64,000 nt of DNA, taken from contig OY764147.1 of NCBI GenBank assembly GCA_963668115.1, positions 456,345 through 520,344 on the forward strand, in the 5' to 3' direction. The position numbers and the translations under genes were made by a program. The notes below the pieces were generated by a model. The model saw only the letters and a program-made list of their open reading frames with translations. It was not told the DNA's origin and did not search any database. The stretch is from Dehalococcoidia bacterium. Its GTDB lineage: Bacteria; Chloroflexota; Dehalococcoidia; Plut-88900. Of this stretch, positions 1-64,000 are shown piece by piece. Numbering within the stretch: position 1 is the first letter of the stretch; every line of letters starts with the position of its first letter.

Positions 1-463
1 GGAAGACCAGTTCGTCGGGGTTTTCAGCGTCGTGGCAGCGGAGCCGTTGGGCGGGCCACAGGACGCTGATGCGTTCGCCGACGATGGGGGCGAGTTCAGA
101 TCGGGTCCACTTGCGGTGAAGGGCGTTGGCGCAGAGGAGGAGGATGTCGGAAAGCTCGACGCCTGCCTTCTGAAGCTCTTCGAGGAGGACGCTGATGGCG
201 ACCTGCCGGAAGTCGACGCCCCTGGTCTGGACGCCGCCGGGGTCGTCGAAGGCGATGGTGACCCTGGCACCCTTGCCCACGAGCTTGTGAATCGGGTCAT
301 GGGCGATGGGGTTGGCGATGGCCTGCCTGATGGCGGCTTCGAGGTCGGGGACGGGCTTGGCGGTGGAGTTACCGTTGGCCCTGATGACCCGGGTGCGTTC
401 GGGGAGGTCTACGTCGATCCAGTGGTCGCCGTACCAGAGCTGTTCCTTGATGGTGGATGGCAT
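1..463 (-). CDS. LarA-like (lactate racemase N-terminal/DUF2088) domain protein, 3' part beyond window
   Basis: Minus-strand translation from ATG at 461-463 reads MPSTIKEQLWYGDHWIDVDLPERTRVIRANG...VTIAFDDPGG...LLCANALHRKW, typical of the LarA N-terminal domain. The gene runs off the window edge and is absent from the ORF track. Confidence 0.5.
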   Translation of the reverse strand, partial: MPSTIKEQLWYGDHWIDVDLPERTRVIRANGNSTAKPVPDLEAAIRQAIANPIAHDPIHKLVGKGARVTIAFDDPGGVQTRGVDFRQVAISVLLEELQKAGVELSDILLLCANALHRKWTRSELAPIVGERISVLWPAQRLRCHDAENPDELVF

Positions 464-522
464 TGCGGTCTCCTTGGGTGGGGGGTGTCGTGTTGGGGGG
501 AGTATACAACACGGGGGGGCTG

Positions 523-566
523 TCACCCTCACCCCGCCCCTCTCCTGTCAAAGAAGAGGGGGCTGA
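523..566. terminator. GC-rich hairpin (TCACCCTCACCC..CCCTCTCC/GAGAGGGG), probable terminator downstream of the LLM gene; member of a 2-copy hairpin family
   Basis: Inverted repeat cccctctcc/gaagaggggg read directly. A near-identical element occurs at 13803-13845. Confidence 0.35.
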
Positions 567-577
567 AGGGAAAACTG

Positions 578-1582
578 CTATGCCACGTGGGGCATCACTT
601 GTTCGGCGAAGTATTCGATGGTTTCGTCGACGGTGGGGCCGGGGACTTCGGGGATGTGCTGCGGGGCGAGGATGATTTCGTCGAGCCCCTCAACGGTGGA
701 AAGCTGCTTTATGCAGGCGATGGCGTCTTCCTTGTCGCCGCCTAGGGCGAAGCGGTCGATGTACTTGTCGGGGATGCGGAACTCCTTGGAGACGTAGGAG
801 CGGGAGTGCTTCGAAGGGTTGTAGTTGGCCTTAAGCTTGTTTATCAAGGGGAGGTCTTCCTCATCGAATAGATCGGGGTTGGACATGTTGATGATGACGC
901 CGACGGGGCCGTTGAGCTTCCACCGGGCGACATCGCGGTCGGGGCCGAGGCTGGTCTGTAGCCAGCATGAGAGGCTTGTATCTTCGGGTCGTTTGCCCAC
1001 CTCGGCGGCGGCTTCCTTGAACATGTTGACACCGGCCGACATGCTGGCCGGGTCTCGTTCTCTGAGGATGATAGCGCCGTCGGCCATGCGGCCAGAGGCC
1101 CGGGTGAGTCGGGGGCCGGTGGCGGCGACGTAGATGGGGACGTTGGTAGGCTTGCTTAGCCAGCTCAACTTGCCCCTGCCGCCTTCGTCGAACTGTACCT
1201 CCTTATTCTGAAGGAGGCCCTTGACCTGGCCGATGTAGGTTTCCAGTCGGGCAATGGATGTCGGGCGGCGACCTATGGAACGGACGCCGCTGTCGCCAGT
1301 GCTGATGCCGGCGCGGATGCGGCCGGGGGCGATTTCGTTGAGGGAGGCGAAGGCGCTGGCGGTGACGCTGGCGTGTCGGGTGGAGGGCATGGTGACGCCG
1401 ACGCCCAGGCTGATGCGGGAGGTGCTGAGGGCGCAGGCGGTCATCTCGACGTAGACCTCCCGGCAGATGCGCTGGAGGTCGCCGCACCAAACGGCGTCGA
1501 AGCCGAGGGACTCGATCTTCTGGACACGCTCGACAATCCGGGGCATGGGCTGGTTGCCGAAGACGCTTACGGCGAATTTCAT
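578..1582 (-). CDS. LLM-class (luciferase-like) flavin/F420-dependent oxidoreductase
   Basis: 334-aa ORF starting MKFAVSVFG..LGFDAVWCGD, with the TIM-barrel LLM N-terminal signature. Paralogous to the 8112-9023 gene. Confidence 0.8.
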   Translation of the reverse strand: MKFAVSVFGNQPMPRIVERVQKIESLGFDAVWCGDLQRICREVYVEMTACALSTSRISLGVGVTMPSTRHASVTASAFASLNEIAPGRIRAGISTGDSGVRSIGRRPTSIARLETYIGQVKGLLQNKEVQFDEGGRGKLSWLSKPTNVPIYVAATGPRLTRASGRMADGAIILRERDPASMSAGVNMFKEAAAEVGKRPEDTSLSCWLQTSLGPDRDVARWKLNGPVGVIINMSNPDLFDEEDLPLINKLKANYNPSKHSRSYVSKEFRIPDKYIDRFALGGDKEDAIACIKQLSTVEGLDEIILAPQHIPEVPGPTVDETIEYFAEQVMPHVA

Positions 1583-1794
1583 GGGTTAAACCTTAATGGG
1601 ATGCCTACACTTTCGCAACGGCGCACCTTGGCACTCATTTCACTGCGATGACGGAGGATATGGACATGGGGGCCTGATTAAACACATCAATCATGGAAGT
1701 GCTAAACTTGGAATAAAGAGGCAAGAAATCACGGAAGAGGTTTCGCTAGCCCTAATCAGGGCCAGCGGGGACGGAGAGCAACCCGATAGAGAAA

Positions 1795-2421
1795 ATGGAC
1801 GGCGTATTCATATACTGGGACAATTCAAATATCTTTCATGAGGCGCAACGGCTGGCGGAAGAGCGGAACGAAGGGCCTGAGGCCAGATATCGAGTTCGCA
1901 TCAACTTCGATGCGCTGCTACAACTGGCACAGGCAGGGAGACCGTTAAGACACGCAGTTGCCGCCGGGTCTGTGCCGCCAGAGATGCGTCATTTATGGAA
2001 CCGGTTGGAGGGCATGGGGGTGGAGGTAAAGTTGTACGATCGGGGTGACCCCAACCGTGGAGAACAAGACATTCCAGACCGAGTCTTACAGTTACGAATG
2101 TTAGAAGATGCGTTGGACAACAACGGCGACCCGGGCACGGTAGCACTGCTGACCGGAGACGGTGCGGGTTACTATGAAGGCGCCGGTTTTCACAGTACGC
2201 TGGAAAGGATGCACAAGCGGGGTTGGCGGGTTGAGATATTGTCCTGGGCACATTCCTGCAACCAGCGGATGCGCCGGTGGGCTGAGGAGAACGGCGTCTT
2301 TGTTCCTCTGGATGAGTTCTATGAGTCGGTTACGTATACGGAGCCGTCTCGTCCGGGGTTTGCCTTTGCGTCGGGAAGGCCCTCGATTCCATTGGACTTG
2401 TCCAAACGGGTCACTGCCTAG
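1795..2421 (+). CDS. NYN (LabA-like) domain protein
   Basis: N-terminus IYWDNSNIF and conserved acidic residues typical of the NYN/LabA nuclease-like fold. Confidence 0.65.
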   Translation: MDGVFIYWDNSNIFHEAQRLAEERNEGPEARYRVRINFDALLQLAQAGRPLRHAVAAGSVPPEMRHLWNRLEGMGVEVKLYDRGDPNRGEQDIPDRVLQLRMLEDALDNNGDPGTVALLTGDGAGYYEGAGFHSTLERMHKRGWRVEILSWAHSCNQRMRRWAEENGVFVPLDEFYESVTYTEPSRPGFAFASGRPSIPLDLSKRVTA

Positions 2422-2436
2422 AGCTTCCCGAATTCT

Positions 2437-5157
2437 TTATCTGAGTTCTGCGAGGCGGTGGAGGAGGTTGGACTCTTCTTCCTGCCAGCTGGAGAGGCGG
2501 GAGCGTTCTTTTTCTACGACGTTGGGAGGGGCCTTGGAGAGGAACTGTTCGTTGGAGAGTCGGGACTGGACCTGACCTATGCGTTTGCGCAGGTCTTCCA
2601 GGGAAGATTCCAGGCGCTGGCGCTCTCCGGCGAAGTCGAAGAGGCCGGTGAGGGGTAGGAAGATGCGGGTGGCCTTTTCGACGACCATGACGGAGTTTTC
2701 GGGTTGGGGGGCGTCGGCGGGACGGGCCTCGACGGAGCATAGGGCGAGATTTTCGAGGAAGGAGCGGCCACCGGGGCCGAGGGTCTCGCAGTCCAGTAGG
2801 ACGGCGGGGACTTTCTTGCCGGCCTCGACTTTGCGCTCGGCGCGGACGTTACGGACGCCGCGGACGAGGGACATAAGGAGGTTGGCCCACTCCTCGGCCT
2901 CGGGGTCTATGGCGGAAGGGTCGGGGGTGGGGTAGGGGGCGATCATTATGGAGTCGGGGCGGCCTGGGGAGTCGGGGATGCGCCGGACGAGGCTTTGCCA
3001 GATTTCCTCGGTGATGAAGGGCATGAAGGGGTGGAGGAGTCGGAGGGAGGACTCCAGTACGTGGGCGAGGACCGGGGCGGGGGAGGGGGCGGAGGGGTCC
3101 CGGAGGCGGACCTTGGCGATTTCGATGTACCAGTCGCAGAACTCGTTCCAGATGAAGTCGTGGACGTACTCCTGGGCGTCACCGAGTCGGAAGGAGGTGA
3201 GGGCCCGGGTTACGTCTTCGATTGTGCGGTTGAGACGGCTGAGGATCCAGCGGTCTTCGATGGGGAGGGGATGGATTTCCGCCTTCGCGGGAATGACGGA
3301 AGGGGAGTTGGGGAGGGGGATGGATTCCGGCTCGGGGGCCGGAATGACGGTGTCAGATTGGTCGAGGATGGAGATGACGTAGCGGGAGGCGTTCCAGAGC
3401 TTGTTGGTGAAGTTGCGGCTGGCTCGGATTTTGGCCGGGCTGAGGCGGCTGTCGTTGCCGGGGGCGGTGCCGACGGTGAGGGCGAAACGGAGGGCGTCGG
3501 CGCCGTGTTCGTCGATGATGTCGAGAGGGTTGAGGACATTGCCCTTGACCTTGCTCATCTTTTCGCCGTGCTCGTCCTGGATGAGGCCGTGAAGGTAGAC
3601 GGTGTGGAAGGGGATGTCGTCCATGTTCTGGATGCCCATCATGATCATGCGGGCGACCCAGAAGAAGAGGATGTCATAGCCGGTCTCAAGGACGGAGCCG
3701 GGGTAGAAGTAGCGGAGGTCTTCGGTGTCGTCGGGCCAACCGAGGGTAGAGTGGGGCCATAGGCCGGAGCTGAACCAGGTATCAAGGACGTCGGGGTCCT
3801 GGCGGATGTTGGTGGAGGGGCAGGCTTCACAGGTGGTCGGGTCTTCAAGAGAGACGATCAGGTGGTCGCAGCCGTCGCAGTACCAGACGGGGATGCGGTG
3901 TCCCCACCAGAGCTGGCGGCTGATGCACCAGTCCCGGATGTTGTCCATCCAGTTGAGGTAGACCTTGGTGAAGCGGTCTGGGACTATGCGGATGCGGCCC
4001 TCGGTGACGGCCTTGGCGGCGGCGTCGGCCATGGGCCCGACCTTGACGAACCACTGCTTGCCGGCGAGGGGCTCGACGACGGTGTTGCAGCGCTGGCAGT
4101 GACCGACGGAGTGGGTGAGGGGCTCGGCTTTTTCGAGGAGGGTGTCGGCTTTGAGGTCTTCGAGGATCCGGGTGCGGCAGTCGGCGGCGGTCATGCCCTG
4201 GTATTGGGGGCCTGCAGCCTCGGTCATGGTGGACTGGGGGCCAATGACGGTGATCAGGGGCAAATCGTGGCGCTGGGCGATATCGAAGTCGTTGGGGTCG
4301 TGGGCGGGAGTTACCTTTACGGCGCCGGTTCCGAACTCGGTATCGACGGCGGAGTCGGCTACGACGGGGATGGGGCGGTTGAGTCGGGGTAGGGTAACGT
4401 TCTGGCCGATGAAGTCGGAGAAGCGTTCGTCGTCGGGGTTGACGGCGACCGCGGTGTCGCCGAGGAGGGTCTCGGGGCGTGTAGTGGCAACGGTGAGATG
4501 GCGGGTCGGGTCTAGGGAGTGGGGATAGCGGATGTAGTAGAGCCTGCTATCGACCTCCTGGTGGATGACTTCGAGGTCGGAGAGGGCGGTGGAGCAGCGG
4601 GGGCACCAGTTGATGATGCGCTCGCCGCGGTAGATGAGGCCCTCGTTGTAGAGGTTTACGAAGGTGGTGCGGACGGCGCGGCTGGGGCCCTCGTCCAGGG
4701 TGAAGCGTTCCCGGGACCAGTCACAGGAGGCGCCGAGTCGCTTGTGCTGCTCGGCGATGGTGCGTCCGTACTGATGGACCCACTCCCAGACTCTTCCGAC
4801 GAAGGCGTCGCGGCCGATTTCCTGCCTGGTCTTGCCTTCCTTGACTAGCTGGCGTTCGACGACGACCTGGGTGGCGATGCCTGCGTGGTCGGAGCCCGGG
4901 AGCCAGAGGGTGGGGTCGCCCATCATGCGATGCCAGCGGATGAGGGCGTCCTCGGCGGCGGCGGTGAGGGCGTGGCCGAGGTGAAGCTCGCCGGTGACGT
5001 TGGGCGGGGGCATGATGATGACGAAGGGCTGCTTACCCTCCTGGATGCGGGGTTGGAAGTAGCCGTTGTCCATCCAGGATTTGTAGATGCGGCCTTCGAC
5101 CTCGGAGGGGTTGTAGACCTTGGGGATGCGGGCGAGGTTTTCAGTGCGCGTGGTCAT
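2437..5157 (-). CDS. valS: valine--tRNA ligase
   Basis: 906 aa with class-I HIGH-type motif (PPPNVTGELHLGHA) and KMSKS, plus a C-terminal coiled coil. Confidence 0.95.
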   Translation of the reverse strand: MTTRTENLARIPKVYNPSEVEGRIYKSWMDNGYFQPRIQEGKQPFVIIMPPPNVTGELHLGHALTAAAEDALIRWHRMMGDPTLWLPGSDHAGIATQVVVERQLVKEGKTRQEIGRDAFVGRVWEWVHQYGRTIAEQHKRLGASCDWSRERFTLDEGPSRAVRTTFVNLYNEGLIYRGERIINWCPRCSTALSDLEVIHQEVDSRLYYIRYPHSLDPTRHLTVATTRPETLLGDTAVAVNPDDERFSDFIGQNVTLPRLNRPIPVVADSAVDTEFGTGAVKVTPAHDPNDFDIAQRHDLPLITVIGPQSTMTEAAGPQYQGMTAADCRTRILEDLKADTLLEKAEPLTHSVGHCQRCNTVVEPLAGKQWFVKVGPMADAAAKAVTEGRIRIVPDRFTKVYLNWMDNIRDWCISRQLWWGHRIPVWYCDGCDHLIVSLEDPTTCEACPSTNIRQDPDVLDTWFSSGLWPHSTLGWPDDTEDLRYFYPGSVLETGYDILFFWVARMIMMGIQNMDDIPFHTVYLHGLIQDEHGEKMSKVKGNVLNPLDIIDEHGADALRFALTVGTAPGNDSRLSPAKIRASRNFTNKLWNASRYVISILDQSDTVIPAPEPESIPLPNSPSVIPAKAEIHPLPIEDRWILSRLNRTIEDVTRALTSFRLGDAQEYVHDFIWNEFCDWYIEIAKVRLRDPSAPSPAPVLAHVLESSLRLLHPFMPFITEEIWQSLVRRIPDSPGRPDSIMIAPYPTPDPSAIDPEAEEWANLLMSLVRGVRNVRAERKVEAGKKVPAVLLDCETLGPGGRSFLENLALCSVEARPADAPQPENSVMVVEKATRIFLPLTGLFDFAGERQRLESSLEDLRKRIGQVQSRLSNEQFLSKAPPNVVEKERSRLSSWQEEESNLLHRLAELR

Positions 5158-5247
5158 GGTTGGGGTGTCGGGGGGAGATGGAGCTTTTCGGGACTTGCAA
5201 GCACGGTGTGGGCGGATTCTAACTTTGGGGGGAATGGGGAGTCAATT

Positions 5248-5340
5248 GGGGGGGTGGATTCCCGATCAGAGTCGGAAATGACGAGGCAGGAGGGCAGTCA
5301 AGAGTGATTACATCCAGGGAGTATGGGTGGGGTGTGGGAG
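5248..5340. repeat. Intergenic repeat copy R1 (module A hairpin GGTGGATTCCCGATCAGAGTCGGAAATGACG plus G-rich tail)
   Basis: Shares the core GGATGGATTCCCnA-loop-TnGGGAATGACG with copies at 9071, 33009 and 35804. Confidence 0.6.
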
Positions 5341-5353
5341 CGAGGAGGCGCGC

Positions 5354-6319
5354 TCAGGCAGGCAGTTCCCGCTGGACCGTTCGGCGGTCTGGGTTGTCAA
5401 AATAGACACATTCGGATAGAAGGTCGCCGTCCTGCGCGCCGGCTTCTGCGATTTCGATATGCTGACGGGTAAACGACTTGTACGGGAACGCCCCCTTCCC
5501 ATACTGCTCTTCACCGAACTCAAGGGTCTTTGCCCGCTGCAGGTCGTAGTGTGATGCCAGATCAACAAAACGCATTACGTAAGCAGCACGCCTGGGAAGG
5601 GGTCCCTCGCCGAGCATTACGCTTCGATGAATCACGTTTTTGTTGAACAGGAGCGCATCGCCGGGTTGGAAATCGTCTTCGACCTGATGACTTTCGAGTA
5701 TATCCATGGTCGGGTGCGCATTGAAGATTGACCCGCGCATCTTGAAGTAGTCGGTCACGCTCGTACTGATTCCGGCTCGCTCTTTGGCCTTCAAAGTAGA
5801 GACGATGGCCGGATCGAACTGGTAGGCGTAATTGCCTGATAGAACGTTTTCGGATACATAAGCCATCCCGCCCCGCTGCCCCTTCGCATCCACAGGTTGC
5901 AGCGGCACCCATAACGTGCATGCGAATTCTTCCGCGACTTGGAACCCGAAACTCTGTATGCCGACATGCCAGGAAAGTCCCTTGTCGACGTTCTTGCTGA
6001 GTTCAAAGCATATTTCGAAGGTCAGAAAGAGGTCATGGTCGACGATATCCGTGAGAGAACGACGGAAAAAGGGCCTTTCCATCAATTGATATACGTGTTC
6101 CTTTTCAGTCTCAAAGTCATACTTCGATCGAGTAAACCTCGAAGTGACCTGTATGTTGCTGACCACCCCTCGATCCATTTCGGCATCTACACGATTGAGT
6201 AAGAAGTCGACCGCGGCAGGGTTGAAAAACCCTTCCAACTTGATGAAGCCGTCGCGCCGGAATTGCTCTTTGTGCTCCCGGGTGACAGTAAATTCATTAT
6301 CGAAGGGATGGCTGCTCAT
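5354..6319 (-). CDS. Phytanoyl-CoA dioxygenase (PhyH) family Fe(II)/2-oxoglutarate oxygenase
   Basis: The tracked 462-aa ORF has a spurious N-terminal extension. The start was placed at ATG 6317-6319 (MSSHPFDNEF), preceded by GGGAGAAAG. The gene is noticeably lower in GC than its neighbours. Confidence 0.7.
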   Translation of the reverse strand: MSSHPFDNEFTVTREHKEQFRRDGFIKLEGFFNPAAVDFLLNRVDAEMDRGVVSNIQVTSRFTRSKYDFETEKEHVYQLMERPFFRRSLTDIVDHDLFLTFEICFELSKNVDKGLSWHVGIQSFGFQVAEEFACTLWVPLQPVDAKGQRGGMAYVSENVLSGNYAYQFDPAIVSTLKAKERAGISTSVTDYFKMRGSIFNAHPTMDILESHQVEDDFQPGDALLFNKNVIHRSVMLGEGPLPRRAAYVMRFVDLASHYDLQRAKTLEFGEEQYGKGAFPYKSFTRQHIEIAEAGAQDGDLLSECVYFDNPDRRTVQRELPA

Positions 6320-6475
6320 AGATACTTTCTCCCAACTCATGATTTTGGGGAGTTTAACGGGGCTGTTTGTCCAATACGATTGTAGCAATAGAAGGCCCCA
6401 CGGTCTAACAAGAATTGCCATAAATTGGTAGATGGGGGAATTTGCCCAACAGGTACAGAGTCGGCTGAGGACGAT

Positions 6476-6575
6476 GTGGGAACGGAGGCGGGGATGATGG
6501 GGGTGAGTGGGGAGCTTGCGCTGCAGATTCCTCGCGGGGCATCGGAATGGGAAGGGGGAGTCGGGGGTGGGGGGA
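6476..6575. repeat. Intergenic repeat copy R5 (module B GGGGATGATGGGGGTG plus module C GCAGATTCCTCGCGGGGCATCGGAATGG)
   Basis: Module B is shared with 33078 and 35849. Module C is shared with 21091-21121. Confidence 0.55.
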
Positions 6576-6731
6576 TACTCTAAATTCACAAACGAAGTGC
6601 AACACCTGGTTGAAGGGTTGGTTTGACCGGGTAGAGGGGGGAGTATAGAATCGGGCGTGGAGGCCGCGGGCGGCGGGACTAGCGGCTCGGGCTTCGTAAT
6701 CTCAGTGGATGTTCCGTAAAGGAGTTGTGCT

Positions 6732-8096
6732 ATGGCAGCCACCCAGACCCCGACCGCCGATGAACTGAAGGAGATGGCCCTTAACTACTTCTGGCCGCAT
6801 TCCCAGCAAGTAGCGGACTTCGAGAAGGAGGACGGGCTTCACGTGATGGCTGACGGGGAGGGGTGCTGGGTGGAGGACACGGAGGGCAGGAAGTACATAG
6901 ACGTGCTTTCGGGGATGTGGTTGAAGAACATCGGGTACGGGCGGAAGGAGATTGGGGAGGCGGTGTACCAGCAGATGCAGACCATAACGTATTCGCCGGA
7001 GAACACGACGAACGTACCTGCGCTGAAGCTGGCCAAGCGGTTGGCGGGCCTGTCCCGGGACAAGGAGTCCAGGGTGTTTCTGGTGAGCGGGGGGTCGGAG
7101 GCTGTGGAGTCGGCGCTGAAGATGGCGAAGGCGTACCACAAGAACAGGGGGGAGGCGGGGCGGTACAAGATAATCAGCAGGCAGAATTCCTATCACGGAG
7201 CTACGTTCGCACTTATGGGCCTGGGAGGATACCCGGGGACCCAGGGGTTCGGGCCCCTGGTGCCGGGGAACATCCATGTGCCGACGCCCAACCACTACCG
7301 ATGCCAGTTCTGCAGCCTGGCGTCCGAGTGCAACGTGGAGTGCGCCAATGAAATCGAACGGGCGATCCTGCATGAAGGGCCGGAGACGGTGGCCGCGGTA
7401 ATCGGCGAGCCGATTTCAACGTCTGCGATGATGGTGCCGCATCCCGAATACTGGCCGACGGTCAGGCGGATATGCGACAAGTACGGGGTGCTGTTGATAG
7501 TAGACGAGGTGATCACGGGATTCGGGCGGACGGGGAAGATGTTCGCGTCTGAGCACTGGGACCTGCAGCCGGACATAATGACGATGGCGAAGGGGCTATC
7601 GAGCGGGTACCTGCCGATTGGAGCGGCGGTAGCCCGGAAGTCGGTGGCGGACGAATTCATCGGCGGGGAGGACAAGACGTTCAAGCACCTGTTCACGTTC
7701 GGCGGGAACCCGGTTTCCTGTGCGGCGTCCATGGCGAACCTGGACATCCTGGAGAACGAGGGGCTTGTAGAGAACTCGGCGGCGATGGGGACGTACATGT
7801 ACGAGCAGCTTCAGACGCTGTACGAACACCCGATTGTGGGGGAGGTGAGGGGAGGTCTCGGGCTCCTGGCGGCGGTGGAGATAGTGAAGGACCGGGACAC
7901 GAAGGAGAAGTTCGCCGAGGAGGCGGTGCTGGGGGAGAAGCTCACGAAAGGCTTCCTAGAGCACAGAATCCTGACCCGTCAGCGGGGCAACCTGATCTTC
8001 CTGAGCCCGCCCCTGTGCGTCACTAAAGACGAAGTCGACTATATAGTGAGCAACCTGAACGAGATACTTCAGCAGGTCAGCGCAGAGATGGGCTAG
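6732..8096 (+). CDS. Class-III (omega) aminotransferase, PLP-dependent
   Basis: 454-aa ORF with class-III aminotransferase architecture. The ITGFGRTGKMFASEHW stretch contains the conserved Lys region. Confidence 0.85.
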   Translation: MAATQTPTADELKEMALNYFWPHSQQVADFEKEDGLHVMADGEGCWVEDTEGRKYIDVLSGMWLKNIGYGRKEIGEAVYQQMQTITYSPENTTNVPALKLAKRLAGLSRDKESRVFLVSGGSEAVESALKMAKAYHKNRGEAGRYKIISRQNSYHGATFALMGLGGYPGTQGFGPLVPGNIHVPTPNHYRCQFCSLASECNVECANEIERAILHEGPETVAAVIGEPISTSAMMVPHPEYWPTVRRICDKYGVLLIVDEVITGFGRTGKMFASEHWDLQPDIMTMAKGLSSGYLPIGAAVARKSVADEFIGGEDKTFKHLFTFGGNPVSCAASMANLDILENEGLVENSAAMGTYMYEQLQTLYEHPIVGEVRGGLGLLAAVEIVKDRDTKEKFAEEAVLGEKLTKGFLEHRILTRQRGNLIFLSPPLCVTKDEVDYIVSNLNEILQQVSAEMG

Positions 8097-8111
8097 CGGG
8101 TCGGGGCGGCG

Positions 8112-9023
8112 ATGAAGTTCGGGATTACGCTCAAGGAGAGCGGGGGTGACGCCGCGGCGCAAGCGAAGGAGGCGGAAGAGCTGGGTTTCGATTCGCTGTG
8201 GGCGGGGGAGCACGTGGTCTGGCGGCACCCGATCCACGACAGCCTTATGCAGATGGCCGCTGCGGCGGCGGTTACCGAACGCATCAGGCTGGGCACGGCG
8301 ATAGTGCTGATTCCCCTAAAGCACCCGATCCTCATGTGCAAAGCGGTGACTACGCTTGACCACGTCTCCGGGGGAAGGGTGGACTTCGGGGTCGGGATTG
8401 GGGGGGAGTACCCGAAGGAGTTCGAGGCGATGGGAGTGCCTGTGAATGAGCGCGGGCCAAGGGCCAACGAGATACTCCGGCTGATGAAGAGGCTGTGGAC
8501 TGAGGAGTCGGTGACGTTTTCGGGGCGGTTCTACGAGACGGAGGACATCGGGCTGGAGCCGCACCCGGTGCAAAAGCCGCACCCGCCGATCTACGTGGGC
8601 GGTCGGAGGAAGTCGGTGCGGAGGACAGGGTTGTACGGGGATGGGTGGATTCCTTACATGTATTCACCAGAGTTGTTCAAGGAGGGGTGGGAGCAGATAA
8701 CGCAGATAGCGGAGGAGGCGGGTCGGGACCCGGGGGGGATAGACCCGACGGTGTGGGCGCCGATTTGTATTGCGGATGACTATGATGAAGCGGCCCGAAT
8801 GTCGAGCCAGGCATTAGGCGGGGACTACGGGCAGTCCTTCGATGCGATTGTGCGGAAGTATGCGCTTCTCGGGACACCGGAGCAGATCGTGGCTAGGATG
8901 GGCGAGTATCAGGAGGCTGGGGTGGAGCATTTCATATTCAGTCCGTCGGGGCCGGAGGAGGTGACGGCGGGGATGCCGGAGCGGGTTGCGCGGGAAGTGA
9001 TTCCGCTGTTTGGTCGGGGGTAA
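8112..9023 (+). CDS. LLM-class F420-dependent oxidoreductase
   Basis: 303-aa ORF starting MKFGITL..LGFDSLWAGEH with a luciferase-like fold. Confidence 0.8.
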   Translation: MKFGITLKESGGDAAAQAKEAEELGFDSLWAGEHVVWRHPIHDSLMQMAAAAAVTERIRLGTAIVLIPLKHPILMCKAVTTLDHVSGGRVDFGVGIGGEYPKEFEAMGVPVNERGPRANEILRLMKRLWTEESVTFSGRFYETEDIGLEPHPVQKPHPPIYVGGRRKSVRRTGLYGDGWIPYMYSPELFKEGWEQITQIAEEAGRDPGGIDPTVWAPICIADDYDEAARMSSQALGGDYGQSFDAIVRKYALLGTPEQIVARMGEYQEAGVEHFIFSPSGPEEVTAGMPERVAREVIPLFGRG

Positions 9024-9070
9024 GGGGCCCCCGGCCTCACCCCAGGGCAACCATAAGGGATTGCCCCTAC

Positions 9071-9120
9071 GGGGGATGGATTCCCAATCGGAGTTGGGAA
9101 TGACGATGGTGTGTGCGGCG
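9071..9120. repeat. Intergenic repeat copy R2 (GGGATGGATTCCCAATCGGAGTTGGGAATGACG hairpin)
   Basis: Perfect 8-bp stem ATTCCCAA/TTGGGAAT. Lies between convergent genes. Confidence 0.6.
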
Positions 9121-9128
9121 TCGGGGAA

Positions 9129-10298
9129 CTAGGAGATATTGTAGAGGCGGGCGCAGTTGTTCCAGAGGATTTCACGCTGGCTGGACTCGGGGACGCCTTC
9201 AAGGGAGAGGAAGGTCTCGATGGCGTGGGGGTAGGCGGAGTCGTTGTGGGGCCAGTCGGTGGAGATGACGAGGTTCTTGGAGCCGATGGCCTGGATGGTG
9301 TACTTGACGAGGGCCTCGTCGGGGTCTACTGAGACGAAACAGCGCTCCTGGAAATACTCGCTCGGGGGGCGGGTGAGGCCGAATCGCTCCTTGTCACCCA
9401 TCATCTCTTCGTGCTCGTCCAGGCAGTAGAGCCACCAGGGAACCCAGCTGCTGTGGCCTTCGAGGAAGGCGGCTTTGAGGGTCGGGGTCCTTTCGAGGAC
9501 GCCGCCAGCGAGCATGTTGCCGAGGGTGCACATGAGCTCTACGGGGTGGGCGACGGAGTGGCCGAGGGCGTGGTTGTCCATGTAGCGTCGGGCGAGGTGG
9601 TCCTGGTAGGCCATCTGGATTCCGTGGAAGGATACGGGAACGCCGAGGGACTGGGCGGCGTTCCAGAAGGGGTCATAGCAGGGGTCGTACCAGGGGCGTT
9701 GGCGGACAGGGTTGCTGGGGAGGACGAGGGTCACGGCGCCGAGGTTGTTGACGGCGAACTCGGCCTCCTGAATGGCGAGATTGACATCGTGCATGGGGAC
9801 TAGGGCGCCGAGCTTGAGGATGGTCGGGTCTGCGTCGCAGTAGTCACGGAGCCAGAGGTTGAAGGCACGGCAGATGGCGGCGGCGAGCTTGGGGTCCATG
9901 TCGTCGTAGCCGATGACGTGGGCGCCCATGGTGCGGAAGCAGATGGCGATGTCCAGGCCTTCCACCTTGACGGCTTCGAGCATGTGCTCGGGGCGGGAGC
10001 CTTCCTCCTCGCCAGGGCCGAGGCTGCCGGAGAGGTGCTTGTCGGGTTGATAGGTGCCTTCGGATTCCGCCTTTTGCCGGGCGATCTCGTTGCGGATATC
10101 GAGGCCGCGCTGGCGTTCGGGGAGGTCGATGAAGGCGGGGAGGGGTCTGCCGTTGCAGTGCCAGGTCTCGCCTCGGCCGTTCATGGATATCTTGCAGGGG
10201 GCGAGGTCTTTGAAGGCGGGCTCTATGTAGTCGAGCCACAGGTTGGGGGGTTCGGAGACGTGGATATCGCTGTCCATGACTTTGAAGCCGTTGTTCAT
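9129..10298 (-). CDS. Amidohydrolase-2 family metal-dependent hydrolase
   Basis: 389-aa ORF with N-terminal DSDIHVSEP metal-ligand pattern and overall amidohydrolase_2 (ACMSD-like) layout. Confidence 0.7.
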   Translation of the reverse strand: MNNGFKVMDSDIHVSEPPNLWLDYIEPAFKDLAPCKISMNGRGETWHCNGRPLPAFIDLPERQRGLDIRNEIARQKAESEGTYQPDKHLSGSLGPGEEEGSRPEHMLEAVKVEGLDIAICFRTMGAHVIGYDDMDPKLAAAICRAFNLWLRDYCDADPTILKLGALVPMHDVNLAIQEAEFAVNNLGAVTLVLPSNPVRQRPWYDPCYDPFWNAAQSLGVPVSFHGIQMAYQDHLARRYMDNHALGHSVAHPVELMCTLGNMLAGGVLERTPTLKAAFLEGHSSWVPWWLYCLDEHEEMMGDKERFGLTRPPSEYFQERCFVSVDPDEALVKYTIQAIGSKNLVISTDWPHNDSAYPHAIETFLSLEGVPESSQREILWNNCARLYNIS

Positions 10299-10331
10299 GC
10301 TTATGCTCCCGAGAATGAGAAACGGATGGCT

Positions 10332-11429
10332 CTACAGATTGTGAATCCTGGCGACGGTTGCGCCGAGGATGTTAGAGCGGGCTTCCTCGGAGAGGAAGGG
10401 GCAGTGGGCGCGGTACTGGTCGAAGCACTGGCGGTAGTTCCAGAACCGGAGGACCATGGGTATATCGGTGCCGACTATGACATGGTCGGAGCCGATGCGG
10501 TTGACGATTTCTTCGACGGTAGGCTCGACGTTTTTGAATGGGTATTGCCAGATGCCGCCGAGCTGGATGGGAAAGAGAAGCTGGAGATTGCACTTGTCGG
10601 ACTCGAAGACACGCCAGATTTCTTCGGGGAGCATGATGCGGTCGTCCTGGCGGAAGTTTCCCCAAGAGAGACCGTGGGTTAGGACAACGGGGGTGTCGGG
10701 GTGGTCCTGCATCCAGCTGTAGACGGTGTCGAGCTCCTGGAGGTAGCTGGCCGTGCCCGACTTTGCGAAGGCCTGACCCGCCCTGGGTTGAACGGTGAAG
10801 TAGACGGGGAGACCGAGGGTCGAAATGCCATGCCAGAATTCGCGCATGGGGCCGGCATTCCAGCTTTCTGCAAAGCCGCCAGTCGAGTAGGGGCGGGTGA
10901 AGAACTGGTAGCCGCACACGCCCCCGGCGTTCATCCAATGCTCGACTTCCCGGAGGGCGGCGGCGGGGTCTGAGGGGATGTCGGTTTCGGGTATGTGTAC
11001 GAGGCTCTTGATGCGGTCGGGGTGACGGGCGGCGGCCTCGGAATGGAACTTGTTGTTGCGGCCGAGGTGGGAGGCGTTGTGGAGGATGGCGATATCGACC
11101 CGGGCGTAGTCCATTTCGGCGATGAGGCGGTCGGCGGGCATTTCAAGGTTGTGGAGCAGGGGCGGGAGGTACTGCTTGGTGTAGGTCTCGCCCTGGTAAG
11201 TCCAGGTTAGCCGGTCCTTGTCCCGTCCCCAGGTGACGTCGTGGAGGGCGCCGGTTTCGGGGTCGGCGAGGACGGAGTTGTCGGCGAAGGCGCGGTCGCG
11301 GACTCGCCAGACGGGTTGGTGGTGGATGGACAGCTCCGTTTGGACAGCCCGCATTTTCTGCTCGAGTGTCGGGTACCCGGCGGGGGAGTCCATGGGCTCG
11401 AAGATGTAGGCGTGGCCGTCAATAAGCAT
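10332..11429 (-). CDS. Amidohydrolase-2 family protein (paralog)
   Basis: 365-aa ORF starting MLIDGHAYIF. Tandem with the previous amidohydrolase. Confidence 0.65.
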   Translation of the reverse strand: MLIDGHAYIFEPMDSPAGYPTLEQKMRAVQTELSIHHQPVWRVRDRAFADNSVLADPETGALHDVTWGRDKDRLTWTYQGETYTKQYLPPLLHNLEMPADRLIAEMDYARVDIAILHNASHLGRNNKFHSEAAARHPDRIKSLVHIPETDIPSDPAAALREVEHWMNAGGVCGYQFFTRPYSTGGFAESWNAGPMREFWHGISTLGLPVYFTVQPRAGQAFAKSGTASYLQELDTVYSWMQDHPDTPVVLTHGLSWGNFRQDDRIMLPEEIWRVFESDKCNLQLLFPIQLGGIWQYPFKNVEPTVEEIVNRIGSDHVIVGTDIPMVLRFWNYRQCFDQYRAHCPFLSEEARSNILGATVARIHNL

Positions 11430-11483
11430 GGTAAGTCATCCTAAGTTTAACGCGTTGCTGCCCCTTCGGAGGGGACATTATAC

Positions 11484-12710
11484 TTGACTGACACTGCCCC
11501 CCGACATGGAAGGCTGATGAGCAGAATACTTGACGGGATTCGGGTCCTGGAGATAGCCAACTGGCTGGCTGCACCGGCGTCGGCGGCCTTGCTCTGCGAT
11601 TTGGGGGCCGACGTGATCAAGGTCGAGCCGCACCGTGGAGACCCGTGGCGCGGGTACCGTCTGGGGGACCCCGAGAACTACGCCTTTGAGCAGGACAACC
11701 GTGGCAAGAGGGGGATAGCGCTGGACCTGAGCAAGCCCGGATCCCGGGAGATAGTGCACAAGATTGCAGAGAGTGTGGATGTGTTTGTGACGAACCTGCT
11801 ACCGAGGCGCAGGGAGAGGTTTGGGGTGACGTACGACGACCTGAAGGGTCTCAACTCCAGGCTGATTTACCTGTCATTCACGGGGTATGGAGAGAAGGGG
11901 CCGATGTACGACAGGCTGGGGATGGACTTCGGGGCGTTCTGGTCGAGGTCGGGGATAATGAACCTGATGGGGTGGCCTGACGAGCCGCCCATTCTTCAAC
12001 GGGGAGGCATGGGGGACCACTCAACGTCACTGGGGCTGCTGGCGGGCGTGCTTGGTGCGTTGTATCACAGGGAGAGGACGGGGGAGGGGCAGGAGATATG
12101 GGGGTCGCTGTTCGGGACGGGGGTGTGGGTTATCGGGACGGATTTGCAGAGGACGCTGGTGAGTGGTCGGGATGCAGTACGCAGGCCGTATCGTCACGAG
12201 AACCTGAGCCCGATCACGAACTGGTACCAGGCGAAGGACGGGAAGTGGCTGATTTTGGAAAATCCCAATCCCAACCCGTACTGGCAGCGGGCGTGTCGGG
12301 CGCTGGGGCTTCCAGACTTGGAGAACGTGCCGGAGTACTCGACGGTGGAGGGGTTGGAGGCTAACTGCGTGGAGTTGAATGCTCTTTTTGACAAGATATT
12401 CGCAACGAAGACCCGGGACGAATGGGCACCGCTGTTGACTGAGAACGAGGTGATATGGGCGCCGATACAGAACCTGCTAGAGGTGTCGGGGGACGCGCAG
12501 GCGGAGGCCATCGAAGCCTTTGAGACTGTGGAGCACCCGGAGTACGGGGAGTACAGAGTTATCAATTTTCCGGTGAAGTTCGGCGCGACGGATAACGGGG
12601 CCCGGGGGCCGGCGCCATTGGTCGGGCAGCATACTGAGGAGGTGCTGCTCGAGTACGGGTATTCGTGGGAGGAGATTGAGGGGTTGAAGGGGGAGGGGGT
12701 TATTCCGTAG
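11484..12710 (+). CDS. CaiB/BaiF family (class III) CoA-transferase
   Basis: N-terminal GIRVLEIANWLAAPASAALLCDLGADVIKVE motif characteristic of family III CoA-transferases. Confidence 0.85.
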   Translation: MTDTAPRHGRLMSRILDGIRVLEIANWLAAPASAALLCDLGADVIKVEPHRGDPWRGYRLGDPENYAFEQDNRGKRGIALDLSKPGSREIVHKIAESVDVFVTNLLPRRRERFGVTYDDLKGLNSRLIYLSFTGYGEKGPMYDRLGMDFGAFWSRSGIMNLMGWPDEPPILQRGGMGDHSTSLGLLAGVLGALYHRERTGEGQEIWGSLFGTGVWVIGTDLQRTLVSGRDAVRRPYRHENLSPITNWYQAKDGKWLILENPNPNPYWQRACRALGLPDLENVPEYSTVEGLEANCVELNALFDKIFATKTRDEWAPLLTENEVIWAPIQNLLEVSGDAQAEAIEAFETVEHPEYGEYRVINFPVKFGATDNGARGPAPLVGQHTEEVLLEYGYSWEEIEGLKGEGVIP

Positions 12711-12766
12711 GCCCCGCTCATGCTGAGCCTCACGGAGAATGAACAACCCCACCCAAGAATAAAATT

Positions 12767-12802
12767 GAAACATCAAAAAGGCAGGTCTTTTTTTGATGTT
12801 TC
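12767..12802. terminator. Bidirectional rho-independent terminator
   Basis: Perfect hairpin GAAACATCAAAAAG-gcaggtc-CTTTTTTTGATGTTTC with flanking T/A tracts, between convergent CaiB and hotdog genes. Confidence 0.7.
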
Positions 12803-12839
12803 TTTACCCAGGGAGGAGAGGATGGGAAGAGAAGGAGGG

Positions 12840-13274
12840 TTAGAGGAGAGCGGAGGCTTGGCCTACGATGACTTTTTTGGTGTTCTGGTCTTCGGCCCAG
12901 ATGTTGAGGCGGACGGACCGGCTATCAACTTCGGAGACTTCGGCGTGGTAGGTTAGGGTGTCGCCGTACCAGACGGGGGCGATGAACTTGGTGGTGAGGG
13001 TCCCGCCTTCTATCCAGCCCTTGGGGTCGGGGAGCCAACGGGAGATGAGGACGGAGAAGAAGGCCTCGGTGAGGACTCCCTGGGCGATGGGCTCTTGATA
13101 CATGGTCTGGGCGGCAGCTTCGCGGTCGGCGTGGAAGCTGGCTTTCCAATCGCTGCGGGCGGCGATTCTTTCGAAGAGCTCTTCGTAGGCGATGACCATC
13201 TCCTCGGTGATGGTACGGGTGAGGGTGGGGAGGGAGTCGCCCTTCTTGATGTCTATCGATGTGGCTTGGGGCAC
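12840..13274 (-). CDS. MaoC-like (hotdog fold) dehydratase subunit
   Basis: The ORF track N-terminus is spurious. Likely GTG start at 13272-13274 preceded by GGAG. Product is the C-terminal-type hotdog half (…VWYGDTLTYHAEV…). Confidence 0.65.
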   Translation of the reverse strand: MPQATSIDIKKGDSLPTLTRTITEEMVIAYEELFERIAARSDWKASFHADREAAAQTMYQEPIAQGVLTEAFFSVLISRWLPDPKGWIEGGTLTTKFIAPVWYGDTLTYHAEVSEVDSRSVRLNIWAEDQNTKKVIVGQASALL

Positions 13275-13291
13275 AGGAAATCTCCTCGGGG

Positions 13292-13765
13292 CTAGGGGGA
13301 GGGGCGGACGGTGGCCTCGCTGGGCCAGACGCTGGCGTGGTACTTTTCGGCGACGAGTTGACCGTGCTGGTTGCGACTTTCGATATTGAAGGCTACGTAC
13401 TGGTGATCTCGCTTCACCCATTTGTCTACGATCTTCATCTTGCTGGTTATGGTGTCGCCGGCGTAGACGGGGGCGATGAACTTGAAGCCGGAGCGGGAGT
13501 GGAAGGACTCGCCGGGGCGTCGGTAGCCGGCGGAGTCGAGGATGGCGATGAAGTGGGCGTAGCAGTTCACCAGTACGGGAATGGAGACGATGTCGGAGTA
13601 GCCGGCTTCTCTGGCTGATGCCGGGTCCCGGAAGACGGGGAGGTCTTCCTGGAGGAGGTCGGCGAGGCGGTCGATGAGGTCTCGGGTGACGTGGAAGACG
13701 TAGGGGGCGAACTCGAAGCCGATTTGGGCGTCTTCGTAGGTGAGGGGGGTTGGGGCGTTGTTCAT
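13292..13765 (-). CDS. MaoC-like/hotdog N-terminal-type subunit (partner of 12840-13274)
   Basis: 157-aa hotdog-fold protein located 17 nt upstream of the partner gene. This is a two-gene heteromeric hydratase arrangement. Confidence 0.65.
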   Translation of the reverse strand: MNNAPTPLTYEDAQIGFEFAPYVFHVTRDLIDRLADLLQEDLPVFRDPASAREAGYSDIVSIPVLVNCYAHFIAILDSAGYRRPGESFHSRSGFKFIAPVYAGDTITSKMKIVDKWVKRDHQYVAFNIESRNQHGQLVAEKYHASVWPSEATVRPSP

Positions 13766-13802
13766 GTTGGTTTGCTGAAGAGGTGGGGAATGATTCTTAC
13801 CT

Positions 13803-13845
13803 TCACCCTCACCCTAGCCCTCTCCCCTCAAGGGAGAGGGGACTG
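13803..13845. terminator. GC-rich hairpin, second copy of the TCACCCTCACCC..CCCTCTCC/GGAGAGGGG element
   Basis: Near-identical to 523-566. Positioned downstream of the MoaD-like gene. Confidence 0.35.
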
Positions 13846-13913
13846 GACACCCCTCCACACCCCGGAACGGACTGGAGAGGGGACTTGATTCACCCTTCGC
13901 CATGTTTGGGGGG

Positions 13914-14177
13914 TTAGCCGCCGGCGATGGCGTTTAGGAAGTGGACTTCGCTGTCTTCCCGGACTTTTTCGAGGGCACCAAGCTGGGAGACTTCGCCGTC
14001 CACGGCGACCGAGAAGATGGGTTTCAGGCGGCCGTTCTCCATGAGTCGGTCCTGCATGCCGGGGAACATTTCGTCGAGGTTCTTGACAATTTGACGAACG
14101 GTAGCCCCCTTGATTTCGACGCGGTCCTTGCCCCCGGACAGGGTGCGCATCAGGGAAGGTATGAAGACCGTGGCCAC
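13914..14177 (-). CDS. MoaD/ThiS-family ubiquitin-like sulfur-carrier protein (C-terminal GG)
   Basis: 87-aa ORF ending ..NAIAGG. GTG start 3 nt after the stop of the upstream Mo-hydroxylase large subunit. Confidence 0.65.
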   Translation of the reverse strand: MATVFIPSLMRTLSGGKDRVEIKGATVRQIVKNLDEMFPGMQDRLMENGRLKPIFSVAVDGEVSQLGALEKVREDSEVHFLNAIAGG

Positions 14178-14180
14178 GAA

Positions 14181-16460
14181 TCAGGCCTCGGAATTGCCAT
14201 TGCCAAGAGCGGCTAGGACTGCCGGAGGATTCATGGGCAGGTTTTCCATGCGGATACCCATGGCGTCGTAGATGGCGTTGGCGATGGCTGCTGGGGGAGA
14301 GATAATGCTGGCCTCTCCGACGCCGCGAACGCCGTAAGGGTGGCCGGGGTTGGCCACTTCGACGATAACGGTGTCTATCATGGGAAGGTCAAGGGAGGTG
14401 GGCATACGGTAGTCGAGGAGGGTGAAGTTGTCCATACCGCCCTCAGAGTTCATGAAGTACTCCTCGTTGATGCCCCAGCCGATGCCCTGGACGCTGCCGC
14501 CCTGCATCTGGCCCTCCACGTATGACGGGTGGACGGCTTTCCCAACGTCCTGTACACAGGTGAAGCGTAGCACGGTGACCTTTCCGGTCTCCGGGTCCAC
14601 CTCCACGTCGGCGATAGCGCCGGCGAAGGAGACACCGACGCCCTTGGGATCGACCGAGGACTTGCCGACGATGCCCCCGCCTGTGTCCCGCGAGTTGCGG
14701 GCGAGCTGTTTGAAGGTCATCGAGAGCTCGGGGTCGGACTTGGACCTAAATACACCCTTAACGAACTCGATGTTCTCTGGCTCGATGTCCCACATCATGG
14801 CTGCGCGCTGAATCATCTCGTTGACAACGTCTTTGGCGGCCTCGTGGGCGGCCCAGCCCGTGGCGAAGGTTGTGCGGCTTCCGCCGGTTAACTCGGTGTA
14901 GCCGATGGAGTCGGTGTCAACGACGGTAGGGTTCACGTCCTCGGCGGGGATGCAGAGGACCTCGGCGGCCTGCATGGCGACGGAGGCGCGGGTGCCGCCG
15001 ATGTCGGTAGAGCCAGTCAGAAGGTTAATTGTGCCGTCATGGTTTACGCTAATGGAGCAAGCGGACTTCCACCCAATGTTCCTCCAGAATCCAACCGCAA
15101 CGCCGCGACCCCGGTACGGCCCTTCGAGCTTGGAGGTGTAGTGGGGATGGGACTTCATAGCATCTAAGACTTCGGTGCTGCCAACGACCCCGAATGGCGT
15201 ACCGTCGGCTCGCCGAGTGCCTTCTTTGGAGGAGTTGAGCATTCGGAAGTCCAAGGGGTCCATGCCAACATTTTCGGCGAGCATGTCTACGACGGTCTCG
15301 GCGGCGAAGCCGGCATTTGTAGCACCGGGGGCCCTGTAAGCGGCGGTCTTGGGCTTGTTCACGACAACGTCGTAGCCGTCAATGAGCACATTGGGGATGT
15401 TGTAGCAGGCGAATATACCGGTTGCGCCCGCAGCCACCGGGGAGCCGGGGAAGGCACCGGCCTCGTAGGCCATGTGGGCTTGGGCAGCGACAATCTTGCC
15501 GTCCCTAGTGGCGCCCATCTTTATCTTTATGTGGGAACCGGGGGTGGGACCTGTGCCCTCGAAGACTTCTTTTCGGGACATTTGCATCTTGACAGGTCGG
15601 CCAGTCTTTTTGGATAGGACCGCGGCCACCGGCTCCAAGTAGATGGGAATCTTGCCGCCGAAACCTCCGCCAATCTCCATGGGGGTAACCCTTATCTTGG
15701 AAACGGGTATGCCCAAGATCTGGGACAGGGAGTTCCTGACGGGAAACGCACCCTGAGTGCTGGTCCAGACGTGGACCCGTCCGTCGCTATTCCAGAAGGC
15801 TGCGGCGTTCTGGGGCTCAATGTATCCCTGGTGAACGGTAGCGGTGTCGAAGTCTTTTTCTATGATGAAGTCGGCGTCTCTGAAGCCTTCATCGATATCG
15901 CCGAGGACCTGCTGTAAATGGGTGGCAACATTACTGGGTTCCGTTCCCTGGGTACCGGACTCGTCCGTACGCATTTCCTCGTGGAGGACCGGCGCGTTGG
16001 GGGCCATGCCCTGGGGTGCGCTGGTGACTGGAGGAAGGACCTCGTAATCGACTTCAATGAGGGCGATGGCCTCTTCGGCGACGTGATCGTTGACTGCGGC
16101 GACGGCGGCGATGGCGTGACCGACGTAAAGAGCTTTATCCCCAGCGAGGATATTGTTGCTCTGGTAACGTCTTGACGTTCTTTCGGCGTATGTGTTGGGG
16201 AAGTCGCTGGAAGTTGCTACGGCGCGGACACCTTCGAGGGCTTCGGCCTTGGAGGTGTCGATAGACTTGATGCGGGCATGCGCATGAGGGCTTCGCAGGA
16301 CTTTGCCGTAAAGGAGGTCTGCGCTCTGGAAGTCGGCCCCGTAGCGGGCCCTGCCCGTGACCTTGTCAGCGCCGTCATGGCGGATAGGCCGGGTGCCGAC
16401 AACATCGAATTCCTGATTCACGAGGACGACGTTGGAGTCGGTGCCCTGCCTGGTTGTCAA
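14181..16460 (-). CDS. Xanthine dehydrogenase/CO dehydrogenase-family molybdopterin-binding large subunit (CoxL-like)
   Basis: N-terminal VGTRPIRHDGADKVTGRARYGADF motif. Likely TTG start 16458-16460 after AGGAGG. About 760 aa. Confidence 0.85.
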   Translation of the reverse strand: MTTRQGTDSNVVLVNQEFDVVGTRPIRHDGADKVTGRARYGADFQSADLLYGKVLRSPHAHARIKSIDTSKAEALEGVRAVATSSDFPNTYAERTSRRYQSNNILAGDKALYVGHAIAAVAAVNDHVAEEAIALIEVDYEVLPPVTSAPQGMAPNAPVLHEEMRTDESGTQGTEPSNVATHLQQVLGDIDEGFRDADFIIEKDFDTATVHQGYIEPQNAAAFWNSDGRVHVWTSTQGAFPVRNSLSQILGIPVSKIRVTPMEIGGGFGGKIPIYLEPVAAVLSKKTGRPVKMQMSRKEVFEGTGPTPGSHIKIKMGATRDGKIVAAQAHMAYEAGAFPGSPVAAGATGIFACYNIPNVLIDGYDVVVNKPKTAAYRAPGATNAGFAAETVVDMLAENVGMDPLDFRMLNSSKEGTRRADGTPFGVVGSTEVLDAMKSHPHYTSKLEGPYRGRGVAVGFWRNIGWKSACSISVNHDGTINLLTGSTDIGGTRASVAMQAAEVLCIPAEDVNPTVVDTDSIGYTELTGGSRTTFATGWAAHEAAKDVVNEMIQRAAMMWDIEPENIEFVKGVFRSKSDPELSMTFKQLARNSRDTGGGIVGKSSVDPKGVGVSFAGAIADVEVDPETGKVTVLRFTCVQDVGKAVHPSYVEGQMQGGSVQGIGWGINEEYFMNSEGGMDNFTLLDYRMPTSLDLPMIDTVIVEVANPGHPYGVRGVGEASIISPPAAIANAIYDAMGIRMENLPMNPPAVLAALGNGNSEA

Positions 16461-16942
16461 CTCTTGACCTCCTGCATCTTCTGGGCGGCATCCATCACGG
16501 CCCGGACGATCTTGTCGTAGCCGGTGCAGCGGCACAGGTTGTTGGCGAGCCAGAAGCGAATGCGGTCCTCGGAGGGGTCGGGCTCCCGTTCGAGGAGGGC
16601 CTTGGCTGCGACAATGAATCCGGGGGTGCAGATACCGCACTGGAGGGCGGCGTTTTCGAGGAAGGCCTGCTGGATGGGGTGGAGGTCATTGCCTTCGGCG
16701 ACGCCTTCGATGGTCTCGATGTTGCTGCCTTCGGCTTCGACGGCGAGGACGAGGCAGGAGGTAACGATGCGGCCGTCCATATTGACGGTGCAGGCACCAC
16801 AGTTGCCGTCATTGCAGCCTTCTTTGGAGCCGGTCAGGCCAATGACGTCACGCAGGCTTTCGAGGAGGCTTTGTCGGGGTTCGCAGAGGAACTCGACGTT
16901 TTCACCGTTGATGGTTGTCTGTACGTAAGTTTTCCTGGGCAT
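16457..16942 (-). CDS. (2Fe-2S)-binding small subunit (CoxS-like)
   Basis: 161-aa ORF with CNDGNCGACTV and CGICTPG..CRCTGY cysteine motifs. Confidence 0.9.
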   Translation of the reverse strand: MPRKTYVQTTINGENVEFLCEPRQSLLESLRDVIGLTGSKEGCNDGNCGACTVNMDGRIVTSCLVLAVEAEGSNIETIEGVAEGNDLHPIQQAFLENAALQCGICTPGFIVAAKALLEREPDPSEDRIRFWLANNLCRCTGYDKIVRAVMDAAQKMQEVKS

Positions 16943-17860
16943 CTAAGACGCCTCCTTGGCCCGCTCGATGGCGGTGTTTAGTGCTCTACGGGTCAGAACT
17001 TCGCAGAGGTGGGTACGGAACTCGATGGTTCCTCTCATGTCGGTGATGGGCTTGGCGGCTGCCTGGGCGAGGCCCGAGGCTTTTCGGATAGCTTCGTCGC
17101 TGATGGCCTGGCCGGCGAGGGCGTCGCCCGCCTCTGTGACGAAGAGGGGGGTGGGTGCGACGGAGGCGAGGGAGACTCGGGCGGACTTTATGGTGTCGCC
17201 ATCCAGTTCCACTGAAACGCCAGCGCCGACGACGGCGATGTCCATCTCGTTGCGGGGGATGAAGCGGATGTACCGAGCGCCCGAGTTGGCCGCCGGGGCG
17301 GGGACGCTGACGGAGACCAGGAGCTCATCTGCCCCGAGGATGGTCTGTCCGGGCCTCGTGCATACGTCCTCAACGGGGACGCTGCGGGTGCCCTTAGGTC
17401 CGGCGATGTTGGCCGTAGCGCCATAGGCGATTAGGGCGGGTATGGAGTCGGCGCTGGGGGCGGCGTTGCAGAGGTTACCGCCCACGGAGGCCCGGCCCTG
17501 TATCTGGATGCCTCCGATGATGGAGGTGCAGTCCACGAGGGCTGCGTAGTGTTCTTTAACGGCGGCGTCTTCGTAGATTTTGTAGCACTCCACTGCAGCG
17601 CCGATAGTCAGTCCCGAGGAAGCGTCATACGAGAGCTCGTTGAGCTCAGGGATAGACTTGACGTTCAGCAGGATGTCGGGCTGGCGACGCCTAGCGCGAA
17701 GCTGGACGAGGATGTCGGTGCCACCGGCGAGGGCGCGGGTGCGGTCGCCGTCCTTGGCGAGGATATCCAGTGCCTCGCTAAGGGACGTGGGGCTAGCGTA
17801 ATCGATCCATTTCAATGGCGGGCCTCTTTTCCCTCTCCAACGAGAGACAGATTGAGTCAT
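16943..17860 (-). CDS. FAD-binding medium subunit (CoxM-like) of molybdenum hydroxylase
   Basis: FAD-binding PCMH-type domain (…LAGGTDILVQL…). The start may instead be TTG at 17815. Confidence 0.8.
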   Translation of the reverse strand: MTQSVSRWRGKRGPPLKWIDYASPTSLSEALDILAKDGDRTRALAGGTDILVQLRARRRQPDILLNVKSIPELNELSYDASSGLTIGAAVECYKIYEDAAVKEHYAALVDCTSIIGGIQIQGRASVGGNLCNAAPSADSIPALIAYGATANIAGPKGTRSVPVEDVCTRPGQTILGADELLVSVSVPAPAANSGARYIRFIPRNEMDIAVVGAGVSVELDGDTIKSARVSLASVAPTPLFVTEAGDALAGQAISDEAIRKASGLAQAAAKPITDMRGTIEFRTHLCEVLTRRALNTAIERAKEAS

Positions 17861-18070
17861 TGGCTGAGGGCCACGGGGTAACTTCTAAAGGAAGCCGTTC
17901 CAAGATAACGATAGGCCCATGTTGTGTCAAGCCTGTTCGATGAAGGGAAGCGGGCTTCAAAAGGGTGTCGGGGGGTACAAGAGGAGATGAAATACTGGGC
18001 CGTATCACGCCTATTTGTTGAAAGGGGGGTAGTCGGGTGTTAGTATTCATCGTCTATAGCTATGTGAAGT

Positions 18071-18922
18071 TTGGAACAGACGGACTTCCATAACCGGGCC
18101 ACGAGGTTTAATAAGCAGTTGAGCCGTTTATCCGATACGTTCGAGCGTGCCAGGGAAGATGGAAGGCCGGTAATTGCGACATTCCTCACTGTCGGGTATC
18201 CGGAAAGAAGCAGCACGGGCGCGCTGATCGGGGCGATGGTGGATGGAGGAGTCGACATTATCGAACTGGGGGCTCCTTTCAGCGACCCCCTGGCGGAGGG
18301 GCCGACGATCCAGAAGTCCAGCCAGATAGCGCTGGACCAGAACGTAACGCTTTCCGACTGCCTTGACTGCTCCAGAGAAACTCGGGCCCGATTCCCGGAA
18401 ACGCCGATTGTGGTTATGGGGTATTACAATCCGGTGCTCAGCTACGGGTTGGAACGGTTCGCGCGGGATGCGGGAGAGTCGGGAGTAGATGGGCTGATCG
18501 TGGTGGACCTGCCTTTGGAGGAGGCCGGGCCTCTGCAAAGGGCGCTCGGGGCGCGGGGCATCGACTTGATATTCCTGCTGGCGCCGACGAGCACGGTGGA
18601 ACGGATAAGAGGGGTGGCCCAAACAGGGAGCGGTTTCATATATTGCGTGAGCGTGACAGGGGTCACGGGAGCGAGGCGAGACCTGAGGGGTGATCTCTCA
18701 GAGTTTTTGGACAGGGTAAAGGCGGAGACAGATCTCCCACTGATAGTCGGGTTCGGGATATCGAAGAAGGAGCACGTAGACAGGGCATTTACGATGGCGG
18801 ACGGTGTCGCAGTGGGGAGCGCCCTGATAAACTTGATCGAGCAGTCGGAGGTCGGGTCACGGGAGGAGAAGGTGAGGGAGTTCGTGCGCGGGCTTCGTGG
18901 CTGCGTAGAGGCAGTGATTTAG
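18071..18922 (+). CDS. trpA: Tryptophan synthase alpha chain
   Basis: FLTVGYP, GVDIIELGAPFSDPLAEGPTIQ and GFGIS motifs. Exact start is uncertain; both candidates are TTG. Confidence 0.85.
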   Translation: MEQTDFHNRATRFNKQLSRLSDTFERAREDGRPVIATFLTVGYPERSSTGALIGAMVDGGVDIIELGAPFSDPLAEGPTIQKSSQIALDQNVTLSDCLDCSRETRARFPETPIVVMGYYNPVLSYGLERFARDAGESGVDGLIVVDLPLEEAGPLQRALGARGIDLIFLLAPTSTVERIRGVAQTGSGFIYCVSVTGVTGARRDLRGDLSEFLDRVKAETDLPLIVGFGISKKEHVDRAFTMADGVAVGSALINLIEQSEVGSREEKVREFVRGLRGCVEAVI

Positions 18923-18935
18923 GAGTTAACGCGTT

Positions 18936-19328
18936 TTGTGGTGTAGAGGAATAAGAGGAGCGACAATCGCGGAAGAGAATACCGAGGAGGCAATTCTCGA
19001 GGCTACAACGGAGCTATTGGAACACCTGATAAAGGCTAACGACATACAGCCGGAGAACATAGCCGCGGCAACGTTCACCACGACTGTCGACCTGAATGCT
19101 GAGTATCCGGCAGTGGCGGCCCGACACCTGGGGTGGGTAGACAATGCGTTGCTCTGCGGCCATGAGATGAACGTACCCAAAGGTTTGAAGAAGGTGATCC
19201 GGGTGCTGGTGCTAGTGAATACAGACAAGGAATTAAAGGACATAAGGCACGTATACATGAAGGAGGCCAGACAACTTAGGCCAGGCTTTGCGGGGTCTGC
19301 GTACATAGAAAACGCAGAAAGCGCCTAG
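18936..19328 (+). CDS. aroH: AroH-class chorismate mutase
   Basis: RGIRGATIAEENTEEAIL.. matches the Bacillus AroH N-terminus. About 130 aa. Confidence 0.75.
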   Translation: MWCRGIRGATIAEENTEEAILEATTELLEHLIKANDIQPENIAAATFTTTVDLNAEYPAVAARHLGWVDNALLCGHEMNVPKGLKKVIRVLVLVNTDKELKDIRHVYMKEARQLRPGFAGSAYIENAESA

Positions 19329-19352
19329 CCGGCCCAGGTCCGGGAGAGTCAG

Positions 19353-20369
19353 ATGATAGTGGTCATGAATGCAAACTGCTCGGAAGAGAACATCGATGCC
19401 GTGAAGAACCGGCTTACGACGCTGGGGCTTGCGGCGCACCTGTCCCGGGGCGAGGACAGGGTAATAGTGGGGGTGGTGGGGAAGACTTATCCCGACCTGA
19501 AGTCCAACCTGGAATATATGGAAGGTGTAATTGAGGTAGTAACGGTTTCGAGTCCCTTCAAGCTGCCGAGCCGGGACTTCCACCCGGAGGACACGGTGAT
19601 AAGGGTCGGGGACGTGGAGATCGGGGGTGAAGAGCCGGTGGTGATGGCCGGGCCCTGCGCCGTGGAGAGCTGGGACCAGCTGCTGGAGACGGCGCTGGGT
19701 GTGAAAGACGCCGGTGCAAACGTGTTGAGGGGAGGGGCGTACAAGCCTCGGACGTCGCCGTACAGCTTCCGGGGGCTGGGGGAGGCGGGGCTGGAGATGC
19801 TGGCCCGGGCGCGGGAGGAGACGGGGATGCCGGTCATTACAGAGGTGATGACCACGACCGACGTTGAGATCGTGGCGCAGTATGCGGACATACTGCAAAT
19901 AGGGGCGCGGAACATGCAGAACTTCAACCTGCTGGACGAGGTCGGGAAGTGCAACAGGGCGGTGATGCTGAAGCGAGGCCTTTCGGCGACGATCGAGGAG
20001 TGGCTGCTGGCCGCGGAGTACATCCTGGCACAGGGCAACCCCGACGTGATGCTGTGCGAGCGGGGCATCAGGACTTTCGAGAAGTACACGCGGAATACGC
20101 TGGACCTGAGTGCGATCCCGGTTATCAAAAGGCTGAGCCACCTGCCGATAATCGCTGATCCGAGCCATGCGACGGGGAAGTGGTACCTGGTGACGCCGAT
20201 GGCGCTGGCGGCGGCGGCGGCTGGGGCGGACGGGCTGATGGTTGAGGTGCACCCCAGGCCGGAGGAGGCGCTCTGCGACGGGGCGCAGGCCCTGCGGCTG
20301 GACAACTTTGCGCTGATGATGGATCGCATGAAGGCGATCACCAGGCCATTGCAGGGCGTGTATACGTAG
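19353..20369 (+). CDS. aroF: 3-deoxy-7-phosphoheptulonate (DAHP) synthase, type I-beta with N-terminal regulatory domain
   Basis: 338-aa ORF with a KDO8P/DAHP synthase I-beta core (…GPCAVES…ADPSHA…) and a ~70-aa N-terminal ferredoxin-like extension. Confidence 0.85.
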
Positions 20370-20568
20370 CCGCTCGGGGGTGAGATGAGAGTCCTGGGGG
20401 CGATGGCGGTCGGTCTCGCGCTGATATTGAGTGCGTGCGGGGGGTCGGGAGAGCCGGCGCCGGATGTCGGGGCGGAGGTGTAGATGCCACGGTAGACCTT
20501 TTGCCAATCACGGCTAAAAACCGTGGGTGAGGCAATGCAATGCTCGGGCTCCACGGCGTCGTGTTCTC

Positions 20569-20598
20569 TTGACCCTTTGAAAAGTGGGTGGCTATAAT
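20569..20598 (+). promoter_or_regulatory. Sigma-70-like promoter (TTGACC-18 nt-TATAAT) upstream of the desulforedoxin-like pair
   Basis: TTGACC at 20569-20574 and TATAAT at 20593-20598, read directly from the sequence. Confidence 0.45.
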
Positions 20599-20659
20599 TG
20601 CCGGAAATCTCGTTGGGCGCGGGCTAGGGGCCCGGGCCTGATTTTCCAAGAGGCGCTAC

Positions 20660-20779
20660 GTGGCAAATCAGACTGGTAAGCGGTACAAATGCGATAGCTG
20701 TGGGTCGGAGTTCATAGTGACCCGGGGCGGGAACGGCTCGATCTCGTGCTGCGGGAACGAGATGGGTTTGAAGAAGTAG
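20660..20779 (+). CDS. Desulforedoxin-like (rubredoxin-type FeCys4) mini-protein, 39 aa
   Basis: VANQTGKRYKCDSCGSEFIVTRGGNGSISCCGNEMGLKK aligns motif-for-motif with D. gigas desulforedoxin (..YKCELCGQVVKV..GGGTLVCCGEDM..). GTG start with AAGAGG RBS. Below the ORF-track size cut-off. Confidence 0.6.
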   Translation: MANQTGKRYKCDSCGSEFIVTRGGNGSISCCGNEMGLKK

Positions 20780-20835
20780 GGGTCGGGGCCCGGGTGGGAC
20801 GACTCATTACAACATGACGGAGAGGACTTAGCGGA

Positions 20836-20979
20836 ATGCCAAACTTGCTGGGCAAACGATTCGTGTGTGAGAACTGCGGGAGCCAGGTGCTGTGCACGAA
20901 GGCGGGGGAAGGCGCAGTGCATTGCTGCAGCCAGGAGATGACGTTGCAGCAGCCCAAGCCTCTTCCCTCGGCGGACTAG
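20836..20979 (+). CDS. Desulforedoxin-like mini-protein paralog, 47 aa
   Basis: MPNLLGKRFVCENCGSQVLCTKAGEGAVHCCSQEM.. has the same CxxC..CC spacing. GGAGAGGA RBS. Confidence 0.55.
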   Translation: MPNLLGKRFVCENCGSQVLCTKAGEGAVHCCSQEMTLQQPKPLPSAD

Positions 20980-21054
20980 GCTCTTCTTTTAATTCTTTCA
21001 GGTCTGCTCGCCAGACGCGTGAGCGCGCCCACGTCAGATTATCCTGTGCCGTTG

Positions 21055-21125
21055 TGGGATGACGGATAGGGGGGTGGAGGGCGAGCAGGCATTGCAGGCT
21101 CCTCGCGGAGCCTCGGAATGGCTGG
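21055..21125. repeat. Intergenic repeat copy R6 (GGGATGACGGATAGGGGGGTGG plus module C ATTGCAGGCTCCTCGCGGAGCCTCGGAATGG)
   Basis: Module C is near-identical to 6521-6551 and contains the hairpin GGCTCC-tcgc-GGAGCC. Confidence 0.55.
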
Positions 21126-21266
21126 TAGCAGCCATCACCTCAACCCTCCGCCACCCCTTCGGTCATATACCTCGACAAGCTCAGGACAAGCTTCGCTAGC
21201 TTCAGCCCAAGCGGCCCGTCCACCCAGAGGACAGGTTATGTGAAAGTCCCGTGAAGGAAGGGTGGG

Positions 21267-21899
21267 TCAGGACAGTTTGCGGATGACTCCTATGACCCGG
21301 CCTTTGACGGATAGGTTGGAGGGGTCCACGTATATGGGATCCATCTGGGAGTTGGCGGGCTGGAGCCTTATCTTGTCCTGCTCGTGGTAGAGGCGTTTAA
21401 GGGTTACCTCTTCCTCGGATTCGAGCCAGGCGGCGACCATGTCACCATCGTCGGCGGTGGTGGAGTGCTGGAGGAGGACGATGTCCCCGTCGTCGATTAG
21501 TGCGTCGATCATGGAAGTACCCTTGACCTTAAGGGCGTAGACGTTTTCGCGTCCGCTGATGAGGTCTTCGGGGACGTCCAGGGTCTCGAGGGAGTCCCAG
21601 GGCTCGGCGGTGGGGACTGGGAGGGGTTCGCCGGCGGCGATGGCGCCGAGGAGGGGGGCCTTGAAGGCCTTGGCCTCCTTGCGGTCGTAGCCGATAACCT
21701 CTATGCCCCGCGACACGCCGGAATCCCGGCGGATGTAGCCCTCCCGTTCCAGGGCCTTGAGATGGTAGTCGGCTACCGAAGTTGAACTCATGCTACACAT
21801 CTGCACCACGTCGCGGACGCTGGGCGGGTACTTGTGACGGTCCATGAAATCGATAACGGCATCTAGAACTTGTTTGCGTCTTTTAGACAGCGGTCTCAT
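21267..21899 (-). CDS. lexA: LexA repressor
   Basis: N-terminal wHTH plus C-terminal S24 peptidase (…KVKGTSMIDA… Ser/Lys dyad). 210 aa. Confidence 0.9.
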   Translation of the reverse strand: MRPLSKRRKQVLDAVIDFMDRHKYPPSVRDVVQMCSMSSTSVADYHLKALEREGYIRRDSGVSRGIEVIGYDRKEAKAFKAPLLGAIAAGEPLPVPTAEPWDSLETLDVPEDLISGRENVYALKVKGTSMIDALIDDGDIVLLQHSTTADDGDMVAAWLESEEEVTLKRLYHEQDKIRLQPANSQMDPIYVDPSNLSVKGRVIGVIRKLS

Positions 21900-21915
21900 C
21901 GAGCACCTCTTTTCT

Positions 21916-21929
21916 GAACTGGGGTTCTA
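21916..21929. promoter_or_regulatory. LexA (Cheo-type SOS) box TGAACTGGGGTTCT
   Basis: GAAC-N4-GTTC palindrome 17 nt upstream of the lexA start, matching CGAACRNRYGTTYC. Confidence 0.6.
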
Positions 21930-22066
21930 TCACATATTAACCGAGTATCAAGGATGTGTCAAGGGGGGCAGCGGAGATTGCGCGTAGAGCGCTTCGGGGA
22001 GCGTGCTGACGTAGAACGGCAAGGATGACCGGGGATGATGCGCCAGGTCCCGGTGAAGGCGAACAG

Positions 22067-22738
22067 CTAGGAGGTCTGTGTTTCGGAGGAGGCCTCGGCG
22101 GCTGCCTCTTCTGTCGGGGCTTCGGCATCGGCTTCTGCGGCAGTTCCCTCGGCCTCCTCGGCTGCGGCGTCAGCGGCGGATATACGGCCCTGGGCGGCGC
22201 GGACTACCATCTGGTCGGCGTCCGTAAGGACCTCGACACCTTCGGGGAGGACGAGGTCGCTGACGTGAATTGACTGGTCGACCTCAACCAGGACTGAAAT
22301 GTCGGCCTCCACGGAACTCGGGATGTCCATAGGCAGGCCCGACACCTGGATGGAAGCCAAGGTCTGGGAGATTACGGTTGAAGTCTTGGGAAGAGGCGAC
22401 TCACCGACCAGTATGACGGGCACCTCGGAGGTAATGGCGCGGGTGATGTCGACCTGCAGGAAGTCTACGTGAACGATCCGGTCGGTTACAGGGTGGCGTT
22501 GGACATTACGGATAACTGCGGGTCTCGGCTTCTTTTCGCCCTTCACGTTGACCGACAATACTGCGTTGCGGCCAGCCTGGACGAGGGCGTGCACGAGGTC
22601 GGCGGATTGAAGCTGAAGGGCGACGGAATCGAGGTTTCGGCCGTAAATGTTAGCGGGGGTTATACCCTCGCGGCGGAGGAATCGGGCCTTCTTGCCCAAG
22701 GCTTCACGAACATCTACGGCCAACTCTATGGTGTCCAT
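22067..22738 (-). CDS. rplY: 50S ribosomal protein L25 / general stress protein Ctc
   Basis: MDTIELAV..REALGKKARFLRREGITPANIYG N-terminus. Start moved to internal ATG 22736-22738. Acidic/Ala-rich tail. Confidence 0.85.
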   Translation of the reverse strand: MDTIELAVDVREALGKKARFLRREGITPANIYGRNLDSVALQLQSADLVHALVQAGRNAVLSVNVKGEKKPRPAVIRNVQRHPVTDRIVHVDFLQVDITRAITSEVPVILVGESPLPKTSTVISQTLASIQVSGLPMDIPSSVEADISVLVEVDQSIHVSDLVLPEGVEVLTDADQMVVRAAQGRISAADAAAEEAEGTAAEADAEAPTEEAAAEASSETQTS

Positions 22739-22877
22739 GGGACCGGTGTCTCCCGTATGTGATTTCCAGTTTTCGCGGGGCTGCAAAATTGAAGCCCGGC
22801 GCTAGCTATGTTATCATACATCGTCCTCAGGGAGAGAAGAAGGGAAACAGCCCGAGCCCCGCGGAGGAATTGTCTTA

Positions 22878-23696
22878 ATGGCAACACCGCTAGCATTCAA
22901 CAAGGAACAAGTCCAGAGGTACAGCAGGCACCTTATTCTGCCGCAGGTAGGCAGCAAGGGGCAAAGAAAGCTCCTGGAGTCCAAGGTGCTGCTGATCGGG
23001 GCGGGGGGGCTGGGTTCGCCGACGGCGCTCTACCTGGGAGCGGCGGGTGTCGGGACGCTGGGCATCGTCGACTTCGACGTAGTGGACCTGACCAATCTGC
23101 AGAGGCAGATCCTGCACCGAAACAGTGACGTGGGAAGGCCGAAGGTAGACTCGGCGACGGACACACTTAAGGGCATAAACCCGGACGTGAACGTGGTATC
23201 CCACCCAGTGAGGCTGAGCTCCGAGAACATCTTCGACATCATGGAAGACTACGACGTAATCGTAGACGGCACGGACAACTTCCCGACGCGTTACCTGGTG
23301 AACGATGCCTGCGTAATGAGCAAGAAGCCGAACGTTCACGGCAGCATATTCCTGTTCGAGGGTCAAGCCTCGGTGTTCACGCATGACAAGGGCTGCTACC
23401 GGTGCCTGTACCCGGACCCGCCGCCGCCCGGCATGGTGCCAAGCTGTGCAGAGGCGGGAGTTCTAGGGGTGCTCCCGGGGATAGTCGGGACTATCCAGGC
23501 AATTGAGACGATAAAGTTACTGCTAGGGCTTGGGGACTCGTTGGCGGGCAGGCTCCTGATTTTTGATGCGCTGGACATGGACTTCAGGCAGGTGAAGGTG
23601 CGTCGGGACACGGAGTGCCCAGTGTGCGGGGACAACCCGACGGTGACTGAGCTAATAGACTACGAAGCCTTCTGTGGCGTTCTGGCCCACGCTTGA
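22878..23696 (+). CDS. moeB: ThiF/MoeB-family E1-like adenylyltransferase (no rhodanese domain)
   Basis: Rossmann LLIGAGGLGSP motif and CxxC…CxxC zinc motif (CYRC…CPVC). 272 aa. Confidence 0.8.
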   Translation: MATPLAFNKEQVQRYSRHLILPQVGSKGQRKLLESKVLLIGAGGLGSPTALYLGAAGVGTLGIVDFDVVDLTNLQRQILHRNSDVGRPKVDSATDTLKGINPDVNVVSHPVRLSSENIFDIMEDYDVIVDGTDNFPTRYLVNDACVMSKKPNVHGSIFLFEGQASVFTHDKGCYRCLYPDPPPPGMVPSCAEAGVLGVLPGIVGTIQAIETIKLLLGLGDSLAGRLLIFDALDMDFRQVKVRRDTECPVCGDNPTVTELIDYEAFCGVLAHA

Positions 23697-23946
23697 TAAT
23701 CAGAGACGCAGAAAGAAATGGAACTGCCTTATACAGGGCGCCCTTCACATCCGGGGGGCGCCCTCTCTAATTTAAGGTCCGGTGGAGGGGTGGGAGGCGA
23801 GTGGGAGTGGTGAAAGGGCTACCCAGTTTGAAGGGTAGTCGGGGGAGGGGTCTCCAGAGATTACCCCGGAAAGTATGGATCTGAGGTTACCTTTGCTTAG
23901 ATAGGGAAAAAGGCTAGAGAACCAAAAGAGGATCAAAGGAGGCACA

Positions 23947-25392
23947 ATGGCGGCCAGCGGCGCAAAAGACATAATCAAGAGGCTAGCAGACGAAGAAATC
24001 GAGTTTGTGGACCTGAAGTTCACAGACCTGTTTGGGCGACTTCAGCACTTCTCGGTCCCGTCAGTCGAAGTAGATGAAGCGCTCTTTGAAGATGGAATGG
24101 GGTTTGACGGCTCCAGCATCAGGGGATTCCAGGCGATCAACGAAAGCGACATGTTGATCGTGCCCGACCCCTCGACGGGGTTTATCGACACGGTGTTCGA
24201 GCGGAAAACCCTGAGCCTGATCGGGGACATTCGGGACCCTGTTTTGGGCAACGAGTACTCTCGGGACCCGAGATACGTGGCGAAAAAGGCGGAAGCGTAC
24301 CTTACGAGCACGGGCATCGCCGACACCAGTGCGTGGGGCCCCGAGTTGGAGTTCTTCATCCTGGACGACATCCGGTACGACAACCAGACAAACGCAGCTT
24401 ACTACTACATAGACTCCAAGGAGGCGGTGTGGAATAGAGGGTCGGGCAAGGCCATGGGAGACAGGGGAAAGGACACTCCGAACCTGGGGCATAGGCCACC
24501 TGGGAAGATGGGGTATTCGCCGGCGCCGCCCTTGGACTCCATCACCGACATACGGAACGAAATAGCCATAGAGCTAATGGCGGCTGGGATCCGGGTGGAG
24601 ATGCACCACCACGAGGTTGCCACGGGCGGACAGAGCGAGATCAGCATAAGGTTCGACACCCTCAGGAACATGGGGGACAAGGCACTGCTGTACAAGTACA
24701 TCGCCAAGAACGTTGCCAAGCGACACGGCAAGTCCGTGACTTTCATGCCGAAGCCGATATTCGGGGACAACGGCTCGGGCATGCACGTGCACCAGAGCCT
24801 GAGGAAAGACGACACGAACCTTTTCTATGGCGACGGCTACGGTTCTACGAGCGAGATGTGCCGCCACTATATAGCCGGTCTGTTGAAGCATGGGCGCGCA
24901 CTGATGGCCTTCTGCGCACCCGGAACCAATTCCTACAAGCGGCTGGTGCCCGGGTACGAGGCCCCGGTAAACCTGATCTACTCACACCGGAACCGGAGCG
25001 CCTGCATCAGGATTCCGGCCTATTCGAATGCGCCGAATGCGGTGCGGGTAGAGTTCCGACCTCCGGACCCGTCCTCCAACCCATACCTGGCCTTTTCGGC
25101 GATGCTGATGGCGGGGCTGGATGGGATCCAGAACAAACTCGACCCCGGAGAACCGATGGACGTGGACCTCTACGAGCTTTCGGCGGAAGAGGCCAAGGAC
25201 ATTCCCCAGGTGCCGGGAAGTCTGGACGAATCCCTGAATGCATTGAAGGAAGACCACGAATTCCTTCTGAAGGGGGACGTGTTCACGCCGGACCTGATAG
25301 ATACCTGGATAGAGTACAAGCAGCTCAACGAAGCAGACCCTGTGAGGATGAGGCCGCATCCGTACGAGTACGCACTGTACTACCACACCTAG
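23947..25392 (+). CDS. glnA: Glutamine synthetase, type I
   Basis: 481-aa GSI with AAGGAGG RBS. The C-terminus carries the DLYEL adenylylation-loop Tyr. Confidence 0.95.
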   Translation: MAASGAKDIIKRLADEEIEFVDLKFTDLFGRLQHFSVPSVEVDEALFEDGMGFDGSSIRGFQAINESDMLIVPDPSTGFIDTVFERKTLSLIGDIRDPVLGNEYSRDPRYVAKKAEAYLTSTGIADTSAWGPELEFFILDDIRYDNQTNAAYYYIDSKEAVWNRGSGKAMGDRGKDTPNLGHRPPGKMGYSPAPPLDSITDIRNEIAIELMAAGIRVEMHHHEVATGGQSEISIRFDTLRNMGDKALLYKYIAKNVAKRHGKSVTFMPKPIFGDNGSGMHVHQSLRKDDTNLFYGDGYGSTSEMCRHYIAGLLKHGRALMAFCAPGTNSYKRLVPGYEAPVNLIYSHRNRSACIRIPAYSNAPNAVRVEFRPPDPSSNPYLAFSAMLMAGLDGIQNKLDPGEPMDVDLYELSAEEAKDIPQVPGSLDESLNALKEDHEFLLKGDVFTPDLIDTWIEYKQLNEADPVRMRPHPYEYALYYHT

Positions 25393-25404
25393 GAAGAGAA
25401 GTAG

Positions 25405-25445
25405 AAACGGCGGCCTGCGCACCCCGCAGGCCGCCGTTTCGCGTA
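25405..25445 (+). terminator. Rho-independent terminator of glnA
   Basis: Perfect 15-bp stem AAACGGCGGCCTGCG-caccc-CGCAGGCCGCCGTTT followed by T-rich sequence. Confidence 0.75.
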
Positions 25446-25463
25446 AAACAGGGAGGACTAAAG

Positions 25464-26240
25464 ATGATAGAGAAGCTGTTTGACCTTACGGATCGCGTGG
25501 CGATAGTGACGGGGGCGTCGTCGGGGTTTGGGGTTGTGTTTGCACATGCGCTGGCGGAGGCGGGGGCCGACGTGGTTGTGGCGGCGAGACGGAGGGAACG
25601 GCTGGAGCAGACGGCGGAAGGGGTGCGTGAGCGGGGGCGTAGGTGCCTGGTGATGCAGACCGACATATCGCAGGAGGACCAGGTGGATGACCTGGTGGCC
25701 AAGACGATGGAGGAGTTCGGGAGGATAGACATAGTAGTGAACAACGCGGCGCGGGGCGGGATGGCGATGTGGACGGAGACGACGACACTGGAGGAGTACC
25801 GGACGATCCTGGACACCAACCTGATAGGCGTATTCATGCTGACGCAGAAGGCGGGTCGGGTGATGCTGGAGCGGGGTTGGGGACGAGTAATCAACATCTC
25901 GTCGGTGGAAGGGGTGCAGGCAGCGCCGGAGAATGACCCGAGCCTTGGATATTGCACGGCCAAACACGGGATGGCGGGGCTGACGCGGGAGACAGCCAAG
26001 CAGTGGGCAAAGCGTGGCGTGACGGTCAACCAGATTGGGCCTGGGTTCTTCCACACGGAGCTAACGGACCGGTTCCTGAGTGTACCGGAGGTGAAGGCAG
26101 AACTCTCCGCGCTTTCGCCGATGAACAGGGTCGGGCAGCCGGAGGAGCTGGTGGGGCTGCTGCTACTTCTGGCGTCGGAGAACTCCAGCTACATCACTGG
26201 GCAGACGATCATGGTGGATGGAGGGTGGAGTATCTGGTAG
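25464..26240 (+). CDS. SDR-family NAD(P)-dependent oxidoreductase
   Basis: TGASSGFG glycine motif with NNAARGG and YCTAK catalytic motifs. GGGAGGA RBS. The tracked 460-aa ORF is an upstream extension artefact. Confidence 0.85.
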   Translation: MIEKLFDLTDRVAIVTGASSGFGVVFAHALAEAGADVVVAARRRERLEQTAEGVRERGRRCLVMQTDISQEDQVDDLVAKTMEEFGRIDIVVNNAARGGMAMWTETTTLEEYRTILDTNLIGVFMLTQKAGRVMLERGWGRVINISSVEGVQAAPENDPSLGYCTAKHGMAGLTRETAKQWAKRGVTVNQIGPGFFHTELTDRFLSVPEVKAELSALSPMNRVGQPEELVGLLLLLASENSSYITGQTIMVDGGWSIW

Positions 26241-26332
26241 GGGCACCCGCTTAGTTGTAGCGGGACATGGCTGAGTCCAGTCCTGAGGTTAGGATGCAGG
26301 CTATGGCGTCGGATACGGTGGCAACTGCGCTG

Positions 26333-26884
26333 TCAATAGTCTCCTGTTCTTCGTTGGAGAAGGGGCCGAGTACACGGGCGATGCCCGAGTACACGGGCGA
26401 TGGCGCCGGTCCGGCCGGTGGGGTCTCTGCCGATGCCTACCCTGATGCGGGGTATTTCCTCGGTGCCGAGGGCGCGGATAATGGACTTGATGCCGTTGTG
26501 GCCTCCGGCGCTGCCCTTGATGCGAATGCGGACCACGCCGAGTGGCAGGTCCATGTCGTCGTAGATGATGAGGAGTTTATCCTCCGGGACATGCCAGCGG
26601 GAGGTGATGTAGTGGATGGCCTCGCCGCTGAGGTTCATGAAGGTGCGGGGCTTGCCGAGGAGGACTCGATGGGCTTTCCCTTCAATGTTTACCCGACCCT
26701 CGGCCCATTTGAGCGGGCCACGTCGGCCGTCCCATTTCAAGCCGTGGTCGGCGGCGAACTTGTCTGCGCATTCGAAGCCGACGTTATGCCGGGTGCCGAC
26801 GTACTCGGGGCCGGGATTGCCGAGGCCGACTACGACGAGGTCAAAGGGGTTGGAGGTCCACTGTTTTCTCTTGAAGGGCCACAT
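26333..26884 (-). CDS. pth: Peptidyl-tRNA hydrolase with a frameshifted C-terminus (19-bp tandem duplication)
   Basis: GLGNPG, HN(V)G and GGHNGIKS motifs. The reading frame derails at a direct duplication at 26365-26402. Removing one copy restores a canonical C-terminus ending ..AMSRYN* at 26251. Confidence 0.85.
   Translation of the reverse strand: MWPFKRKQWTSNPFDLVVVGLGNPGPEYVGTRHNVGFECADKFAADHGLKWDGRRGPLKWAEGRVNIEGKAHRVLLGKPRTFMNLSGEAIHYITSRWHVPEDKLLIIYDDMDLPLGVVRIRIKGSAGGHNGIKSIIRALGTEEIPRIRVGIGRDPTGRTGAIARVLGHRPCTRPLLQRRTGDY
26365..26402. repeat. 19-bp perfect tandem duplication (NCCGAGTACACGGGCGATG x2) inside pth
   Basis: Read directly. 19 nt is not a multiple of 3, so it causes a +1 frameshift. 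Confidence 0.9.
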
Positions 26885-28945
<2,061 letters not shown>

Positions 28946-30055
28946 CTAGTTGCTTGAACCCTTGAACCCGAGGCGTTGAAGGACTTCACGCAGGGTGTCG
29001 ATTACTACGTCGATGTCGTCCTCTGTGACGTGGCCGAGGTGGCCGATGCGGAAGACCTTGCCTGCAAGGGGCCCCGGGCCTCCGGCGAGGACAACTCCGT
29101 ATTCTTCGCGGCAGATCTTGAGGAGTTGGGCCAGGTCTACACCATCGGGGGCGTTGATTGCGGTGACGGTGTTGGAGGCGAACTCTTCCTCAGCGAGTAG
29201 GGAGAGGCCGAGGGAGCGAGCGCCGTCCCTGGCGCGTCGGGCGACGGAGGCGTGGCGTTCGAAGACGTTGGCGAGGCCCTCCCGGGCGATGGCCTCGAGG
29301 CCGACGTCCAGGGCGTAGAAGGTGGAAACGGCTGGGGTCCAGGGGGTCTGGCCTCGCTCAAAGTAAGACTGGAGCTGGCCGAAGTCCCAGTGGAACCGGG
29401 GCATGGTTGAGGACTTCCATGCGTCCCAGGCACGCTGGCTGACGCTGATCATGGAGAGGCCGGGCGGGGACATCCATCCCTTCTGGGAGGCGGTGGAAAC
29501 TACGTCGCATTCCCAGGCGTCGACGGGGAGGTCAATGGAGCCGATGCTGCTAATGGCGTCTACCAGGAGGAGCCTATCGTGGGAGCGGGTGATATCGGCG
29601 ATGGAGCGGAGAGGGTTTGTCACGCCGGTGGAAGTCTCGTTATGGGTTACCAGGACGGCTTTAATAGAAGGGTCGTCGGCAAGGTGTTTGTCCACGTCAT
29701 CCGGGTTGATGGCCTTGCCGTAGGGGGCTTCCAGCTTTACTACGTCCGCGCCGAAGGCGTCGGCGATCTGGCAGTAGCGCTGTCCGAAAGAGCCGATGGT
29801 GAGGGCCAGGACTCGGTCTCCGGGTGAGAGGGTGTTTACCACGGATGCTTCCATAGCCCCGGTGCCGGAGCTTGTCATAACGTACAGGTCGTTCTCGGTC
29901 TGGAAGAACTCCTTGAGGCGGACGGTGACGCGCTCCAGGATGTCCTTGAATGCCGGGCCGCGGTGGTTGATCATCTGCGCGGTCATGGCGTCCAGGACTT
30001 CGTCGGGGACGGGGGTGGGGCCGGGTATACGGAGGTGGATTTTCTTGTCAGACAT
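28946..30055 (-). CDS. Class-V aminotransferase (serine-pyruvate/alanine-glyoxylate type)
   Basis: 369-aa PLP fold-type I, AGT-like (…SSGTGAMEA…SQKGWMSPPG…). Confidence 0.8.
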   Translation of the reverse strand: MSDKKIHLRIPGPTPVPDEVLDAMTAQMINHRGPAFKDILERVTVRLKEFFQTENDLYVMTSSGTGAMEASVVNTLSPGDRVLALTIGSFGQRYCQIADAFGADVVKLEAPYGKAINPDDVDKHLADDPSIKAVLVTHNETSTGVTNPLRSIADITRSHDRLLLVDAISSIGSIDLPVDAWECDVVSTASQKGWMSPPGLSMISVSQRAWDAWKSSTMPRFHWDFGQLQSYFERGQTPWTPAVSTFYALDVGLEAIAREGLANVFERHASVARRARDGARSLGLSLLAEEEFASNTVTAINAPDGVDLAQLLKICREEYGVVLAGGPGPLAGKVFRIGHLGHVTEDDIDVVIDTLREVLQRLGFKGSSN

Positions 30056-30105
30056 GGTTTGTGCTCAAATAGATTTTAGCTGATAAAGGGAAGAGGAAAA
30101 GGGCG

Positions 30106-31314
30106 TTATTTGTCCACAAAGACAAGAGTGCGGCGCTTGCCGACTTTCATGCGGGCGCCGGGCACGAGCCTGGACCGGTCAACGGCGTATTCGGAGAGTT
30201 TAGTGCCTTCCAGTTCGACGCCGCCGCCGTCTATGAGGCGTCGGGCTTCGCCGGAGGAAGAAGAGGCCTTGAATTCGACGAGGAGCCTGGGGATGAAGGT
30301 GGTGTCTTCGGCGTTGAGGGAAGCCAGGGGAATCTCGGTGACGATATCGTCGGCTTCTTTGCGCTGGACGATGCGCTCGAACTCGGTCTCGGCGGCGGAG
30401 GCGGCCTGGGGGGAGTGGAACTGAGCGACGATCTCCCGGGCGAGGCGTTTTTTGAGTTCAAGGGGGTTTATGGTGCGGGAGGCGAGGGCCTGGGTCATTT
30501 CGGAGATGTCGGGGTCGGGGAGGTTGGTGACGAGTTCGAGGTAGTTGGGGATCAGGTCGTCGTTGAGGCGCATGACCTTGAAGTAGGTGTCCTTCGGGGG
30601 TTCGGCGACGCCGATGTAGTTGTCGAGGCTCTTGCTCATGCGCTGGACGCCGTCGGTGCCGACGAGGATGGGAACGAGGAGACATTGCTGGGGCTTCTGG
30701 CCCACCATGCCCTGGAGCTCGCGCCCGAGGAGCAGGTTGAACTTCTGGTCGGTGCCGCCGAACTCTACGTCTGCTTCGATCACTGTCGAGTCGTAGGCCT
30801 GGAGGAGGGGGTAGAGAAGCTCGGTGATGGCGATGGGCCGGTTGGCCTTGAAGCGGTTGGAGAAGTCCTCCCGGGCAAGGATCTGGGCGACGGTGAAGCG
30901 GCTGGTGAGGGATATGACCTCGGTGAGGGTGAAATTGCCGAACCAGTCGCTCTGCCATCGGACCTCGGTGCGGTCCTTGTCGACGACTTTGAAGAACTGC
31001 TCCATGTAGGTGCGGGCGTTCTCCTGGACCTGCTCGGCGGAGAGCATCTGCCGGGTGGCGGACTGGCCGCTGGGGTCGCCGATCTGGGCGGTCCAGTCGC
31101 CGACGATGAGGATGACCCGGTGACCGAGCTCCTGGAACTGGCGCAGCTTTCGCAGGCCCACGGTGTGTCCGAGGTGGATGTCGGCGCGGGAGGGGTCGAA
31201 GCCCATCTTGAGGCGGAGGGGCCGGCCAGAATCCAGAAGGTCTTCGAGCTCCTGCTGCCGGATGACCTCGGCGACGCCGCGGGTGAAAAGGTGAGCGTAT
31301 TTTTGATTGGTCAT
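30106..31314 (-). CDS. tyrS: Tyrosine--tRNA ligase
   Basis: HLGH and KMSKS motifs plus a C-terminal S4-like domain. 402 aa. Confidence 0.95.
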   Translation of the reverse strand: MTNQKYAHLFTRGVAEVIRQQELEDLLDSGRPLRLKMGFDPSRADIHLGHTVGLRKLRQFQELGHRVILIVGDWTAQIGDPSGQSATRQMLSAEQVQENARTYMEQFFKVVDKDRTEVRWQSDWFGNFTLTEVISLTSRFTVAQILAREDFSNRFKANRPIAITELLYPLLQAYDSTVIEADVEFGGTDQKFNLLLGRELQGMVGQKPQQCLLVPILVGTDGVQRMSKSLDNYIGVAEPPKDTYFKVMRLNDDLIPNYLELVTNLPDPDISEMTQALASRTINPLELKKRLAREIVAQFHSPQAASAAETEFERIVQRKEADDIVTEIPLASLNAEDTTFIPRLLVEFKASSSSGEARRLIDGGGVELEGTKLSEYAVDRSRLVPGARMKVGKRRTLVFVDK

Positions 31315-32237
31315 CGGCTGGGGCTCGCGGCGAGGACTTTGCGGGCTACTTTCACATCGTTGGTCATCTGCTCTATCAGCTCCGGGACGCCGGAAAAGCG
31401 CATATCGCTGCGGACTAAGGCGAGGAAGTCTACGGTGAGGTGCCGGCCGTAGATGTCTTCGTCGAAGTCGAAGATGAAGACCTCCGTGGCGCGGGTCTCG
31501 CCTTCGAAAGTGGGTTTACTTCCTACGTAGGTTATGGAGTCGAGGCACCGGTTGTCCAGAAGGGCGCGGGTGGCGTAGATGCCGTCGGCGAGGAGGGCGC
31601 GGTCGGGTGGGACTTCGATGTTGGCGGTGGGGAAGCCGAGGAGGCGGCCACGCTTGTCACCTACGATGACGGGCCCCGATAGGCGGAAGGGCCGGGACAT
31701 GAGTTGCATTGCAAGCTCGACGTTGCCGGTGGAGAGGGCTTCGCGGATGGCGGTGCTGCTGACGGTGAGGTCGCCTTCGCGGATTACGTCCTGGCAGACG
31801 ACTTCGTAGCCGTATTCGGTTCCGAGTCGAGTCAGGGTGGGCACGTCTCCCTCGCGGCCTTTGCCGAGGGCGAAGTCCTGGCCGCAGACGAGGGCTTTCA
31901 TGTTCAGCTTCGAGGAGAGATGTTGGACGAACTCCGAGGCGCTGAGTTGGGACACTTCACGGGTGAAGTTTATGGCTACGACGTGGTCGATGCCGACGGC
32001 CTTGATGGCTTCGAGGCGGGAGTCCAGGTCCATGAGGTAGCGGGGCCGGAAGGCCGGGGCGAGGACGGTGAGGGGGTGATTGCGGAAGGTGACGACGGCG
32101 GAGTCCAGGCCGCGACGGTTGGCTTCTTCGATGGTGCGCCGGAAGAGGGTGCGGTGGCCGAGGTGGACGCCGTCGAACACGCCGATGGCTACGGCGGTGC
32201 GGGTGTCGGGCGGGGGGCCGGCGAGCTCTTCCAGCAA
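31311..32237 (-). CDS. ribF: Bifunctional riboflavin kinase/FAD synthetase
   Basis: N-terminal GVFDGVHLGH FAD-synthetase motif and C-terminal riboflavin kinase (…GFPTANI…). Overlaps the tyrS start by 4 nt. Confidence 0.9.
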   Translation of the reverse strand: MLEELAGPPPDTRTAVAIGVFDGVHLGHRTLFRRTIEEANRRGLDSAVVTFRNHPLTVLAPAFRPRYLMDLDSRLEAIKAVGIDHVVAINFTREVSQLSASEFVQHLSSKLNMKALVCGQDFALGKGREGDVPTLTRLGTEYGYEVVCQDVIREGDLTVSSTAIREALSTGNVELAMQLMSRPFRLSGPVIVGDKRGRLLGFPTANIEVPPDRALLADGIYATRALLDNRCLDSITYVGSKPTFEGETRATEVFIFDFDEDIYGRHLTVDFLALVRSDMRFSGVPELIEQMTNDVKVARKVLAASPSR

Positions 32238-33008
32238 GGGGTGGACCTATATCCGAGTGCGACCCCTACCAGGCGATAGGGGTCACCGGTGGGGATGGTA
32301 GCACAGGGAGTGGGACAAGTCTACCAGGGGGGCCGGTTCGGGTGGGTCGGCGACCCGGCGGGTTATCCGGTCCTCCTGGGGGCGGCTATTCGGTTGTGGG
32401 GTTTCGTTTTCGGGTTTTCTGTTTTGGAGGGGTCGGCGATGGGAGACGCCCAGTGGGACAAGGCCCCTGTTCCTGTCGGAGCAGTTTTTCGGGCGCCCAG
32501 GGTCGGGCGCAGGTTCAAGCGCCTGCCACGGGGCCCGGAGTGTCAATGGCTATGACAGCCAAGGCGCTCCCAGGGTGAGGGGAAAAGGGACAAAACGTGA
32601 TGTTATGGAACAGGACGGGACAAAGATGGGATCCAGGGCGTCTATCCATCGCCTAGATGGTCAGGGAAGGGCCACGGGCGCCCCGATGGTGAGGGGACAA
32701 CGTCCCTGTCCGCCTGAGGCGGATGTACCAGCTTGTGCCTAGGGCCTGCGCGTGGGCCTTTGGGATGGGCTGGGGCGTTGAGTCCTCGGGGTCGGGTCTC
32801 GGGGACTTCCCTGGGTTTCTGGTTCCTCCTTGTGTTACTGAATTAGTGTTCGCGAACGCAGGGTATGATAACGCCTTTGCTCAGGTGTGTCAAGCAAATG
32901 TACGTGTATTGGGGGATACGCGAGGGGTTGGCCGGCGTGGGCCGCCCCCCGCCCCAGGGTACCCACGAGGGGCACCCCTACGGGGGAGGGGACACCCCAC
33001 CGCGCCCC

Positions 33009-33095
33009 GCGGGATGGATTTACGCCAATGGCGCATCTTCGACCCGATCGGGGCCGGAATGACGGCAAGGGATGGGTGGGGATGATGGGGGGGTG
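33009..33095. repeat. Intergenic repeat copy R3 (module A with internal palindromic insertion plus module B GGGGATGATGGGGGGG)
   Basis: GGGATGGATT…CGGGGCCGGAATGACGG…GGGGATGATGGGGGGG. Direct orientation relative to R4. Contains CGCCAATGGCG palindrome. Confidence 0.55.
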
Positions 33096-33236
33096 TCTGA
33101 ACTGTGATGCATGGGATTGAGGGATTGGTTTGATTTGTTGGGAGTGGTGGGGGTGGGTTGACGGTTAATCTAAACTTGGCGGTACGCCGGAGGTGCATCA
33201 AGGACATTTACGACCCTCCAAAGGCGGGTCTTTGAC

Positions 33237-34697
33237 ATGGCTGAAGCGAATTTTGTGGACAAGACGATCTGGACGGGGGACAACCTCGATATTTTGAGGG
33301 GGTTGAACTCCGATTGCGTGGACATGATATATCTCGATCCGCCGTTCAATTCCAACCGGAACTACGCTGCTCCGGTCGGGTCACGGGCGGCGGGGGCGGC
33401 GTTCAAGGATACGTGGACGCTGTCCGACCTGGACACGGCATGGATGGGGTTGATTGCGGACGAACAGCCGGCGATGTACAAGGTGATAGAGACGGCGGGG
33501 CTGACGCACGGAAAGGGGATGCAGTCTTACCTGTGCATGATGGCGGTGCGGCTGGTTGAGATGCGGCGGGTGCTGAGGGACACAGGGTCAATATATCTGC
33601 ACTGTGACCCGACGGCATCGCACTATCTGAAGATGCTGATGGACTCGATATTTGGAGCGGGACTATTCAAGGCAGAGATCAATTGGCAAAGGACATCCGC
33701 TCATAGTGACTCGCGCACCTTTGGTAATGTGAGTGACAAGCTTTTGTTTTACAGTGCGACCTCCATAAATGCAGATGCAATTCGTACTCCCTTAAATCCT
33801 GATTACGTAAAAAGTCACTACCGATATACCGATAAACGTGGGCGCTATCAAGACGATAATTTGACTGGCCCTAGCCACGGGTCTCCACCTGGCAGTCCTG
33901 GTACACAACCTTGGCGTGAGTACGATCCGACTTCTATCAACCGCATTTGGTCGGTTCCAAAAACAGGAAGATACGCCACCTGGATTGACCACAACATCAT
34001 TCCGGGATATCTGAAAATGGAGAGCATATTTGATCGCTTAGATGCTTTGGAGCAAGCCGACATGCTCATCCATACTGAAAGAGGTCTCGTACCACGACTT
34101 AAACGGTATTCGCAGGCTAGTCTTGGTCAAGTTCCTAGCAACAACTGGACTGACATTTCCCCAATCAACTCCCAAGCTAAAGAGCGCACAGGCTATCCCA
34201 CCCAAAAGCCCCTTGCCCTGTTAGAGCGGATTATCTCGGCGTCTTCCAATCCGAGCGATGTGGTGCTGGACCCGTTTTGCGGGTGCGCAACAGCCTGTGT
34301 GGCGGCGGAGAAACTGGGAAGGAAATGGGTGGGGATAGACATTTCGCCAAAGGCCGTCGAATTGGTGAATATGCGGTTGCGGAAGTTCATGGGGGACTTG
34401 TTCCACGAACGGTTGGTGACGGCCCGGACAGACATACCGCGTCGGACGGACATATTGGTCCCGATTCCGTATCGGAAGCAGAAGCACGTACTGTTTGGTC
34501 GGCAGGAGGGGAGGTGTGCGGGGTGCAAGTATGAGTTCCCGTTCAGGATTTTAGAGGTGGACCACGTGATACCGAGGAGTAGGGGAGGGTCGGACCACCT
34601 GGACAATTTGCAACTGCTGTGTCCTAACTGCAATCGGATCAAAGGTGATAGGGAGATGTCGTACCTGATGGCTCGGTTGAAGGAGAGGGTGGGGTAG
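33237..34697 (+). CDS. Beta-class N6-adenine/N4-cytosine DNA methyltransferase fused to a C-terminal HNH endonuclease domain
   Basis: Motif IV DPPF near the N-terminus, motif I (VLDPFCGCATACVAAEKLG) near residue 370, then CxxC…HVIPRSRGGSDHLDNLQLLCPNCN HNH. The central part (~33650-34200) is markedly AT-richer. Confidence 0.85.
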   Translation: MAEANFVDKTIWTGDNLDILRGLNSDCVDMIYLDPPFNSNRNYAAPVGSRAAGAAFKDTWTLSDLDTAWMGLIADEQPAMYKVIETAGLTHGKGMQSYLCMMAVRLVEMRRVLRDTGSIYLHCDPTASHYLKMLMDSIFGAGLFKAEINWQRTSAHSDSRTFGNVSDKLLFYSATSINADAIRTPLNPDYVKSHYRYTDKRGRYQDDNLTGPSHGSPPGSPGTQPWREYDPTSINRIWSVPKTGRYATWIDHNIIPGYLKMESIFDRLDALEQADMLIHTERGLVPRLKRYSQASLGQVPSNNWTDISPINSQAKERTGYPTQKPLALLERIISASSNPSDVVLDPFCGCATACVAAEKLGRKWVGIDISPKAVELVNMRLRKFMGDLFHERLVTARTDIPRRTDILVPIPYRKQKHVLFGRQEGRCAGCKYEFPFRILEVDHVIPRSRGGSDHLDNLQLLCPNCNRIKGDREMSYLMARLKERVG

Positions 34698-34707
34698 GGG
34701 GAGGAGG

Positions 34708-35715
34708 TTACGAGCCTGGACCTTCACCTATACGGGCGATAATCCTGTTCTTCAATTCACTACGCAGGTCCTCTGGGGTATCCCAAACGATGTGTGCATA
34801 TTGGCGTGTGTCAAAGTGTAGCTTGTCTATCATGTCATTGCGGCAAGTGTATATGACTGGAATGCCTAGACCATGAGCAAAACCCGCCTCAAAATAAACT
34901 CCACCTCTAGCACCGCCTTCCCCGTGGGTAAAGTCAGCAACCAAAAATCGGGAGCGTCGAATTTCAGCAATTATTTCATCATCAATCTTGTCTATGTCCG
35001 GCTTCTGGTCAATTCTAAGTGGATTATATCCTGCGTCCTTAATGGCTAGTCTGACACCATTGTCAAATGCCTCGTCCATACTGTCATCAAGCCACATGGC
35101 AACAAAGGCTTGAGCAGAATCCAGATTTATCTTTTGCTCTGCAATGCGGCGGTACCCGGATACCGTGAGCCCGCCATGGAACAACCCATTCACAAGCCTC
35201 TGTCCCCGTATCCATCTCATCTCCTCCAAATAGTCGAGCAAATATACGACCTCACCCCATTCAACCGATTCTGACCACGCAAACGCTCCATAGGATTCCT
35301 GCTGAATCTCTACAACAGTTGCTATTGTTGTTGCGTGTCTTTCGATGAATCGAAGGAGTCTATCGGCACGTTGCTCAACTGGTATGGGAGGCTCCTTTCT
35401 AGCTTGTTCTACGAGCTGCGTATCGACAAGTGGCCATCTTACTCCTTGTTCTAGTTGATCAAGAATGATAGTAGTTATCTTCGCTCTTAGTTTCCCGTTA
35501 ACGGTACTGCCTTTGAGATCAAATTCTGCCCCAACAGCAACTGCGTAAGGCCCTCCAACGCGAGGGGAGTCCTCGATAAGTGTCCGACGTCTCCGGAAGT
35601 CGTATGAAACTGTGGCTTGAAAGTCTGGCCATATCTGACATTGGTCTTGCGGCACTTTAAACCTCGTTATTGCTTCTCTCAGAAATCTTGAGCTATCTGC
35701 AGCTTGACCTTTCAA
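34708..35715 (-). CDS. Two-domain protein: unknown N-terminal domain plus C-terminal nucleoside 2-deoxyribosyltransferase/TIR-like (flavodoxin-fold) domain; candidate defence effector
   Basis: The C-terminal ~130 aa (AFVAMWLDD…FLVADFT…GVYFEAGFAHGLGIPVIY) resembles the NDT/TIR-like catalytic-Glu motif. Low GC. Convergent with the MTase-HNH gene. TTG start. Confidence 0.45.
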   Translation of the reverse strand: MKGQAADSSRFLREAITRFKVPQDQCQIWPDFQATVSYDFRRRRTLIEDSPRVGGPYAVAVGAEFDLKGSTVNGKLRAKITTIILDQLEQGVRWPLVDTQLVEQARKEPPIPVEQRADRLLRFIERHATTIATVVEIQQESYGAFAWSESVEWGEVVYLLDYLEEMRWIRGQRLVNGLFHGGLTVSGYRRIAEQKINLDSAQAFVAMWLDDSMDEAFDNGVRLAIKDAGYNPLRIDQKPDIDKIDDEIIAEIRRSRFLVADFTHGEGGARGGVYFEAGFAHGLGIPVIYTCRNDMIDKLHFDTRQYAHIVWDTPEDLRSELKNRIIARIGEGPGS

Positions 35716-35803
35716 ATGGTCACAACCTACATTAGTAAATTATATCCTCGAACTCTTGAGAACCTAAGCGTGGTTACATGTGGGCCAGCCCCGCCCCGTC
35801 ACC

Positions 35804-35880
35804 GGGGATGGATTCCCGACTACTCGGGAATGACGGAGTAACGGGAGTGGGGATGATGGGGGTGGGGGGTGGGGGGAGGT
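35804..35880. repeat. Intergenic repeat copy R4 (module A GGGGATGGATTCCCGACTACTCGGGAATGACGG plus module B GGGGATGATGGGGGTGG)
   Basis: Perfect stem ATTCCCGA/TCGGGAAT. Same orientation as R3, so together they bracket the low-GC cassette. Confidence 0.6.
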
Positions 35881-36039
35881 TGTTGGGGTAGGGGTGAGGG
35901 TTATTCTACGGTGTGTATGTTAGGATACGCGCAGGTTTGAGCCATAGCGGAGGCCAGAGATTACTACGACAACGCAGGCGGTGATTTCGGGGGAGGCGGG
36001 TGAGCCGACCCGGCGGGCTATCTGAAAACCCTCCAACAA

Positions 36040-36330
36040 GTGCACTCTCAGTTGGCCGAGGGTGAATTCGTCTTTTCTCGCCACGCCCTAATCCGAATGG
36101 CTGACAGGAACATTTCTGATCTGGAGATCAGGCAGGCCGGAAGACAGGCCACCGTTATAGAAGAGTATCCTGCCGACAAATACTCGCCAAGCTGTCTTCT
36201 CCTAGGGTTCACTGATGCCGGCAGACCGCTTCATATTCAAGTTTCTCTGGCCGATACAAAGAACGTGAGAATAGTTACACTCTATGAACCAAACCCCGAA
36301 GAATGGGTTGGGCTTTCCATGAGGAGGTAA
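36040..36330 (+). CDS. DUF4258-family putative toxin
   Basis: 96-aa ORF (…FSRHALIRMADRNIS…) of the DUF4258 type. Immediately followed by a zinc-ribbon antitoxin-like gene. Confidence 0.5.
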   Translation: MHSQLAEGEFVFSRHALIRMADRNISDLEIRQAGRQATVIEEYPADKYSPSCLLLGFTDAGRPLHIQVSLADTKNVRIVTLYEPNPEEWVGLSMRR

Positions 36331-36332
36331 AG

Positions 36333-36575
36333 ATGTCCGAATGCTCTGTGTGCAACGCCCGGGAAATCCGCGAAGAGCCGGTTGATGAGGTGTTCCACGT
36401 CGATGGGCGGTGGGTGTTGGTCGGGGGGATTCCGGCTTTGGTGTGCGGCAGGTGTGGGGAACAGTCATTCAGCCGGGAGGCCGCGGAGAAAGTCCGGCTG
36501 ATGGTGCACGGGGAAGCCAAGGCGACAACATCGGTTTCGATGCAGGTGTACGATTTTGCATCATCAGCGTCGTGA
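36333..36575 (+). CDS. YgiT/MqsA-type zinc-ribbon protein (putative antitoxin)
   Basis: MSECSVCNAREIREE…LVCGRCGEQSFS has the CxxC…CxxC YgiT-type zinc finger. ATG 36333 after GAGGAGG. Overlaps the toxin stop. Confidence 0.55.
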   Translation: MSECSVCNAREIREEPVDEVFHVDGRWVLVGGIPALVCGRCGEQSFSREAAEKVRLMVHGEAKATTSVSMQVYDFASSAS

Positions 36576-36632
36576 CGCGTATGGCGCCGAATGGCACAAC
36601 AGCACACTTCGAGAATTGAGGGGAGTAGAAGT

Positions 36633-37961
36633 ATGTCGCAGTTGAGGGTTGTACATTACCTGAACCAGTTTTTTGCGGGGATCGGCGGGGAGGATAAGGC
36701 GGATACGGCCCCGGGGTCGGAGGGCCGACCGCTGGGGCCGGGGAATGCCCTTAATCAGGCGCTGACTTCTTCGGAGGAAGGGGAGGTGGTGGCGACGGTG
36801 TATTGCGGGGACACGTATTTCACCGAGAACCAGGAGGAAGCGCTGGGCCGGATCGTGGAGCTGGTGCGGGAGTCGGGGGCGGAGGTGCTGGTGGCGGGGC
36901 CGGCGTTTGGGTCGGGTCGGTACGGGCTGGCGTGCGCGCAGGTGTGCCAGAGGGTCGGGTCTGCGCTGGGGATTCCGGTTGTTACGGGGATGCACCCTGC
37001 AAACCCGGGGGCGGAGCAGTACAGGGGACAGGTGTACATGGCTTCGACTTCGGATACGGCAGTGGGGATGGGGGCGGCGATCGAGGTGATGGCTAAGCTG
37101 GCAGTGAAGCTGGGTCGGGGGGAGGAGCTGGGGCCTGCGGACGAGGACGGGTATATTCCGACGGGTCGGGTGAAGACGCAGGTACACGAGAAGACGATGG
37201 CGCAGAGGCTTGTCGACATGGTGCTGAAGAAGGTGAACGGAGAGCCCTTCGAGACGGAATGGCCGCTGCCTTCGATGGAGAAGATAGAACCGGCACCGGC
37301 GATAGGGTCGGTGGCCGGGGCGAGGATAGCGCTGGTGACGGAGGGGGGAGTGGTGCCTCGGGGGAACCCGGACAAGATCCCGAGCGGTTGGGCGAAGCAC
37401 TGGGCGCGTTATGACATCGGCGAGGTGTCGGACTTCACCCCCGATAAGTGGCAATCCGTACACGGCGGCTTCGACACCACCAAGCTGAATGAAGATCCCG
37501 ACAGGGTCCTTCCCCTCGATGTGATGCGGGAACTGGAGGAGGAGAAGGCCATAGGCAAGATCCACGAGTACATGTATTCCACCGTAGGGAATATTGGCTA
37601 CGTGGCGGACATGAAGCGGTTCGGAGAGGACATAGCGGCGGAACTGCAGGCGGCGGGGGTGCAGGGGGTGATCCTGACGGGGACCTGAGGCACGGGCACG
37701 CGTAGCGGGGCTACGCTGGCGAAGGAGCTGGAGAGGGCAGGGCTGCCGACGGCATTTATCACGGCGATGGTGCCACTGGCGCAGAGCATCGGGGCGAACC
37801 GGATTGTGCAGGGGAAAGCGGTGACGACGACGACGGGTGATCCTGCGCTGCCGCCGGATGAGGAGAAGGCCTTCAGGCGTCGGCTGGTGGAACGGGCGCT
37901 AAAGTCGCTGGAGTCGACACCCGAGGGGCAGGAGGTGGTGTGGGGGGAGGACCGGGGCTAG
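36633..37961 (+). CDS. GrdB-family (glycine/sarcosine/betaine reductase protein B-like) selenoprotein with in-frame UGA (Sec) at 37686-37688
   Basis: N-terminus MSQLRVVHYLNQFFAGIGGEDKAD. The ORF track splits it at TGA (..VILTGT*GTGTRSGATLAKELE..). The downstream frame continues with GLPTAFITAMVPLAQSIGANRIV…GDPALPPDEEKAFRRRLVERAL, typical of the GrdB C-terminus. A hairpin GCGTAGC-ggg-GCTACGC lies 11 nt after the UGA. Confidence 0.6.
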
Positions 37962-39496
37962 ACGGCGACGCGCTCCAGGTCTTTCAGAATCGCCTTTGCG
38001 GCGTTGTGACCCGGAGCGCCTGTGATCTCGCCGCCGGGGTGGGTGCCTGAGCCGCACATGTAGAAGCGGTCGATGGTCGAGCGGTAGGGCATGCGGCCGG
38101 AGAATATCTGCTTACTGGTGATGTCTATGTGGCGGATGTTGCCGTCGGTGAGGAACTGACGGATTTCAATGTCCTCGGGGGTCTGGAGGGTCCAGTCGAC
38201 GATGGACTCACGGAAGTTGGGGGCGTAGGTTGTGAGGATGTCGATCAGCTTTTCTCCAACTTTCGGTCCCTCGACATCCCACGAACCTTCCTTGAGCTCG
38301 GCGGGAGCGTAGAGGGTCCACGCGGAGAGGACGTGATGGCCGGGTGGGGTCAACGACTTGTCGTAGATTGAGGGCATCTGGACGTTCATCACGGGGCAGC
38401 TGGATGGGTAGCCGTTCTTGGCGTCGTCCCAACTCTGCTGGAAGTACTCGACGGAGGGGCAGATGCGGAAGTAGGCGGTGAGCCGGGGGTCGTAGCCTTC
38501 GCCGAGGTAGCTGCTGAAGTCGGGGAGCTCACGGAGGGCGACGAGGAGCTTGACGCAGTTGGCACGGGTGGTGAGGCCGTCGACCTTGGACCTGGTGGCG
38601 GGGTCGACGTCTGCGGAGTCGACGAGGTCATTGTAGGTGCGCTTGGGGTCGGCGTTGGAGACGACCATGAAGCTCCTGATCTCCTCGCCGTTTTCGAGTC
38701 GGACGCCGACGGCCGCGCCGTTCTCGACGATCAACTTGTCGACGACGGTGTTGAGTCGGATCTCGACGCCGAGGGACTCGGCGTAGCGGGCCATGGAGAA
38801 GGGGAGCTGGCTCATGCCGCCGCGGGGGATGCCGTAGTTCTCGGGCTTGGTGAAGGCGTTGACCCGGAGGTAGGCGAGGCTGAGGATGCTGCCGGGGGCG
38901 CTCGGGTCACCGGCGTCCTGGGCGTCGATGAAGTGGGCCTTGACCTGGGGGTGCTCGAAATGCTGGTCGACGAGGTCCCTCATGCTGACGGTGAGCATGG
39001 TCTCCCAAACTTCCTCGTCGCTGGTGCCTCGGACGTCCTGGTAGACCTCGGCGATGGTCGGGGGTTCGCGGAACCAGTACCTGTGGAGGATAGCGGAGGC
39101 CCGCTCCCAGAAGCTGGCCCACTCCGGGAAGGCCTGGGCGTCCTTTTCGGAGAAGCGGGCCAACTCCCGGGCGTTCTTGTGGTTTTCCCGGTAGGTCATG
39201 ATGTAGTTGCCGTCCGGGAAGGGGTCGAAGCGGAAGGTGGTGAAGGGGATGATGTCGAGGCCGTTGTCACGCAGCTTGAGGTCGTCGATGACCCGGCCCT
39301 GCATGATGTGGAGGATGTAGGCGCAGTACGGAATGTTGAAGCCGGGGGCGAGTTCGTCGGTCACCACGGCTCCGCCGACCATCTCAAGGCGCTCCAATAC
39401 GAGGACCTTCAGGCCCTCCTGGGCGAGGTAACCGGCGGTGACGAGGCCGTTGTGCCCGGCCCCGATGATGATGGCGTCGTACTGGTGCTGCTGCAT
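37958..39496 (-). CDS. Phytoene desaturase-family FAD-dependent oxidoreductase (CrtI-like)
   Basis: N-terminal YDAIIIGAGHNGLVTAGYLAQEGLKVLVLE dinucleotide-binding motif. 512 aa. Confidence 0.8.
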   Translation of the reverse strand: MQQHQYDAIIIGAGHNGLVTAGYLAQEGLKVLVLERLEMVGGAVVTDELAPGFNIPYCAYILHIMQGRVIDDLKLRDNGLDIIPFTTFRFDPFPDGNYIMTYRENHKNARELARFSEKDAQAFPEWASFWERASAILHRYWFREPPTIAEVYQDVRGTSDEEVWETMLTVSMRDLVDQHFEHPQVKAHFIDAQDAGDPSAPGSILSLAYLRVNAFTKPENYGIPRGGMSQLPFSMARYAESLGVEIRLNTVVDKLIVENGAAVGVRLENGEEIRSFMVVSNADPKRTYNDLVDSADVDPATRSKVDGLTTRANCVKLLVALRELPDFSSYLGEGYDPRLTAYFRICPSVEYFQQSWDDAKNGYPSSCPVMNVQMPSIYDKSLTPPGHHVLSAWTLYAPAELKEGSWDVEGPKVGEKLIDILTTYAPNFRESIVDWTLQTPEDIEIRQFLTDGNIRHIDITSKQIFSGRMPYRSTIDRFYMCGSGTHPGGEITGAPGHNAAKAILKDLERVAV

Positions 39497-39521
39497 TTGG
39501 CGTGGTCTCCGGGGGTCGGGG

Positions 39522-40613
39522 CTAGTTGAACATGATGACGCTTCGGGCGATGTGGGCGTCCCGCATGTCCTCGAAGGCCTGGTTGATGTCCTCCAGCTGG
39601 ATACGCTTGGAGATGATCTCGTCGAGCTTCAGGCGGCCCTGGCGGTAGAGCTCCATGTACTGGGGCATGTCGACGCGGAAGTGGTTGGAGCCCATGTTGC
39701 TGCCCTGGAGTCGGCGGCCGTCCAGCAAGGCAGGCCCGTCAATCGTGACCTTCGTGCCCTGGGGGATCATGCCGATGACGGTTGCGGTGCCGCCCTTGTC
39801 GAGCATGTCATAGCACTGCTCGGCGGTTACGGCCTTGCCTATGGCTTCGAAGGAGTAGTCGACACCCAAGCCTCCAGTCAGCCCTTTTACCCTGTCGACA
39901 ACATCGCCCTTCGACGCGTCTATTACGTGGGTAGCGCCGACTCTCTGTGCGAATCCCAGCTTGTCTTCGACGGCGTCGATAGCGATGACCTTTGCGGCCC
40001 CGGCGATGAGAGCGCCGTTGATCGCGCTTAGTCCGACGCCGCCACAGCCGACAACTGCCACGGTACTGCCGGGCCTAACCCTGGCCGTTCTCATGGCGGC
40101 CCCGACGCCGGTGGTCACGCCGCAGCCGATGAGGGCCTGAACCTCGATAGGCACGTCCTCTTCGACTACGACCGCAGCGTTTTCATGGACGAGCATGTAC
40201 TCAGCGAAGGATGAGAGGTTCATGGCCTGGTGGATCACCTCGTCGTCCTTGTGCAGGCGAGGGGACTCGTCACGGCTTCTCTTCAGGCCTACGCCCCTGC
40301 AGTTCACCATCTCGCCCTGGATGCACTTGTCGCAGGTGCCGCAGAAGACGGAAAGGCAGGTTATGACACGGTCGCCGGGCTGATGGTAGGTGACCTGGGA
40401 GCCGACAGCGGCGACCGTTCCTGCTGCCTCGTGGCCGAGGATGGTCGGGAGGGGGCACTTGTAGAGGCCGTCGACGTAGTGGAGGTCGCTGTGGCAAACG
40501 CCGGATGCGCCGGTCTTAATGAGGATTTCTCGGGGGCCGGGTTCGCCGACGTCGACATCTTCAATGCTTACTTCCTCGTAGGGTGCTCTCATCACGGCTG
40601 CTTTCATCTTCAT
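39522..40613 (-). CDS. Zn-dependent alcohol dehydrogenase (MDR family)
   Basis: GVCHSDLH and GHEAAG motifs, structural Zn Cys cluster (CGTCDKC), GxGxxG. Confidence 0.85.
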   Translation of the reverse strand: MKMKAAVMRAPYEEVSIEDVDVGEPGPREILIKTGASGVCHSDLHYVDGLYKCPLPTILGHEAAGTVAAVGSQVTYHQPGDRVITCLSVFCGTCDKCIQGEMVNCRGVGLKRSRDESPRLHKDDEVIHQAMNLSSFAEYMLVHENAAVVVEEDVPIEVQALIGCGVTTGVGAAMRTARVRPGSTVAVVGCGGVGLSAINGALIAGAAKVIAIDAVEDKLGFAQRVGATHVIDASKGDVVDRVKGLTGGLGVDYSFEAIGKAVTAEQCYDMLDKGGTATVIGMIPQGTKVTIDGPALLDGRRLQGSNMGSNHFRVDMPQYMELYRQGRLKLDEIISKRIQLEDINQAFEDMRDAHIARSVIMFN

Positions 40614-40675
40614 GTCGGGTTTCCTCCTTGGGGGTGTGGGGCGGGCGGCCTTTGTGGATCCGTATGTGGACTTAG

Positions 40676-41758
40676 TTAGTTGAAAGTCAATACGCTGCGG
40701 GCCACGTGGCCTTCCTTCATGTCATCGAAGGCCCTGTTCACGTCTTCAAGGGGCATTTGCTGGGAGATCATCTCCTTGAGCTTCAACCGACCCTGAAGGT
40801 AAAGCTCAATGTAGCGGGGCATGTCTATGCGGAACCGGTTGGAGCCCATGCTGCTGCCGCCGATCTTGCGTTCGCTGAGGAGGGATGGGCCGTCGATATG
40901 TATCTCGGTGCCCTCGGGGATCATGCCTATGACGGTGGCCGTTCCACCGGTGTCGAGCATGTAGTAGGCCTGCTCGGCGGTCTTCTTCAGGCCTATGGCT
41001 TCGAATGAGTAGTCGACGCCTCGGGGGGAAATGGCATGCACTTTTTCCACTGCATCCCCGGTAGAAGCATCCACGACGTCCGTTGCACCGAGTTCCCTTG
41101 CCAAACCGAGCTTCGTTTCTACGGTGTCGATGGCTATGATCTTCTCCGCGCCTGCCAGGACTGCTCCCTGCAATGCGCTGAGCCCGATGCCACCCAGTCC
41201 AAGGACTGCCACAGTGCTGCCCGGGGCCACCTTTGCAGTGTTCAGCGCTGCCCCGACTCCGGTCGTGACCGCGCAGCCGATCAATGCCACCTCTTCAAGG
41301 GGCACGTCCTCACGGATCTTGCAGGTGGCGTTTTCGTGGACGAGCATGTATTCGGCAAAGGTGGAGAGATAGGAGAACTGGTGAATTCTGTCGCCGTTCT
41401 GTCTGAGTCGAGGTGGTGCGCTAGGAGAGCGCTCCATGCCCTTGCGTCGGCAGAGATGGGGGTTCCCGCTAAGGCATTTGTCGCACATGCCGCAGAAGAC
41501 GGACAGGCACGTAATGACGTGGTCGCCCGGTTTGACGTAGTCCACCATAGACCCCACGGCCTCGATGACGCCTGCGGCCTCGTCACCCAGGATGGTTGGC
41601 ATGGGGAAGGAGTATTTGCCCTCCATATAGTGGAGATTGCTGTGGCAGACACCGGAGGCCACGGTACGGATCACCACCTCGTTGGGGCCCGGGTCGTCGA
41701 TCTGGACGTCCTCGATGGTCAGGGGGGCGTCGACTTCGCGCAGTACGGCTGCTCGCAT
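40676..41758 (-). CDS. Zn-dependent alcohol dehydrogenase (tandem paralog)
   Basis: Same motifs (GVCHSNLH, GDEAAG, CGMCDKC). About 55-60% identical to the neighbour. Confidence 0.85.
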   Translation of the reverse strand: MRAAVLREVDAPLTIEDVQIDDPGPNEVVIRTVASGVCHSNLHYMEGKYSFPMPTILGDEAAGVIEAVGSMVDYVKPGDHVITCLSVFCGMCDKCLSGNPHLCRRKGMERSPSAPPRLRQNGDRIHQFSYLSTFAEYMLVHENATCKIREDVPLEEVALIGCAVTTGVGAALNTAKVAPGSTVAVLGLGGIGLSALQGAVLAGAEKIIAIDTVETKLGLARELGATDVVDASTGDAVEKVHAISPRGVDYSFEAIGLKKTAEQAYYMLDTGGTATVIGMIPEGTEIHIDGPSLLSERKIGGSSMGSNRFRIDMPRYIELYLQGRLKLKEMISQQMPLEDVNRAFDDMKEGHVARSVLTFN

Positions 41759-41936
41759 GGGTTACCTCCTAAATAAAGGGCGGTAAGCTGTGTGGAATCA
41801 GGTCGGGTATTAGGAAAGTTTATTATCCCGTGTCGGGCGGCGTCAACACGGTTGAGGCTAGCTTCAGGCTTCAGCCGATTGCGGAGCTTTCATGTAAGAT
41901 ATACAGGCCAGTTCTCCGAAAACCAAACGAGCACCT

Positions 41937-42509
41937 TTGAGGAGCATGTCAATGACCAGTGAATCGGGTTCCAAAGTTATCAGGGGAGCGGAGTTCGACG
42001 AGCGCTACAAAGGGTATATCCGCATCCTGGGGTGCCTGTACCTGGTTATCACAGTGGTCGGGATCCTGTTGATTCCGTTCTGGCTGATTTTCAGTCTCTG
42101 GTTCGCGCCTGAGTCGCTGCGTCGGCTTTCGGCCCGGGTGACTGCCAACAGCGTTGAAATCAAGAAGGGGGTCTATTTCCGCAAGGAAATTACGATCCCC
42201 CTGAACCGCATCACCGACGTGCGGCTGCACGACGGGCCTCTGATGCGCTATTACGGCATCCGGGGGATCAGGGTGGAGACTGCGGGGCAGGCGGGACAGA
42301 ACGCGGGCAGCGAGGGCGACCTGGTTGGAGTTGTTGATGCCGTCGCGTTCCGGGATGCCGTCCTGCGGCAACGGGAGATCATGGTAGAGGGCGGTCAGGC
42401 CGCTGTTCCTGCACCCGCCGCCGGGGCGCCGACCGACAGCGCCTCGGTGCTGGCCGAGATACGGGACATACTGGCCCGTATAGAGTCAAAGGGTGGAATG
42501 ACCGGCTAG
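41937..42509 (+). CDS. Membrane-anchored bacterial PH (bPH_2/YdbT-like) domain protein
   Basis: Two TM helices followed by the ..IKKGVYFRKEITIPLNRITDV.. bPH motif. The start may be internal. Confidence 0.6.
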   Translation: MRSMSMTSESGSKVIRGAEFDERYKGYIRILGCLYLVITVVGILLIPFWLIFSLWFAPESLRRLSARVTANSVEIKKGVYFRKEITIPLNRITDVRLHDGPLMRYYGIRGIRVETAGQAGQNAGSEGDLVGVVDAVAFRDAVLRQREIMVEGGQAAVPAPAAGAPTDSASVLAEIRDILARIESKGGMTG

Positions 42510-42551
42510 ATGGGATGCATTGCGCCCCTCATGGCTACATCACCAAGAAAG

Positions 42552-42584
42552 AATCGGGGGATGCGCCAAGCGCATCCCCCGATT
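42552..42584. terminator. Bidirectional terminator hairpin
   Basis: Perfect 15-bp stem AATCGGGGGATGCGC-caa-GCGCATCCCCCGATT between convergent genes. Confidence 0.65.
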
Positions 42585-42612
42585 GCCGTCCAATTCAAAT
42601 TGCGGTTTTACC

Positions 42613-43071
42613 CTACTCAGTAGTTACCCTTTCTCCCTCACCCAGCAACGCCGCCTTCAGTGTGTGCCAGGGCAGGGTGGCGCACTTGACGCGCATGGGG
42701 AACTCGCTGACGCCCGACAGGGCGGCCAGCTTGCCCAACTTGTCTATGGCCTCCATCATGTCCATGTTGATTTCGCCGGTAACGGACTGATGGAAGGTCT
42801 CTAACAGTTCCTCGGTGGCCTTCCTGTCGAGGCCCTTGACCAGCTCGGTCATCATCGAGGCGGAGGCCTTGGAAATGGCGCACCCCTCCCCCTGGAAGCC
42901 GACCTCCCTGACAGTGTCGCCGTCCATGAGGACTTCCACGTTTATCATGTCGCCGCATAGGGGGTTGTAGCCGTTGGCCGAACCATTGGCGTTGGGCAGC
43001 CGCCCGAAATTTCTCGGGCGGTTGTTGTGGTCCAGCACCGCCTGCTGGTAGAGGTCTGAAAGCTCGCTCAT
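42613..43071 (-). CDS. sufU: SUF-system Fe-S cluster scaffold SufU/NifU-like
   Basis: 152-aa ORF with NPLCGD…GCAIS…C motifs. Confidence 0.85.
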   Translation of the reverse strand: MSELSDLYQQAVLDHNNRPRNFGRLPNANGSANGYNPLCGDMINVEVLMDGDTVREVGFQGEGCAISKASASMMTELVKGLDRKATEELLETFHQSVTGEINMDMMEAIDKLGKLAALSGVSEFPMRVKCATLPWHTLKAALLGEGERVTTE

Positions 43072-44318
43072 GGGTTGAAGACCTCGATGACCTTGTCCAG
43101 GCCTTTGACGAGGGCGTCGATGTCCGACCTGGTATTGTAAAACGCCAGGGAAGCCCTGGCGGTGGCCGGTATGCCGAAGTGCTGCATGACGGGCTGGGCG
43201 CAGTGGTGGCCGGTGCGGATGGCGACGCCCTCGGTGTCGAGGATGGTGCCGACGTCGTGGGCGTGGATGCCGTCAAGCAGGAAGGAGACCACGCCCGCCT
43301 TTTCGCGGGCTGTGCCGAGGATGCGGACTCTTTCGATGGAAGAGAGGGCTTCGTGGGCGTAGTGAAGGAGGCTTTTCTCGTAGTCGAAGATGCGGGCCAT
43401 GCCCACGGATTCCACGTAGTCGATGGCCGCTCCCAGTCCTATGGCGCCTGCGATGTTCGGGGTGCCGGCCTCGAACTTGTAGGGGAGGTCGTTGTAAATG
43501 GTCTTTTCGAAGGTCACGGACTTGATCATATCGCCGCCGCCCTGATAAGGGGGCATGGCATCAAGAATCTCCGCCTTGCCGTAGAGGACGCCCATGCCCG
43601 TGGGGCCGAAGACCTTATGGGAGGAGAAGGTAAAGAAATCGCAGTCCAGGTCCTGCATGTCGACCGGGCCATGGGGCACGGCCTGGGCGCCGTCTATGAG
43701 AACGGGAATGTCTCGGGCGTGGGCCATCTCGACGATGGTCTTGACGGGATTTATGGTGCCGAGGGCGTTGGAAGTGTGGGCCATTGCGACGAGCTTGGTC
43801 CGGGGCCCGAGAATGCGCTCGTATTCATCAATGAGGAGCTCGCCGTCTTCGTTGAAGGGGACGACCTTGAGCTCGGCGCCGGTCTGCTCGCAGAGCATTT
43901 GCCAGGGGACGATGTTGGAATGGTGCTCCATTTCGGAGATGACGATCTCGTCACCCGGGCCTACGTTGGCGGGGCCGTAGCTACCTGCCACGAGATTGAT
44001 GCCGTCCGTGGTGCCTCTTACGAAGATGATCTCCCGGTCTTCGGAGGCGTTAATGAAGCTGCGCACCTTGGCCCGGGCGCCTTCGTATTCGGCGGTGGCC
44101 ATTTCGCTGAGGGCGTGGAGGCCCCTGTGGACGTTGGCGTTGTATCGGGCGTAGTAGTCGGAGATGGCGTCAATGACGGACTGGGGCTTCTGGCTGGTGG
44201 CGGCGTTGTCGAGGTAGACGAGGGGCTTGCCCCTCACCTCCTGATTGATGGCCGGGAACTGGCTCCTGAGCCGCCTGGCTTCAGCATCGTCAATGGGGCG
44301 GGCGCCGTCGGGGCTCAT
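43068..44318 (-). CDS. sufS: Cysteine desulfurase SufS
   Basis: Class V PLP enzyme with SSHK lysine motif. Start placed at ATG 44316-44318 (MSPDGARPID); the tracked N-terminal extension is spurious. Confidence 0.9.
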   Translation of the reverse strand: MSPDGARPIDDAEARRLRSQFPAINQEVRGKPLVYLDNAATSQKPQSVIDAISDYYARYNANVHRGLHALSEMATAEYEGARAKVRSFINASEDREIIFVRGTTDGINLVAGSYGPANVGPGDEIVISEMEHHSNIVPWQMLCEQTGAELKVVPFNEDGELLIDEYERILGPRTKLVAMAHTSNALGTINPVKTIVEMAHARDIPVLIDGAQAVPHGPVDMQDLDCDFFTFSSHKVFGPTGMGVLYGKAEILDAMPPYQGGGDMIKSVTFEKTIYNDLPYKFEAGTPNIAGAIGLGAAIDYVESVGMARIFDYEKSLLHYAHEALSSIERVRILGTAREKAGVVSFLLDGIHAHDVGTILDTEGVAIRTGHHCAQPVMQHFGIPATARASLAFYNTRSDIDALVKGLDKVIEVFNP

Positions 44319-45641
44319 GCGTTGGCCTCGAAGGCGCCTGAATCGGCGCAGCGGGTCAGTTTTTCCCGAACGAGGGCCGACATATATTCGCGAATCCGGG
44401 TGTCGGGGGCGAGGGAGAGGACGGCCTCTGCGAAGCCGTAGGTCAGGATGCGTCGGGACTGGGCAGGGCCGATTCCACGGCTGGCGAGGTAGAAGATGGC
44501 CTCTTCGTCCAGCTGGCCTACGGTGGCCCCGTGGGAGCATTTGAGGTCGTCGGCGAAGATTTCAAGCTGGGGCTTGGTGTCGACCATGGAGCGATCGGAG
44601 AGGAGGAGGTTGTTGTTGGTCTGATGGGCGTCGACCTGGTGGGTGCCGCGTCGGGCGATGATCTTGCCGTTGAAGACGGCTCTTGCATTGTCGGTGAGTA
44701 CGCCCTTGTAGAGCTGCCGGCTGGGTGTGAAGGATGCGGTGTGGTCGACGGAAGTGTGGTTGTCGACGTGGCCGTTAGCCGAGGCGACGTAGAGGCCGTT
44801 CATGGTGCACTCGGCGCCCTCGCCTTCAAGAGTAACCGACAGGTCGTTGCGGGCGATTCTTGCACCGAGGTCGAGGGTGAAGGAGGTGAAGGCGCTGTCT
44901 CGGGCGAGGGTGACGTTTGTCGTGGATACGTGGTAGGCCTCGGGGCCTTCTTCCTGGACCTTGTACCAGGCGAGCCGGGCACCCTCTTCAATGCACGATG
45001 TTGGTTACGGCGTTGGTCAGGCAGACACCTTCGCCGCCGGCGTAGTGCTCGAGAACCGTTGCGGTGGCGCCCTTTTCGATGATGATGAGGTTGCGGGGTG
45101 GGCCATGGAGGGGGTGGGGGCTTGTTCAGCGAGGAAGGAGAGGAGCATCGGGGTTGAGACGTTAGCGCCAGCGGGAACCCTGATGAAGCCGCCGTCCTCA
45201 AGGAAAGCCCTGTTCAGGGCCACGAAGCCGTTGGAGACGTGGGCAGGATTGCCCGACAGATGGGCTTCTATTGCCTTTGGGAAAACGCGAATGGCGCGGG
45301 CGAGGCTCGTTACTTCGAACGGACCGGCATCGTCTTCCAAACCGACGCTGGAAGCGTACTTCCCGCCGACGAACCGGAGCCCGGGAAGGTCCAGTGAAGA
45401 TATCGAAGAACCAGCGTAATCTCCGGCCCGGGCCAGGGTGAAGCGCTGCCTGGCTATGGGGGCGACGTTGGTGTATTTCCAGTCCTCGTCGCGGGTGGTA
45501 GGGAAGCCGAGGGACTCGAACTCCCGGAAGGGCGTCGCGCCTGAGGGATTGCAGCCAATCGGGTGCGGAGCCCTCATCCCGAGCCTGGAGGGCTTCGAAC
45601 TCGCTAACGAAGGAGTGTTCGCTGCTGCGGACTTGTACCAA
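44315..45641 (-). pseudogene. sufD: Fe-S assembly protein SufD interrupted by three 1-nt homopolymer indels
   Basis: SufD-like segments lie in three frames. N-terminus (..APDWLQSLRRDAL) to +1 C at ~45525, then (..REFESLGFPTTRDEDWKYT…LLSFLAEQAP) to -1 C at ~45096, then (HPRNLIIIEKGATATV…TNIV) to +1 T at ~44990, then (EEGARLAWYKVQEEG…) to the end. Confidence 0.75.
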
Positions 45642-45674
45642 TTTGGAGGCTCTTTGCGGGTATGGTTGTGGATG

Positions 45675-46430
45675 TCAGGCCGTGGCGACCTGATCGCGGA
45701 CCCAGTCGTAGCCGTGCTCTTCCAGGTGCTGGGCGAGGCTGCCGTCTCCCGACTCCACAATCCGTCCGTCCATCAAAACGTGGACATAGTCGGGACCGAC
45801 GTACTCGAGGATTCTCTGGTAGTGGGTGATCAGCAGGACGGCCTTTGAAGGGCTTCTCAAGCGGTTAATGCCTTCGGAGACGATTCTGAGGGCGTCGATG
45901 TCCAGGCCGGAGTCGGTCTCGTCCAGGACGGCGAGGTCGGGTTCCAGGACGGCCATCTGGAGTATCTCGTTGCGCTTCTTTTCGCCGCCGGAGAAGCCGT
46001 CGTTGAGGGGTCGGTTCAGGTAGGAGGGGTCCATCTCCACCACCTGAAGCTTGTCCTTGAGGAAGCGGTAGAACTCCACGGCATCCAGTTCCGTTTGCCC
46101 TCTGTGCTCCCTGAGGGAGTTGTAGGCAGTCTTCAGGAATTCCTGGGTGGAGACTCCAGGGATCTCGTAGGGGTACTGGAAGGCCATGAAAATGCCTTCG
46201 CGGGCGCGTTCCTCGGGGGGGAGTTCAAGGATGGACTTTCCTTTGTAAAGTACATCGCCCCGGGTGCAGGTGTAGGAGTGGTGGCCGGAGAGGACTCGGG
46301 CGAGGGTGCTTTTGCCGGAGCCGTTGGGTCCCATGATGGCGTGGAACTCGCCGGCTTTGACGGTCAGGTTGATTCCCTTGAGGATTTCAACGTCGCCGAC
46401 TCCGGCGTGAAGGTCCCTGATTTCAAGCAA
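45675..46430 (-). CDS. sufC: Fe-S cluster assembly ATPase SufC
   Basis: Walker [13 protein letters not shown] signature and Walker B. Confidence 0.95.
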
Positions 46431-46444
46431 TTGAGAGTTCTCCC

Positions 46445-47881
<1,437 letters not shown>

Positions 47882-48174
47882 GTTAACTCCCCGCCTGGAC
47901 TGGAGATTCGGGTAACAGAACGGAGGATTTTACATCAAAAACCGGGGCCTTCCAAAAAAGCGGACGCCCCGGTGAGCCGCCTAATCTGTGGTCTGGAGGA
48001 ATTATAATCGCTTTTGTTATAAAAATCCATACGAAAAAGGTCTCGGGAGGGGTATTCTGCTTCTATGCGCTTTGAAAGATCGAGTGAGCAATACGGCTGA
48101 GCTTGTTCGGTTGACGCCTCCCAATCCCCTCTTTACAGTTGTCCCCCGAGACGCGAATCCAAGGAGAATATACC

Positions 48175-49572
48175 TTGACCGACGACAAACCGACCCGAAT
48201 CGAAAAAGACTCCATGGGCCCGATGGAAGTTCCCGCCGACGCCTACTATGGCGCCTCGACCATGCGGGCCGTACTGAATTTTCCCATCAGCGACCTCCGG
48301 TTTCCCCGCTCGTTTATCCGGGCCTTGGGACTGATAAAGTTGGCGGCCGCCGAGGTGAACTGTGAGCTTAGCCTGCTGGACTCCGACAAGAAAGATGGAA
48401 TCGTGCGGGCCGCTCAAGAAGTGGTGGACGGGAAGCTGGACGAGCATTTCGTGCTGGACATATTCCAGACGGGCTCCGGCACTTCGACGAACATGAATGC
48501 CAACGAGGTTATCGCGAACCGGGCGTCGGAGATCATGGGAGGGGGAATCGGGTCACGGGCGGTGCATCCGAACGACCACGTGAACAAGGGGCAGTCTTCC
48601 AACGACGTTATTCCCACCACCATGCATCTGGCTGCTCTTAACGAGATCGAGACCGACCTTGTCCCGGCGCTACAGAGAACCCAGGCGGCGCTTGAATCGA
48701 AATCTCGGGAGTTCTGGGACATCATCAAGACGGGGCGCACCCATTTACAGGACGCGACCCCCGTGCGGTTGGGACAGGAGTTCAAGGGGTATGCGAGTCA
48801 GATAGAGCTTGGGATCAAGCGGTTGGAGCATGCCCGTGAGGAGCTTTCGCAGGTTGCGCTGGGGGGCACGGCGGTGGGGACGGGGGTGAACACGCATCCC
48901 GAGTTCGCAGCAAGGGTCACGGCTCGGGTGTCGGAGTTGGAAGGGGTGACGATACGGGAGACAGAACACCATTTCCAGGCACAGAACTCCCTGGATGGTG
49001 CAGTGGAGGCGAGCGCAGTTCTGCGCACAATCGCTATCAGTCTGACGAAGATAGCGAATGACATACGTTGGATGGGGTCGGGGCCGAGGGCGGGGATCGG
49101 GGAGTTGGCGTTGCCGGAAGTCCAGCCCGGAAGCTCGATAATGCCGGGGAAGGTAAACCCGGTTATCCCGGAGTCGGTGATCCAGGTATGTGCCCAGGTC
49201 AAGGGCAATGATGCGACCATAGCGGCCGCGGGGCAGGACGGCTATTTCGAGATCAACTTGATGATGCCGGTGGCGGCCTACAACTTACTGCAGTCGGTTT
49301 CCATTCTAGCCGCTGCCGCGGACAACTTGACAAAGCAGTGCATAGAAGGGCTCCGGGCGACGGACCAGGGCCCGAGCACGGTGGAGCGAGGGCTGATGAT
49401 CGGGACTGCCCTGGCCCCGGTAGTCGGGTACGACCTTTCCGCCCAGATCGCCAAGGAAGCTGCGAAGAGTGACCGCACGATCCGTGAGGTTGCGCGGGAA
49501 ATGGCCGACCTATCCGAGGAAGATCTGTCTCGAATCCTGGACCCGGAGAAGATGGTCGAGCCCCGGGCGTAG
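48175..49572 (+). CDS. aspA: Aspartate ammonia-lyase (class II fumarase/aspartase family)
   Basis: GSSIMPGKVNPVIPE signature (PVIPE favours aspartase over fumarase). TTG start at 48175 preceded by AAGGAG; the tracked 48139 start is probably too long. Confidence 0.8.
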   Translation: MTDDKPTRIEKDSMGPMEVPADAYYGASTMRAVLNFPISDLRFPRSFIRALGLIKLAAAEVNCELSLLDSDKKDGIVRAAQEVVDGKLDEHFVLDIFQTGSGTSTNMNANEVIANRASEIMGGGIGSRAVHPNDHVNKGQSSNDVIPTTMHLAALNEIETDLVPALQRTQAALESKSREFWDIIKTGRTHLQDATPVRLGQEFKGYASQIELGIKRLEHAREELSQVALGGTAVGTGVNTHPEFAARVTARVSELEGVTIRETEHHFQAQNSLDGAVEASAVLRTIAISLTKIANDIRWMGSGPRAGIGELALPEVQPGSSIMPGKVNPVIPESVIQVCAQVKGNDATIAAAGQDGYFEINLMMPVAAYNLLQSVSILAAAADNLTKQCIEGLRATDQGPSTVERGLMIGTALAPVVGYDLSAQIAKEAAKSDRTIREVAREMADLSEEDLSRILDPEKMVEPRA

Positions 49573-49587
49573 GCCTTAGGCGAAAGA

Positions 49588-49618
49588 AAGGCGTCGGCGG
49601 AATACGCCGACGCCTTTG
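49588..49618. terminator. Bidirectional terminator hairpin
   Basis: AAAGGCGTCGGCG-gaata-CGCCGACGCCTTT perfect stem between convergent aspA and adh. Confidence 0.65.
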
Positions 49619-49640
49619 CTATCCGGGATTGGTCTCGCCT

Positions 49641-50735
49641 CTAGTCCGGGAACTGGATAACTGAGCGTAGAACTTCGCCGCGCTCCATTTCCTCGAAGGC
49701 TTCTTCCACGTCGTCGAGCTTAATCAGCTTAGTGACGGCCCTGTCCAGGTCCAACTTGCCCTGGAGGTACCAGTTGGCAAACATGGGGAAGTCCCTCGAT
49801 GGTAGGTTGTCGCCGTACCAGCTGACCCTGAGGGAGCCTCCGAGTCCGAAGAACTGAAGCATGGGGAGCTCCATGACCATGGTCGGATCGGGAACACCGA
49901 TAAGGGTGCACGTTCCGGCGAGGTCTCGGGACCAGAGGGCCTGGAGGAGGGTGGCAGGGGTGCCGACGGCTTCGAAGGAGTGGTCTACGCCGTTGCCGCC
50001 GGTAATTTCCTTGATGGCTTCTACGGGGTCGGTCTTGGTGGCGTCGACGGTGTGGGTGGCGCCGAACTCTTTTGCCCAGGCGAGCTTGTTGTCGGCGATG
50101 TCCACGCCAATGATGGTCTTGGCGTTGGCCAGCTTAGCGCCCATGATGACGCTGCACCCCACGCCGCCACACCCGTAGACTGCGACTGTGCTTCCACGGC
50201 GGACACCGCCGGTATAAAGCGCTGCCCCAATGCCTGTGGTCACACCGCAGCCTAGGAGGCACGCCTGGGCGGGAGGGCACTCTCGGGGGACGGGGACGGC
50301 CTGTTTGGCCGATACAACTGTGTGGGTGCAGAAGCCACCGATGCCAAGGGCGGGAGAAAGCTGCTTGCCGTCGCTCTTAGCGGTCATTCGGGGCTGGGCG
50401 TTGAGGCTTGCGGAGCAAAGGTGGGGCTGGCCGATGGCGCAGAAACGACAGTTGCCGCAGGGAGCTCTCCAGGCGATTACAACGTAGTCGCCGACAGCGG
50501 GGGACTCGACGCCCTCGCCCGCCGCCTCAACGATGCCCGCGACTTCGTGGCCGAGGAGGAAGGGGAATTCGTCGGTGATTTTGCCGAGCTTGTAATGGAG
50601 GTCGGTGTGGCAGACGCCGCTGGCCTGGACTCTTACTAGGACTTCGCCGGGCCCCGGGTCTTCGACGACCATATCCTCGACGCGTGTCGGGGCTCCGGCC
50701 TCCCTGGAAATAACGGCTTGAGCAATAGTAGCCAT
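49641..50735 (-). CDS. Class-III-type Zn alcohol dehydrogenase / S-(hydroxymethyl)thiol (formaldehyde) dehydrogenase-like
   Basis: GVCHTDLH, GHEVAG and CGNCRFC motifs. 364 aa. Confidence 0.8.
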   Translation of the reverse strand: MATIAQAVISREAGAPTRVEDMVVEDPGPGEVLVRVQASGVCHTDLHYKLGKITDEFPFLLGHEVAGIVEAAGEGVESPAVGDYVVIAWRAPCGNCRFCAIGQPHLCSASLNAQPRMTAKSDGKQLSPALGIGGFCTHTVVSAKQAVPVPRECPPAQACLLGCGVTTGIGAALYTGGVRRGSTVAVYGCGGVGCSVIMGAKLANAKTIIGVDIADNKLAWAKEFGATHTVDATKTDPVEAIKEITGGNGVDHSFEAVGTPATLLQALWSRDLAGTCTLIGVPDPTMVMELPMLQFFGLGGSLRVSWYGDNLPSRDFPMFANWYLQGKLDLDRAVTKLIKLDDVEEAFEEMERGEVLRSVIQFPD

Positions 50736-50850
50736 GAACAGCCTCCGTTAGGTGTGATGTTAAGGAGTAATGGTAGCATACGGGTCGGGGCTGGGAGGAG
50801 GCAAAACTACAGAGTTATATGGGTCGGGGCTGTGACCAACGGGCTTCGCC

Positions 50851-50879
50851 TTGACACTCAAATGGGCCATTCATATAAT
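50851..50879 (+). promoter_or_regulatory. Consensus sigma-70 promoter TTGACA-17-TATAAT upstream of rpsU
   Basis: Exact -35 (50851-50856) and -10 (50874-50879) hexamers with a 17-nt spacer. Confidence 0.6.
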
Positions 50880-50932
50880 CGGAAGCCGTTTGTTCAAAGA
50901 CCGAGTATGAAAAACAGGGGGAGGCTGCCAAG

Positions 50933-51118
50933 TTGTCCGAGGTAAGGTTGGGGCGAGACGAGAATTTCGAGAGCCTGCTGAAGCGGTTTAATAAGAAAGT
51001 TCAGCAGAACGGGATATTGTCCGAGGCCAGGCGTCGGGAGTACTACGAGAAGCCGAGCATCAAGCGAAAGAAGAAGGCCGCAGCGGCAGCACGCAAGCGT
51101 CGGAATGCTCGGCGGTAG
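50933..51118 (+). CDS. rpsU: 30S ribosomal protein S21
   Basis: LSEVRLGRDENFESLLKRFNKKVQQNGILSEARRREYYEKPSIKRKKK… TTG start after GGGGGAGG. Confidence 0.85.
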   Translation: MSEVRLGRDENFESLLKRFNKKVQQNGILSEARRREYYEKPSIKRKKKAAAAARKRRNARR

Positions 51119-51144
51119 GAACATAACAGAGGCCGGATTGGCTA

Positions 51145-51600
51145 ATGTCACTACGCGAACAGCTGGATGCAGACCTGCTGGAGGCGGTGCGCAGCAAGGA
51201 TGGACTGAAGCGCTCCGCCTTACGTCTTATTAAGGCCAGTGTGCAGTCGGAGGAGAAATCCCGGGGCAAAGAGCTGGGGGACGACGATGTGGTGCAGGTG
51301 TTGTCCCGGGAGGCGAAGCGGCGCAGGGAGAGCATTACTGCGTTCCGGGACGGCAACAGGCCCGACCTGGTGGAGAAAGAGGAGGCTGAGCTAGCGATCC
51401 TTACAAAGTACCTGCCTCAACAGCTAACTGAAGATGAAGTGAGGGAGATAGCGCGGTTGGTGATTGAGGAAGTTGGTGCGTCGGGGCCCGGGGAGCGGGG
51501 CAAGGTGATGGGGCGGCTCATGCCTCAGGTCAAGGGTAAGGCGGATGGGAAGATGGTGAACCAGATAGTGGGGGAGTTGCTGGCTGGTAAGTCGGGTTGA
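51145..51600 (+). CDS. GatB/YqeY-domain protein
   Basis: 151 aa. Conserved rpsU-yqeY synteny. Confidence 0.8.
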   Translation: MSLREQLDADLLEAVRSKDGLKRSALRLIKASVQSEEKSRGKELGDDDVVQVLSREAKRRRESITAFRDGNRPDLVEKEEAELAILTKYLPQQLTEDEVREIARLVIEEVGASGPGERGKVMGRLMPQVKGKADGKMVNQIVGELLAGKSG

Positions 51601-51620
51601 GAAATATGAATTCGGGTGAA

Positions 51621-51671
51621 GGGGCCCGGGCCTGGGTTATGACTGACTCGGGGCCCGGGTCTTGTTTTTTG
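51621..51671 (+). terminator. Rho-independent terminator (GGGGCCCGGG stem plus T-tract)
   Basis: Palindromic GCCCGGGC arms followed by CTTGTTTTTTG. Confidence 0.55.
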
Positions 51672-51700
51672 TTGGAAGGGCAGCTTCAAAAGGAACGTCG

Positions 51701-52396
51701 ATGAAATTCGGAGTAGTTGTATTTCCAGGGACGTGGAGCGACGTGGACTGCTATCACGTTCTGGAGGAGGTCATGGGGCAGGAGGTGAGCTACGTCTGGC
51801 ACAAGGAAACGGACCTTTCTTCCTACGATTGCGTCGTCCTGCCGGGCGGGTTTTCGTACGGGGACTACTTGAGGTGTGGGGCCATTGCGCGGTTCTCGCC
51901 AGTGATGGAGGCGGTGGTGGACTTTGCGGGGCGGGGAGGGGCGGTGATAGGGATATGCAACGGTTTCCAGGTGCTGTGCGAGTCGGGGCTGCTGCCGGGG
52001 GCCTTGTTGAGGAACGAGAGCCTGGAGTTCCGGTGCCAGTGGGTGAACCTGCGGGTCGACAATACGGACACGACGTTTACAAGGAATTGCGGGTCGGGGC
52101 AGGTGATCCGGGTGCCGATATCTCATGGTGAGGGGCGGTACTACGCGGACGATTCGACGCTCCGGACCTTGGAGGAAGAGGGTCGGGTGCTTTTCCGGTA
52201 TTGCACTGATGATGGTGAGGTGACGCCGGATTCGAATCCCAACGGTTCCCTGAATGGGATAGCGGGCATAGCGAACCGGGAGGGAAATGTACTGGGGATG
52301 ATGCCGCACCCGGAGAGATGCTGCGAGCCTTTGCTCGGGGGGACGGACGGTTTGTATGTGTTCGAGTCGATTGTCGACTCATTCACCAAAACGTGA
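51701..52396 (+). CDS. purQ: Phosphoribosylformylglycinamidine synthase I (glutaminase subunit)
   Basis: [11 protein letters not shown]…, catalytic Cys (GICNGFQ) and HPE triad. The tracked ORF has a 13-aa upstream extension. Confidence 0.9.
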
Positions 52397-52447
52397 TTGC
52401 TTTTCCGCGCTAAACTCTCTGCATGAATCCCGAAGAAAACCTTCCCA

Positions 52448-53303
52448 ATGCATCCGGCTGACGCGCCATTGAGGGAAGGTGACCCTCCAGGCTTCTGCCG
52501 GGTTTGTGGTCTTCAATTGTTCCCTAGTTGGCGTTTTTGCACGCGCTGCGGATCGTTGGTACATCCAGGGGTGGCTCATTCTCAAGAGGGAGGGGTAGAC
52601 GAAGCGGCTCTGGTTTGGCGGGATGGGGTGGGGTGGGGGGTGCGGGATGTGGCGCTGGGGACGGGTTTCTATGTAATCCAGGCGATATCGATACTGGCGA
52701 TTGTCCTAGTCGTGGCCCGGGTGGTGGATGTTGAGTACACGGGTGTTCCGCTACTTGTGGGTATGTTGCTGGTCCAGCTTGCTCTCCCGTTGACTGTGTG
52801 GATTTTCGTTGTGCTGAGGCGCAAGGTCCGTTGGAGCGCTCTAGGGTTGTGGAGATGGCCGGCGTGGAGGGATGTGGGGTGGGGGGATTGTGGTGCTGAT
52901 AGCGGAAATAGCAGTGCAGGTGGCCTACTACGTAGTTCTGGAGAGGGCGGGTGTAGACACGGAAGACCTATCGCCGACGCCTTTCGTTGAGGCGGGCAGC
53001 GAATACCTGATAGGGCTGGCTATTCTGGCGGTTGTGGTGGCACCCATTGCAGAGGAGCTGTTCTTCAGGGCGTTTGTGTTTCGGGGGCTGGCGGGGAGGT
53101 GGGGATTCTGGTGGGCGGGGGGTGTCAGTTCCCTGCTTTTCATGGCGGCGCACCTGGAACCGCTCAGTTTCCCGCCGCTCTTCGTATTGGGGTTGCTGCT
53201 GGCCTGGCTTTATCATAGAACCCGAGCATTGTGGGCACCGATGCTGGTGCACTTTGGGAACAATGCGATAGCGGTTGGTGTGCTACTTGCCGATGTCTAC
53301 TAA
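52448..53303 (+). pseudogene. CPBP-family (CAAX/Abi) intramembrane protease with N-terminal zinc ribbon, frameshifted at a poly-G run
   Basis: N-terminal part in frame 1 (CRVCG…CTRCG, TM helices). C-terminal part (EELFFRAF…FMAAHLE…HFGNN) in the +1 frame from 52872. The junction is at GGGGGG 52881-52886. Confidence 0.6.
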
Positions 53304-53345
53304 CGAAACTACAAGACAAGAACGACGTTTTATCCAAGGAGCGAC

Positions 53346-55547
53346 ATGCCAATAAACAGGGAAGCCTTGGACCAATTGGCTGTCTCCGATGAGGAGTACT
53401 CTCTGGCCGTGGACAAGCTCGGGCGGGAGCCGAACCTGGTGGAGCTGGGGATAATCGGGTCCCTGTGGAGCGAACATTGCAGCTATAAGCACTCCAAGCC
53501 GTTGTTGAGGATGTTCCCATCGGATGGTGAGCGGGTACTGGTGGAGCCCGGTGCAGAAAATGCCGGGGCTGTGGACATTGGGGATGGGTTGGCGGCGGTA
53601 ATGAAAATCGAGTCGCACAACCACCCGTCGGCGATTGAGCCGTACCAGGGGGCGGCGACAGGGGTGGGGGGGATAGTGCGGGATATTTTCACGATGGGTG
53701 CGAGACCCATTGCCTTGCTAAACTCGCTGAGGTTCGGGCCGCCGGACACGGCGCGTAACCGCTACCTGTTCAACGGGGTAGTGGGGGGCATAAGCGGATA
53801 TGGGAACTGCCTCGGGATACCGAACGTCGGGGGGGAGGTTGTGTTTTCGCCGACGTATTCGGGGAACCCGCTAGTGAATGCGATGTGCGTCGGGCTGGTG
53901 AAGATTGATGGACTGCTAAAGGCGCGGGCGGAGGGGACTGGCAACCTGATCTTGCTGGTGGGCGCCGACACGGGTAGAGATGGTATTCACGGGGCCTCGG
54001 GGCTGGCTTCCCGGACGTTCGAGGAGGAGAGAGAGTTGAGGCCGACGGTGCAGGTCGGGAACCCATTCCTGGAGAAGGTGCTTATCGAGGCCTGCCTCGA
54101 ATTATCGGATTCTGGTTTGCTGGTGGGGCTGGCCGACTTGGGGGCGGCGGGCCTGACGAGTGCGGTCGTGGAAAGTGCGGGTCGGGCGGGGAGCGGGGTG
54201 GATATAGACGTAGGTCGGGTGCCGCGTCGGGAGGAGGGGATGACGCCTTACGAGGTCATGCTCTCCGAGTCCCAGGAACGGATGTTGCTAATCGTTGCGC
54301 CTGAGAATAAGCCGTCAGTCGATGAGATAACCAAGAAATGGGACTTGCACTCGGATGTGATTGGTCGGGTGACGGATGACGGCCGGGTGAGAATTCGAGA
54401 CGACGAGGAACTGGTGGCCGATCTGCCTGTGAGTGTGCTGACAGATGCACCACAGTACAGAATTGACGGGAAGAAGCCTGAGGCTCTTTCGGAATTGCAG
54501 GACTTTGACTTCGATACGCTGCCGTTGCCTGAGGAGGGGGCGGAGTCGGTGCTGTTAAGACTCCTGGCTTCGCCGAATGTGGCGAGCAAGGAGTCGGTGT
54601 TCAGGCAATATGATCACCAAGTGATGACGAACACCGTGATACCGCCGGGGAACGACGCAGCGCTGATAAGGGTGAAGGGGACCAAGAAGGCAATATCACT
54701 CTCGACGGATGGGAATGGCCGGTTCTGCTACCTGAACCCGTTTGCGGGGGGTGCGATTGCGGTGGCGGAGGCATCCCGGAATGCTGCGTGTGTCGGGGCA
54801 CGAGGGATAGCGGTGACCGACTGCCTGAACTTCGGCAACCCTGAGAAGCCGGAGGTGTACTACCAGTTAGAGGAGTGCATACGGGGGATGACGGAGGCCT
54901 GCAAGGCCTTTGGCATGCCGGTGATAAGCGGGAACGTCAGCCTGTACAACGAAACGATGGATGAACCCGTATACCCGACTCCCGTGGCGGGGGTGTTGGG
55001 CCTCCTGGAGGACGTATCCCAAGCTTGCGGTATGGGGTTCAGGAATGAAGGTGACGTGGTGCTGCTCCTGGGGCCCGCGCCCAGTGCTACGGGGCTGGGC
55101 GGGAGTGAATACTTGGAAGCAGTCCACGAGAAAGTGGCGGGGAAGCCCTCGATAGACCTGGACATGGAAAAACGGGTGCAGGAGTTGTGCGTAACGCTAA
55201 TAGAGGGAGGGATGCTGAATTCGGCGCACGACTGCTCGATGGGGGGGCTTACCGTTGCGCTAGCGCTTTGTGCGATCAAGGGAGAAATCGGGGTAGAGTG
55301 CGAGATTGGAGCGGAGGGGCGGTGGGATGCGGTGCTGTTTGGGGAGGTGCAGTCGCGGATCGTGGTCTCGGTTAGGCCTGGAAATGTTGAGAGGGTCAAA
55401 GAGTTGGCCGAGGAGGCTCGGGTGCCGGTGACAGGGCTGGGGGTGGTGGGGGGAGAACGGTTCAGGGTCGGACTCGACATCGATCTGTCCTTGAATCAAA
55501 TCACAGAGAGATGGAGAAACGGGCTGGCTGACGCCATGAAACAGTGA
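53346..55547 (+). CDS. purL: Phosphoribosylformylglycinamidine synthase II
   Basis: 733 aa with a conserved PurL core. Confidence 0.95.
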
Positions 55548-55655
55548 TGTTTTCATCGGGCGCCGTCCTTGTCCCATTCCTCCAGCGTTATATAATTGCC
55601 CTTGGGGTGGAAGCCCTACAGACATCGCCAAAATTGAACGTCTACAGAAAGGTTC

Positions 55656-56855
55656 GTGGCCGAAGTGAGAGTGATATTCCTTGAAGAAGTTGAGAATGTC
55701 GCCAAGGCCGGCGACGTAAGAGAAGTCAAGAACGGATACGCCCGAAACTACCTTTTCCCGAAGCAGCTGGCAGTGTTAGCCACGCAGGACCAGATGCGTC
55801 GGGTGGAGGCGTTGAAGCGAGCTGAGGCACTGAGACAGAACAATGCCGAGGCCCGCGCCGCGCTGCTGGGGCCCAAGCTAGAAGGGCTGTCTGTTTCCCT
55901 GGAGGCTCGGAGCGGTCCGACGGGACGGCTTTATGGGTCCATCAATGCGTCGGCGGTGGCGAAGGCGATTTCGGAGGCGGTGAGTGAGGATGTCGGGGCT
56001 CGGGATGTGCTGCTGGAAGAGCCTATCAAGGCTGTCGGGAGTTACGAGGTGACTATGGGGCTTGGTGCGGAGGTTGAGCCGGTGATCAGGGTGGAGGTTG
56101 TCGAGGCTGAGCCGGCCAAGCCGACGACCAAGCGCAAGGCGAGGGGGTCGAAGGTGCGGGAGGTAGTAGCAGAGGCGGAAGCGGTAGTTGAAGAGGCCGC
56201 CGTAACTGAGGCGGTTGAAGAAACCGCTGTCGTCGATGAAGTGGAAGAGGCTCCTGCTTCGGAGGTGGTCGAAGAGGCAGTTGCTGCCGAATCAACAGAA
56301 GCATCCGCTGAGGTAGAGGAGGCTCCCATCGCCGAAGATGAAGCAACGGCCGAGTCTGGGGTTGTTGAAGAGGTCCCTGTTGTTGAGGTAGAAGAAGAGA
56401 CCGTTATTGCGGAAGCGGAAGGAGCGGTTGCCGAAGCGGAGGAGGTGGACGACACAACTGCCGAAGAGGAAGCACCGGAGGCAGTGGCCGTTGCGGAGAC
56501 TCCGGAAGAGGCCCCTGTTGCCGAAGAAGAGTCCGTGGCCGAAGCTGAGGTAGTAGAAGACGCATCTCCTGCTGAAGAAGCAGTTGAGGAAACCGTTGCT
56601 GAAGTAGCGGAGGAGGCCCCGACTGCCGAGGTAGTAGAAGAAGCCGCGGTCAGTGATGAGGTGGAAGAGGAGACCGAAGCAGCGGAGGAAGAGGCCCCTA
56701 TAGAGGAGACTGCCGAGGCGGAGGCAGTGGTGGATGAGGAAACGGGTGAGGAGGAGGCTGCTTCGGCTGAGGGGAAGGCGCAGTCGGCGAGGGAGTCGGC
56801 GGCGGCTGCGGCGGTGCGGCGGGCGAAACGCAGACAGCAACAGGCCGAGCAGTAG
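55656..56855 (+). CDS. rplI: 50S ribosomal protein L9 with a ~250-aa acidic low-complexity C-terminal extension
   Basis: The first ~150 aa are canonical L9 (MAEVRVIFLEEVENVAKAGDVREVKNGYARNYLFP…), followed by an E/A/V-rich repeat region and a basic tail RRAKRRQQQAEQ. GTG start. Confidence 0.8.
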   Translation: MAEVRVIFLEEVENVAKAGDVREVKNGYARNYLFPKQLAVLATQDQMRRVEALKRAEALRQNNAEARAALLGPKLEGLSVSLEARSGPTGRLYGSINASAVAKAISEAVSEDVGARDVLLEEPIKAVGSYEVTMGLGAEVEPVIRVEVVEAEPAKPTTKRKARGSKVREVVAEAEAVVEEAAVTEAVEETAVVDEVEEAPASEVVEEAVAAESTEASAEVEEAPIAEDEATAESGVVEEVPVVEVEEETVIAEAEGAVAEAEEVDDTTAEEEAPEAVAVAETPEEAPVAEEESVAEAEVVEDASPAEEAVEETVAEVAEEAPTAEVVEEAAVSDEVEEETEAAEEEAPIEETAEAEAVVDEETGEEEAASAEGKAQSARESAAAAAVRRAKRRQQQAEQ

Positions 56856-56905
56856 TTAAACGCCAAGTAGTCGGGGGAGGCGTCCGGTTGGGTGTCGGGG
56901 GATGA

Positions 56906-58279
56906 ATGTACGCGGAAAAGCTGCCGCCACATGATATAGATGCAGAGGACTCGGTATTGGGGTCGCTACTCATCAACGGAGAAGCGATAACCGAAGTCGC
57001 GCCGGACCTTGACGCCGACGATTTCTACCGGGAGTCGAACCGGTGGTGCTACGAGGCCTGCGTAGACCTCTACAACAGGGGTGTGCCGATAGACCAGGTC
57101 TCTGTTGAGAATGAGCTAAACCGAAGGGAGCGCCTGGCCAATATGGGCGGAGGTGCTTACCTGAGCCACCTCGTCACGGTGGTGCCTACGTCAGTGCACA
57201 TAAAGGCGTATGCAGGCATTGTGCGAAGGTTGGCGACGATGCGGCGCATCATTGAGTCGGCAGGGCAGATATCGAAGATCGGGTATGATGCGGGCCCCGA
57301 CGAGGACGCTGCGCTTAGCCGGGCCGAAGACATCCTGTTCAAACTGAGGAGCGGGCAGAGGTCCCGGGACTTCGTACATATACAGGAGATCCTAGACGAA
57401 TACCTGGAAGAGGGTGGTACGTTCAGTAGAGATGAAGGAGAAGGGCCCCTTTCGGTTGCATTAACGGGGTTTCACAATCTGGACACTCTGCTGGGGGGAC
57501 TGCACCGGTCAGACCTGATCATATTGGCGGCAAGGCCGAGCTTGGGGAAGAGCAGCTTGGCGTTAAACATTACACGGACTGCGGCTTTGGACCAGGGGGC
57601 ACGGGTGGCAGTGTTCAGTCTAGAGATGAACAGAGAGCAAGTGGTGCAGCGCTTGCTTTCCAGCGAGTCGGGAGTGGATACAAGGAATTTTAGACTTGAT
57701 GAATCAGGACTTCAGAAGTTCACGGAGGAAGAATCTGCTAGAGTCGTAGACGCAACCGGTAAGTTGGGTGGTGCGCAAATCTATATAGATGACTCTCCTA
57801 ACCTTAATATAGTCGAGCTTCGGAGCAAGGCAAGAAGGCTTCACCTGGAACAGCCCGTCGACCTGATAATCGTGGACTACATGGGGCTGATGCTTCAACG
57901 GGGAGATAACAATGTCGCGGAGATGAGCGAGATATCGAGGTCACTGAAGCTGTTGGCCAGAGACTTAAATGTTCCTCTTCTGGCGTTGTCGCAGCTGAGT
58001 CGTGCGCCGGAGCTCAGGCAAGACCACAAGCCGATGCTCTCGGACTTGAGGGAAAGCGGTAGCATCGAGCAGGATGCGGACGTGGTGATGTTCATCTACA
58101 AGGCAGACCGTTACTACACGGAGCAGCAATGGGGGAAGCTGTACCCCGACGAGATGTACCCCAAGGGAATAGCGGACATCATCGTCGGGAAGCACCGGAA
58201 CGGGCCTACGGGGACGATACAGTTGCGGTTCGTTGACCATTTGGCGAAGTTCGAGCCGCTGCCGGTGGGCGTGGCTTAG
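56906..58279 (+). CDS. dnaB: Replicative DNA helicase
   Basis: 457 aa with Walker A GKSS and conserved rplI-dnaB synteny. Confidence 0.95.
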   Translation: MYAEKLPPHDIDAEDSVLGSLLINGEAITEVAPDLDADDFYRESNRWCYEACVDLYNRGVPIDQVSVENELNRRERLANMGGGAYLSHLVTVVPTSVHIKAYAGIVRRLATMRRIIESAGQISKIGYDAGPDEDAALSRAEDILFKLRSGQRSRDFVHIQEILDEYLEEGGTFSRDEGEGPLSVALTGFHNLDTLLGGLHRSDLIILAARPSLGKSSLALNITRTAALDQGARVAVFSLEMNREQVVQRLLSSESGVDTRNFRLDESGLQKFTEEESARVVDATGKLGGAQIYIDDSPNLNIVELRSKARRLHLEQPVDLIIVDYMGLMLQRGDNNVAEMSEISRSLKLLARDLNVPLLALSQLSRAPELRQDHKPMLSDLRESGSIEQDADVVMFIYKADRYYTEQQWGKLYPDEMYPKGIADIIVGKHRNGPTGTIQLRFVDHLAKFEPLPVGVA

Positions 58280-58286
58280 GGGCCGG

Positions 58287-59009
58287 ATGTCGGGGTTTGA
58301 GGGTTTCAGGGCGAACTCTCAGAAGACGGCTATTCCCAACGTCTTCTTCACCCAACTGATGCCGCAAATCAAGGACGCGGCGGAGCTTCGGATTGTGCTT
58401 CACGTGTTCTGGGCGGTGCAGCAGAAGAAGGGGTCGCCGCGGTTCGTGACATTCAGGGAACTGCTGGGTGACAAAACCCTGGCCCCGAGCCTGGGCCAGG
58501 ACTTGCCGGAGCGGGTGGAGGCGCTAGAGTCGGGGCTGCGGGGGGCGGTGGAGAGGGGGGTGTTGATTACGACGGAGATGGAGGCCAAAGGGCTTAGAAA
58601 TAGGCTTTACATGCTGAATACGGAGGCAGAGCGTAGGGCTTTGGAGCGGATTGAGGGTCAAGGGGTTGGGATGAGTGGGGTGGCGGTATCCGTCCTTGGG
58701 GCTGAATCAGAGGAACGGCCCGACGCATTTGCGGTGTATGAGAACAACATTGAGCCCTTAAACCCCACTATTGTGGAATGGCTCAAGGAAGCAGTGTCGG
58801 TGTATTCGGAGGAGTGGGTAGTGGAAGCGATAGAAGAGGCGGTGAGAAATTCAGTTCGAAAATGGACGTACATAGAGGCAATCCTCAAGAATAGAAGGCT
58901 GGAAGGCAAGACAGGTGGAATGGCTCGGCGACATTCTGAAACAGGACAGAATACAGACAGGTACTTCAAGGGGAAATACGGGCATCTCGTCCAGCGAAGG
59001 TTTGACTGA
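58287..59009 (+). CDS. DnaD-domain replication initiation/restart protein
   Basis: C-terminal DDBH2-like motif (…VRKWTYIEAILKNRRLEG). Start ATG 58287; the tracked ORF starts inside dnaB. Confidence 0.55.
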   Translation: MSGFEGFRANSQKTAIPNVFFTQLMPQIKDAAELRIVLHVFWAVQQKKGSPRFVTFRELLGDKTLAPSLGQDLPERVEALESGLRGAVERGVLITTEMEAKGLRNRLYMLNTEAERRALERIEGQGVGMSGVAVSVLGAESEERPDAFAVYENNIEPLNPTIVEWLKEAVSVYSEEWVVEAIEEAVRNSVRKWTYIEAILKNRRLEGKTGGMARRHSETGQNTDRYFKGKYGHLVQRRFD

Positions 59010-60324
59010 AGAGACTGCCGGCCATCCCGAGTGCGAGATTTGCGAGGGTGTCGGGTGGGTGATGCCCGACGTGCCGTTCGGCCACCCCGAATTTGGGAAA
59101 GCGACGCCCTGTAGTTGCATGAAGGTGGAATGGGAAGAGCGGATTCCGGAACGGCTGGAGCAGTACAGCAACCTGGGCCCACTGTCTCGCCTTACCTTTG
59201 ACAACGTGATACCGCAGGGTCGGAGCCCGGATGAGGACAACCGAAGGCTTTTTCAGGCCGCGTATGATGCAGCGAAACGGTATGCGTCCGAGCCTCGGGG
59301 GTGGCTGGTTCTTACGGGGAACAGCGGAAGCGGCAAAACTCACCTTGCGGCGGCGGTGGCCAATCACTGCATCGGACTAAGAGTCAGAACATTTTTCATG
59401 GTCGTGCCGGACCTGCTGGACCATCTGAGGGGGACCTTCGGGCCGAATAGTGAGGTCACGTACGATGAGCTGTTCGAGCAGGTGCGCAATGTTCCGCTGC
59501 TAATACTTGATGACCTAGGGTCTCAAACCAGTAGTCCGTGGGCTAGGGAGAAGCTCTTTCAGCTTCTCAATCACCGGTTCAACACTCAACTTCCGACGGT
59601 GATTACGACGAACGTCCCCTTGGAACGGCTGGACGAAAGTCTGCAAAGCCGCCTGACAGACCCGGTGCTTTCGACCGTGATCGAGGTTGAGAGAAGGTCG
59701 TCAGTGCTGAGTTCTATGGACAGCCTGAAGCTCGCACTTCCCGCGAATATGACGTTCGAGTCGTTCAAGCCAGGGGGGAGGGGACTGAAGGGGGAGGTGA
59801 AGCTGAACCTGGAAGGGGCATACAGAGCCGCGATTAACTTTGCGGAGTCGCTGGACGGGTGGATGGTGCTGATGGGGCCGCCGGGTCGAGGGAAGACGCA
59901 TTTAGCGGCGTCGATTGCTCACTGTCACAGGAGTCGGGGGAGGGATGGGCTGTTCATTGTTGTGCCGGACCTGCTGGATTACCTGAGAGCAACATACGCA
60001 TTGGACGCTAGAATCACTTACGACGAGCTATTCAACAAGGTCAGGACGGTGTCGCTGTTGGTGCTGGATGATTATGGAGAGCAGGCGGCAACCCCCTGGG
60101 CCAAGGAAAAGCTGTACCAGATTATCAACTACCGCTACAACAGCAGGCTCCCGACCGTGATTACCACGGCTCTTCCCCTGGATGAGATGGACGAGAGGAT
60201 AAGCTCAAGGCTGGCGGACCCGGGGCTGACGATGTTCTATGCGATCACGGCGCCGGACTACCGGAGTGGGGACGTGAGGGTTGGATGGCCGCGGCGGGGG
60301 GAGGGGATGAGGGGGCGTCGGTAG
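59002..60324 (+). CDS. DnaI/DnaC-like helicase-loader with N-terminal zinc ribbon and two tandem AAA+ (IstB-like) modules
   Basis: CEICEGVGWV…CSC zinc ribbon. Module 1 GNSGSGKTHLAAAVANH…LLILDDLGSQ. Module 2 GPPGRGKTHLAASIAH…LLVLDDYGEQ. The two modules are about 45% identical. Start may be TTG 59002 (8-nt overlap) or further upstream in frame (58915). Confidence 0.65.
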   Translation: MTEETAGHPECEICEGVGWVMPDVPFGHPEFGKATPCSCMKVEWEERIPERLEQYSNLGPLSRLTFDNVIPQGRSPDEDNRRLFQAAYDAAKRYASEPRGWLVLTGNSGSGKTHLAAAVANHCIGLRVRTFFMVVPDLLDHLRGTFGPNSEVTYDELFEQVRNVPLLILDDLGSQTSSPWAREKLFQLLNHRFNTQLPTVITTNVPLERLDESLQSRLTDPVLSTVIEVERRSSVLSSMDSLKLALPANMTFESFKPGGRGLKGEVKLNLEGAYRAAINFAESLDGWMVLMGPPGRGKTHLAASIAHCHRSRGRDGLFIVVPDLLDYLRATYALDARITYDELFNKVRTVSLLVLDDYGEQAATPWAKEKLYQIINYRYNSRLPTVITTALPLDEMDERISSRLADPGLTMFYAITAPDYRSGDVRVGWPRRGEGMRGRR

Positions 60325-60373
60325 CGGGAATGTCTGCCGAATCCTGAATTGTCCACATTAAGGCGAAGCAACT

Positions 60374-60691
60374 GTGTCCTGCGTATTTTGTGACATCATC
60401 TCGGGGGTGGAGGGGGCGAATGTGCGGTACGAAGATGAGGAGTTTATTGTCTTCGACAACAAGCTTACATGGGCGCCGGTGATGCTGCTGGTGGTGAGGA
60501 AGCGACACACAGACCAGGAGGAGTACTGGCAGGACATGTCGGAGGCAGGACGGATTGCGGTGGAGATGGGGAAGCGCTACTGTCCCGACGGCTTCCGGCT
60601 GGTGTCGAATTTCGGGGATGACGCCATGCAGAGCCAGGAACATGGGCATCTGCACGTGATCGGGGGGAGGTTTCTGGGGCCTTACGTGTAG
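60374..60691 (+). CDS. HIT-family protein
   Basis: Histidine triad HGHLHVIGG. 105 aa. Confidence 0.85.
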   Translation: MSCVFCDIISGVEGANVRYEDEEFIVFDNKLTWAPVMLLVVRKRHTDQEEYWQDMSEAGRIAVEMGKRYCPDGFRLVSNFGDDAMQSQEHGHLHVIGGRFLGPYV

Positions 60692-60705
60692 CCCGAGGTG
60701 GGGGC

Positions 60706-61578
60706 CTAGCTCTCTGAGCCGCGTTGCTGGCGGTGACGCAGATATTCTTCCAGGCTCTTGATGATTTCGTCGGAGCGAAGGGGCTCCTCGTCCTCCCGGG
60801 CCCCCAGGTTGCTTTCGAGCTGACGTACGTAGCGCTTCAATTTTGGGTTCTGCTCCAAAGCCTGCTCCACCTGTTTGTCCAGTCGGTCTCCGCGCCGGAC
60901 GAGGTCACGGATGTCCAACTCCAGGTCCAGAATCGGGAGGAGACGACGCAGAACAGCGCGCCATGCCTTGGGGTTGGCGGTGGGGAGGTAGTGGGGGGTG
61001 CCGGTCCAGAGGCTGATGCTGGGTATGCCCAGTTCTGCGCAGGCGTGCTCGAGGACGGCGTGGATGGAGGTTGGGCCTTCGTAGTCGGTGAACTGGAGGT
61101 CGTAGACGGCGAGGTCGTCACGGGCGCCACTGTCATTTACGGCGGCGGAGACGATGGGTTCCCGGGTGTGGGGTGTGGAGTCGTAGAAGCTGCCGAGGAG
61201 GATCAGCTCATCGGGGTCATGGTCCTGGAAGGCGGCGAAGAAGTCATCGGTGAAGCTGCGCCACTTGAGTTGGGGTTCGGTGCCCAAGAAGAGGATTAAA
61301 TCATGCTCGCCGTACAGGTTTTCCCAGTAATAGAACTCGTTAGTGACGAAATCCAGGCTCTTGATGACGCCCTCGGATATCTTGCCGTAGGGTCGGGTGT
61401 TGGTGAAGTCGTAGAAGGGGTCGGGGTCCAGTTCGGCGAACTTGGTTGGGTTCAGCTTGCTTTTCAGGTAGGACACCGCTCCCGAGGATACCTCACCGGC
61501 GTTGGCCCAACCCGAGAACCCGGCCAGCACCTTGGGCTTCCTGAGTTCGGGGGTTTCCAGCATGATGAGGTTGCTCAT
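60706..61578 (-). CDS. PAC2-family (proteasome assembly chaperone-like) protein
   Basis: 290-aa ORF with a PAC2-type ATP-grasp-like layout (…VLAGFSGWANAGEV…). Confidence 0.6.
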   Translation of the reverse strand: MSNLIMLETPELRKPKVLAGFSGWANAGEVSSGAVSYLKSKLNPTKFAELDPDPFYDFTNTRPYGKISEGVIKSLDFVTNEFYYWENLYGEHDLILFLGTEPQLKWRSFTDDFFAAFQDHDPDELILLGSFYDSTPHTREPIVSAAVNDSGARDDLAVYDLQFTDYEGPTSIHAVLEHACAELGIPSISLWTGTPHYLPTANPKAWRAVLRRLLPILDLELDIRDLVRRGDRLDKQVEQALEQNPKLKRYVRQLESNLGAREDEEPLRSDEIIKSLEEYLRHRQQRGSES

Positions 61579-61742
61579 GGAGAATACCTGTCAGCCTGCA
61601 CAAGTAGGAATGGTACTGACGATGGTGCGCAAGACCAGATAGCACAATCAGTATACCAGCAAGCAGGCGGTCGGGGCTATTTTGAGATGCTTTAGGGCTG
61701 AGACGCGGTTAGAATCCGTCTGATCCAAACCCGAAGTACAAC

Positions 61743-62822
61743 ATGAATGAATACACGAGATTTGACGCCGGTGACCTTCACAAACTGGCTCGTTCGATAC
61801 TGATGGGGTGCGGGATGGGCCATGACGATGCGGATGTGGCCTCGGGGGTGCTGCTCTATGCAGACCTGCGGGGAATAGACTCCCATGGGGTGGCCCATCT
61901 TTCGGCGCACCAGTCTTACGTGAAGGGAATGAAGAACGGGAACGTAAACCCCCGTCCCGACGTCCAGACGGCGAACGATAACGGTACGCTGGCGCTGGTA
62001 GACGGAGATGGGGGCCTGGGGCCGGTTGTTGGACACAGGGCGATGGAGTTAGCCATTGAGAAGGCACGGGTCTCAGGAGTGGGGTTGGTGGGGGCGTCTA
62101 ACAGCAGGCACTACGGTTCGGCGGGGTACTACGCGGAGATGGCGTTGGCTCACGACATGATAGGAATATCGATGACACAGGCGTCGCCGGCGGTGCTGCC
62201 GACGCACGGGGCGAAGCGGAAGCTGGGGACGAATGCAATCAGCTTTGCGATTCCCGCGGGTGAAGAGCCGGCGTACGTTCTTGACATGGCCACGAGTGCC
62301 GTTGCGGTTGGGAAGCTGGAACTGGCGCGACGGAAGTCGGAGGCCATACCGGTTGGGTGGGCGGTGGACTCGGAGGGTCAGGAGACGACGGACCCCAACG
62401 ACTATTGGGACGGGGGAGCATTGGTCCCACTCGGTTCTTCGCCGGAGTTGAGCAGTCACAAGGGATTCGGGCTGGGGATGCTGGTGGACATATTGTCGGG
62501 GGTGCTGACGGGTGTGGGGTTCGGGGCGACGATGTCTCGGGAGAAGAGGGTAGTGGGTCACTTCTTCGGGGCGTTCCGGGTGGACGGGTTCCGGCCGGTG
62601 GAAGAGTTCAAGGAAATGATGGACGAGATGATCCGGGACATGAGGTCGACGCCGCGGGTTCGAGAGGACCAACCCGTGCTAATCCCCGGACAGATTGAGC
62701 ACGAGACCCGCCTGGAAAGACTGGAGAACGGTGTGCCTCTGCATGAAGAGGTGGTGGAGGCGTTGCAGGAATATGCCAAGGAATTCGGCATTGAGTTTCC
62801 AAGTCCGAAGTCGGCAGGATAG
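61743..62822 (+). CDS. Ldh_2-family (malate/L-lactate/ureidoglycolate-type) NAD(P)H oxidoreductase
   Basis: 359 aa with …HKGFGLGMLVDILSGVLTG… Ldh_2 signature. Confidence 0.75.
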   Translation: MNEYTRFDAGDLHKLARSILMGCGMGHDDADVASGVLLYADLRGIDSHGVAHLSAHQSYVKGMKNGNVNPRPDVQTANDNGTLALVDGDGGLGPVVGHRAMELAIEKARVSGVGLVGASNSRHYGSAGYYAEMALAHDMIGISMTQASPAVLPTHGAKRKLGTNAISFAIPAGEEPAYVLDMATSAVAVGKLELARRKSEAIPVGWAVDSEGQETTDPNDYWDGGALVPLGSSPELSSHKGFGLGMLVDILSGVLTGVGFGATMSREKRVVGHFFGAFRVDGFRPVEEFKEMMDEMIRDMRSTPRVREDQPVLIPGQIEHETRLERLENGVPLHEEVVEALQEYAKEFGIEFPSPKSAG

Positions 62823-62836
62823 AAGGGAAACCGTCG

Positions 62837-63670
62837 GTGGGGGAAATAAAGCGGATCGCGATACTGGGGGCAGGTCTCTACTCCGAAATCCTGTTGGAGG
62901 TGATGACTTCAGATAAAGAGAGGGACCGGGGAGTCGAGGTCATTGCCACGCACAGGAGGGCGGGGCGTCGGGCGGAGGTTGCGGAAAGGTTTGGGATACG
63001 GGTGCTAGAGTCGAACAGGGAGGCGTGCGAGGGCGCGGACATGATCATCCCGCTGGTGAGGCCGGAGCAGATGGGTGTGTTGATGGGGGAGGTCGGGCCG
63101 GTGATCCGGGAAGGGCAGATAGTTGCGACGGGTGCTGCATCGTTGCCCCTTAGCTGGTACAGGAGGTACCTGAAGGCGCCGTGCACTCTTGCCTGGGTGT
63201 TCACACCGGTGTTCATGGGGAAGGGGGAGGGGTACATTGGCATGGCCTTTGAGCCTGGGATACCGGACGAGCGGGTGCAGGAACTGAAGGACTACTGGGG
63301 CAGGTTCGGTAACGAGATTATGGTAGTGGAGGATGGCAACCAGGACGCATTTACCATACTGCAAGCATGCAGCCAGTTCTTCCTGTACCCGGTGGTGAAG
63401 GCGATGGTGGGGTATGGTCGGGAGGCGGGGTTGCCCGTTGAGGTTGCGAAGGCTGCTTCGCTGGCGGCGCTGAGATGTGCATCGAGGGAGTTGGAAGGCG
63501 TGGACTGCACCCCGGAAGGGCTGGAGGCGTTCATGGACTACGCCCGGGTCCCGGGGAACATGACCTTCGCAGGAATAAAGGCGCTGGAGCGTCTGGGGGT
63601 GGAGGCGGCATTCAAGGAGTGCCTGATCGCGGCGCAACGGCAGTCGGAGGTGAACAGGTCGGGGTTATAG
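62837..63670 (+). CDS. Pyrroline-5-carboxylate reductase-like NADP oxidoreductase
   Basis: N-terminal IAILGAGLYSE Rossmann motif plus a ProC-type dimerisation domain. 277 aa. Confidence 0.55.
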   Translation: MGEIKRIAILGAGLYSEILLEVMTSDKERDRGVEVIATHRRAGRRAEVAERFGIRVLESNREACEGADMIIPLVRPEQMGVLMGEVGPVIREGQIVATGAASLPLSWYRRYLKAPCTLAWVFTPVFMGKGEGYIGMAFEPGIPDERVQELKDYWGRFGNEIMVVEDGNQDAFTILQACSQFFLYPVVKAMVGYGREAGLPVEVAKAASLAALRCASRELEGVDCTPEGLEAFMDYARVPGNMTFAGIKALERLGVEAAFKECLIAAQRQSEVNRSGL

Positions 63671-64000
63671 GGAGTTGTTGGGTCGGGGTCGGGACATGAG
63701 CTCCTGAAGCTTGTCGAGGTTGAAGTCGGGGGACTTGCAGAATTCGATGATGGGTCGCTCCCAGTCCTCCATCTGAACTGAGGCGTCGGCGATTCGGCCG
63801 GCGATGCCGGCGGGGATGGTGATTACACCGTGCTTGTCACCGTGGATTACGTCTCCGGGTCGGACCTCGACTCCTCCCACAGTTACCGGACACCCGACGG
63901 CCTCCAGGTGGACGTAGGCGTGGGAGACAAGCACGTCGGAGGCGAAGAAGTGGAAGCCGAGGTCTTCAACCTCGTCCAGATCGCGCACACCGCCGTCGGT
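63665..64000 (-). CDS. RraA-family (RNase E inhibitor / 4-hydroxy-4-methyl-2-oxoglutarate aldolase-like) protein, 5' part beyond window
   Basis: …GDVIHGDKHGVITIP… RraA motif. The gene continues past the window end. Confidence 0.65.
   Translation of the reverse strand, partial: TDGGVRDLDEVEDLGFHFFASDVLVSHAYVHLEAVGCPVTVGGVEVRPGDVIHGDKHGVITIPAGIAGRIADASVQMEDWERPIIEFCKSPDFNLDKLQELMSRPRPNNSL

Follow-up and report, generated by a model that had tools for sequence, protein, structure and literature searches.

The RAYT proteins are the known partner of GTAG REPs, and the protein associated with CGTC REPs is the small GIY-YIG nuclease Ssn. The CGTC REP families CGTC-1 to CGTC-4 were described by Di Nocera, De Gregorio and Rocco in 2013 (PMC3733652), and are defined by a CGTC tag, a stem of 8–9 bp starting AT and a CCA tail. 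The tag can also be TGTC or CCTC, the loop is 4–5 nt, no RAYT is known for these REPs, and the Rickettsia elements RPE-4 and RPE-6 have been equated with them (PMC3733652). In Neisseria, SsnA is a GIY-YIG nuclease that binds and cuts the dRS3/NTS Ssn-related motif (SRM) as single-stranded DNA (Chenal 2025, PMC11893778). The RNA form of the motif is not bound by this enzyme, and strand-specific binding and cleavage of ssDNA is recorded for the Neisseria and Wolbachia enzymes only (PMC11893778).

Here, we describe the small repeats in a 64-kb stretch of DNA (the window) from an uncultured member of the Dehalococcoidia (Chloroflexota) with a genome of ~3.0 Mb (chromosome 3.01 Mb). These repeats are local copies of a described family of small DNA hairpins that is found across phyla, and some copies lie in frame within an essential gene, valS. 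What may be novel is their orientation, as every copy in the window points one way along the G-rich strand of the chromosome.

Repeats in the window

There is about one hairpin for every 8 kb. The modules, designated A to D, and the gene that hosts two of the A copies are as follows.

2437..5157, minus strand: valS (valyl-tRNA synthetase), host of two intragenic A copies
3269..3299, plus strand: module A in valS; plus strand reads GGATGGATTTCCGCCTTCGCGGGAATGACGG, minus strand reads CGTCATTCCCGCGAAGGCGGAAATCCAT; covariance model 53 bits
3318..3350, plus strand: module A, second valS copy; stem CCGGC/GCCGG, 8 bp; 49.5 bits
5252..5284, plus strand: module A; one T.G in stem; 36.8 bits
6460..6505, plus strand: decayed A 3′ remnant, linker and module B, with B (GGGGATGATGGGGGTG) at 6490-6505
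6523..6550, plus strand: module C, diverged copy; TGTC-tagged sister subfamily, consensus in relatives CAGATTCCTCGCGGGGCATCGGAATGACAG
9040..9070, plus strand: module D, GTAG-tagged REP; minus strand GTAGGGGCAATCCCTTATGGTTGCCCTGGGG; abuts A copy 9074
9074..9106, plus strand: module A; stem CCCAA/TTGGG, a compensatory variant; between convergent genes; 42.5 bits
21094..21121, plus strand: module C; inner stem GGCTCC/GGAGCC; downstream of lexA
32952..32981, plus strand: module D, second copy, GTAG REP; a different hairpin repeat holds this place in relative L199 (94–99 % identical)
33012..33065, plus strand: module A, stem split by a nested insertion of ~22 nt, ACGCCAATGGCGCATCTTCGAC; partial model match
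33078..33093, plus strand: module B, 13 nt 3′ of A copy 33012; one mismatch
35806..35836, plus strand: module A; perfect 8-bp stem, 4-nt loop; 51 bits
35849..35864, plus strand: module B, 12 nt 3′ of A copy 35806; exact, with further G runs after it

Module A is a hairpin of 30–33 nt that on the minus strand reads CGTC-ATTCCCGA-loop-TCGGGAAT-CCA, namely an 8-bp stem starting AT, flanked by asymmetric conserved tags (5′ CGTC and 3′ CCA on that strand). All six copies start with CGTC on the minus strand and continue after the stem with CCATCC or CCACCC. Loop length is either 4 nt (35806) or 6 nt, a little above that published. An earlier note on this DNA had placed module A at 5254, 9073, 33011 and 35805, within 1–2 nt of the starts found here (5252, 9074, 33012 and 35806), and had missed the copies at 3269 and 3318. 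It had also called the stems perfect, which applies to three A copies. Four copies have an 8-bp stem ATTCCCGA/TCGGGAAT, with the T.G pair in 5252; the stem contains a mismatch in 3269 and is interrupted in 33012. The split-stem variant of 33012 was also found in L108, and L199 carries further nested hairpins.

Module A and sequences related to it served to build a covariance model (R1), with which the window was scanned with filters off. Five window copies scored 37–53 bits (E 1e-5 to 8e-9), and the insertion variant gave a partial match at 33008. Variation in the stem of A-type hairpins is compensatory: the pair 16–28 is C-G in 26 sequences, G-C in 10, U-A in 7 and A-U in 3, and 98.8 % of stem cells are paired, against 25–63 % when the partner is slid by 1–3 columns.

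Module B is a G-rich tract found 12–13 nt 3′ of A at all three of its sites. It had been reported at 6490, 33078 and 35849, and is exact at the first and last of these, with one mismatch at 33078; the only near match outside the window is in L103, and B as an element finds no support beyond this genome. Both copies of module C match exactly the degenerate pattern that had been proposed for it, at positions 2–3 nt from the starts first given, and shuffled sequences are expected to yield no match. C-type copies in relatives begin TGTC, a tag that has been lost in both window copies, and module C is a TGTC-tagged sister subfamily of A. The fourth module, D, was absent from the earlier list. Its copies read GTAGGGGCAATCCCTTATGGTTGCCC and GTAGGGGTGCCCCTCGTGGGTACCC on the minus strand, with the GTAG head and imperfect palindrome of GTAG REPs, and both lie directly 5′ of A copies. 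Judged on these features, D is a GTAG-type REP unrelated to A.

Modules were found singly, side by side and nested in one another, and other combinations occupy the orthologous sites in relatives. The modular shuffling proposed earlier is thus real, and 'REP/MITE-like' was the right class. Together, A, B, C and D form intergenic mosaics like the NIMEs of Neisseria and the BIMEs of enterobacteria.

Family assignment

Module A had not been recognized as belonging to a described family. However, its minus strand has the terminal tag, stem and unpaired CCA tail of the CGTC-tagged REPs (PMC3733652), and is near the dRS3/NTS SRM of Neisseria (PMC11893778). The minus strand of copy 3269 is identical to the Neisseria NTS consensus CGTCATTCCCGCGMAVGCGGGAATCYRG at 26 of 28 positions. 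On sequence, A and C are lineage-specific subfamilies of a CGTC/TGTC-tagged REP superfamily that includes Neisseria dRS3/NTS and SRM. A scan for GGATGGATT-N8-38-GGAATGACG found at least 116 blocks, in Chloroflexota, Nitrospirales, Proteobacteria including Neisseria, and other phyla.

None of five window copies matches the published SRM string, HGTCWYN(0-2)YYVSBRHN(0-5)WNVSBRGN(0-2)RNCYNB. Of 47 hairpins that are clearly homologous, this string finds 19 and misses 28; it is a search tool of narrow reach and does not mark a family boundary.

Copies in valS and at the edges of variable segments

The modules had been described as always intergenic, but two A copies sit in the valS ORF; the in-frame translation of 3269–3299 gives ...SVIPAKAEIH... 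and that of 3318–3350 gives ...VIPAPEPESI.... They lie in a loop between ...ISILDQS and LPIEDRW..., and no such insertion in this loop was found in the ValRS of T. thermophilus or in homologs at 58–71 % identity. Among ValRS proteins that are 81–93 % identical, the in-frame combinations differ and include SVIPAEAGIH (A-type), MSFRGSARNLG (C-type) and a third repeat. Close relatives differ in whether a copy is present at a given orthologous site, and the in-frame valS copies show this polymorphism too.

Hairpins are also positioned at the edges of differences in gene content. Copy 5252 lies between the stop of a PhyH-like gene and the conserved valS promoter, and homology with relatives upstream of this promoter breaks exactly at the copy. 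Copy 35806 is the right-hand boundary of a gene swap relative to L199. The following segment lies between two direct A+B units.

33237..35715, no strand: low-GC segment (GC 0.51)
33237-34697, plus strand: DNA methyltransferase-HNH fusion, in the low-GC segment
34708-35715, minus strand: TIR-like protein, in the low-GC segment

Association with ssn genes

In metagenomes, hairpins of the A type are tightly associated with ssn genes (small single-domain GIY-YIG, cd10448). When R1 was applied to 80 metagenomic ssn loci, 97 of 114 matches fell within 200 nt of the ssn ends, a density of 3.2 per kb compared with 0.07 per kb elsewhere. Sixty of the 80 ssn genes were directly flanked, 25 of them at both ends, where the hairpins mostly form an inverted bracket. 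Such IS-like bracketing of ssn genes by inverted hairpins was also noted previously (PMC11893778).

No ssn or GIY-YIG gene is present in the 64-kb window, and in ~0.9 Mb of blocks that carry the repeats in other genomes the only trace was one C-terminal fragment, beside a hairpin in L027. No RAYT or other transposase was found among the ORFs checked in the window. The earlier note had named as grounds for rejecting its reading that the repeats prove to be terminal inverted repeats of a known element or a known ncRNA. What was found comes close to the first of these, since ssn genes are bracketed by inverted repeats that consist of these very hairpins. For the second, Rfam covariance models gave no match to the repeats, either at gathering thresholds or at E ≤ 1.

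Orientation of the hairpins

Every copy of A (six), C (two) and D (two) found in the window lies on the G-rich plus strand, and the covariance model, with filters off, found none on the minus strand of the window. These copies occupy divergent (33012 and 35806), convergent and tandem spacers and the interior of valS, and their orientation is therefore independent of transcription. The repeats had been described as G-rich, which they are, but this is not special to them. GC skew is about +0.2 throughout the window, in spacers and in genes of either orientation, and reaches +0.54 in spacers bearing repeats.

In Dehalococcoidia blocks with |skew| > 0.1, drawn from 13 assemblies, the G-rich strand carries 40 copies and the C-rich strand one, and within single chromosomes hairpin orientation flips with the skew. 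L117 and L118 add four further copies, all on the G-rich strand. Across phyla there is no detectable strand bias (40 versus 35), though local skew is weak there. The G-rich strand is, by the usual rule, the leading strand. By analogy with the characterized enzymes, the strand with CGTC is presumed to be the cleavable one, and it is the C-rich strand for six of six A copies in the window and for 40 of 41 copies in the high-skew Dehalococcoidia blocks. This replication-strand polarity is possibly a new point.

We note that the element is itself G-rich in the favoured orientation, and strand-biased mutation could contribute to the polarity. We judge this insufficient as an explanation because most copies score close to the highest value that the model can give and close relatives carry different insertions.

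Possible function

We consider it probable that the window repeats are CGTC/TGTC REPs acted on by an Ssn-type nuclease and subject to strand-selective survival. The hairpin would fold when the DNA is single-stranded and would be recognized on the CGTC strand by a nuclease of the Ssn type whose gene would lie in another part of the genome. The predicted substrate is the GGATGGATTCCCGA...TCGGGAATGACGG hairpin as single-stranded DNA, and the cut would fall a few nucleotides 5′ of the tag, as for Neisseria SsnA; the strand predicted to be cut in Dehalococcoidia is extrapolated from the Neisseria and Wolbachia enzymes. A copy would persist only if its cuttable strand serves as template for the leading strand, rather than as the exposed template of the lagging strand. 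Incoming or recombining ssDNA would be trimmed at hairpins, which would become the boundaries of variable segments.

The repeats could instead be non-autonomous mobile elements (MITE/REPIN-like), moved by an ssDNA transposase of the RAYT/IS200 type or by the Ssn unit acting as an IS, with the bias reflecting the choice of insertion site at the replication fork. Insertion polymorphism at orthologous sites in close relatives, including in frame in valS, the nesting of small hairpins in one another and the IS-like inverted brackets around ssn genes in metagenomic loci (cf. PMC11893778) all fit this reading. We nevertheless regard it as unlikely. The window has no transposase gene, and its copies have neither terminal inverted repeats nor target duplications. 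The RAYT/IS200-like partner suggested earlier could apply to module D, but probably not to A or C, as CGTC REPs have no known RAYT (PMC3733652). Insertion into the lagging-strand template, as for IS608, predicts the CGTC strand on the G-rich strand, and the opposite is seen, if the same strand is active here.

Less probable still is action at the RNA level, as 3′-end stabilizers, terminators or attenuators, which is the classical proposal for REPs. In other genomes most REPs are found 3′ of genes, and their transcription is presumed (PMC3733652); copy 5252 follows the PhyH-like gene, copy 9074 is between convergent genes, and stem covariation alone fits RNA as well as DNA. However, orientation tracks the chromosome strand and not transcription, no T run follows the stems of the window copies, no Rfam match was found at E ≤ 1, and Neisseria SsnA leaves the RNA form unbound (PMC11893778).

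Polar signals of chromosome architecture, KOPS- or Chi-like with one direction per replichore, would account for the near-absolute co-orientation with the G-rich strand, but are very improbable when the same hairpin has no detectable bias across phyla (where local skew is weak), clusters in arrays and beside ssn genes, and combines a density and a covarying stem unlike known KOPS or Chi motifs. Equally improbable is that the modules, chiefly B, are chance similarities among low-complexity G-rich spacers produced by a genome-wide mutational strand bias, for although the skew is everywhere and B is confined to the window bar the L103 near match, A and C recur with their flanks and covarying stems in many genomes, B keeps its fixed distance from A, and shuffles yield far fewer A and B matches than observed and are expected to yield no C.

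Returning to strand-selective survival under an Ssn-type nuclease, the strongest form of the proposal is that in extreme-skew Dehalococcoidia the hairpins are polarized by replichore, with the nuclease-cuttable strand kept off the lagging-strand template, such that the chromosome would be protected by orientation alone while incoming ssDNA would be cut. We offer this version tentatively and think it doubtful as a whole. If true, ssDNA from transformation, conjugation or ssDNA phages would be cut and the cell's own chromosome spared, which would give a single-strand 'restriction' system a self/non-self rule that takes account of replication and would explain the hairpins at the edges of swapped gene segments.

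Comparison with known systems

Module D shares with GTAG REPs and REPINs the GTAG head and imperfect palindrome, and spacers that mix several small repeat types are also seen in BIMEs and NIMEs. However, the window lacks a RAYT gene, and A and C carry the CGTC/TGTC tag. Like the Rickettsia palindromic elements, the valS copies are small palindromes in frame in an essential gene, tolerated as extra loop peptides. They differ in belonging to another host phylum and in that one valS loop is a repeated target, where element combinations vary among sister genomes.

With CGTC REPs, the window repeats share the terminal CGTC (TGTC in C), an 8-bp stem with A-T and T-A as its first pairs, a short loop, the CCA tail, intragenic copies that include tRNA synthetase genes, and no RAYT nearby. 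Chloroflexi are outside the five phyla for which CGTC repeats were listed, the window loops have 4–6 nt, and at the fifth position of the stem the pair is often A-T or is missing from the published consensus. Window copies are single or tandem and in one orientation, unlike head-to-head dimers.

The resemblance to dRS3/NTS/SRM extends to the core CGTCATTCCCG...CGGGAATCC (identity up to 26/28), the asymmetric flanks that give direction and the clustering around variable genes, and the module A model finds the ssn brackets. The 3′ tail differs (CCATCC in the window, CYRG in SRM), the window copies are outside the published string, no cognate ssn was seen in the window, and two of six A copies here are intragenic, compared with 2 % in N. 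meningitidis. A replication-strand polarity such as that proposed here for Dehalococcoidia is not described for Neisseria.

Repeat modules in the window

Every copy of the four repeat modules found in the window, A to D, lies on the + strand. Module A is a CGTC-tagged hairpin of 30-33 nt with the sequence form GGATGGATTCCCGACTACTCGGGAATGACGG, module B is the G-rich tract GGGGATGATGGGGGTG, and module D, CCCCAGGG...CCCCTAC, adjoins two of the A copies.

Repeat modules in the window (window positions)
3269-3299, +, module A, within valS, absent from the earlier note
3318-3350, +, module A, within valS, absent from the earlier note
5252-5284, +, module A, listed in the earlier note
6490, +, module B, exact
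6523, +, module C, matching the pattern in the earlier note
9040-9070, +, module D
9074-9106, +, module A, listed in the earlier note
21094, +, module C, matching the pattern in the earlier note
32952-32981, +, module D
33012-33065, +, module A with an insertion, listed in the earlier note
33078, +, module B, one mismatch
35806-35836, +, module A, listed in the earlier note
35849, +, module B, exact

The modular repeats described in the earlier note were recovered, A at all four of its sites, B at three and C at two, and the C pattern had no matches in shuffled sequences. The three-module inventory stands but was incomplete, as module D and the A copies at 3269 and 3318 had been missed. A covariance model, R1, was trained on 47 A-type hairpins, of which the window contributed five. 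With filters switched off, it gave five full matches in the window (37-53 bits) and a partial match to the insertion variant at 33008; no independent A copy was found on the minus strand. A known ncRNA family, which the earlier note had raised, was not found, as Rfam gave no match in the window at the gathering thresholds, nor at E <= 1. The window contained no tRNAs, and scans for intrinsic terminators and promoters around the repeat-bracketed island did not rise above shuffles.

Architecture and distribution of module A

On the minus strand, a module A copy reads CGTC-ATTCCCGA-GTAG-TCGGGAAT-CCA-TCC. This is the architecture of the CGTC-tagged REPs, whose stem of 8-9 bp starts A-T, closes a short loop and stands between a CGTC (or TGTC) tag and a CCA tail; Di Nocera et al. 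included Neisseria dRS3 and Rickettsia RPE-4 and RPE-6 in this group (PMC3733652). In the R1 alignment, the free stem pair is C-G in 26 hairpins, G-C in 10, U-A in 7 and A-U in 3, and 98.8 % of cells are paired overall, compared with 25-63 % for partners shifted by 1-3 columns.

When 185,579 species genomes were scanned for GGATGGATT-N8-38-GGAATGACG, there were at least 116 matching blocks which, among the matches listed, came from Dehalococcoidia, other Chloroflexota, Nitrospirales, Alpha-, Beta- and Gammaproteobacteria (including Neisseria), Binatia and others.

Modules B, C and D

Module C in related genomes reads CAGATTCCTCGCGGGGCATCGGAATGACAG, with reverse complement TGTCATTCCGATGCCCCGCGAGGAATCTGG, and is a TGTC-tagged sister of module A with a CTGG tail like that of the Neisseria unit (NTS). 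The TGTC tag has been lost from both window copies. Module B lies 12-13 nt 3' of an A copy at all three of its sites, the order near 6.5 kb being a decayed A, then B, then C. As this spacing is fixed and the module is essentially confined to this window, B belongs to a composite unit rather than being an element in its own right. G-rich tracts resembling B also follow A-type hairpins in another MAG. On the minus strand, module D begins with GTAG followed by an imperfect palindrome, which is the classical GTAG REP form; GTAG REPs were reported in Chloroflexi in 2013. The REP/MITE-like class proposed in the earlier note is correct.

A dense spacer mosaic was seen in a further Dehalococcoidia MAG (L082, 840-1340), where a unit of approximately 170 nt containing two A-type hairpins is duplicated in tandem. 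The mosaic also has a GTAG REP, and a unit of about 30 nt (CTCAGGGTGAGCGGGAAGGAGGGTAGG) repeated in tandem four or five times.

Copies within valS

The repeats had been described as always intergenic. This is incorrect for the A copies at 3269 and 3318, which sit in frame (...SDTVIPAPEPESIPLPNSPSVIPAKAEIHPLP...) within the 906-codon ORF of the valyl-tRNA synthetase gene valS (2437-5157, minus strand). Relative to Thermus thermophilus ValRS (1GAX, E 1e-230), the repeat stretch is an insertion at the junction of the catalytic body and the anticodon-binding domain. Modules B and C near 6500 overlap a long minus-strand ORF (5354-6742). Its PhyH domain begins at residue 161 and the homologue in a relative is 321 aa, and this part of the ORF is therefore a divergent spacer.

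The window ValRS is 100 % identical to a database entry (P0121), and relatives that are 81-93 % identical are encoded on Dehalococcoidia MAG chromosomes that were also present in the hairpin scan. The loop of these relatives carries, in frame and in differing combinations, SVIPAEAGIH (A type, sometimes double or with a nested extension), MSFRGSARNLG (C type) and SPLMGEGQGEGD, the product of a third repeat; the valS DNA of one relative has A, C and A within the gene. In ValRS homologues at 58-71 % identity, the loop is short and lacks all three insertions. This presence/absence polymorphism over short evolutionary distances shows that the elements were gained or lost recently, and the loop offers a natural series of such events for studying how they spread. 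The third repeat family is a CCCTCTC...GAGAGGG hairpin, found in the valS loop of some relatives. Copies at 1273 and 1351 in L086, another repeat-bearing block, were considered as valS insertions but lie outside the gene.

The ORFs at 32723-33085 (120 codons) and 32890-33207 (105 codons) span the D, A and B mosaic and are almost certainly not real genes. False protein families can be seeded by translated repeats (VIPAKAEIH, GMT..., SFP...), and recognition of the repeat units, with peptides such as VIPAKAGIH and MSFRGSARNLG, avoids annotation of spurious ORFs such as 32723-33085. Because long spurious ORFs overlie the repeats, crude ORF-based typing of spacers at related loci gave results too noisy to be usable.

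Hairpins at the edges of gene-content differences

The window and two relatives share a conserved promoter-like sequence for valS, TTGACT-18-TAGAAT. Upstream of it, homology stops exactly at the 5252 A copy, beyond which the relatives have two to five other genes. The valS leader before the ATG (5158-5250, minus strand) is C-rich (CCCCGACACCCCAACCATG) and lacks a Shine-Dalgarno-like purine run. In one relative (L118, ValRS 90 % identical), valS is closely preceded by a group II intron reverse transcriptase/maturase gene (7598-9388), which the window lacks.

A low-GC segment (0.51; 33.1-35.8 kb) lies between direct A+B units. Its genes (33237-35715) encode a fusion of a DNA methyltransferase and an HNH nuclease, and a TIR-like protein (PADLOC TIR effector, E 1.5e-9). 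In L199, a block 94-99 % identical over the aligned DNA, the methyltransferase is retained at 98.8 % identity, above the 93-94 % of the flanks, but the second gene is different, and this swap ends at the 35806 A copy. At the left, ribF-side junction in L199 (6750-6815), the third repeat, CCCTCTC...GAGAGGG, takes the place of module D. Two small TCCGCC-nnn-GGCGGA hairpins (6833-6856 and 6913-6936), nested in and just after the A copy, may be a further type of miniature palindromic element.

Elsewhere in the window, the minus-strand genes at 39522-40613 and 40676-41758 are adjacent paralogues, approximately 74 % identical over 300 nt, and the homologues of the pair in the block L200 are zinc-type alcohol dehydrogenases.

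Association with ssn genes

In the redefinition by Chenal et al., the longer Neisseria unit is NTS, CGTCATTCCCGCGMAVGCGGGAATCYRG. SsnA, a GIY-YIG protein of 94 aa, binds NTS only as single-stranded DNA and cuts a few nucleotides 5' of it; neither the reverse strand nor the RNA form serves as a substrate (PMC11893778). Across phyla, ssn genes are flanked by 'Ssn-related motifs' (SRMs), and in Neisseria meningitidis Ssn activity reduces the integration of transforming DNA carrying NTS (PMC11893778). Of the 47 aligned A-type hairpins, only 19 fit the published degenerate SRM string, and none of the window copies do, which we treat as a limit of the search string.

R1, which holds no ssn information, was run on 80 metagenomic loci (298 kb) encoding Ssn relatives; the protein set was drawn, among the matches listed (at least 8000 candidates), from PF01541 proteins of about 95 aa, and 24 were aligned. 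There were 114 hairpin matches, 97 of them within 200 nt of the ends of an ssn gene (3.2 per kb there versus 0.07 per kb elsewhere). Hairpins flanked 60 of the 80 genes, 25 of them on both sides, and the usual arrangement was an inverted bracket in which the CGTC tags face outward. This independently reproduces the published association and ties it to the module A type. As none of the 80 loci resembles this clade in GC and skew, the Ssn link remains at the level of hairpin type.

No GIY-YIG/Ssn ORF was found in the window using phmmer with YhbQ-like and cd10448-like queries and a motif regex, and the sole match to the same search in the 116 listed repeat-bearing blocks was a C-terminal fragment in L027. 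The cd10448-like query was borne out by real matches at 75-81 % identity. No RAYT gene was found between inverted hairpin pairs in two blocks (L048 and L002), where the genes are ordinary (a hydrolase and a spermidine-synthase-like gene).

Strand polarity

The window has a GC content of about 0.60 and a GC skew of approximately +0.2 along its full length, independent of gene orientation. At third codon positions, the skew is +0.30 in + strand genes and +0.46 in minus-strand genes (read on the + strand). Because + genes, minus genes and spacers are alike, the G-rich spacers mostly reflect a strand property of the whole genome; the G-richness pointed out in the earlier note is not special to the repeats. 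GC skew in related Dehalococcoidia blocks is as high as 0.25-0.33.

The GGATGG...GACGG form is on the G-rich strand in all six A, both C and both D copies in the window, which occupy divergent, convergent and tandem spacers and a minus-strand gene, yet have one orientation. Beyond the window, R1 was run on 48 of the listed Chloroflexota blocks. Where |skew| was >0.1, across 13 assemblies, 40 copies were on the G-rich strand and one on the C-rich strand. Copies on one chromosome change orientation where the skew changes sign (for example, L082 versus L050, and L090 versus L025). A further 4/4 copies in L117 and L118, and 5/5 C-type copies, are on the G-rich strand. In the listed blocks from other phyla, where local skews are small, there was no bias (40 versus 35).

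The G-rich strand is usually the leading strand. If so here, the CGTC strand would be the leading-strand template, and the exposed lagging-strand template would carry the form that SsnA does not cut. The polarity would then fit selection against self-cleavage, acting on wrongly oriented copies. Strand-biased mutation could erode wrongly oriented copies somewhat faster. However, most copies score near the R1 maximum and copies differ between close relatives, from which we infer that decay alone should produce an excess of only a few-fold instead of 40 to 1. If the active strand were inserted into the lagging-strand template, as for IS608, the orientation should be the opposite of that observed. 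For the widespread Ssn/SRM pairs outside Neisseria, a lineage with almost perfect co-orientation provides a direct, testable handle, as it predicts which strand the enzyme sees in vivo and that there is selection against wrongly oriented copies.

An 11-mer, GGGTGTCGGGG, occurs six times in the window (5163, 10691, 17963, 28219, 44398 and 56890; 0.2 expected from shuffles), every time on the + strand, and both inside and outside coding DNA. It is also found in the closest relatives (L025, L058, L108 and L118), on the G-rich strand in the three of these four with clear local skew, and is a candidate polar motif, possibly of the KOPS or Chi kind.

Relationship to known systems

The earlier note did not recognise the consensus as a described family, but module A has the form of the CGTC-tagged REPs (PMC3733652) and the 3269 copy is identical to the Neisseria NTS (PMC11893778) at 26 of 28 positions. 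For the remaining four full-length copies in the window, the distance is 4-8 edits, chiefly because stem pairs have changed in a compensatory manner and loops are longer. As the superfamily and its protein partner have already been described, the class of these repeats is known. Neither of the papers mentions leading or lagging strands. New here are the Dehalococcoidia lineage, the subfamilies and composite units local to it, the valS loop as a hot spot of insertion, and the polarity with respect to the replication strand, which is the part of the finding that deserves follow-up.

Follow-up and report, generated by a model that had tools for sequence, protein, structure and literature searches.

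Two short adjacent open reading frames, ORF1 and ORF2, in the stretch of DNA analysed here (64,000 nucleotides in all, hereafter the window) encode, as judged from homology and selection, diverged desulforedoxin (Dx)-like proteins of two types, A and B. The best explanation of the data, and in our opinion a fairly probable one, is that the two products make up a co-expressed A:B heterodimeric metalloprotein of the desulforedoxin fold, which would serve as a small metal-centred shuttle or adaptor. Desulforedoxin is usually viewed as a curiosity of sulfate reducers, and to our knowledge its physiological role was never settled. The diverged Dx described here is encoded by a cassette of two strictly linked genes, present in hundreds of Chloroflexota and Desulfobacterota, most of them uncultured. 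This cassette offers a concrete, testable system for what may be a Dx heterodimer whose conserved tail would serve for docking.

Two desulforedoxin-like genes and their expression signals

Table 1. Positions of the genes, their expression signals and neighbouring features in the window
Feature	Position	Strand	Details
32-codon ORF	20385-20483, with 20530-20565	+	MRVLGAMAVGLALILSACGG...; lipoprotein-type signal peptide and lipobox
Sigma-70-type promoter (predicted)	20569..20598	+	-35 TTGACC 20569-20574; 18-nt spacer; -10 TATAAT 20593-20598
5' leader	20599..20659	+	~55 nt; GC-rich possible hairpin (GGGC..GCCC); sequence kept in relatives
Shine-Dalgarno site of ORF1	20648-20653	+	AAGAGG; 6 nt before GTG
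ORF1, A-type desulforedoxin-like gene	20660..20779	+	GTG start; 39 aa; MANQTGKRYKCDSCGSEFIVTRGGNGSISCCGNEMGLKK
ORF1 ligand codons	C11 20690-92, C14 20699-701, C30 20747-49, C31 20750-52	+	
Intercistronic spacer	20780..20835	+	56 nt
Shine-Dalgarno site of ORF2	20819-20826	+	GGAGAGGA; 9 nt before ATG
ORF2, B-type desulforedoxin-like gene	20836..20979	+	ATG start; 47 aa; MPNLLGKRFVCENCGSQVLCTKAGEGAVHCCSQEMTLQQPKPLPSAD
ORF2 ligand codons	C11 20866-68, C14 20875-77, C30 20923-25, C31 20926-28	+	
ORF2 extra conserved Cys20	20893-95	+	
ORF2 C-terminal tail			QQPKPLPSAD; 10 residues
ORF2-lexA spacer	20980-21266		287 nt
lexA	21267-21899	-	LexA_DNA_bind and Peptidase_S24; convergent to the Dx pair
lexA promoter region	21900-21965	-	TTGACA...TAATAT
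LexA box	21916-21927		GAACTGGGGTTC (GAAC-N4-GTTC)

The original prediction had named two ORFs of 39 and 47 codons with the exact desulforedoxin cysteine spacing, and the spacing C-x2-C-x15-C-C is indeed exact in both (Table 1). CXXCX15CC is the conserved metal-binding signature of the Dx domain (SORGOdb, PMC3116461). The predicted homology to the desulforedoxin domain was also borne out. Against Pfam PF06397 (Desulfoferrod_N, gathering threshold 23 bits), ORF1 scored 34.6 bits (E 1.5e-8), above the threshold, and ORF2 scored 22.9 bits, 0.1 bit under it; a precomputed PF06397 match exists for 10 of 13 close ORF2 homologues. The nearest B homologues, P0018-P0020, are without a precomputed Pfam match. 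A PDB sequence search with ORF1 alone matched Desulfovibrio gigas desulforedoxin (1cfw, E 9e-5), and the top PDB sequences for an A+B profile were the N-terminal domain of desulfoferrodoxin (E 1e-5) and desulforedoxin (E 1.3e-4). Rubredoxin appeared in the profile search at E 0.88 only; its ligand pattern is CxxC...CxxC, whereas the second ligand pair of ORF1 and ORF2 is an adjacent CC. The cut-off of NCBIfam TIGR00319 (desulf_FeS4, 36.05 bits) was not reached by ORF1 (25.6 bits) or ORF2 (17.0 bits), and these scores are consistent with a diverged subfamily.

The D. gigas Dx (1DXG/1CFW, PF06397) is close in size (36 aa vs. 39 and 47 aa) and has in common with the two products the MAN start, the CxxC-x15-CC spacing, the GG.G turn and the CCG..M motif; the identity between ORF1 and Dx is 43%. 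It is the product of a single gene, whereas A and B are two diverged paralogues (ORF1 and ORF2 are 44% identical, E 1e-14) that are always encoded together, and it has GDVY where A and B have GKR[YF]. The invariant Cys20 and the 10-residue conserved C-terminal tail of B are also absent from it. The hosts of Dx are Desulfovibrio, whereas those of A/B are mainly Dehalococcoidia and other Chloroflexota. The centre-I domain of desulfoferrodoxin (class I/Dx-SOR; 1DFX, 1VZG) is the best PDB profile match and shares CXXCX15CC, and the A-family consensus CCGQPMELKK resembles CCGEPMKLM of desulfoferrodoxins. Unlike desulfoferrodoxin, A and B have no catalytic centre-II domain (neelaredoxin, PF01880) and end after 39 and 47 residues; their scores against TIGR00320 (class I superoxide reductase) were 23.9 and 22.7 bits and did not reach its cut-off of 146.9 bits.

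A consensus scan of the region gave one promoter-like site, TTGACC-18-TATAAT, matched at 11 of 12 positions, in agreement with the prediction that the pair has its own promoter and each gene a ribosome-binding site. TTGAC and TATAAT are invariant across 23 related loci in which the flanking sequence has diverged. The 160 nt ahead of A contain TTGAC-N16-19-TAnAAT in 36 of 81 loci, vs. 9 of ~3774 control windows, and the presence of a near-consensus promoter at many loci suggests strong expression. Shine-Dalgarno-like sites are found ahead of A in 79/81 and ahead of B in 80/80 loci. The near-consensus sigma-70-type promoter would drive a bicistronic unit, with a putative transcription start ~7 nt after 20598, and each ORF would be translated from its own Shine-Dalgarno site. 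A structured RNA or riboswitch in the leader was ruled out: an Rfam search of the leader gave no match, and the stability of its hairpin was no better than that of shuffles (z -0.78).

Selection, annotation and distribution of the A/B cassette

Nei-Gojobori analysis was performed on 10 close loci, found by exact-protein look-up, and on 80 species-representative GTDB loci. Read in frame, A gave pN 0.18, pS 0.77 and a median dN/dS of 0.20, and B gave pN 0.22, pS 0.81 and a median dN/dS of 0.11, whereas the DNA of A and B read in two shifted frames gave dN/dS >1.5. Since low dN/dS was found in the proposed frames only, we concluded that ORF1 and ORF2 are, on this evidence from the sequences, real and constrained protein-coding genes under purifying selection. 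The ORFs are very short, and A is left uncalled by public gene finders in the 10 relatives, as would be expected of chance open frames or of non-coding sequence, e.g., a regulatory leader, in GC-rich DNA. We give this explanation practically no credence and regard it as already refuted by the selection and conservation data: strong purifying selection is confined to the proposed frames, the proteins are conserved across two phyla and have Pfam and PDB homologues, and the Shine-Dalgarno sites and start positions are conserved. RiPP precursors or SCIFF-like peptides were ruled out by the clear Dx homology and by the lack of a maturase neighbour.

Both ORFs are below a 60-aa ORF threshold. In the public gene tables of the 10 close relatives (L001-L010) B is called and A is absent, and in P0001-P0006 A is called with a false upstream start, a TTG overlapping the -10 box, that lengthens it to ~60 aa. 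In the window this longer form is interrupted by an in-frame TGA at 20639, and 81 loci share the downstream start; judged by this comparison, the public 60-aa versions of A are mis-calls. With A usually uncalled or given a false start, it is missed by comparative and proteomic studies.

A genome scan with the ORF1-family alignment found an A-type gene in 325 GTDB species genomes, and 80 of these loci were kept for analysis. Most of the 80 are from Dehalococcoidia, other Chloroflexota and SAR202, and nine are labelled Desulfobacterota or other phyla. B lies 70-220 nt downstream of A in 90 of the 91 loci examined, in at least two phyla. A regular expression for the Dx signature found the second gene downstream of A in 85/91 loci; five of the six negative loci still have B, bearing C-H or C-D instead of C-C. 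Mean identity was 74% among A, 64% among B and 50% between A and B, and each type is on average 27-39% identical to classical Dx and desulfoferrodoxin. By these comparisons A and B are distinct orthologous groups, and the pair is an ancient, fixed "A then B" cassette in Chloroflexota and Desulfobacterota, not a local duplication. The original prediction had taken it for an unusual duplicated pair in this genome, which does not fit with a cassette present in 90/91 loci of two phyla and made up of separate orthologous groups. Nor can the Dx domain be called rare, as the protein had been assumed to be: among 1.84 billion cluster representatives (50% identity), the A+B profile found 1293 matches at E<=1e-3, of which 305 were at E<=1e-10. 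In the literature searched we found no paper on paired or heterodimeric desulforedoxins, and no description of the fifth Cys, the invariant tail, or the fused and ligand-degenerate relatives reported below.

A is 38-39 aa long in 88 of 91 loci and 40-43 aa long in the other three, its product is net basic, and its start codon is at the same position in all loci (ATG in 55, TTG in 13, GTG in 12). Thirteen positions, all four Cys included, are 100% conserved in the 81 species-level loci (N3, G6, K7, Y9, C11, C14, G15, V20, T21, G26, C30, C31 and K38), and the CxxC-x15-CC ligand set is intact in 81/81 A genes. B has exactly 47 codons in 90/90 loci that carry it. L5, G6, R8, C11, C14, L19, C20, C30, S45 and D47 of B are 100% conserved in the species-level loci; the fifth Cys, at position 20, is thus invariant in the sample examined. 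The tail of B follows the consensus Q-[QE]-P-[RK]-P-[LI]-P-S-[SA]-D with an invariant C-terminal Asp. The full CxxC-x15-CC set is present in 75 of 80 B genes and the last pair is C-H or C-D in the remaining five; three of the four Cys never vary, and the last ligand is Cys in 94% and otherwise His or Asp.

Two other groups of proteins were noted beside the cassette. P0015-P0017 are 40-aa A-like proteins (..TGKRYVCPxCGSEFIVTRGG...LRCGD..LEEKK) with three Cys only, the CC pair having become C-G, and with no PF06397 match on record; their sequences suggest a sister family whose ligand set has changed. P0033 (1353 aa) consists in part of at least 11 repeats of ~45 residues (..GSQYVNHVTNQEFVFT..GW.EVPCCA.PMFVGPA..), each of which matches the A/B profile and is without CxxC. 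The likeness to A/B (EFxxT...CC..PM) is probably convergent.

Natural fusions and the proposed A:B heterodimer

The top of the A+B profile matches is dominated by dozens of single-chain proteins of 80-120 aa with two matched stretches. In these an A-like half is followed by a variable linker of 5-40 residues and a B-like half with PS[SA]D at its C-terminus (examples are P0031, P0032/OGA02305.1 and P0040/MBE3555840.1); only one of the fusions listed has the reverse order (B-A). PF06397 matches both halves, and in public records the fusions are named at most "hypothetical protein." They share with the two-gene form both halves, their order, the LGKRY motif and the PS[SA]D C-terminus, and differ from it in being one polypeptide and in their often degenerate metal ligands. 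Because natural A-linker-B fusions exist, A and B would be expected to act together physically (Rosetta-stone argument).

The Dx fold was assessed on a homologue of the two products, fusion P0031. An AF2 model built from a 42-sequence fusion MSA had a pLDDT of 83.1 and a pTM of 0.72, with low confidence in the linker only, and the pTM of this 90-residue two-domain chain suggests a defined inter-domain arrangement. The best PDB match of the model was desulforedoxin 1dxg_A (TM 0.95 on the target, rmsd 0.4 Å over 35 residues, probability 0.98). The predicted structure thus matches D. gigas Dx domain by domain, which supports an A:B heterodimer.

In the proposed mechanism, each product would fold into a desulforedoxin knuckle and bind one metal ion via CxxC-x15-CC. 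Because the two-gene form shows next to no variation in its ligands, the ORF1 and ORF2 proteins almost certainly bind metal, as far as ligand conservation can tell. Given the strict linkage, the fusions and the Dx homodimer, the data are most naturally read as an A:B heterodimer or, in the fusions, as an intramolecular pseudo-dimer. We infer that A and B would associate 1:1 into a pseudo-symmetric heterodimer that corresponds to the homodimer of Dx; that the metal would most likely be Fe, as in D. gigas Dx, with Zn possible; that one-electron transfer (Fe3+/Fe2+) would be the default function by homology; and that the complex would dock onto a partner encoded elsewhere by means of its N-terminal GKR[YF] motifs and the tail of B. 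Such a complex would most likely be a small, abundant, metal-centred shuttle or adaptor.

A and B could instead be two independent homodimeric desulforedoxins that are merely co-transcribed and have different redox partners. D. gigas desulforedoxin is itself a homodimer (PDB 1DXG), and a full ligand set is kept in A as well as in B. The gene organisation is not that of a classical single-gene homodimer, the paralogues being linked in 90/91 loci and fused elsewhere, and both the A-then-B linkage across phyla and the recurrent fusions in the same order are hard to account for if the two proteins do not associate physically. The distance matrices of the two families, A and B, correlate with r 0.52, which is weak evidence of association since the phylogeny is shared. 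We consider two separate homodimers quite improbable.

The state of the metal ligands in the fusions bears on the function of the heterodimer. All four Cys are kept in 20 of 42 A halves and 19 of 42 B halves; a further 11 B halves are Cys3His and two are Cys3Asp. Several halves are without any plausible ligand set, some B halves having neither CxxC nor CC and some A halves no Cys. In the same proteins the Gly of LGKRY is invariant and the Arg nearly so, and the C-terminus is D or E in 36/42. The loss of metal ligands in about half of the fusions, against the retention of GKRY and of an acidic C-terminal residue, makes a purely redox role uncertain, and the family-wide function may not be redox. 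An electron shuttle is still the default reading; because the GKR[YF] motifs and the B tail outlast the ligands in the fusions, its main rival is a non-redox, metal-stabilised adaptor or carrier with the Dx fold as scaffold, like a zinc ribbon. In such an adaptor, GKR[YF] and the carboxylate of the B C-terminal P-L-P-S-[SA]-D would dock into, or be modified by, a partner enzyme (cf. LysW).

In addition to the degenerate fusions, the adaptor would be in keeping with the length and terminal Asp of B, invariant in all species-level loci, and with ~15 loci in which the pair is flanked, within one operon, by an AMP-dependent ligase and two family-III CoA-transferases. A predicted protein, P0183, joins a Dx-like domain to an AMP-binding domain and would point the same way, although it may be a gene-calling artefact. 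Against this, the two-gene form, including that of the window, keeps all ligands, which would be costly if the metal were dispensable, and no ligase, of the ATP-grasp or any other type, is a constant neighbour. LysW/ArgW carriers are a functional analogy: they also have a small Cys4 metal-ribbon domain, an extended tail and a conserved acidic C-terminus, and one fusion has a weak Pfam Zn_ribbon_LysW match, below the cut-off. They differ in ligand pattern (CxxC...CxxC), in fold family and in their EDWGE tail. None of the LysW-type signatures (CxxC...CxxC, EDWGE, linkage to a LysX-type ATP-grasp) is present in ORF1/ORF2 or the loci surveyed, and we found no evidence of homology between A/B and LysW/ArgW. 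On balance we think an adaptor of this kind unlikely, if somewhat less so than two homodimers.

We would also put forward, tentatively and at a similarly low likelihood, that A/B is an undescribed family in which the Dx fold is a hetero- or pseudo-dimeric scaffold for a docking or carrier module of an enzyme system. It is then conceivable, with the same reserve, that the function resides in GKR[YF], Cys20 of B and the ...P-L-P-S-[SA]-D carboxylate, instead of or besides a one-electron carrier. If the ligand-degenerate fusions keep the function, the family would show how a redox fold can be taken over for a non-redox role.

Genomic neighbourhood

All ORFs within ±4 kb of the 80 loci were clustered, and this survey gave no universal partner gene, only four lineage-specific contexts. 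In context I (~19 loci, the lineage of the window) the pair has its own promoter and a convergent lexA lies downstream. Context II (~17 loci) has the order DUF6125, A, B, His_Phos_1, putative endonuclease III and putative ArgC, the last two labels coming from reading of the sequences and not from Pfam. In these ~17 loci (L026, L034, L036, L040, L046, L064-L070, L073, L076, L077, L080) the DUF6125 gene lies on the strand of A, stops 35-40 nt short of it with no promoter match between, and is probably co-transcribed with the pair. Context III (~15 loci) is the operon mentioned above: two enoyl-CoA hydratases and the AMP-dependent ligase precede A and B, the two family-III CoA-transferases follow, and an amidohydrolase is convergent. 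This same-strand cluster occurs in MAGs of both Chloroflexota and Desulfobacterota (L028, L035, L044, L061, L063, L090 and others) and could represent an acyl-CoA pathway shared by horizontal transfer, with a dedicated role for the pair. In context IV (~10 loci) UPF0047 is followed by A and B.

The original prediction had suggested that the pair may be an electron-carrier or oxidative-stress module. In the 64-kb window, tblastn gave no superoxide reductase, rubredoxin or desulfoferrodoxin beyond the two ORFs, and no rubrerythrin or other redox partner was found there. The lexA gene downstream of ORF2 has a perfect Gram-positive-type LexA box in its promoter region, the sole perfect match in the window, and box and own promoter together point to classic autoregulation. 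SOS regulation of the Dx pair via the adjoining lexA was rejected, as the surroundings of the Dx promoter contain no LexA box and the two transcription units converge; the link between the pair and lexA is positional only.

The spacer between ORF2 and lexA folds better than 200/200 shuffles (z -3.47), and its fold includes a long imperfect hairpin around 21069-21160. Its length in relatives ranges from 54 to ~480 nt, and a partial copy is present at window positions 6499-6550 (77% over 52 nt). No canonical terminator was found in this spacer; it could act as a bidirectional terminator or represent a small repeat element. Upstream of the Dx promoter, the 32-codon ORF (Table 1) aligns to the 5' end of a gene for a trypsin-like protease of 520-680 aa in the related loci L011, L012 and L001. 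Because ~1.2-1.9 kb of the protease gene is missing from the window and from L014, this ORF is a deletion remnant.

Follow-up and report, generated by a model that had tools for sequence, protein, structure and literature searches.

The slot between ribF and grdB in the 64-kb stretch of DNA analysed here (the window) is probably a variable defence hotspot. It would hold a stand-alone DNA methyltransferase-HNH nuclease fusion (MTase-HNH), an Abi-type effector with a nucleoside 2-deoxyribosyltransferase-like (NDT-like) domain, and a toxin-antitoxin (TA) pair, all separable from one another. A comparison with syntenic genomes, proposed in a first-pass annotation of this DNA, shows that the content of the slot varies between the window and the related loci L083 and L167, i.e., at the ribF/grdB position each of the three related genomes has a gene content of its own.

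A low-GC convergent gene pair

Two open reading frames, 33237..34697 on the + strand (486 aa) and 34708..35715 on the − strand (335 aa), lie tail to tail with 10 bp between their stop codons. The pair has ribF, at a distance of 1 kb, and the TA pair with grdB as its neighbours. The mean GC of the window is 0.602, and the lowest GC over 1 kb in all 64 kb, 0.470, starts at 34751 and is approximately 4 sd under the mean. The NDT-like gene has a GC of 0.476 and a GC3 of 0.42, and the MTase-HNH gene a GC of 0.535, whereas the housekeeping neighbours show a GC of 0.63-0.64 and a GC3 of 0.80-0.90. The convergent layout and the low GC are as the first-pass annotation had described them, but the pair is not 2.5 kb in size; the region is about 2.9 kb. 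The description of a horizontally acquired defence cassette holds for a variable, compositionally foreign, defence-type region, but not for repeats as the ends of a cassette (see below). The window has a second low-GC gene, a PhyH-like gene at 5354-6334, which is found between repeat modules at 5249 and 6481.

The methyltransferase-HNH fusion

[quoted passage not shown] Motif IV, DPPF (33336-33347, +), precedes motif I, DPFCGCAT (34269-34292, +), and this DPPF ... FCGCAT order places the methylase in the beta class, so the fusion and its class were correctly read at the outset. The HNH domain (aa 427-472; 34515..34652, +) has the full CxxC ... DH ... N ... CxxCN set. Among solved structures, the methyltransferase part is closest to CcrM, MboIIA, RsrI and DpnA. 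The HNH part is closest to McrA, Cas9 and a group II intron maturase, and resembles the HNH of IscB and Cas9. All of the 120 best homologs have the same fused architecture, and DPPF, an FxGxG-like motif and the HNH residues (CxxC/DH/N/CxxCN) are invariant in the homolog alignment.

The target-recognition region (TRD; approximately aa 146-300; 33672..34136, +) is a mosaic low-GC insert in the methylase, with a GC3 of 0.42 as compared with 0.72-0.77 in the N- and C-terminal parts. In locus L086 the corresponding segment is non-homologous and shorter, while the remainder of that copy is 83-91% identical at the nt level. From these alignments, target-recognition regions appear to be shuffled between MTase-HNH alleles.

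Beside the methylase there is no separate restriction endonuclease gene, only the NDT-like gene and the TA pair adjoining it, and a classical Type II restriction-modification (R-M) system was therefore rejected. No conserved partner gene was found in 80 related loci, with the exception of IS1595 transposases (12-13 loci). Both domains are in one open reading frame with their catalytic motifs intact, and the protein is most likely a single-polypeptide R-M-like enzyme, or at least a mobile methylase, although the HNH domain could instead serve mobility or nicking. The fusion shares with Type IIC/IIG-like enzymes the presence of methyltransferase and nuclease in one chain and a variable, shuffled recognition region. 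It differs in having a beta-class N6_N4 methyltransferase with a C-terminal HNH, for which cleavage is only predicted; characterised Type IIG/IIL enzymes have a PD-(D/E)XK nuclease and a gamma-class N6_Mtase. The literature searched did not contain an MTase-HNH or HNH-methyltransferase fusion under such compound names.

The NDT-like protein and its family

The 335-aa length given previously for the NDT-like protein is that of the open reading frame (34708..35715, −). The true start is probably a GTG at 35655, as judged from the homolog alignment and an upstream GAGG Shine-Dalgarno-like motif, which would give a coding region of 34708-35655 and 315 aa. The N-terminal sensor-type domain (ORF aa 24-198; 35122..35646, −) consists of a beta-hairpin/helical part and a winged helix (approximately aa 135-185), and belongs to no Pfam family. 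The C-terminal domain (34726..35121, −) has a flavodoxin-like alpha/beta fold of the NDT type. The NDT part of the proposed NDT/TIR-like assignment is borne out by this fold, but the profile match is under threshold: PF05014 is matched at 20.8 bits against a cut-off of 28.8 (E 4.5e-4) and only over residues 239-292. A precomputed PF05014 match is present in a few homologs.

Residues D245, D261 and E276, the last encoded at 34888-34890 (−) within ARGGVYFEAGFAHGLGIPVI, are invariant across 28 homologs and lie in the stretch matched by PF05014 positions 47-98. By motif resemblance, E276 may correspond to Glu98, the nucleophile in the E-x-G-x-A motif of NDT, and D245 and D261 to the two upstream aspartates, Asp72 and Asp92; on the same basis the catalytic-motif region looks nearer to NDT, Rcl (DNPH1) and MilB than to TIR. 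Searches with the protein gave no NCBIfam match, no sequence match in the PDB and no Pfam TIR match, and the sole PADLOC match is a weak ‘Effector TIR’. The gene has dN/dS values of 0.12-0.23 against its relatives, and is thus under purifying selection.

The family has more than 6,400 homologs, found in Chloroflexota, Latescibacterota, Spirochaetia, Opitutales, and on Bacillus and Bradyrhizobium plasmids, where the copies are solitary. The N-terminal domain as sole query retrieves 469 cluster representatives. Among the best 150 of these, 149 proteins were readable and 80 have an NDT-like C-terminus; behind the same N-terminal domain others carry TIR_2, a CAP12/Pycsar-type TIR, or Abi_C (AbiJ-type HEPN). 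The protein thus looks like a self-contained sensor-effector, as far as domain composition indicates. Fusions of NDT and TIR domains to Abi N-terminal domains have been described (PMC3710099). By profile, the TIR and Abi_C versions correspond to AbiJ and to two single-gene candidates of PADLOC, PDC-S66 and PDC-S35, and the modular logic of an N-terminal sensor and a C-terminal toxin is the same. However the NDT-like version matches none of these three families, and its N-terminal domain lacks a Pfam family. The winged-helix and NDT-like family is so far uncharacterised and without a name, and fits a known sensor-toxin logic.

Other known systems were considered. In retron Ec86 (Retron-Eco1) an NDT-like N-glycosidase domain likewise supplies the toxicity of an anti-phage system, a role that is here predicted. 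This NDT-like effector depletes nucleoside derivatives, and has been proposed as a second line behind R-M because phage DNA methylases trigger it (bioRxiv 10.1101/2023.08.16.553469). The locus differs in that no reverse transcriptase is present among the called neighbours and no retron RNA is detected by Rfam in the window; in addition a winged-helix sensor domain precedes the NDT-like domain in the same polypeptide, and the protein has no detectable sequence similarity to any PDB chain. A Retron-Eco1-type system was rejected on the lack of an adjoining RT-domain open reading frame and of an Rfam match in the window. Thoeris was also rejected: no ThsA partner (SIR2 or Macro/SLOG) is among the neighbours examined (ribF, the TA pair and grdB are not ThsA-like), and there is neither a PADLOC ThsB call nor a Pfam TIR match.

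Association with restriction-modification genes

R-M components make up about 22 of 120 immediate neighbours of NDT-like genes, as compared with 2 of 111 control genes at a distance of over 5 kb (Fisher p = 1.7e-5). The profiles found among the 120 neighbours are Methylase_S (13), N6_Mtase (4), N6_N4_Mtase (3), Eco57I (3) and HSDR_N (2). In approximately 14-19 of the first 83 loci the gene lies in Type I operons in the order hsdS, NDT-like gene, hsdR, of which L015 is one example; in many relatives the gaps to hsdS and hsdR are tens of bases. The association of the family with R-M genes is thus both strong and specific, and covers several R-M types. Most NDT-like loci have no methylase.

Defence genes embedded in R-M systems are known and typically represent complementary defences (bioRxiv 10.1101/2024.01.29.577857; PMC11411939). 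The position of NDT-like relatives between hsdS and hsdR is similar to that of PrrC and of TgvAB from V. cholerae VPI-2, where function is read from embedding. It should be noted that the effector chemistry differs from that predicted for the NDT-like protein, with PrrC acting as an anticodon nuclease and TgvAB as a GmrSD-like enzyme of Type IV, and that the R-M partner in the window, MTase-HNH, is encoded by one gene and not by a Type I operon. Because of its recurrence inside R-M loci, the NDT-like protein is most likely an anti-phage suicide or defence protein and not an obligatory part of a two-gene system; its habit of lodging in or beside R-M loci would also account for a recurrent but facultative pairing with MTase-HNH.

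The toxin-antitoxin pair and a rearrangement scar

A TA pair beyond the convergent genes had been noted, and is confirmed at 36040-36575. The toxin gene (36040..36330, +) is a DUF4258 member (Pfam 1.2e-20, 74 bits, cut-off 25). The antitoxin gene (36303..36575, +) encodes a YgiT/MqsA-type zinc finger (TIGR03831, 3e-8, 33.8 bits, cut-off 20.2; MqsA_antitoxin, 1.1e-4, under cut-off). The two overlap by 28 nt, an arrangement of the type II TA kind. The DUF4258 gene is missing from L167 and L083.

Between the NDT-like gene and the toxin gene, at 35964..36012, is a 49-bp remnant of the 5′ part of a zinc alcohol-dehydrogenase gene. It has 92% identity to positions 7091-7139 of L083, inside the ADH_N gene that neighbours the NDT-like gene there. 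The remnant is a rearrangement scar.

Separability of the two genes

L083 is syntenic with the window (80.7% nt identity over 6.2 kb, comprising ribF-tyrS and neighbouring genes) and has the NDT-like gene but not the methylase. L167, a near-identical strain, has the same methylase at the same locus (98.6% aa identity), with an unrelated low-GC 381-aa gene where the window has its NDT-like gene and TA pair; homology between the two ends exactly in the 10-bp gap that separates the stop codons. The NDT-like gene is also absent from L168 and L169. With genes of the related loci called crudely as longest open reading frames, an NDT-like gene is absent from all 27 HNH-positive MTase-HNH loci that have flanks of 1.5 kb or more on either side, and of 86 NDT-like loci only 4 are beside an MTase-HNH gene. 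The two genes are thus separable, each mostly without the other, and probably do not form an obligatory two-gene system. The earlier suggestion that R-M-like recognition is here paired with an effector instead of a restriction endonuclease does not agree with these counts, nor with the intact HNH of the methylase itself.

The pairing nevertheless recurs. L086 has the same convergent pair, as a unit, in an unrelated arginase/amidohydrolase context (83-91% nt identity, TRD swapped), with stop codons 8-10 bp apart in the two loci, and L002 and L055 show tandem layouts. Altogether the pair is found in four contexts and three gene orders, always as a two-gene island among metabolic genes. The recurrent islands could represent functional coupling rather than a shared niche. 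In its strict form such coupling would be an obligate system, in which MTase-HNH marks self and recognises, and the NDT/TIR-like protein is a dedicated effector against unmethylated or foreign DNA. The tight layout that moves between the contexts of the window and L086, the two further gene orders, the isolation of the islands and the enrichment of the family beside methylases generally would agree with this. It is unlikely, however, given the L083 NDT-like gene that remains under purifying selection without a methylase, the L167 methylase that keeps a different neighbour, the lack of a partner in all 27 well-flanked loci, the many NDT-like loci without methylase together with solitary plasmid copies, and the protein's own sensor domain with swappable effectors.

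Possible function of the modules

In the favoured reading, that of a hotspot of separable modules, MTase-HNH would be a stand-alone family, a beta-class methylase with a shuffling target-recognition region and an intact HNH, which elsewhere is often carried beside IS1595 transposases. The NDT-like protein alone would be an abortive-infection-type system. Its N-terminal winged-helix-containing domain would sense a trigger, a nucleic acid or an infection cue, and release the C-terminal NDT/TIR-like N-glycosidase, which may destroy an essential nucleotide-type metabolite (NAD+ or (deoxy)nucleotides) and so halt the infected cell. The DUF4258/YgiT pair would be the third module of the slot. In or beside R-M loci the NDT-like family may serve as a second line of defence, as do PrrC and other embedded genes.

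A more specific proposal, put forward tentatively, is that the family acts as an R-M guard that reads DNA methylation state or the integrity of R-M complexes. Phage evasion, by anti-restriction proteins or phage methylases, or loss of the methylase would then cause the N-glycosidase to kill or arrest the cell, and the pair in the window might be a minimal mobile two-layer island, with MTase-HNH, a hitherto uncharacterised kind of single-chain restriction enzyme, as the first layer.

Action on DNA itself should also be considered, with the winged helix binding to methylated or unmethylated sites and the catalytic domain excising or exchanging bases, as a ‘restriction glycosylase’ or a base-modifying R-M accessory. 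A winged-helix fold adjoins the catalytic domain, and Type IV enzymes are known to sense methylation through such domains (PMC11037411; PMC12707154). A DNA-directed activity was suggested by Anantharaman et al. for NDT domains linked to Abi (PMC3710099), and the gene is embedded between hsdS and hsdR. However small nucleotides are the target of the characterised defence NDT-like effector, that of retron Ec86, and of TIR effectors. The effector slot can also be filled by TIR and HEPN toxins, which spare DNA bases, and the top fold matches of the protein include no DNA-glycosylase structures. Base excision or exchange is thus a quite improbable activity.

The flanking repeats

The two repeats that were thought to bracket the pair, R3 (33009..33095, +) and R4 (35804..35880, +, upstream of the NDT-like gene), are indeed present in the same orientation, but are not cassette-specific. 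Both are full three-module copies of a dispersed G-rich REP-like repeat, with the order GGATGGATT, variable hairpin, GGAATGACGG, GGGATGATGGGGG; R3 has a long variable centre. In L086, R4 travels with the pair (homology spans window positions 33234 to 35873), and L167 too has an R4-like copy. Partial copies, all on the + strand, are found elsewhere in the window at 3267, 3315, 5249, 6481 and 9071, and the 2.0 Mb of fetched loci, which derive mostly from related genomes of Chloroflexota, have 56 composite copies. R3 and R4 are thus members of a dispersed, genome-wide REP-like family and not cassette ends.

It is very improbable that the repeats are functional boundaries (MITE-, attC- or recombination-site-like) that mobilise the enclosed DNA, with the locus being chiefly a mobile-element structure. 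Some features point in that direction. Repeat copies flank variable genes in relatives also, i.e., the NDT-like gene alone in L083, and the methylase with the 381-aa gene in L167; the PhyH-like gene is likewise placed between modules; and a block of 98-100% identity with L167 begins at approximately 33137, directly to the right of R3, the R3 region itself (32913-33136) being the most divergent, indel-rich stretch in that comparison. However copies also lie between ordinary genes and some are inside long open reading frames, the methylase indel relative to L083 falls between repeat and NDT-like gene and not at the repeats, and homology with L167 breaks off at the stop codons. The genes examined, at 28.9-39.5 kb, include no integrase or transposase; no Rfam match was obtained in 32100-36700 or in the whole window, and no tRNA was found. 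The predicted R3 and R4 hairpins do not exceed shuffled sequence in stability (z 0.19 and −0.99). An integron cassette or attC-bounded array was rejected on the dispersal of the repeats among ordinary genes and the lack of an integrase among genes examined around the locus.

A housekeeping role without conflict, i.e., a nucleotide-salvage deoxyribosyltransferase and an orphan regulatory methylase, as the PGAP name ‘nucleoside 2-deoxyribosyltransferase’ on plasmid homologs and the plain name ‘DNA methyltransferase’ given to the methylase by sources might suggest, is barely credible in view of presence/absence variation between close strains, a GC3 of 0.42 against 0.8-0.9 for host genes, the shuffled TRD and fused HNH nuclease, a sensor domain common to TIR and AbiJ effectors, and the embedding of the family in R-M operons.

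Implications

If the hotspot reading is correct, a single intergenic slot shows a turnover of defence genes between close strains, and a large unnamed family with thousands of members would join the candidate anti-phage effectors. Its comparative-genomic signature would be a position inside Type I, Type IIG/ISP-like and MTase-HNH loci, and its architecture, in which one sensor domain is joined to an NDT-like, a TIR or a HEPN effector, would be testable. The widespread beta-class methyltransferase-HNH fusion may be an unrecognised single-chain form of R-M, and a possible source of new specificities.

Organization and composition of the locus

In the ORF listing the methylase-nuclease gene MTase-HNH (33237..34697, plus strand, 486 aa) and the NDT-like gene (34708..35715, minus strand, 335 aa; NDT, nucleoside 2-deoxyribosyltransferase) are convergent, with stop codons 10 bases apart. 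The pair has ribF, tyrS and an aminotransferase gene on its left; on its right come two small overlapping genes and then a gene of the GRDB family. The first-pass annotation described a low-GC convergent pair with an MTase-HNH fusion and an adjoining toxin-antitoxin pair, set between two direct repeat copies; most of this is borne out, with the exception of the repeats as brackets of the cassette. Mean GC of the window is 0.602, and the minimum over its 64 kb is 0.470, for the kilobase that begins at 34751. GC is 0.476 in the NDT-like gene, with a GC3 of 0.42, and 0.535 in the methylase gene; GC3 of the flanking housekeeping genes is 0.80-0.90. The small right-hand pair is indeed a toxin-antitoxin pair by profile match: the toxin matches DUF4258 (1.2e-20), and the antitoxin is of the YgiT/MqsA zinc-finger type (3e-8). 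No second MTase-HNH or NDT-like paralog was found in the window. No RNA genes were detected with Rfam, searched across the whole window and in sensitive mode at 32100-36700, or in a tRNA scan.

Upstream of ribF (32238-32893, minus strand) there is a near-consensus promoter at 32893-32865 (TTGACA, 17 nt, TATCAT; 11 of 12 positions match) and a ~630-nt leader, and both are kept in the related loci L083 and L167. The region 32238-32893 has no Rfam match, and it could be an unannotated leader, a riboswitch or a small gene. A 300-nt direct repeat of 74% identity (39523-39822 and 40677-40976) reflects a pair of neighbouring minus-strand paralogs (39522..40613 and 40676..41758), a tandem gene duplication unconnected with the defence finding.

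Comparison with related loci

The earlier proposal of a horizontally acquired defence cassette gains support from the low GC and from the gene content of the ribF-grdB slot, which varies between relatives; the same comparison shows that the two genes separate and that the pair is not obligatory. Locus L083 is syntenic, with 80.7% nt identity across 6.2 kb (ribF-tyrS-aminotransferase-ligA), and has the NDT-like gene in the same position without the methylase. Its NDT-like allele has a dS of 1.26 relative to the window, twofold that of the flanking genes (0.59-0.67), which suggests allele replacement over simple vertical descent. In the closer strain L167, collinear with the window at 25313-34703 and 36619-38582, the methylase is the same (98.6% aa identity), and an unrelated low-GC gene of 381 aa (9515-10660, GC 0.453) takes the place of the NDT-like gene, the R4 flank (the right-hand repeat copy) and the toxin-antitoxin pair. 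Homology breaks off within the 10 bp that separate the two stop codons. The 381-aa protein has no Pfam and no PADLOC match and, by BLASTP, no similarity that would point to a shared sensor domain with the NDT-like protein; the gene is a candidate for an alternative defence cassette.

The pair is also found elsewhere. Locus L086 has the same convergent pair, with 8 bp between stops, in a different context, between arginase and amidohydrolase genes. Homology to the window spans 33234 to 35873, R4 included, at 83-91% nt identity, and the central methylase recognition region is non-homologous. Tandem pairs are present among metabolic genes in L002 (identity to the window 72% for the methylase and 57% for the NDT-like protein) and in L055 (43% and 47%). 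On the methylase side, 54 of 80 metagenome loci are HNH-positive, and the NDT-like gene is present in 0 of the 27 of these with at least 1.5 kb on both flanks. Thus the pair is recurrent and able to move jointly, and each gene is mostly found without the other. The idea of a recognition module with its dedicated effector is not supported by L083, L167 and the 0/27 count, and a functional coupling between the two genes has a low but real probability.

A 49-bp fragment at 35964-36012 shares 92% identity with the 5′ portion of the L083 alcohol-dehydrogenase gene, which adjoins the L083 NDT-like gene. This scar shows that an L083-like arrangement was the source of the NDT-like segment or formerly surrounded it. 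Across tyrS and ribF (30000-33000), identity to L167 switches every 100-200 bp between 83% and 100%, which indicates frequent homologous recombination within the population.

Repeat sequences

Two plus-strand copies of a G-rich REP-like repeat, R3 (33009-33095) and R4 (35804-35880), lie on either side of the pair; no other copy in the window has all three modules. Copies with one or two modules occur at 3267, 3315, 5249, 6481 and 9071, all on the plus strand, and the fetched loci, 2.0 Mb in total, contain 56 composite copies. Bracketing by cassette-specific, att-like ends was rejected, since the family is dispersed and the L083 and L167 breakpoints are not at both repeats. The repeats are a genome-wide intergenic family. 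Stable hairpins are not supported for R3 and R4 (z 0.19 and -0.99).

Repeat copies flank the NDT-like gene alone in L083 and the methylase plus the 381-aa gene in L167, and the methylase indel relative to L083 is placed between repeat and NDT-like gene. The block 98-100% identical between window and L167 starts just right of R3, itself the most divergent, indel-rich stretch in that comparison. Repeat modules at 5249-5286 and 6481-6510 also enclose a minus-strand gene for a PhyH-like dioxygenase (5354-6334; Pfam PhyH 7e-7), in a second low-GC stretch (5249-6510, GC 0.51-0.54). From the repeat positions around variable genes, the identity edge at R3 and the PhyH-like gene, the repeats may favour recombination.

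Two tandem repeat-core copies (3267-3352) lie within a minus-strand ORF of 906 aa (2437..5157), which places the repeat inside coding sequence unless this ORF is spurious or split. A similar match lies within a CoA-ligase ORF of L002 (5551-5623). Dense runs of 7-19 GGAATGACGG-like units in L055 (550-887, 5754-6102, 14725-15148) and L002 (11873-11999) suggest tandem arrays of the same repeat core in related genomes.

The methylase-nuclease

The fusion proposed earlier is confirmed by Pfam (N6_N4_Mtase 5.5e-42, HNH 1.6e-15). The motif order, with DPPF near the N-terminus, a long insert and then the AdoMet-binding DPFCGCAT, places the methylase in the beta class. The HNH zinc-finger and DH/N/N residues are intact and are invariant among relatives, and the fusion is retained in 120 of the 120 best homologs. 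The HNH domain is a putative restriction nuclease. No description of a beta-class MTase-HNH fusion was found among solved structures or in the literature searched. The recognition region has a GC3 of 0.42, as opposed to 0.72-0.77 in the remainder of the gene, and is swapped in the L086 allele; this is the pattern expected of restriction-modification (R-M) specificity diversification and not of a housekeeping orphan methylase.

Just one neighbour recurs: in 12-13 of the 80 metagenome loci the gene immediately upstream encodes an IS1595-family transposase, which suggests that the methylase-nuclease travels as an IS passenger. This IS1595/ISXO2-like transposase is mostly co-oriented with the methylase gene (e.g., loci L088, L093, L099, L105, L113, L151, L153, L164 and L165). 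The low dS to L167 (0.03, versus 0.24 for tyrS) would point to a recent independent transfer of MTase-HNH; this reading is weakened by the flanking genes, which also form a mosaic of patches with 83-100% identity.

The NDT-like protein and its neighbours

By sequence, an NDT domain is weakly supported. The PF05014 score of 20.8 bits is under the 28.8-bit cut-off, NCBIfam gives no match, and no PDB sequence match was obtained with the single sequence, a profile or the isolated C-terminal domain. Among the PADLOC profiles, the generic ‘Effector TIR’ one alone is matched. Residues D245, D261 and E276 (within ...ARGGVYFEAGFAHGLGIPVI...) are invariant across the family; the motif presumably resembles the NDT/Rcl catalytic region and is taken as a lead. 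The true start is likely the GTG at 35655, with a product of 315 aa, because homologs begin about 20 residues after the ORF start and a GAGG precedes this GTG.

The family is large and unnamed, with over 6,400 homologs that are each some 320 aa long. Most are from Dehalococcoidia/Chloroflexota MAGs, and the remainder from Latescibacterota, Spirochaetia, Opitutales and plasmids of Bacillus and Bradyrhizobium; PGAP annotates some plasmid copies as ‘nucleoside 2-deoxyribosyltransferase’. A dN/dS of 0.12-0.23, near the values of tyrS and ribF, shows purifying selection. The protein strongly matches phrog_16139 (5e-46, function unknown), yet tblastn against 50,697 GenBank phage genomes gave no match; phrog_16139 members may derive from prophages or divergent phages.

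When neighbours were clustered for the first 83 loci, the commonest setting was a Type I R-M operon, in the order hsdM, HEPN/MNT pair, hsdS, NDT-like gene, sometimes PDC-M02B and the 8xMP membrane protein, and hsdR, with intergenic gaps of tens of bases around the NDT-like gene. PDC-M02B (a PADLOC candidate, 1.7e-104) and the octameric 8xMP are often embedded alongside (L013 9456-10592, L021 5719-6222 and similar loci), so that hsdS and hsdR enclose several accessory genes.

For 60 loci, the genes directly on either side of the NDT-like gene (120 proteins) were compared with 111 control genes from these loci at distances above 5 kb. R-M matches among neighbours were Methylase_S (13), N6_Mtase (4), N6_N4_Mtase (3), Eco57I (3), HSDR_N (2) and Type_ISP_C (2); SIR2_2 (3), AAA_21 (2) and Schlafen (2) were also found. 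Controls gave one N6_Mtase and one N6_N4_Mtase, and Methylase_S is not among the 25 control families listed. By a conservative count, 22/120 neighbours versus 2/111 controls are R-M genes (Fisher p = 1.7e-5). The spread over several R-M types links the NDT-like gene with R-M generally and not with MTase-HNH particularly.

Proposed sensor-effector architecture

The N-terminal 175 residues alone, searched against 1.84 billion cluster representatives, gave 469 matches. Among the best 150, 149 were readable, and the C-terminus is NDT-like in 80 of these. Six full-length proteins have other effectors: TIR_2 (4), a CAP12/Pycsar-type TIR (1) and Abi_C, an AbiJ-type HEPN domain (1). The rest are mostly short, possibly truncated or N-terminal-domain-only proteins. 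In PADLOC the TIR and Abi_C versions match AbiJ and two single-gene candidates, PDC-S66 and PDC-S35. Abortive-infection-type proteins have as their hallmark just this combination of a single N-terminal domain with exchangeable toxin domains; for AbiJ-like N-terminal domains it is already described, with NDT among the toxin domains (PMC3710099). An NDT-like effector is likewise known from retron Ec86, where it depletes nucleoside derivatives, is triggered by a phage DNA methylase and serves as a second line behind R-M (bioRxiv 10.1101/2023.08.16.553469). Embedding in R-M, BREX and Hma loci is an established principle for finding defence genes (bioRxiv 10.1101/2024.01.29.577857; PMC11411939).

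The slot is probably, though by no means certainly, a strain-variable defence hotspot. Its three separable modules would be a stand-alone MTase-HNH, an uncharacterised Abi-type winged-helix/NDT-like effector habitually lodged in R-M loci, and the toxin-antitoxin pair. Nothing at the slot is categorically new, but the MTase-HNH and the NDT-like families are both uncharacterised, and the latter shows a strong signal of R-M embedding.

Follow-up and report, generated by a model that had tools for sequence, protein, structure and literature searches.

A probable stand-alone abortive-infection protein in Dehalococcoidia that joins a sensor-like N-terminal module to an NDT-type effector domain

We propose that a minus-strand gene of a Dehalococcoidia bacterium (Chloroflexota; Plut-88900) encodes a stand-alone defence protein of the abortive-infection type, in which a single chain joins a sensor-like N-terminal module (N-module) to an N-glycosidase of the nucleoside 2-deoxyribosyltransferase (NDT)/DrHyd-TIR class. 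On balance, the evidence favours this reading, and the effector is most likely an NADase. The gene lies in a 64,000-nt window, the whole stretch of DNA that was analysed, which corresponds to positions 456,345 to 520,344 of the forward strand of contig OY764147.1 (assembly GCA_963668115.1).

A reading made from the sequence only had placed the gene at 34708-35715. An open reading frame (ORF) is indeed present there, on the minus strand and 335 aa long from a TTG, but its start does not seem to hold. The true start is probably the GTG at 35655 rather than the TTG at 35715, giving a coding sequence of 315 aa (34708..35655, minus strand), because the N-termini of homologs lie ~6 residues ahead of a conserved C-x-I-W and because the GTG has ACGAGG, a GAGG-type ribosome-binding site, 7 nt upstream. 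The product would begin M-PQDQCQIW (VPQDQCQIW as translated). The 20 codons between the TTG and the GTG (35656..35715, minus strand) are probably a 5' leader and not coding sequence; the corresponding residues 1-20 are gaps in 81% of relatives, include no conserved residues and have an AlphaFold pLDDT of ~50. An exact TATAAT hexamer ~85 nt upstream of the GTG (35739..35744, minus strand) is, as a match to the consensus only, a possible -10 element; it was missed by the promoter scan because a good -35 hexamer is absent. The promoter and terminator scan gave background levels at the locus. Residue numbers throughout are those of the 335-aa ORF.

The effector domain comprises residues 201-330 (34726..35115, minus strand) and is five-stranded and Rossmann-like. 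The sequence-only reading had described the C-terminal ~130 aa as NDT/TIR-like, and a PADLOC match, an AlphaFold model and Foldseek matches agree with it. The only Pfam match is to Nuc_deoxyrib_tr (PF05014) and falls below the cut-off (20.8 against 28.8 bits; E 4.5e-4; residues 239-292 only); among the matches listed, a precomputed PF05014 match is found in only 5 of 120 homologs. The PADLOC model “Effector TIR” (PDLC00733) matches with an E-value of 1.5e-9, and the target has no match at E<=1 to the TIR (PF01582), TIR_2 (PF13676) or DUF4062 profiles, and none to PF10137. Structure prediction followed by a Foldseek search, the check that had been suggested, returned a fold of the NDT/TIR class and not an unrelated one. 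The AlphaFold model (pLDDT 86.7) matches NDTs, DNPH1 and BcmB in the PDB, as well as the TIR domains of SPARTA, SARM1 and AbTir; the NDT-fold matches include 6qai, 2a0k, 9emx and 7o62. None of the fold matches is strong, the E-values being 1e-5 to 1e-2.

The catalytic-type residues are conserved within the family. The catalytic-type motif that had been quoted for the C-terminus is translated from 34846..34947 (minus strand) as FLVADFTHGEGGARGGVYFEAGFAHGLGIPVIYT, and Glu276 (codon 34888-34890) is its predicted catalytic residue. The stretch GGVYFEAGFA is conserved after strand 4 and provides the G-x-x-x-E-x-G-x-A context of an NDT-type nucleophile. An alignment of 49 sequences shows no variation at E276, D261, R270, D302 or H308. 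Of 76 genome-derived relatives, 75 keep E276, so loss of the catalytic glutamate from homologs, which had been named as grounds for abandoning the assignment, is not what we found; the other four residues are kept in all 76. Seven plasmid homologs, which together with the query represent six phyla, also have E276 and an invariant core motif. Column entropy is lower in the effector domain (1.03) than anywhere else in the protein. In an hhalign comparison with a CAP12-type TIR protein (P0207), the query's ARGGVYFEAGFA lies opposite ARQNVIFELGYF, with most of the score coming from the N-module that the two proteins share. A database search with the target protein found more than 6,468 relatives at E<=1e-3, most of them ~320 aa long and matched over their full length; the motif, with its invariant catalytic-type residues, is no chance resemblance.

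The protein is not the size of a single-domain NDT (150-170 aa): its 315 aa include an N-module of 180 residues. As had been noted, the N-terminal half has no obvious match, its ~180 aa corresponding to no Pfam or NCBIfam family. The description of the protein as “two-domain” is simplified, since the N-terminal half is divided into three sub-parts that precede the effector domain. The first, residues 21-75 (35491..35655, minus strand), is a region of three-stranded beta-hairpins in the predicted models, and no PDB structural match covers it. Distant homologs from B. mycoides and Hydrogenimonas have CPxC...CxxCG at the aligned position, and a degenerate zinc ribbon is one possible reading of the hairpin region. 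No other part of the protein is as variable (column entropy 2.68), and this variability is sensor-like. The second part, residues 76-130 (35326..35490, minus strand), is modelled as helices and is basic (median pI ~10, net charge +3), with conserved A-x-L-T-T, D-Q and R-A-x-R-L-L motifs. The third, residues 131-186 (35158..35325, minus strand), is a winged-helix subdomain with an A-W-S-E-S motif; over ~85 residues it has weak Foldseek matches to MarR/HpaR, AspA, RosR and PadR (E >= 0.02, probability 0.99-1.0), and it is acidic (median pI 4.4, net charge -5). A linker helix, residues 187-200 (35116..35157, minus strand; helix 185-199 in the model), ends in a D-S-S-Q-A junction. This combination of hairpins, basic helices and acidic winged helix appears to be undescribed so far.

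Could the N-module bind DNA and the NDT-like domain excise bases, perhaps modified ones, so that the protein acts as a type IV-like glycosylase restriction factor? Abi-linked NDT domains have been proposed to attack DNA bases (Anantharaman et al. 2013; PMC3710099). The target does include a winged-helix subdomain and basic helices, and its family is associated with methyltransferases. Nonetheless, we regard this possibility as very slight. The winged helix is strongly acidic, and we consider a DNA-binding role for it unlikely for that reason; the interchange with TIR and HEPN domains described below fits a suicide effector better than DNA-specific restriction; and, to our knowledge, no NDT-fold enzyme acts as a DNA glycosylase.

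It is striking that the same N-module is joined to unrelated effectors. A search with an N-module profile yielded 1,255 representatives at 50% identity, and effectors were typed in the best 150 of these, 95 of which could be classified: 84 are NDT-like, eight are TIR_2 (E ~1e-19 to 1e-21), one is a HEPN Abi_C domain (8.4e-22) and one is a CAP12/Pycsar TIR (3.1e-39). The NDT-like variants lose homology to the TIR or Abi_C variants at the D-S-S-Q-A junction of the linker helix. For example, the N-modules of an NDT-like protein (P0015) and a TIR protein (P0126) are 75% identical, or ~94% by eye from VKARLTT on, and the homology stops at DSSQA. In another pair, one NDT-like (L094) and the other Abi_C (L092), the genes occupy one syntenic locus with flanks that are 83-87% identical, and the effector alone has been exchanged. 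The occurrence of one N-module on four effector types argues that the module is a sensor and the NDT-like domain an interchangeable toxic effector, and it lends strong indirect support to the earlier suggestion of a possible sensor role for the N-terminal half. The swap with a HEPN RNase shows the effector to be a presumptive toxin and is uninformative on NAD+. If our reading is correct, these proteins form a natural effector-swap series (NDT-like, TIR, CAP12-type TIR and HEPN) that lends itself to separating recognition of the trigger from the chemistry of killing, and the N-module is a new sensor module absent from Pfam, NCBIfam and PADLOC.

What is the substrate of the effector? TIR_2 and CAP12-type TIR domains are NAD+ hydrolases, and they are the commonest alternative effectors on the N-module. 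For Retron-Eco1, PMC12673091 (citing Carabias 2024) describes hydrolysis of NAD(P)+ by the NDT-like effector, so an NDT-type domain can serve immunity as an NADase. Cleavage of nucleotides is a serious alternative to cleavage of NAD+ because the best matches of the domain are to NDT and to dNMP and CMP hydrolases, not to canonical TIR domains. Nuc_deoxyrib_tr is the sole Pfam match. The leading BFVD Foldseek matches are a viral NDT (7.5e-5) and a CMP/hydroxymethyl-CMP hydrolase (9.5e-5), with TIR reaching only 0.05, and in the PDB DNPH1 and the CMP N-glycosidase BcmB have the highest target-normalised TM-scores (0.64-0.69). Within the same defence architecture, the effector would then be a DNPH1/MilB/BcmB-type (deoxy)nucleotide N-glycosidase that destroys dNMP or NMP pools. 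In a modified-precursor version, it could destroy 5-hydroxymethyl-dCMP or -dUMP and thereby re-expose hypermodified phage DNA to restriction; the frequent location of the gene inside or beside restriction-modification (R-M) systems would fit biologically. DNPH1 has a glycine-rich phosphate-binding loop after strand 1. No DNPH1-type loop is evident at that position in the target, where the sequence is FVAMWLDDSMDE, and a constitutive nucleotide hydrolase would need no sensor module. Given these points and the choice of alternative effectors, we hold a nucleotide substrate to be unlikely, though deserving of serious attention. The family is a further case for asking whether immune NDT-type domains are NADases or nucleotide glycosidases.

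Homologs on Bacillus mycoides and Leptospira plasmids are named “nucleoside 2-deoxyribosyltransferase” by PGAP. Taken at face value, this name would make the protein an ordinary enzyme of nucleoside salvage; it might also be a non-catalytic, nucleotide-sensing regulator, given that the TIR-DrHyd-SLOG class includes proteins able to act as ligand sensors (PMC9503650). Either role seems to us scarcely credible. The domain scores below the Pfam gathering threshold and is preceded by an extra 180-residue N-module that is common to TIR and HEPN toxins; the gene has a patchy distribution, is AT-rich relative to its host and is found in defence islands and on plasmids; and the invariant catalytic-type residues argue against pure sensing. 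The PGAP name is probably misleading for the family.

We favour abortive infection by an NADase, and suggest the following sequence of events. In an uninfected cell the enzyme would be inactive. The N-module would recognise a phage-derived cue, which, given the acidity of the winged helix, is more likely to be a protein than DNA. In response the protein would oligomerise or change conformation so that its active site is completed, and the activated domain would cleave the N-glycosidic bond of an essential nucleotide, most likely NAD(P)+. Growth would be arrested before the phage cycle is completed. There are precedents for the parts of this scheme: Abi-type N-terminal domains fused to NDT domains are predicted toxins (PMC3710099), and in Swarozyc, a DUF4062 TIR-like NADase, an HTH/winged auxiliary domain binds the phage portal (bioRxiv 10.64898/2026.05.01.722283). 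The rate of divergence stands against a defence role. In a single syntenic comparison, the target has diverged to much the same degree as its housekeeping neighbours (75% against 74-86% identity), and thus without the rapid turnover that is often seen for defence genes.

The genomic setting of the family is that of mobile and defence-associated DNA. We compared 75 genome loci with the window, giving 76 loci in which the target ORF was called. In 74 of the 76 the target gene has a higher AT content than its flanks (median difference -10 GC points); in the window, GC is 0.46-0.49 at the target and ~0.61 around it. Paralogs are present in some genomes, and the distribution of the family across genomes is patchy. 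Neighbours include type IIG and ISP R-M genes, N6_N4 methyltransferases, SIR2, AriA, AAA_21, and PDC and HEC candidate systems; plasmid homologs adjoin SEFIR, NACHT, TIR and TRAF-binding proteins. At about half of the loci, those of the closest relatives included, the neighbours are housekeeping or unidentified genes only. No constant partner gene was found across the 75 loci, and we rejected a conserved small partner or antitoxin gene since none recurs there. In the window the gene lies outside any type I R-M operon, and its neighbours are a methyltransferase-HNH (MTase-HNH) gene and a toxin-antitoxin (TA)-like pair. The latter consists of a DUF4258 protein (36040-36330, plus strand; Pfam 1.2e-20) and an MqsA/YgiT zinc-finger protein (36303-36575, plus strand; NCBIfam YgiT_finger 3e-8), and the pair (36040..36575) is divergent from the target and inside the same low-GC stretch. 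An Rfam scan of 31.5-37.5 kb and a tRNA scan around the locus found nothing, so neither a retron-type RNA nor a tRNA integration site is present. Reverse transcriptases were not found among the recurrent neighbour clusters or frequent neighbour Pfam families of the 75 loci.

There is a recurrent, looser association with R-M genes in general, above all with type I operons. hsdS is immediately upstream on the same strand at 16 of the 75 loci, with gaps of -4 to 41 bp at 13 of them, and at 11 the target lies between an upstream hsdS or hsdM and a downstream hsdR. In five cases the start of the target and the stop of hsdS overlap (gap -4), an arrangement suggestive of translational coupling. Together with the loci that have type IIG, ISP or N6_N4 methyltransferase neighbours, these arrangements would be expected of a PrrC-like guard that stays latent while a co-encoded R-M complex is intact, and that is activated by a phage anti-restriction factor or a change in methylation. 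There is a precedent in the NDT-like effector of Retron-Eco1, which is triggered by phage Dcm methylation (PMC12673091), and the acidic winged helix might act as a mimic or competitor of DNA-mimic anti-restriction proteins. Against this, most loci, including those of the closest relatives of the window's gene, have no nearby R-M gene, which means that the protein has to be capable of acting without one. Furthermore, unrelated cargo genes (8xMP, c7 and AAA_21) occupy the same hsdS-hsdR slot, which suggests that it is merely a hotspot for defence cargo. We therefore consider such a guard improbable. A broader proposal is that the protein forms a second line of defence coupled to R-M, either because its N-module detects phage anti-restriction factors or altered methylation once the co-encoded R-M system has been disarmed, or because its NDT-type domain hydrolyses the phage-specific precursors hm-dCMP or hm-dUMP. 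This would explain both the insertions between hsdS and hsdR and the proximity to methyltransferase-nucleases, the MTase-HNH of the window included, and precursor hydrolysis would force hypermodifying phages to make unmodified, restrictable DNA. We think the broader proposal doubtful.

The MTase-HNH gene (33237..34697, plus strand) encodes a 486-aa protein in which a beta-class N6/N4 DNA methyltransferase (Pfam N6_N4_Mtase 5.5e-42) is followed by a C-terminal HNH nuclease (1.6e-15). Its 3' end faces that of the target, the two stop codons being 10 bp apart, and the sequence-only reading had taken this convergence to suggest a functional link; such coupling could mean, for instance, a toxic effector restrained by, or cooperating with, the methyltransferase-nuclease. 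The two genes share the low-GC stretch. Fusions of this kind also adjoin the targets at two further loci, L003 (73% identical) and L062 (42% identical), which is above chance for a rare gene. They are absent from beside the target at 73 of the 76 loci, and the three cases, the window included, all differ from one another in orientation and gene order, so that no operon is conserved. Furthermore, locus L087 is syntenic with the window over an adjacent 5.8-kb housekeeping block (81% nucleotide identity) and, without any sign of an MTase-HNH, has a target (75% identical) in the corresponding place; the other close relatives (76-78% identical) are located among housekeeping genes. The inferred link is thus unsupported. 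A conserved two-gene system is rejected on the basis of the L087 synteny and the adjacency at only 3 of 76 loci, an obligate link is largely refuted, and we judge coupling of any kind to be very improbable. We take the target protein to be independent of the MTase-HNH gene.

The family appears to have escaped description. A search of NCBIfam with the target protein gave no match; a PDB sequence search gave only noise (E>0.6), and a sequence search with the family profile likewise matched none of the solved structures. No PADLOC 2.0 model covers the whole protein. A tblastn search of 50,697 phage records gave no match; PHROG 16139 (function not known) matches the protein, and neither the PHROGs nor the phage records give it a function. 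Cluster look-ups for seven NCBI members returned no names. The literature on NDT-like defence systems yielded only retron effectors, DUF4062/Swarozyc and domain surveys from the Aravind laboratory, with no description of this family. If our reading is correct, this is a large family of single-gene immune proteins, with more than 6,400 sequence clusters, centred on Chloroflexota (Dehalococcoidia) and other little-studied phyla in which phage defence is experimentally almost unexplored.

How does the protein compare with known systems? PrrC/RloC-type effectors are anticodon nucleases embedded in type I R-M operons. Family members at 11 of the 75 loci resemble them in occupying the hsdS-hsdR slot on the same strand, often with overlaps or very short gaps; they differ in that the anticodon nucleases have an unrelated fold and the target is a predicted N-glycosidase, and in that most family members lie outside type I operons. 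Retron type II effectors (the Retron-Eco1/Ec86 N-glycosidase and Sen2 RcaT) are, like the target, ~310-320 aa long and pair an NDT-like domain and a winged helix (PMC7736814, PMC12673091). Unlike the target, they have the NDT domain at the N-terminus and the wHTH at the C-terminus, and the target has no reverse transcriptase or msr/msd RNA nearby. PADLOC retron-effector models do not match the target, and neither the target nor the family profile matches the solved Ec86 chains by sequence. We reject the target as a retron type II effector on account of the reversed domain order and the missing reverse transcriptase. SpbK, a single-chain TIR defence protein that senses phage structural proteins (PMC12847820), and CAP12/Pycsar TIR effectors share with the target a C-terminal effector, in their case NAD+-hydrolysing, under the control of an N-terminal recognition part. 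The target differs from them in that it matches none of the TIR, TIR_2 and PF10137 models, is nearer to NDT and has no cyclic-nucleotide synthase partner.

Two other groups offer parallels. In the AbiJ-NTD class, one N-terminal domain occurs in combination with HEPN, TIR or nucleoside 2-deoxyribosyltransferase domains, and the proteins are found in R-M and defence contexts and are predicted to act by abortive infection (PMC3710099). The target family is similar in both respects: its module is recombined with unrelated toxic effectors, and its genes lie in defence islands, beside R-M genes or on mobile DNA. The modules themselves differ, since AbiJ-NTD1 is ~140 aa and by description mostly helical, whereas the N-module of the target is ~180 aa and has no Pfam AbiJ_NTD match. 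Swarozyc, like the target, is a single gene that combines a TIR/NDT-class N-glycosidase with a conserved Glu and a helix-turn-helix/winged auxiliary domain. Its effector is N-terminal, so that the domain order is reversed, and the target has no Pfam DUF4062 match. Nonetheless, the auxiliary domain of Swarozyc has flexible hairpins as recognition elements, and the N-module of the target also has hairpins. Swarozyc becomes active when it directly recognises a phage protein, and we propose that the target would be activated likewise.

The gene under study, hereafter the target, appears in the ORF listing as a minus-strand frame of 335 aa with a TTG start (34708..35715). The frame reported by the sequence-only reading is present with its quoted motif: FLVADFTHGEGGARGGVYFEAGFAHGLGIPVIYT is the translation of 34846-34947 on the minus strand, and the codon of its Glu lies at 34888-34890. 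Homologs start ~6 residues ahead of a conserved C-x-I-W, and the GTG at 35655, which follows an ACGAGG, gives a product starting M-PQDQCQIW. In 81% of relatives the alignment has gaps over codons 1-20, a segment to which the AlphaFold2 model gives low confidence. Together, these observations argue that the true CDS is most likely 34708..35655, encoding 315 aa. Residue numbers refer to the 335-aa ORF throughout.

What is the C-terminal domain? Pfam gives a sub-threshold Nuc_deoxyrib_tr match (E 4.5e-4, 20.8 bits vs a 28.8-bit cut-off) and nothing else for this region, NCBIfam gives no match to the target, and the PADLOC "Effector TIR" model matches at 1.5e-9. In an AlphaFold2 model built from 49 sequences (mean pLDDT 86.7), the C-terminal ~145 residues resemble NDTs of Leishmania and Trypanosoma, DNPH1 and the CMP N-glycosidase BcmB in the PDB, as well as the TIR domains of SPARTA, SARM1 and AbTir; all these matches are weak (E ~1e-3 to 1e-2, probability 1.0). 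The top BFVD matches, also weak, are a viral NDT at 7.5e-5 and, at 9.5e-5, a CMP/hydroxymethyl-CMP hydrolase; TIR proteins reach only ~0.05. The family profile found no solved structure by sequence, so the fold relationships are remote. Taken together, the Pfam, PADLOC and fold matches place the domain, as a prediction, in the TIR-DrHyd-SLOG class (as PMC9503650 uses the term), on its NDT/DrHyd side, in agreement with the NDT/TIR-like C-terminus originally proposed. By its Pfam matches, the target is not a member of DUF4062, TIR, TIR_2 or PF10137. Nor is it a bona fide NDT, being below the Pfam threshold, with an extra module and in the wrong context; a housekeeping NDT is a less likely reading, as is a DNA glycosylase.

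The predicted catalytic Glu, E276, is kept in 75 of the 76 genome-derived relatives, so the concern that homologs might lack it did not materialize. All 76 have D261, R270, D302, H308 and W208, and an alignment across six phyla has an invariant core of strand-1 F-x-A, A-D-x-T, V-Y-x-E-A-G-x-A-x-G and F-D. With hhalign, ARGGVYFEAGFA of the target aligned to ARQNVIFELGYF of a CAP12/Pycsar-type TIR. The single exception at E276 is a shortened copy (locus L063, match 10001-10870) with Ala in place of the Glu; judged by its sequence, it may be inactivated.

The N-terminal half has no match among Pfam, NCBIfam and PADLOC models, as the sequence-only reading had anticipated. Modelled by itself it is confident (pLDDT 92, pTM 0.86) and comprises three parts. 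The first, at residues 21-75, is a three-stranded hairpin region that resembles no known structure and has the highest variability in the target (entropy 2.68); two distant homologs carry a CPxC...CxxCG zinc-ribbon signature in the aligned region. Residues 76-130 are a basic helical segment (pI ~10), and residues 131-186 are a winged helix with weak matches to MarR/HpaR, AspA, RosR and PadR (E >= 0.02, probability ~1). With a median pI of 4.4 and a net charge of -5 this subdomain is acidic, so that DNA binding by it seems doubtful.

It is the company kept by this N-module (the N-terminal ~180 aa) that is most informative. Its profile, searched against 1.84 billion representatives at E<=1e-3, retrieved 1,255 proteins. 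Among the best 150, for which effector classes were assigned, 84 carry an NDT-like domain, eight a canonical TIR (Pfam TIR_2, E 4.4e-19 to 4.8e-21), one a HEPN-type Abi_C "abortive infection C-terminus" (8.4e-22) and one a CAP12/Pycsar TIR (PF10137, 3.1e-39); 55 are fragments and one is unclassified. The W-x-x-x-E glutamate is visible in TIR variants P0126 and P0134. The N-modules of P0126 and the NDT-like P0015 (locus L003) are 75% identical, rising by eye to ~94% between VKARLTT and DSSQA, the junction at which homology ends. Furthermore, the NDT-like P0130 (L094) and the Abi_C variant P0132 (L092) occupy one syntenic locus with flanks 83-87% identical; they match over residues 1-193 and the last ~35 residues, and the central effector alone is exchanged. 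Both swaps are recent. Such a pattern is what we would expect of a sensing or regulatory module that drives an interchangeable toxic effector, and it lends strong, though indirect, support to the earlier suggestion of an N-terminal sensor. In L092, a PIN-domain gene (8134-8550) overlaps the 3ʹ end of the Abi_C variant by 4 bp; L094 lacks this gene.

We propose, with somewhat better than even confidence, that the target is a single-chain abortive-infection-type protein, in which the N-module would sense a phage cue and then turn on the N-glycosidase domain, which would destroy an essential nucleotide. TIR_2 and CAP12/Pycsar TIR domains, the commonest alternative effectors on the N-module, are known NADases, and for this reason NAD(P)+ is, by analogy, the most likely predicted substrate. 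Two described proteins point the same way: Retron-Eco1 has an NDT-like effector that hydrolyses NAD(P)+ (PMC12673091), and in Swarozyc, a TIR-like DUF4062 protein, an NADase is joined to an HTH/winged domain that binds the phage portal (bioRxiv 10.64898/2026.05.01.722283).

The family is large. A word-indexed search found more than 6,468 related clusters at E<=1e-3; the top relatives are ~320 aa and match over their full length at 45-78% identity, and none of the best bears a name. Scanning a single genome of each species gave at least 451 loci, the majority in MAGs of Dehalococcoidia or other Chloroflexota, with others from Opitutales, Spirochaetia, Latescibacterota, Rhodothermales and Alphaproteobacteria. 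In some genomes the gene is present twice (L054 and L056 on a single contig, L031 and L043 on a single chromosome). Plasmid homologs (30-43% identity), several named "nucleoside 2-deoxyribosyltransferase" by PGAP, come from Bradyrhizobium, Bacillus mycoides, B. cereus, Leptospira, Hymenobacter, Hydrogenimonas and Aliarcobacter, and adjoin SEFIR, NACHT, TIR, TRAF-binding, Ser/Thr kinase and ATPase+HNH genes.

Neighbours were counted at 75 loci with a simple greedy ORF caller, and the counts are descriptive rather than enrichment statistics. Type I R-M or HEPN-MNT components lie within four genes in 23 of 75 genomes. In 16 of 75, hsdS or a fragment of it is directly upstream on the same strand, with a gap of -4 to 41 bp in 13 of these 16, and usually carries a Pol-beta nucleotidyltransferase fusion; 11 of 75 have hsdS or hsdM upstream and hsdR downstream. 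Other direct neighbours include type IIG and ISP enzymes, Eco57I-like, SIR2, AriA, AAA_21 and Mrr genes, and the candidate systems PDC-S65 and HEC-01. The association with R-M could be accounted for by the main rival to NAD(P)+ cleavage, an N-glycosidase of (modified) nucleotides like DNPH1, MilB or BcmB, which the target's closest structural and sequence matches also favour. A PrrC-like guard of R-M is less likely. No partner gene recurs throughout the 75 loci, and housekeeping genes are the sole flanks at many, including those of the closest relatives.

Several R-M loci have further features. Ten (L001, L011, L016, L019, L020, L022, L024, L041, L045 and L061) encode, upstream of the target match at ~10001, an HsdS with a Pol-beta-type nucleotidyltransferase fused to its N-terminus, and in many cases a small HEPN-like "NTase substrate-binding" protein comes before it; by sequence, this pair would amount to a HEPN-MNT toxin-antitoxin module inside an R-M operon. 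P0166, a 424-aa gene call joining an HsdS C-terminus to the N-module, is probably a read-through or frameshift at the hsdS-target junction. Between the target and hsdR, L014, L019, L022, L024, L044 and L061 hold additional cargo, including an 8xMP octameric membrane protein (PF24838), the unannotated ~390-aa c7 and the small paired c41/c42, and this sharing of the slot suggests a defence-cargo hotspot.

In the window, the target is convergent with a gene (33237..34697) for a 486-aa fusion of a beta-class N6/N4 (Pfam N6_N4) DNA methyltransferase to a C-terminal HNH nuclease, and a functional link had been proposed from this arrangement. As an obligate link, this found no support. L087 has an ortholog 75% identical in the same position, beside the same RibF-TyrRS-aminotransferase-LigA block (81% nucleotide identity over 5.8 kb), and tblastn for the fusion there returned only noise; the gene is absent, an insertion/deletion difference between L087 and the window. 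True fusions adjoin the target in only 3 of 76 loci, in three arrangements: convergent in the window, upstream on the same strand in L003 (73% identical) and downstream on the same strand in L062 (42% identical). The pairing is commoner than chance for a rare gene. We consider it facultative and akin to the family's general lodging beside R-M genes; an obligate partnership is less likely.

In 74 of 76 loci the target gene has a lower GC content than the DNA on either side (median difference -10 points). In the window it sits in a low-GC stretch (0.46-0.49 vs ~0.61) that also lacks the window's strong GC skew. Plus-strand skew is positive throughout 1-64000 (0.06-0.29 per 2 kb, mostly >0.15) regardless of gene orientation, and is lost only at 33.5-35.8 kb. 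The same low-GC stretch holds, divergent from the target, a DUF4258 protein (96 aa) overlapping an MqsA/YgiT-type zinc-finger protein (90 aa; 36040-36575), a probable toxin-antitoxin pair. Several short imperfect direct repeats link 32350-33160, within the ~1 kb of non-coding DNA that separates ribF from the methyltransferase-HNH gene, to 35790-36022, non-coding DNA upstream of the target, and so bracket the two genes. The 16-mer GTGGGGATGATGGGGG occurs exactly at 33076 and 35847, and at <=2 mismatches has four matches in the window vs 0.3 expected. These may be insertion remnants or a dispersed repeat. Beyond them (36591-37961), an ORF for GRDB (glycine/sarcosine/betaine reductase B) runs to 37688, and a short ORF follows on the same strand at 37767; since GrdB proteins are selenoproteins, in-frame UGA read-through is possible.

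How does the proposed abortive-infection protein compare with known systems? Retron type II effectors (PMC7736814) were excluded as its family, since their domain order is opposite to the target's and no RT or ncRNA lies near the target. The design of one module with swappable effectors has been described for Abi proteins (PMC3710099), and the target would work like known single-chain sensor-effector proteins of this kind. Its NDT-like effector subfamily is so far unstudied, and its sensor module appears to be undescribed.
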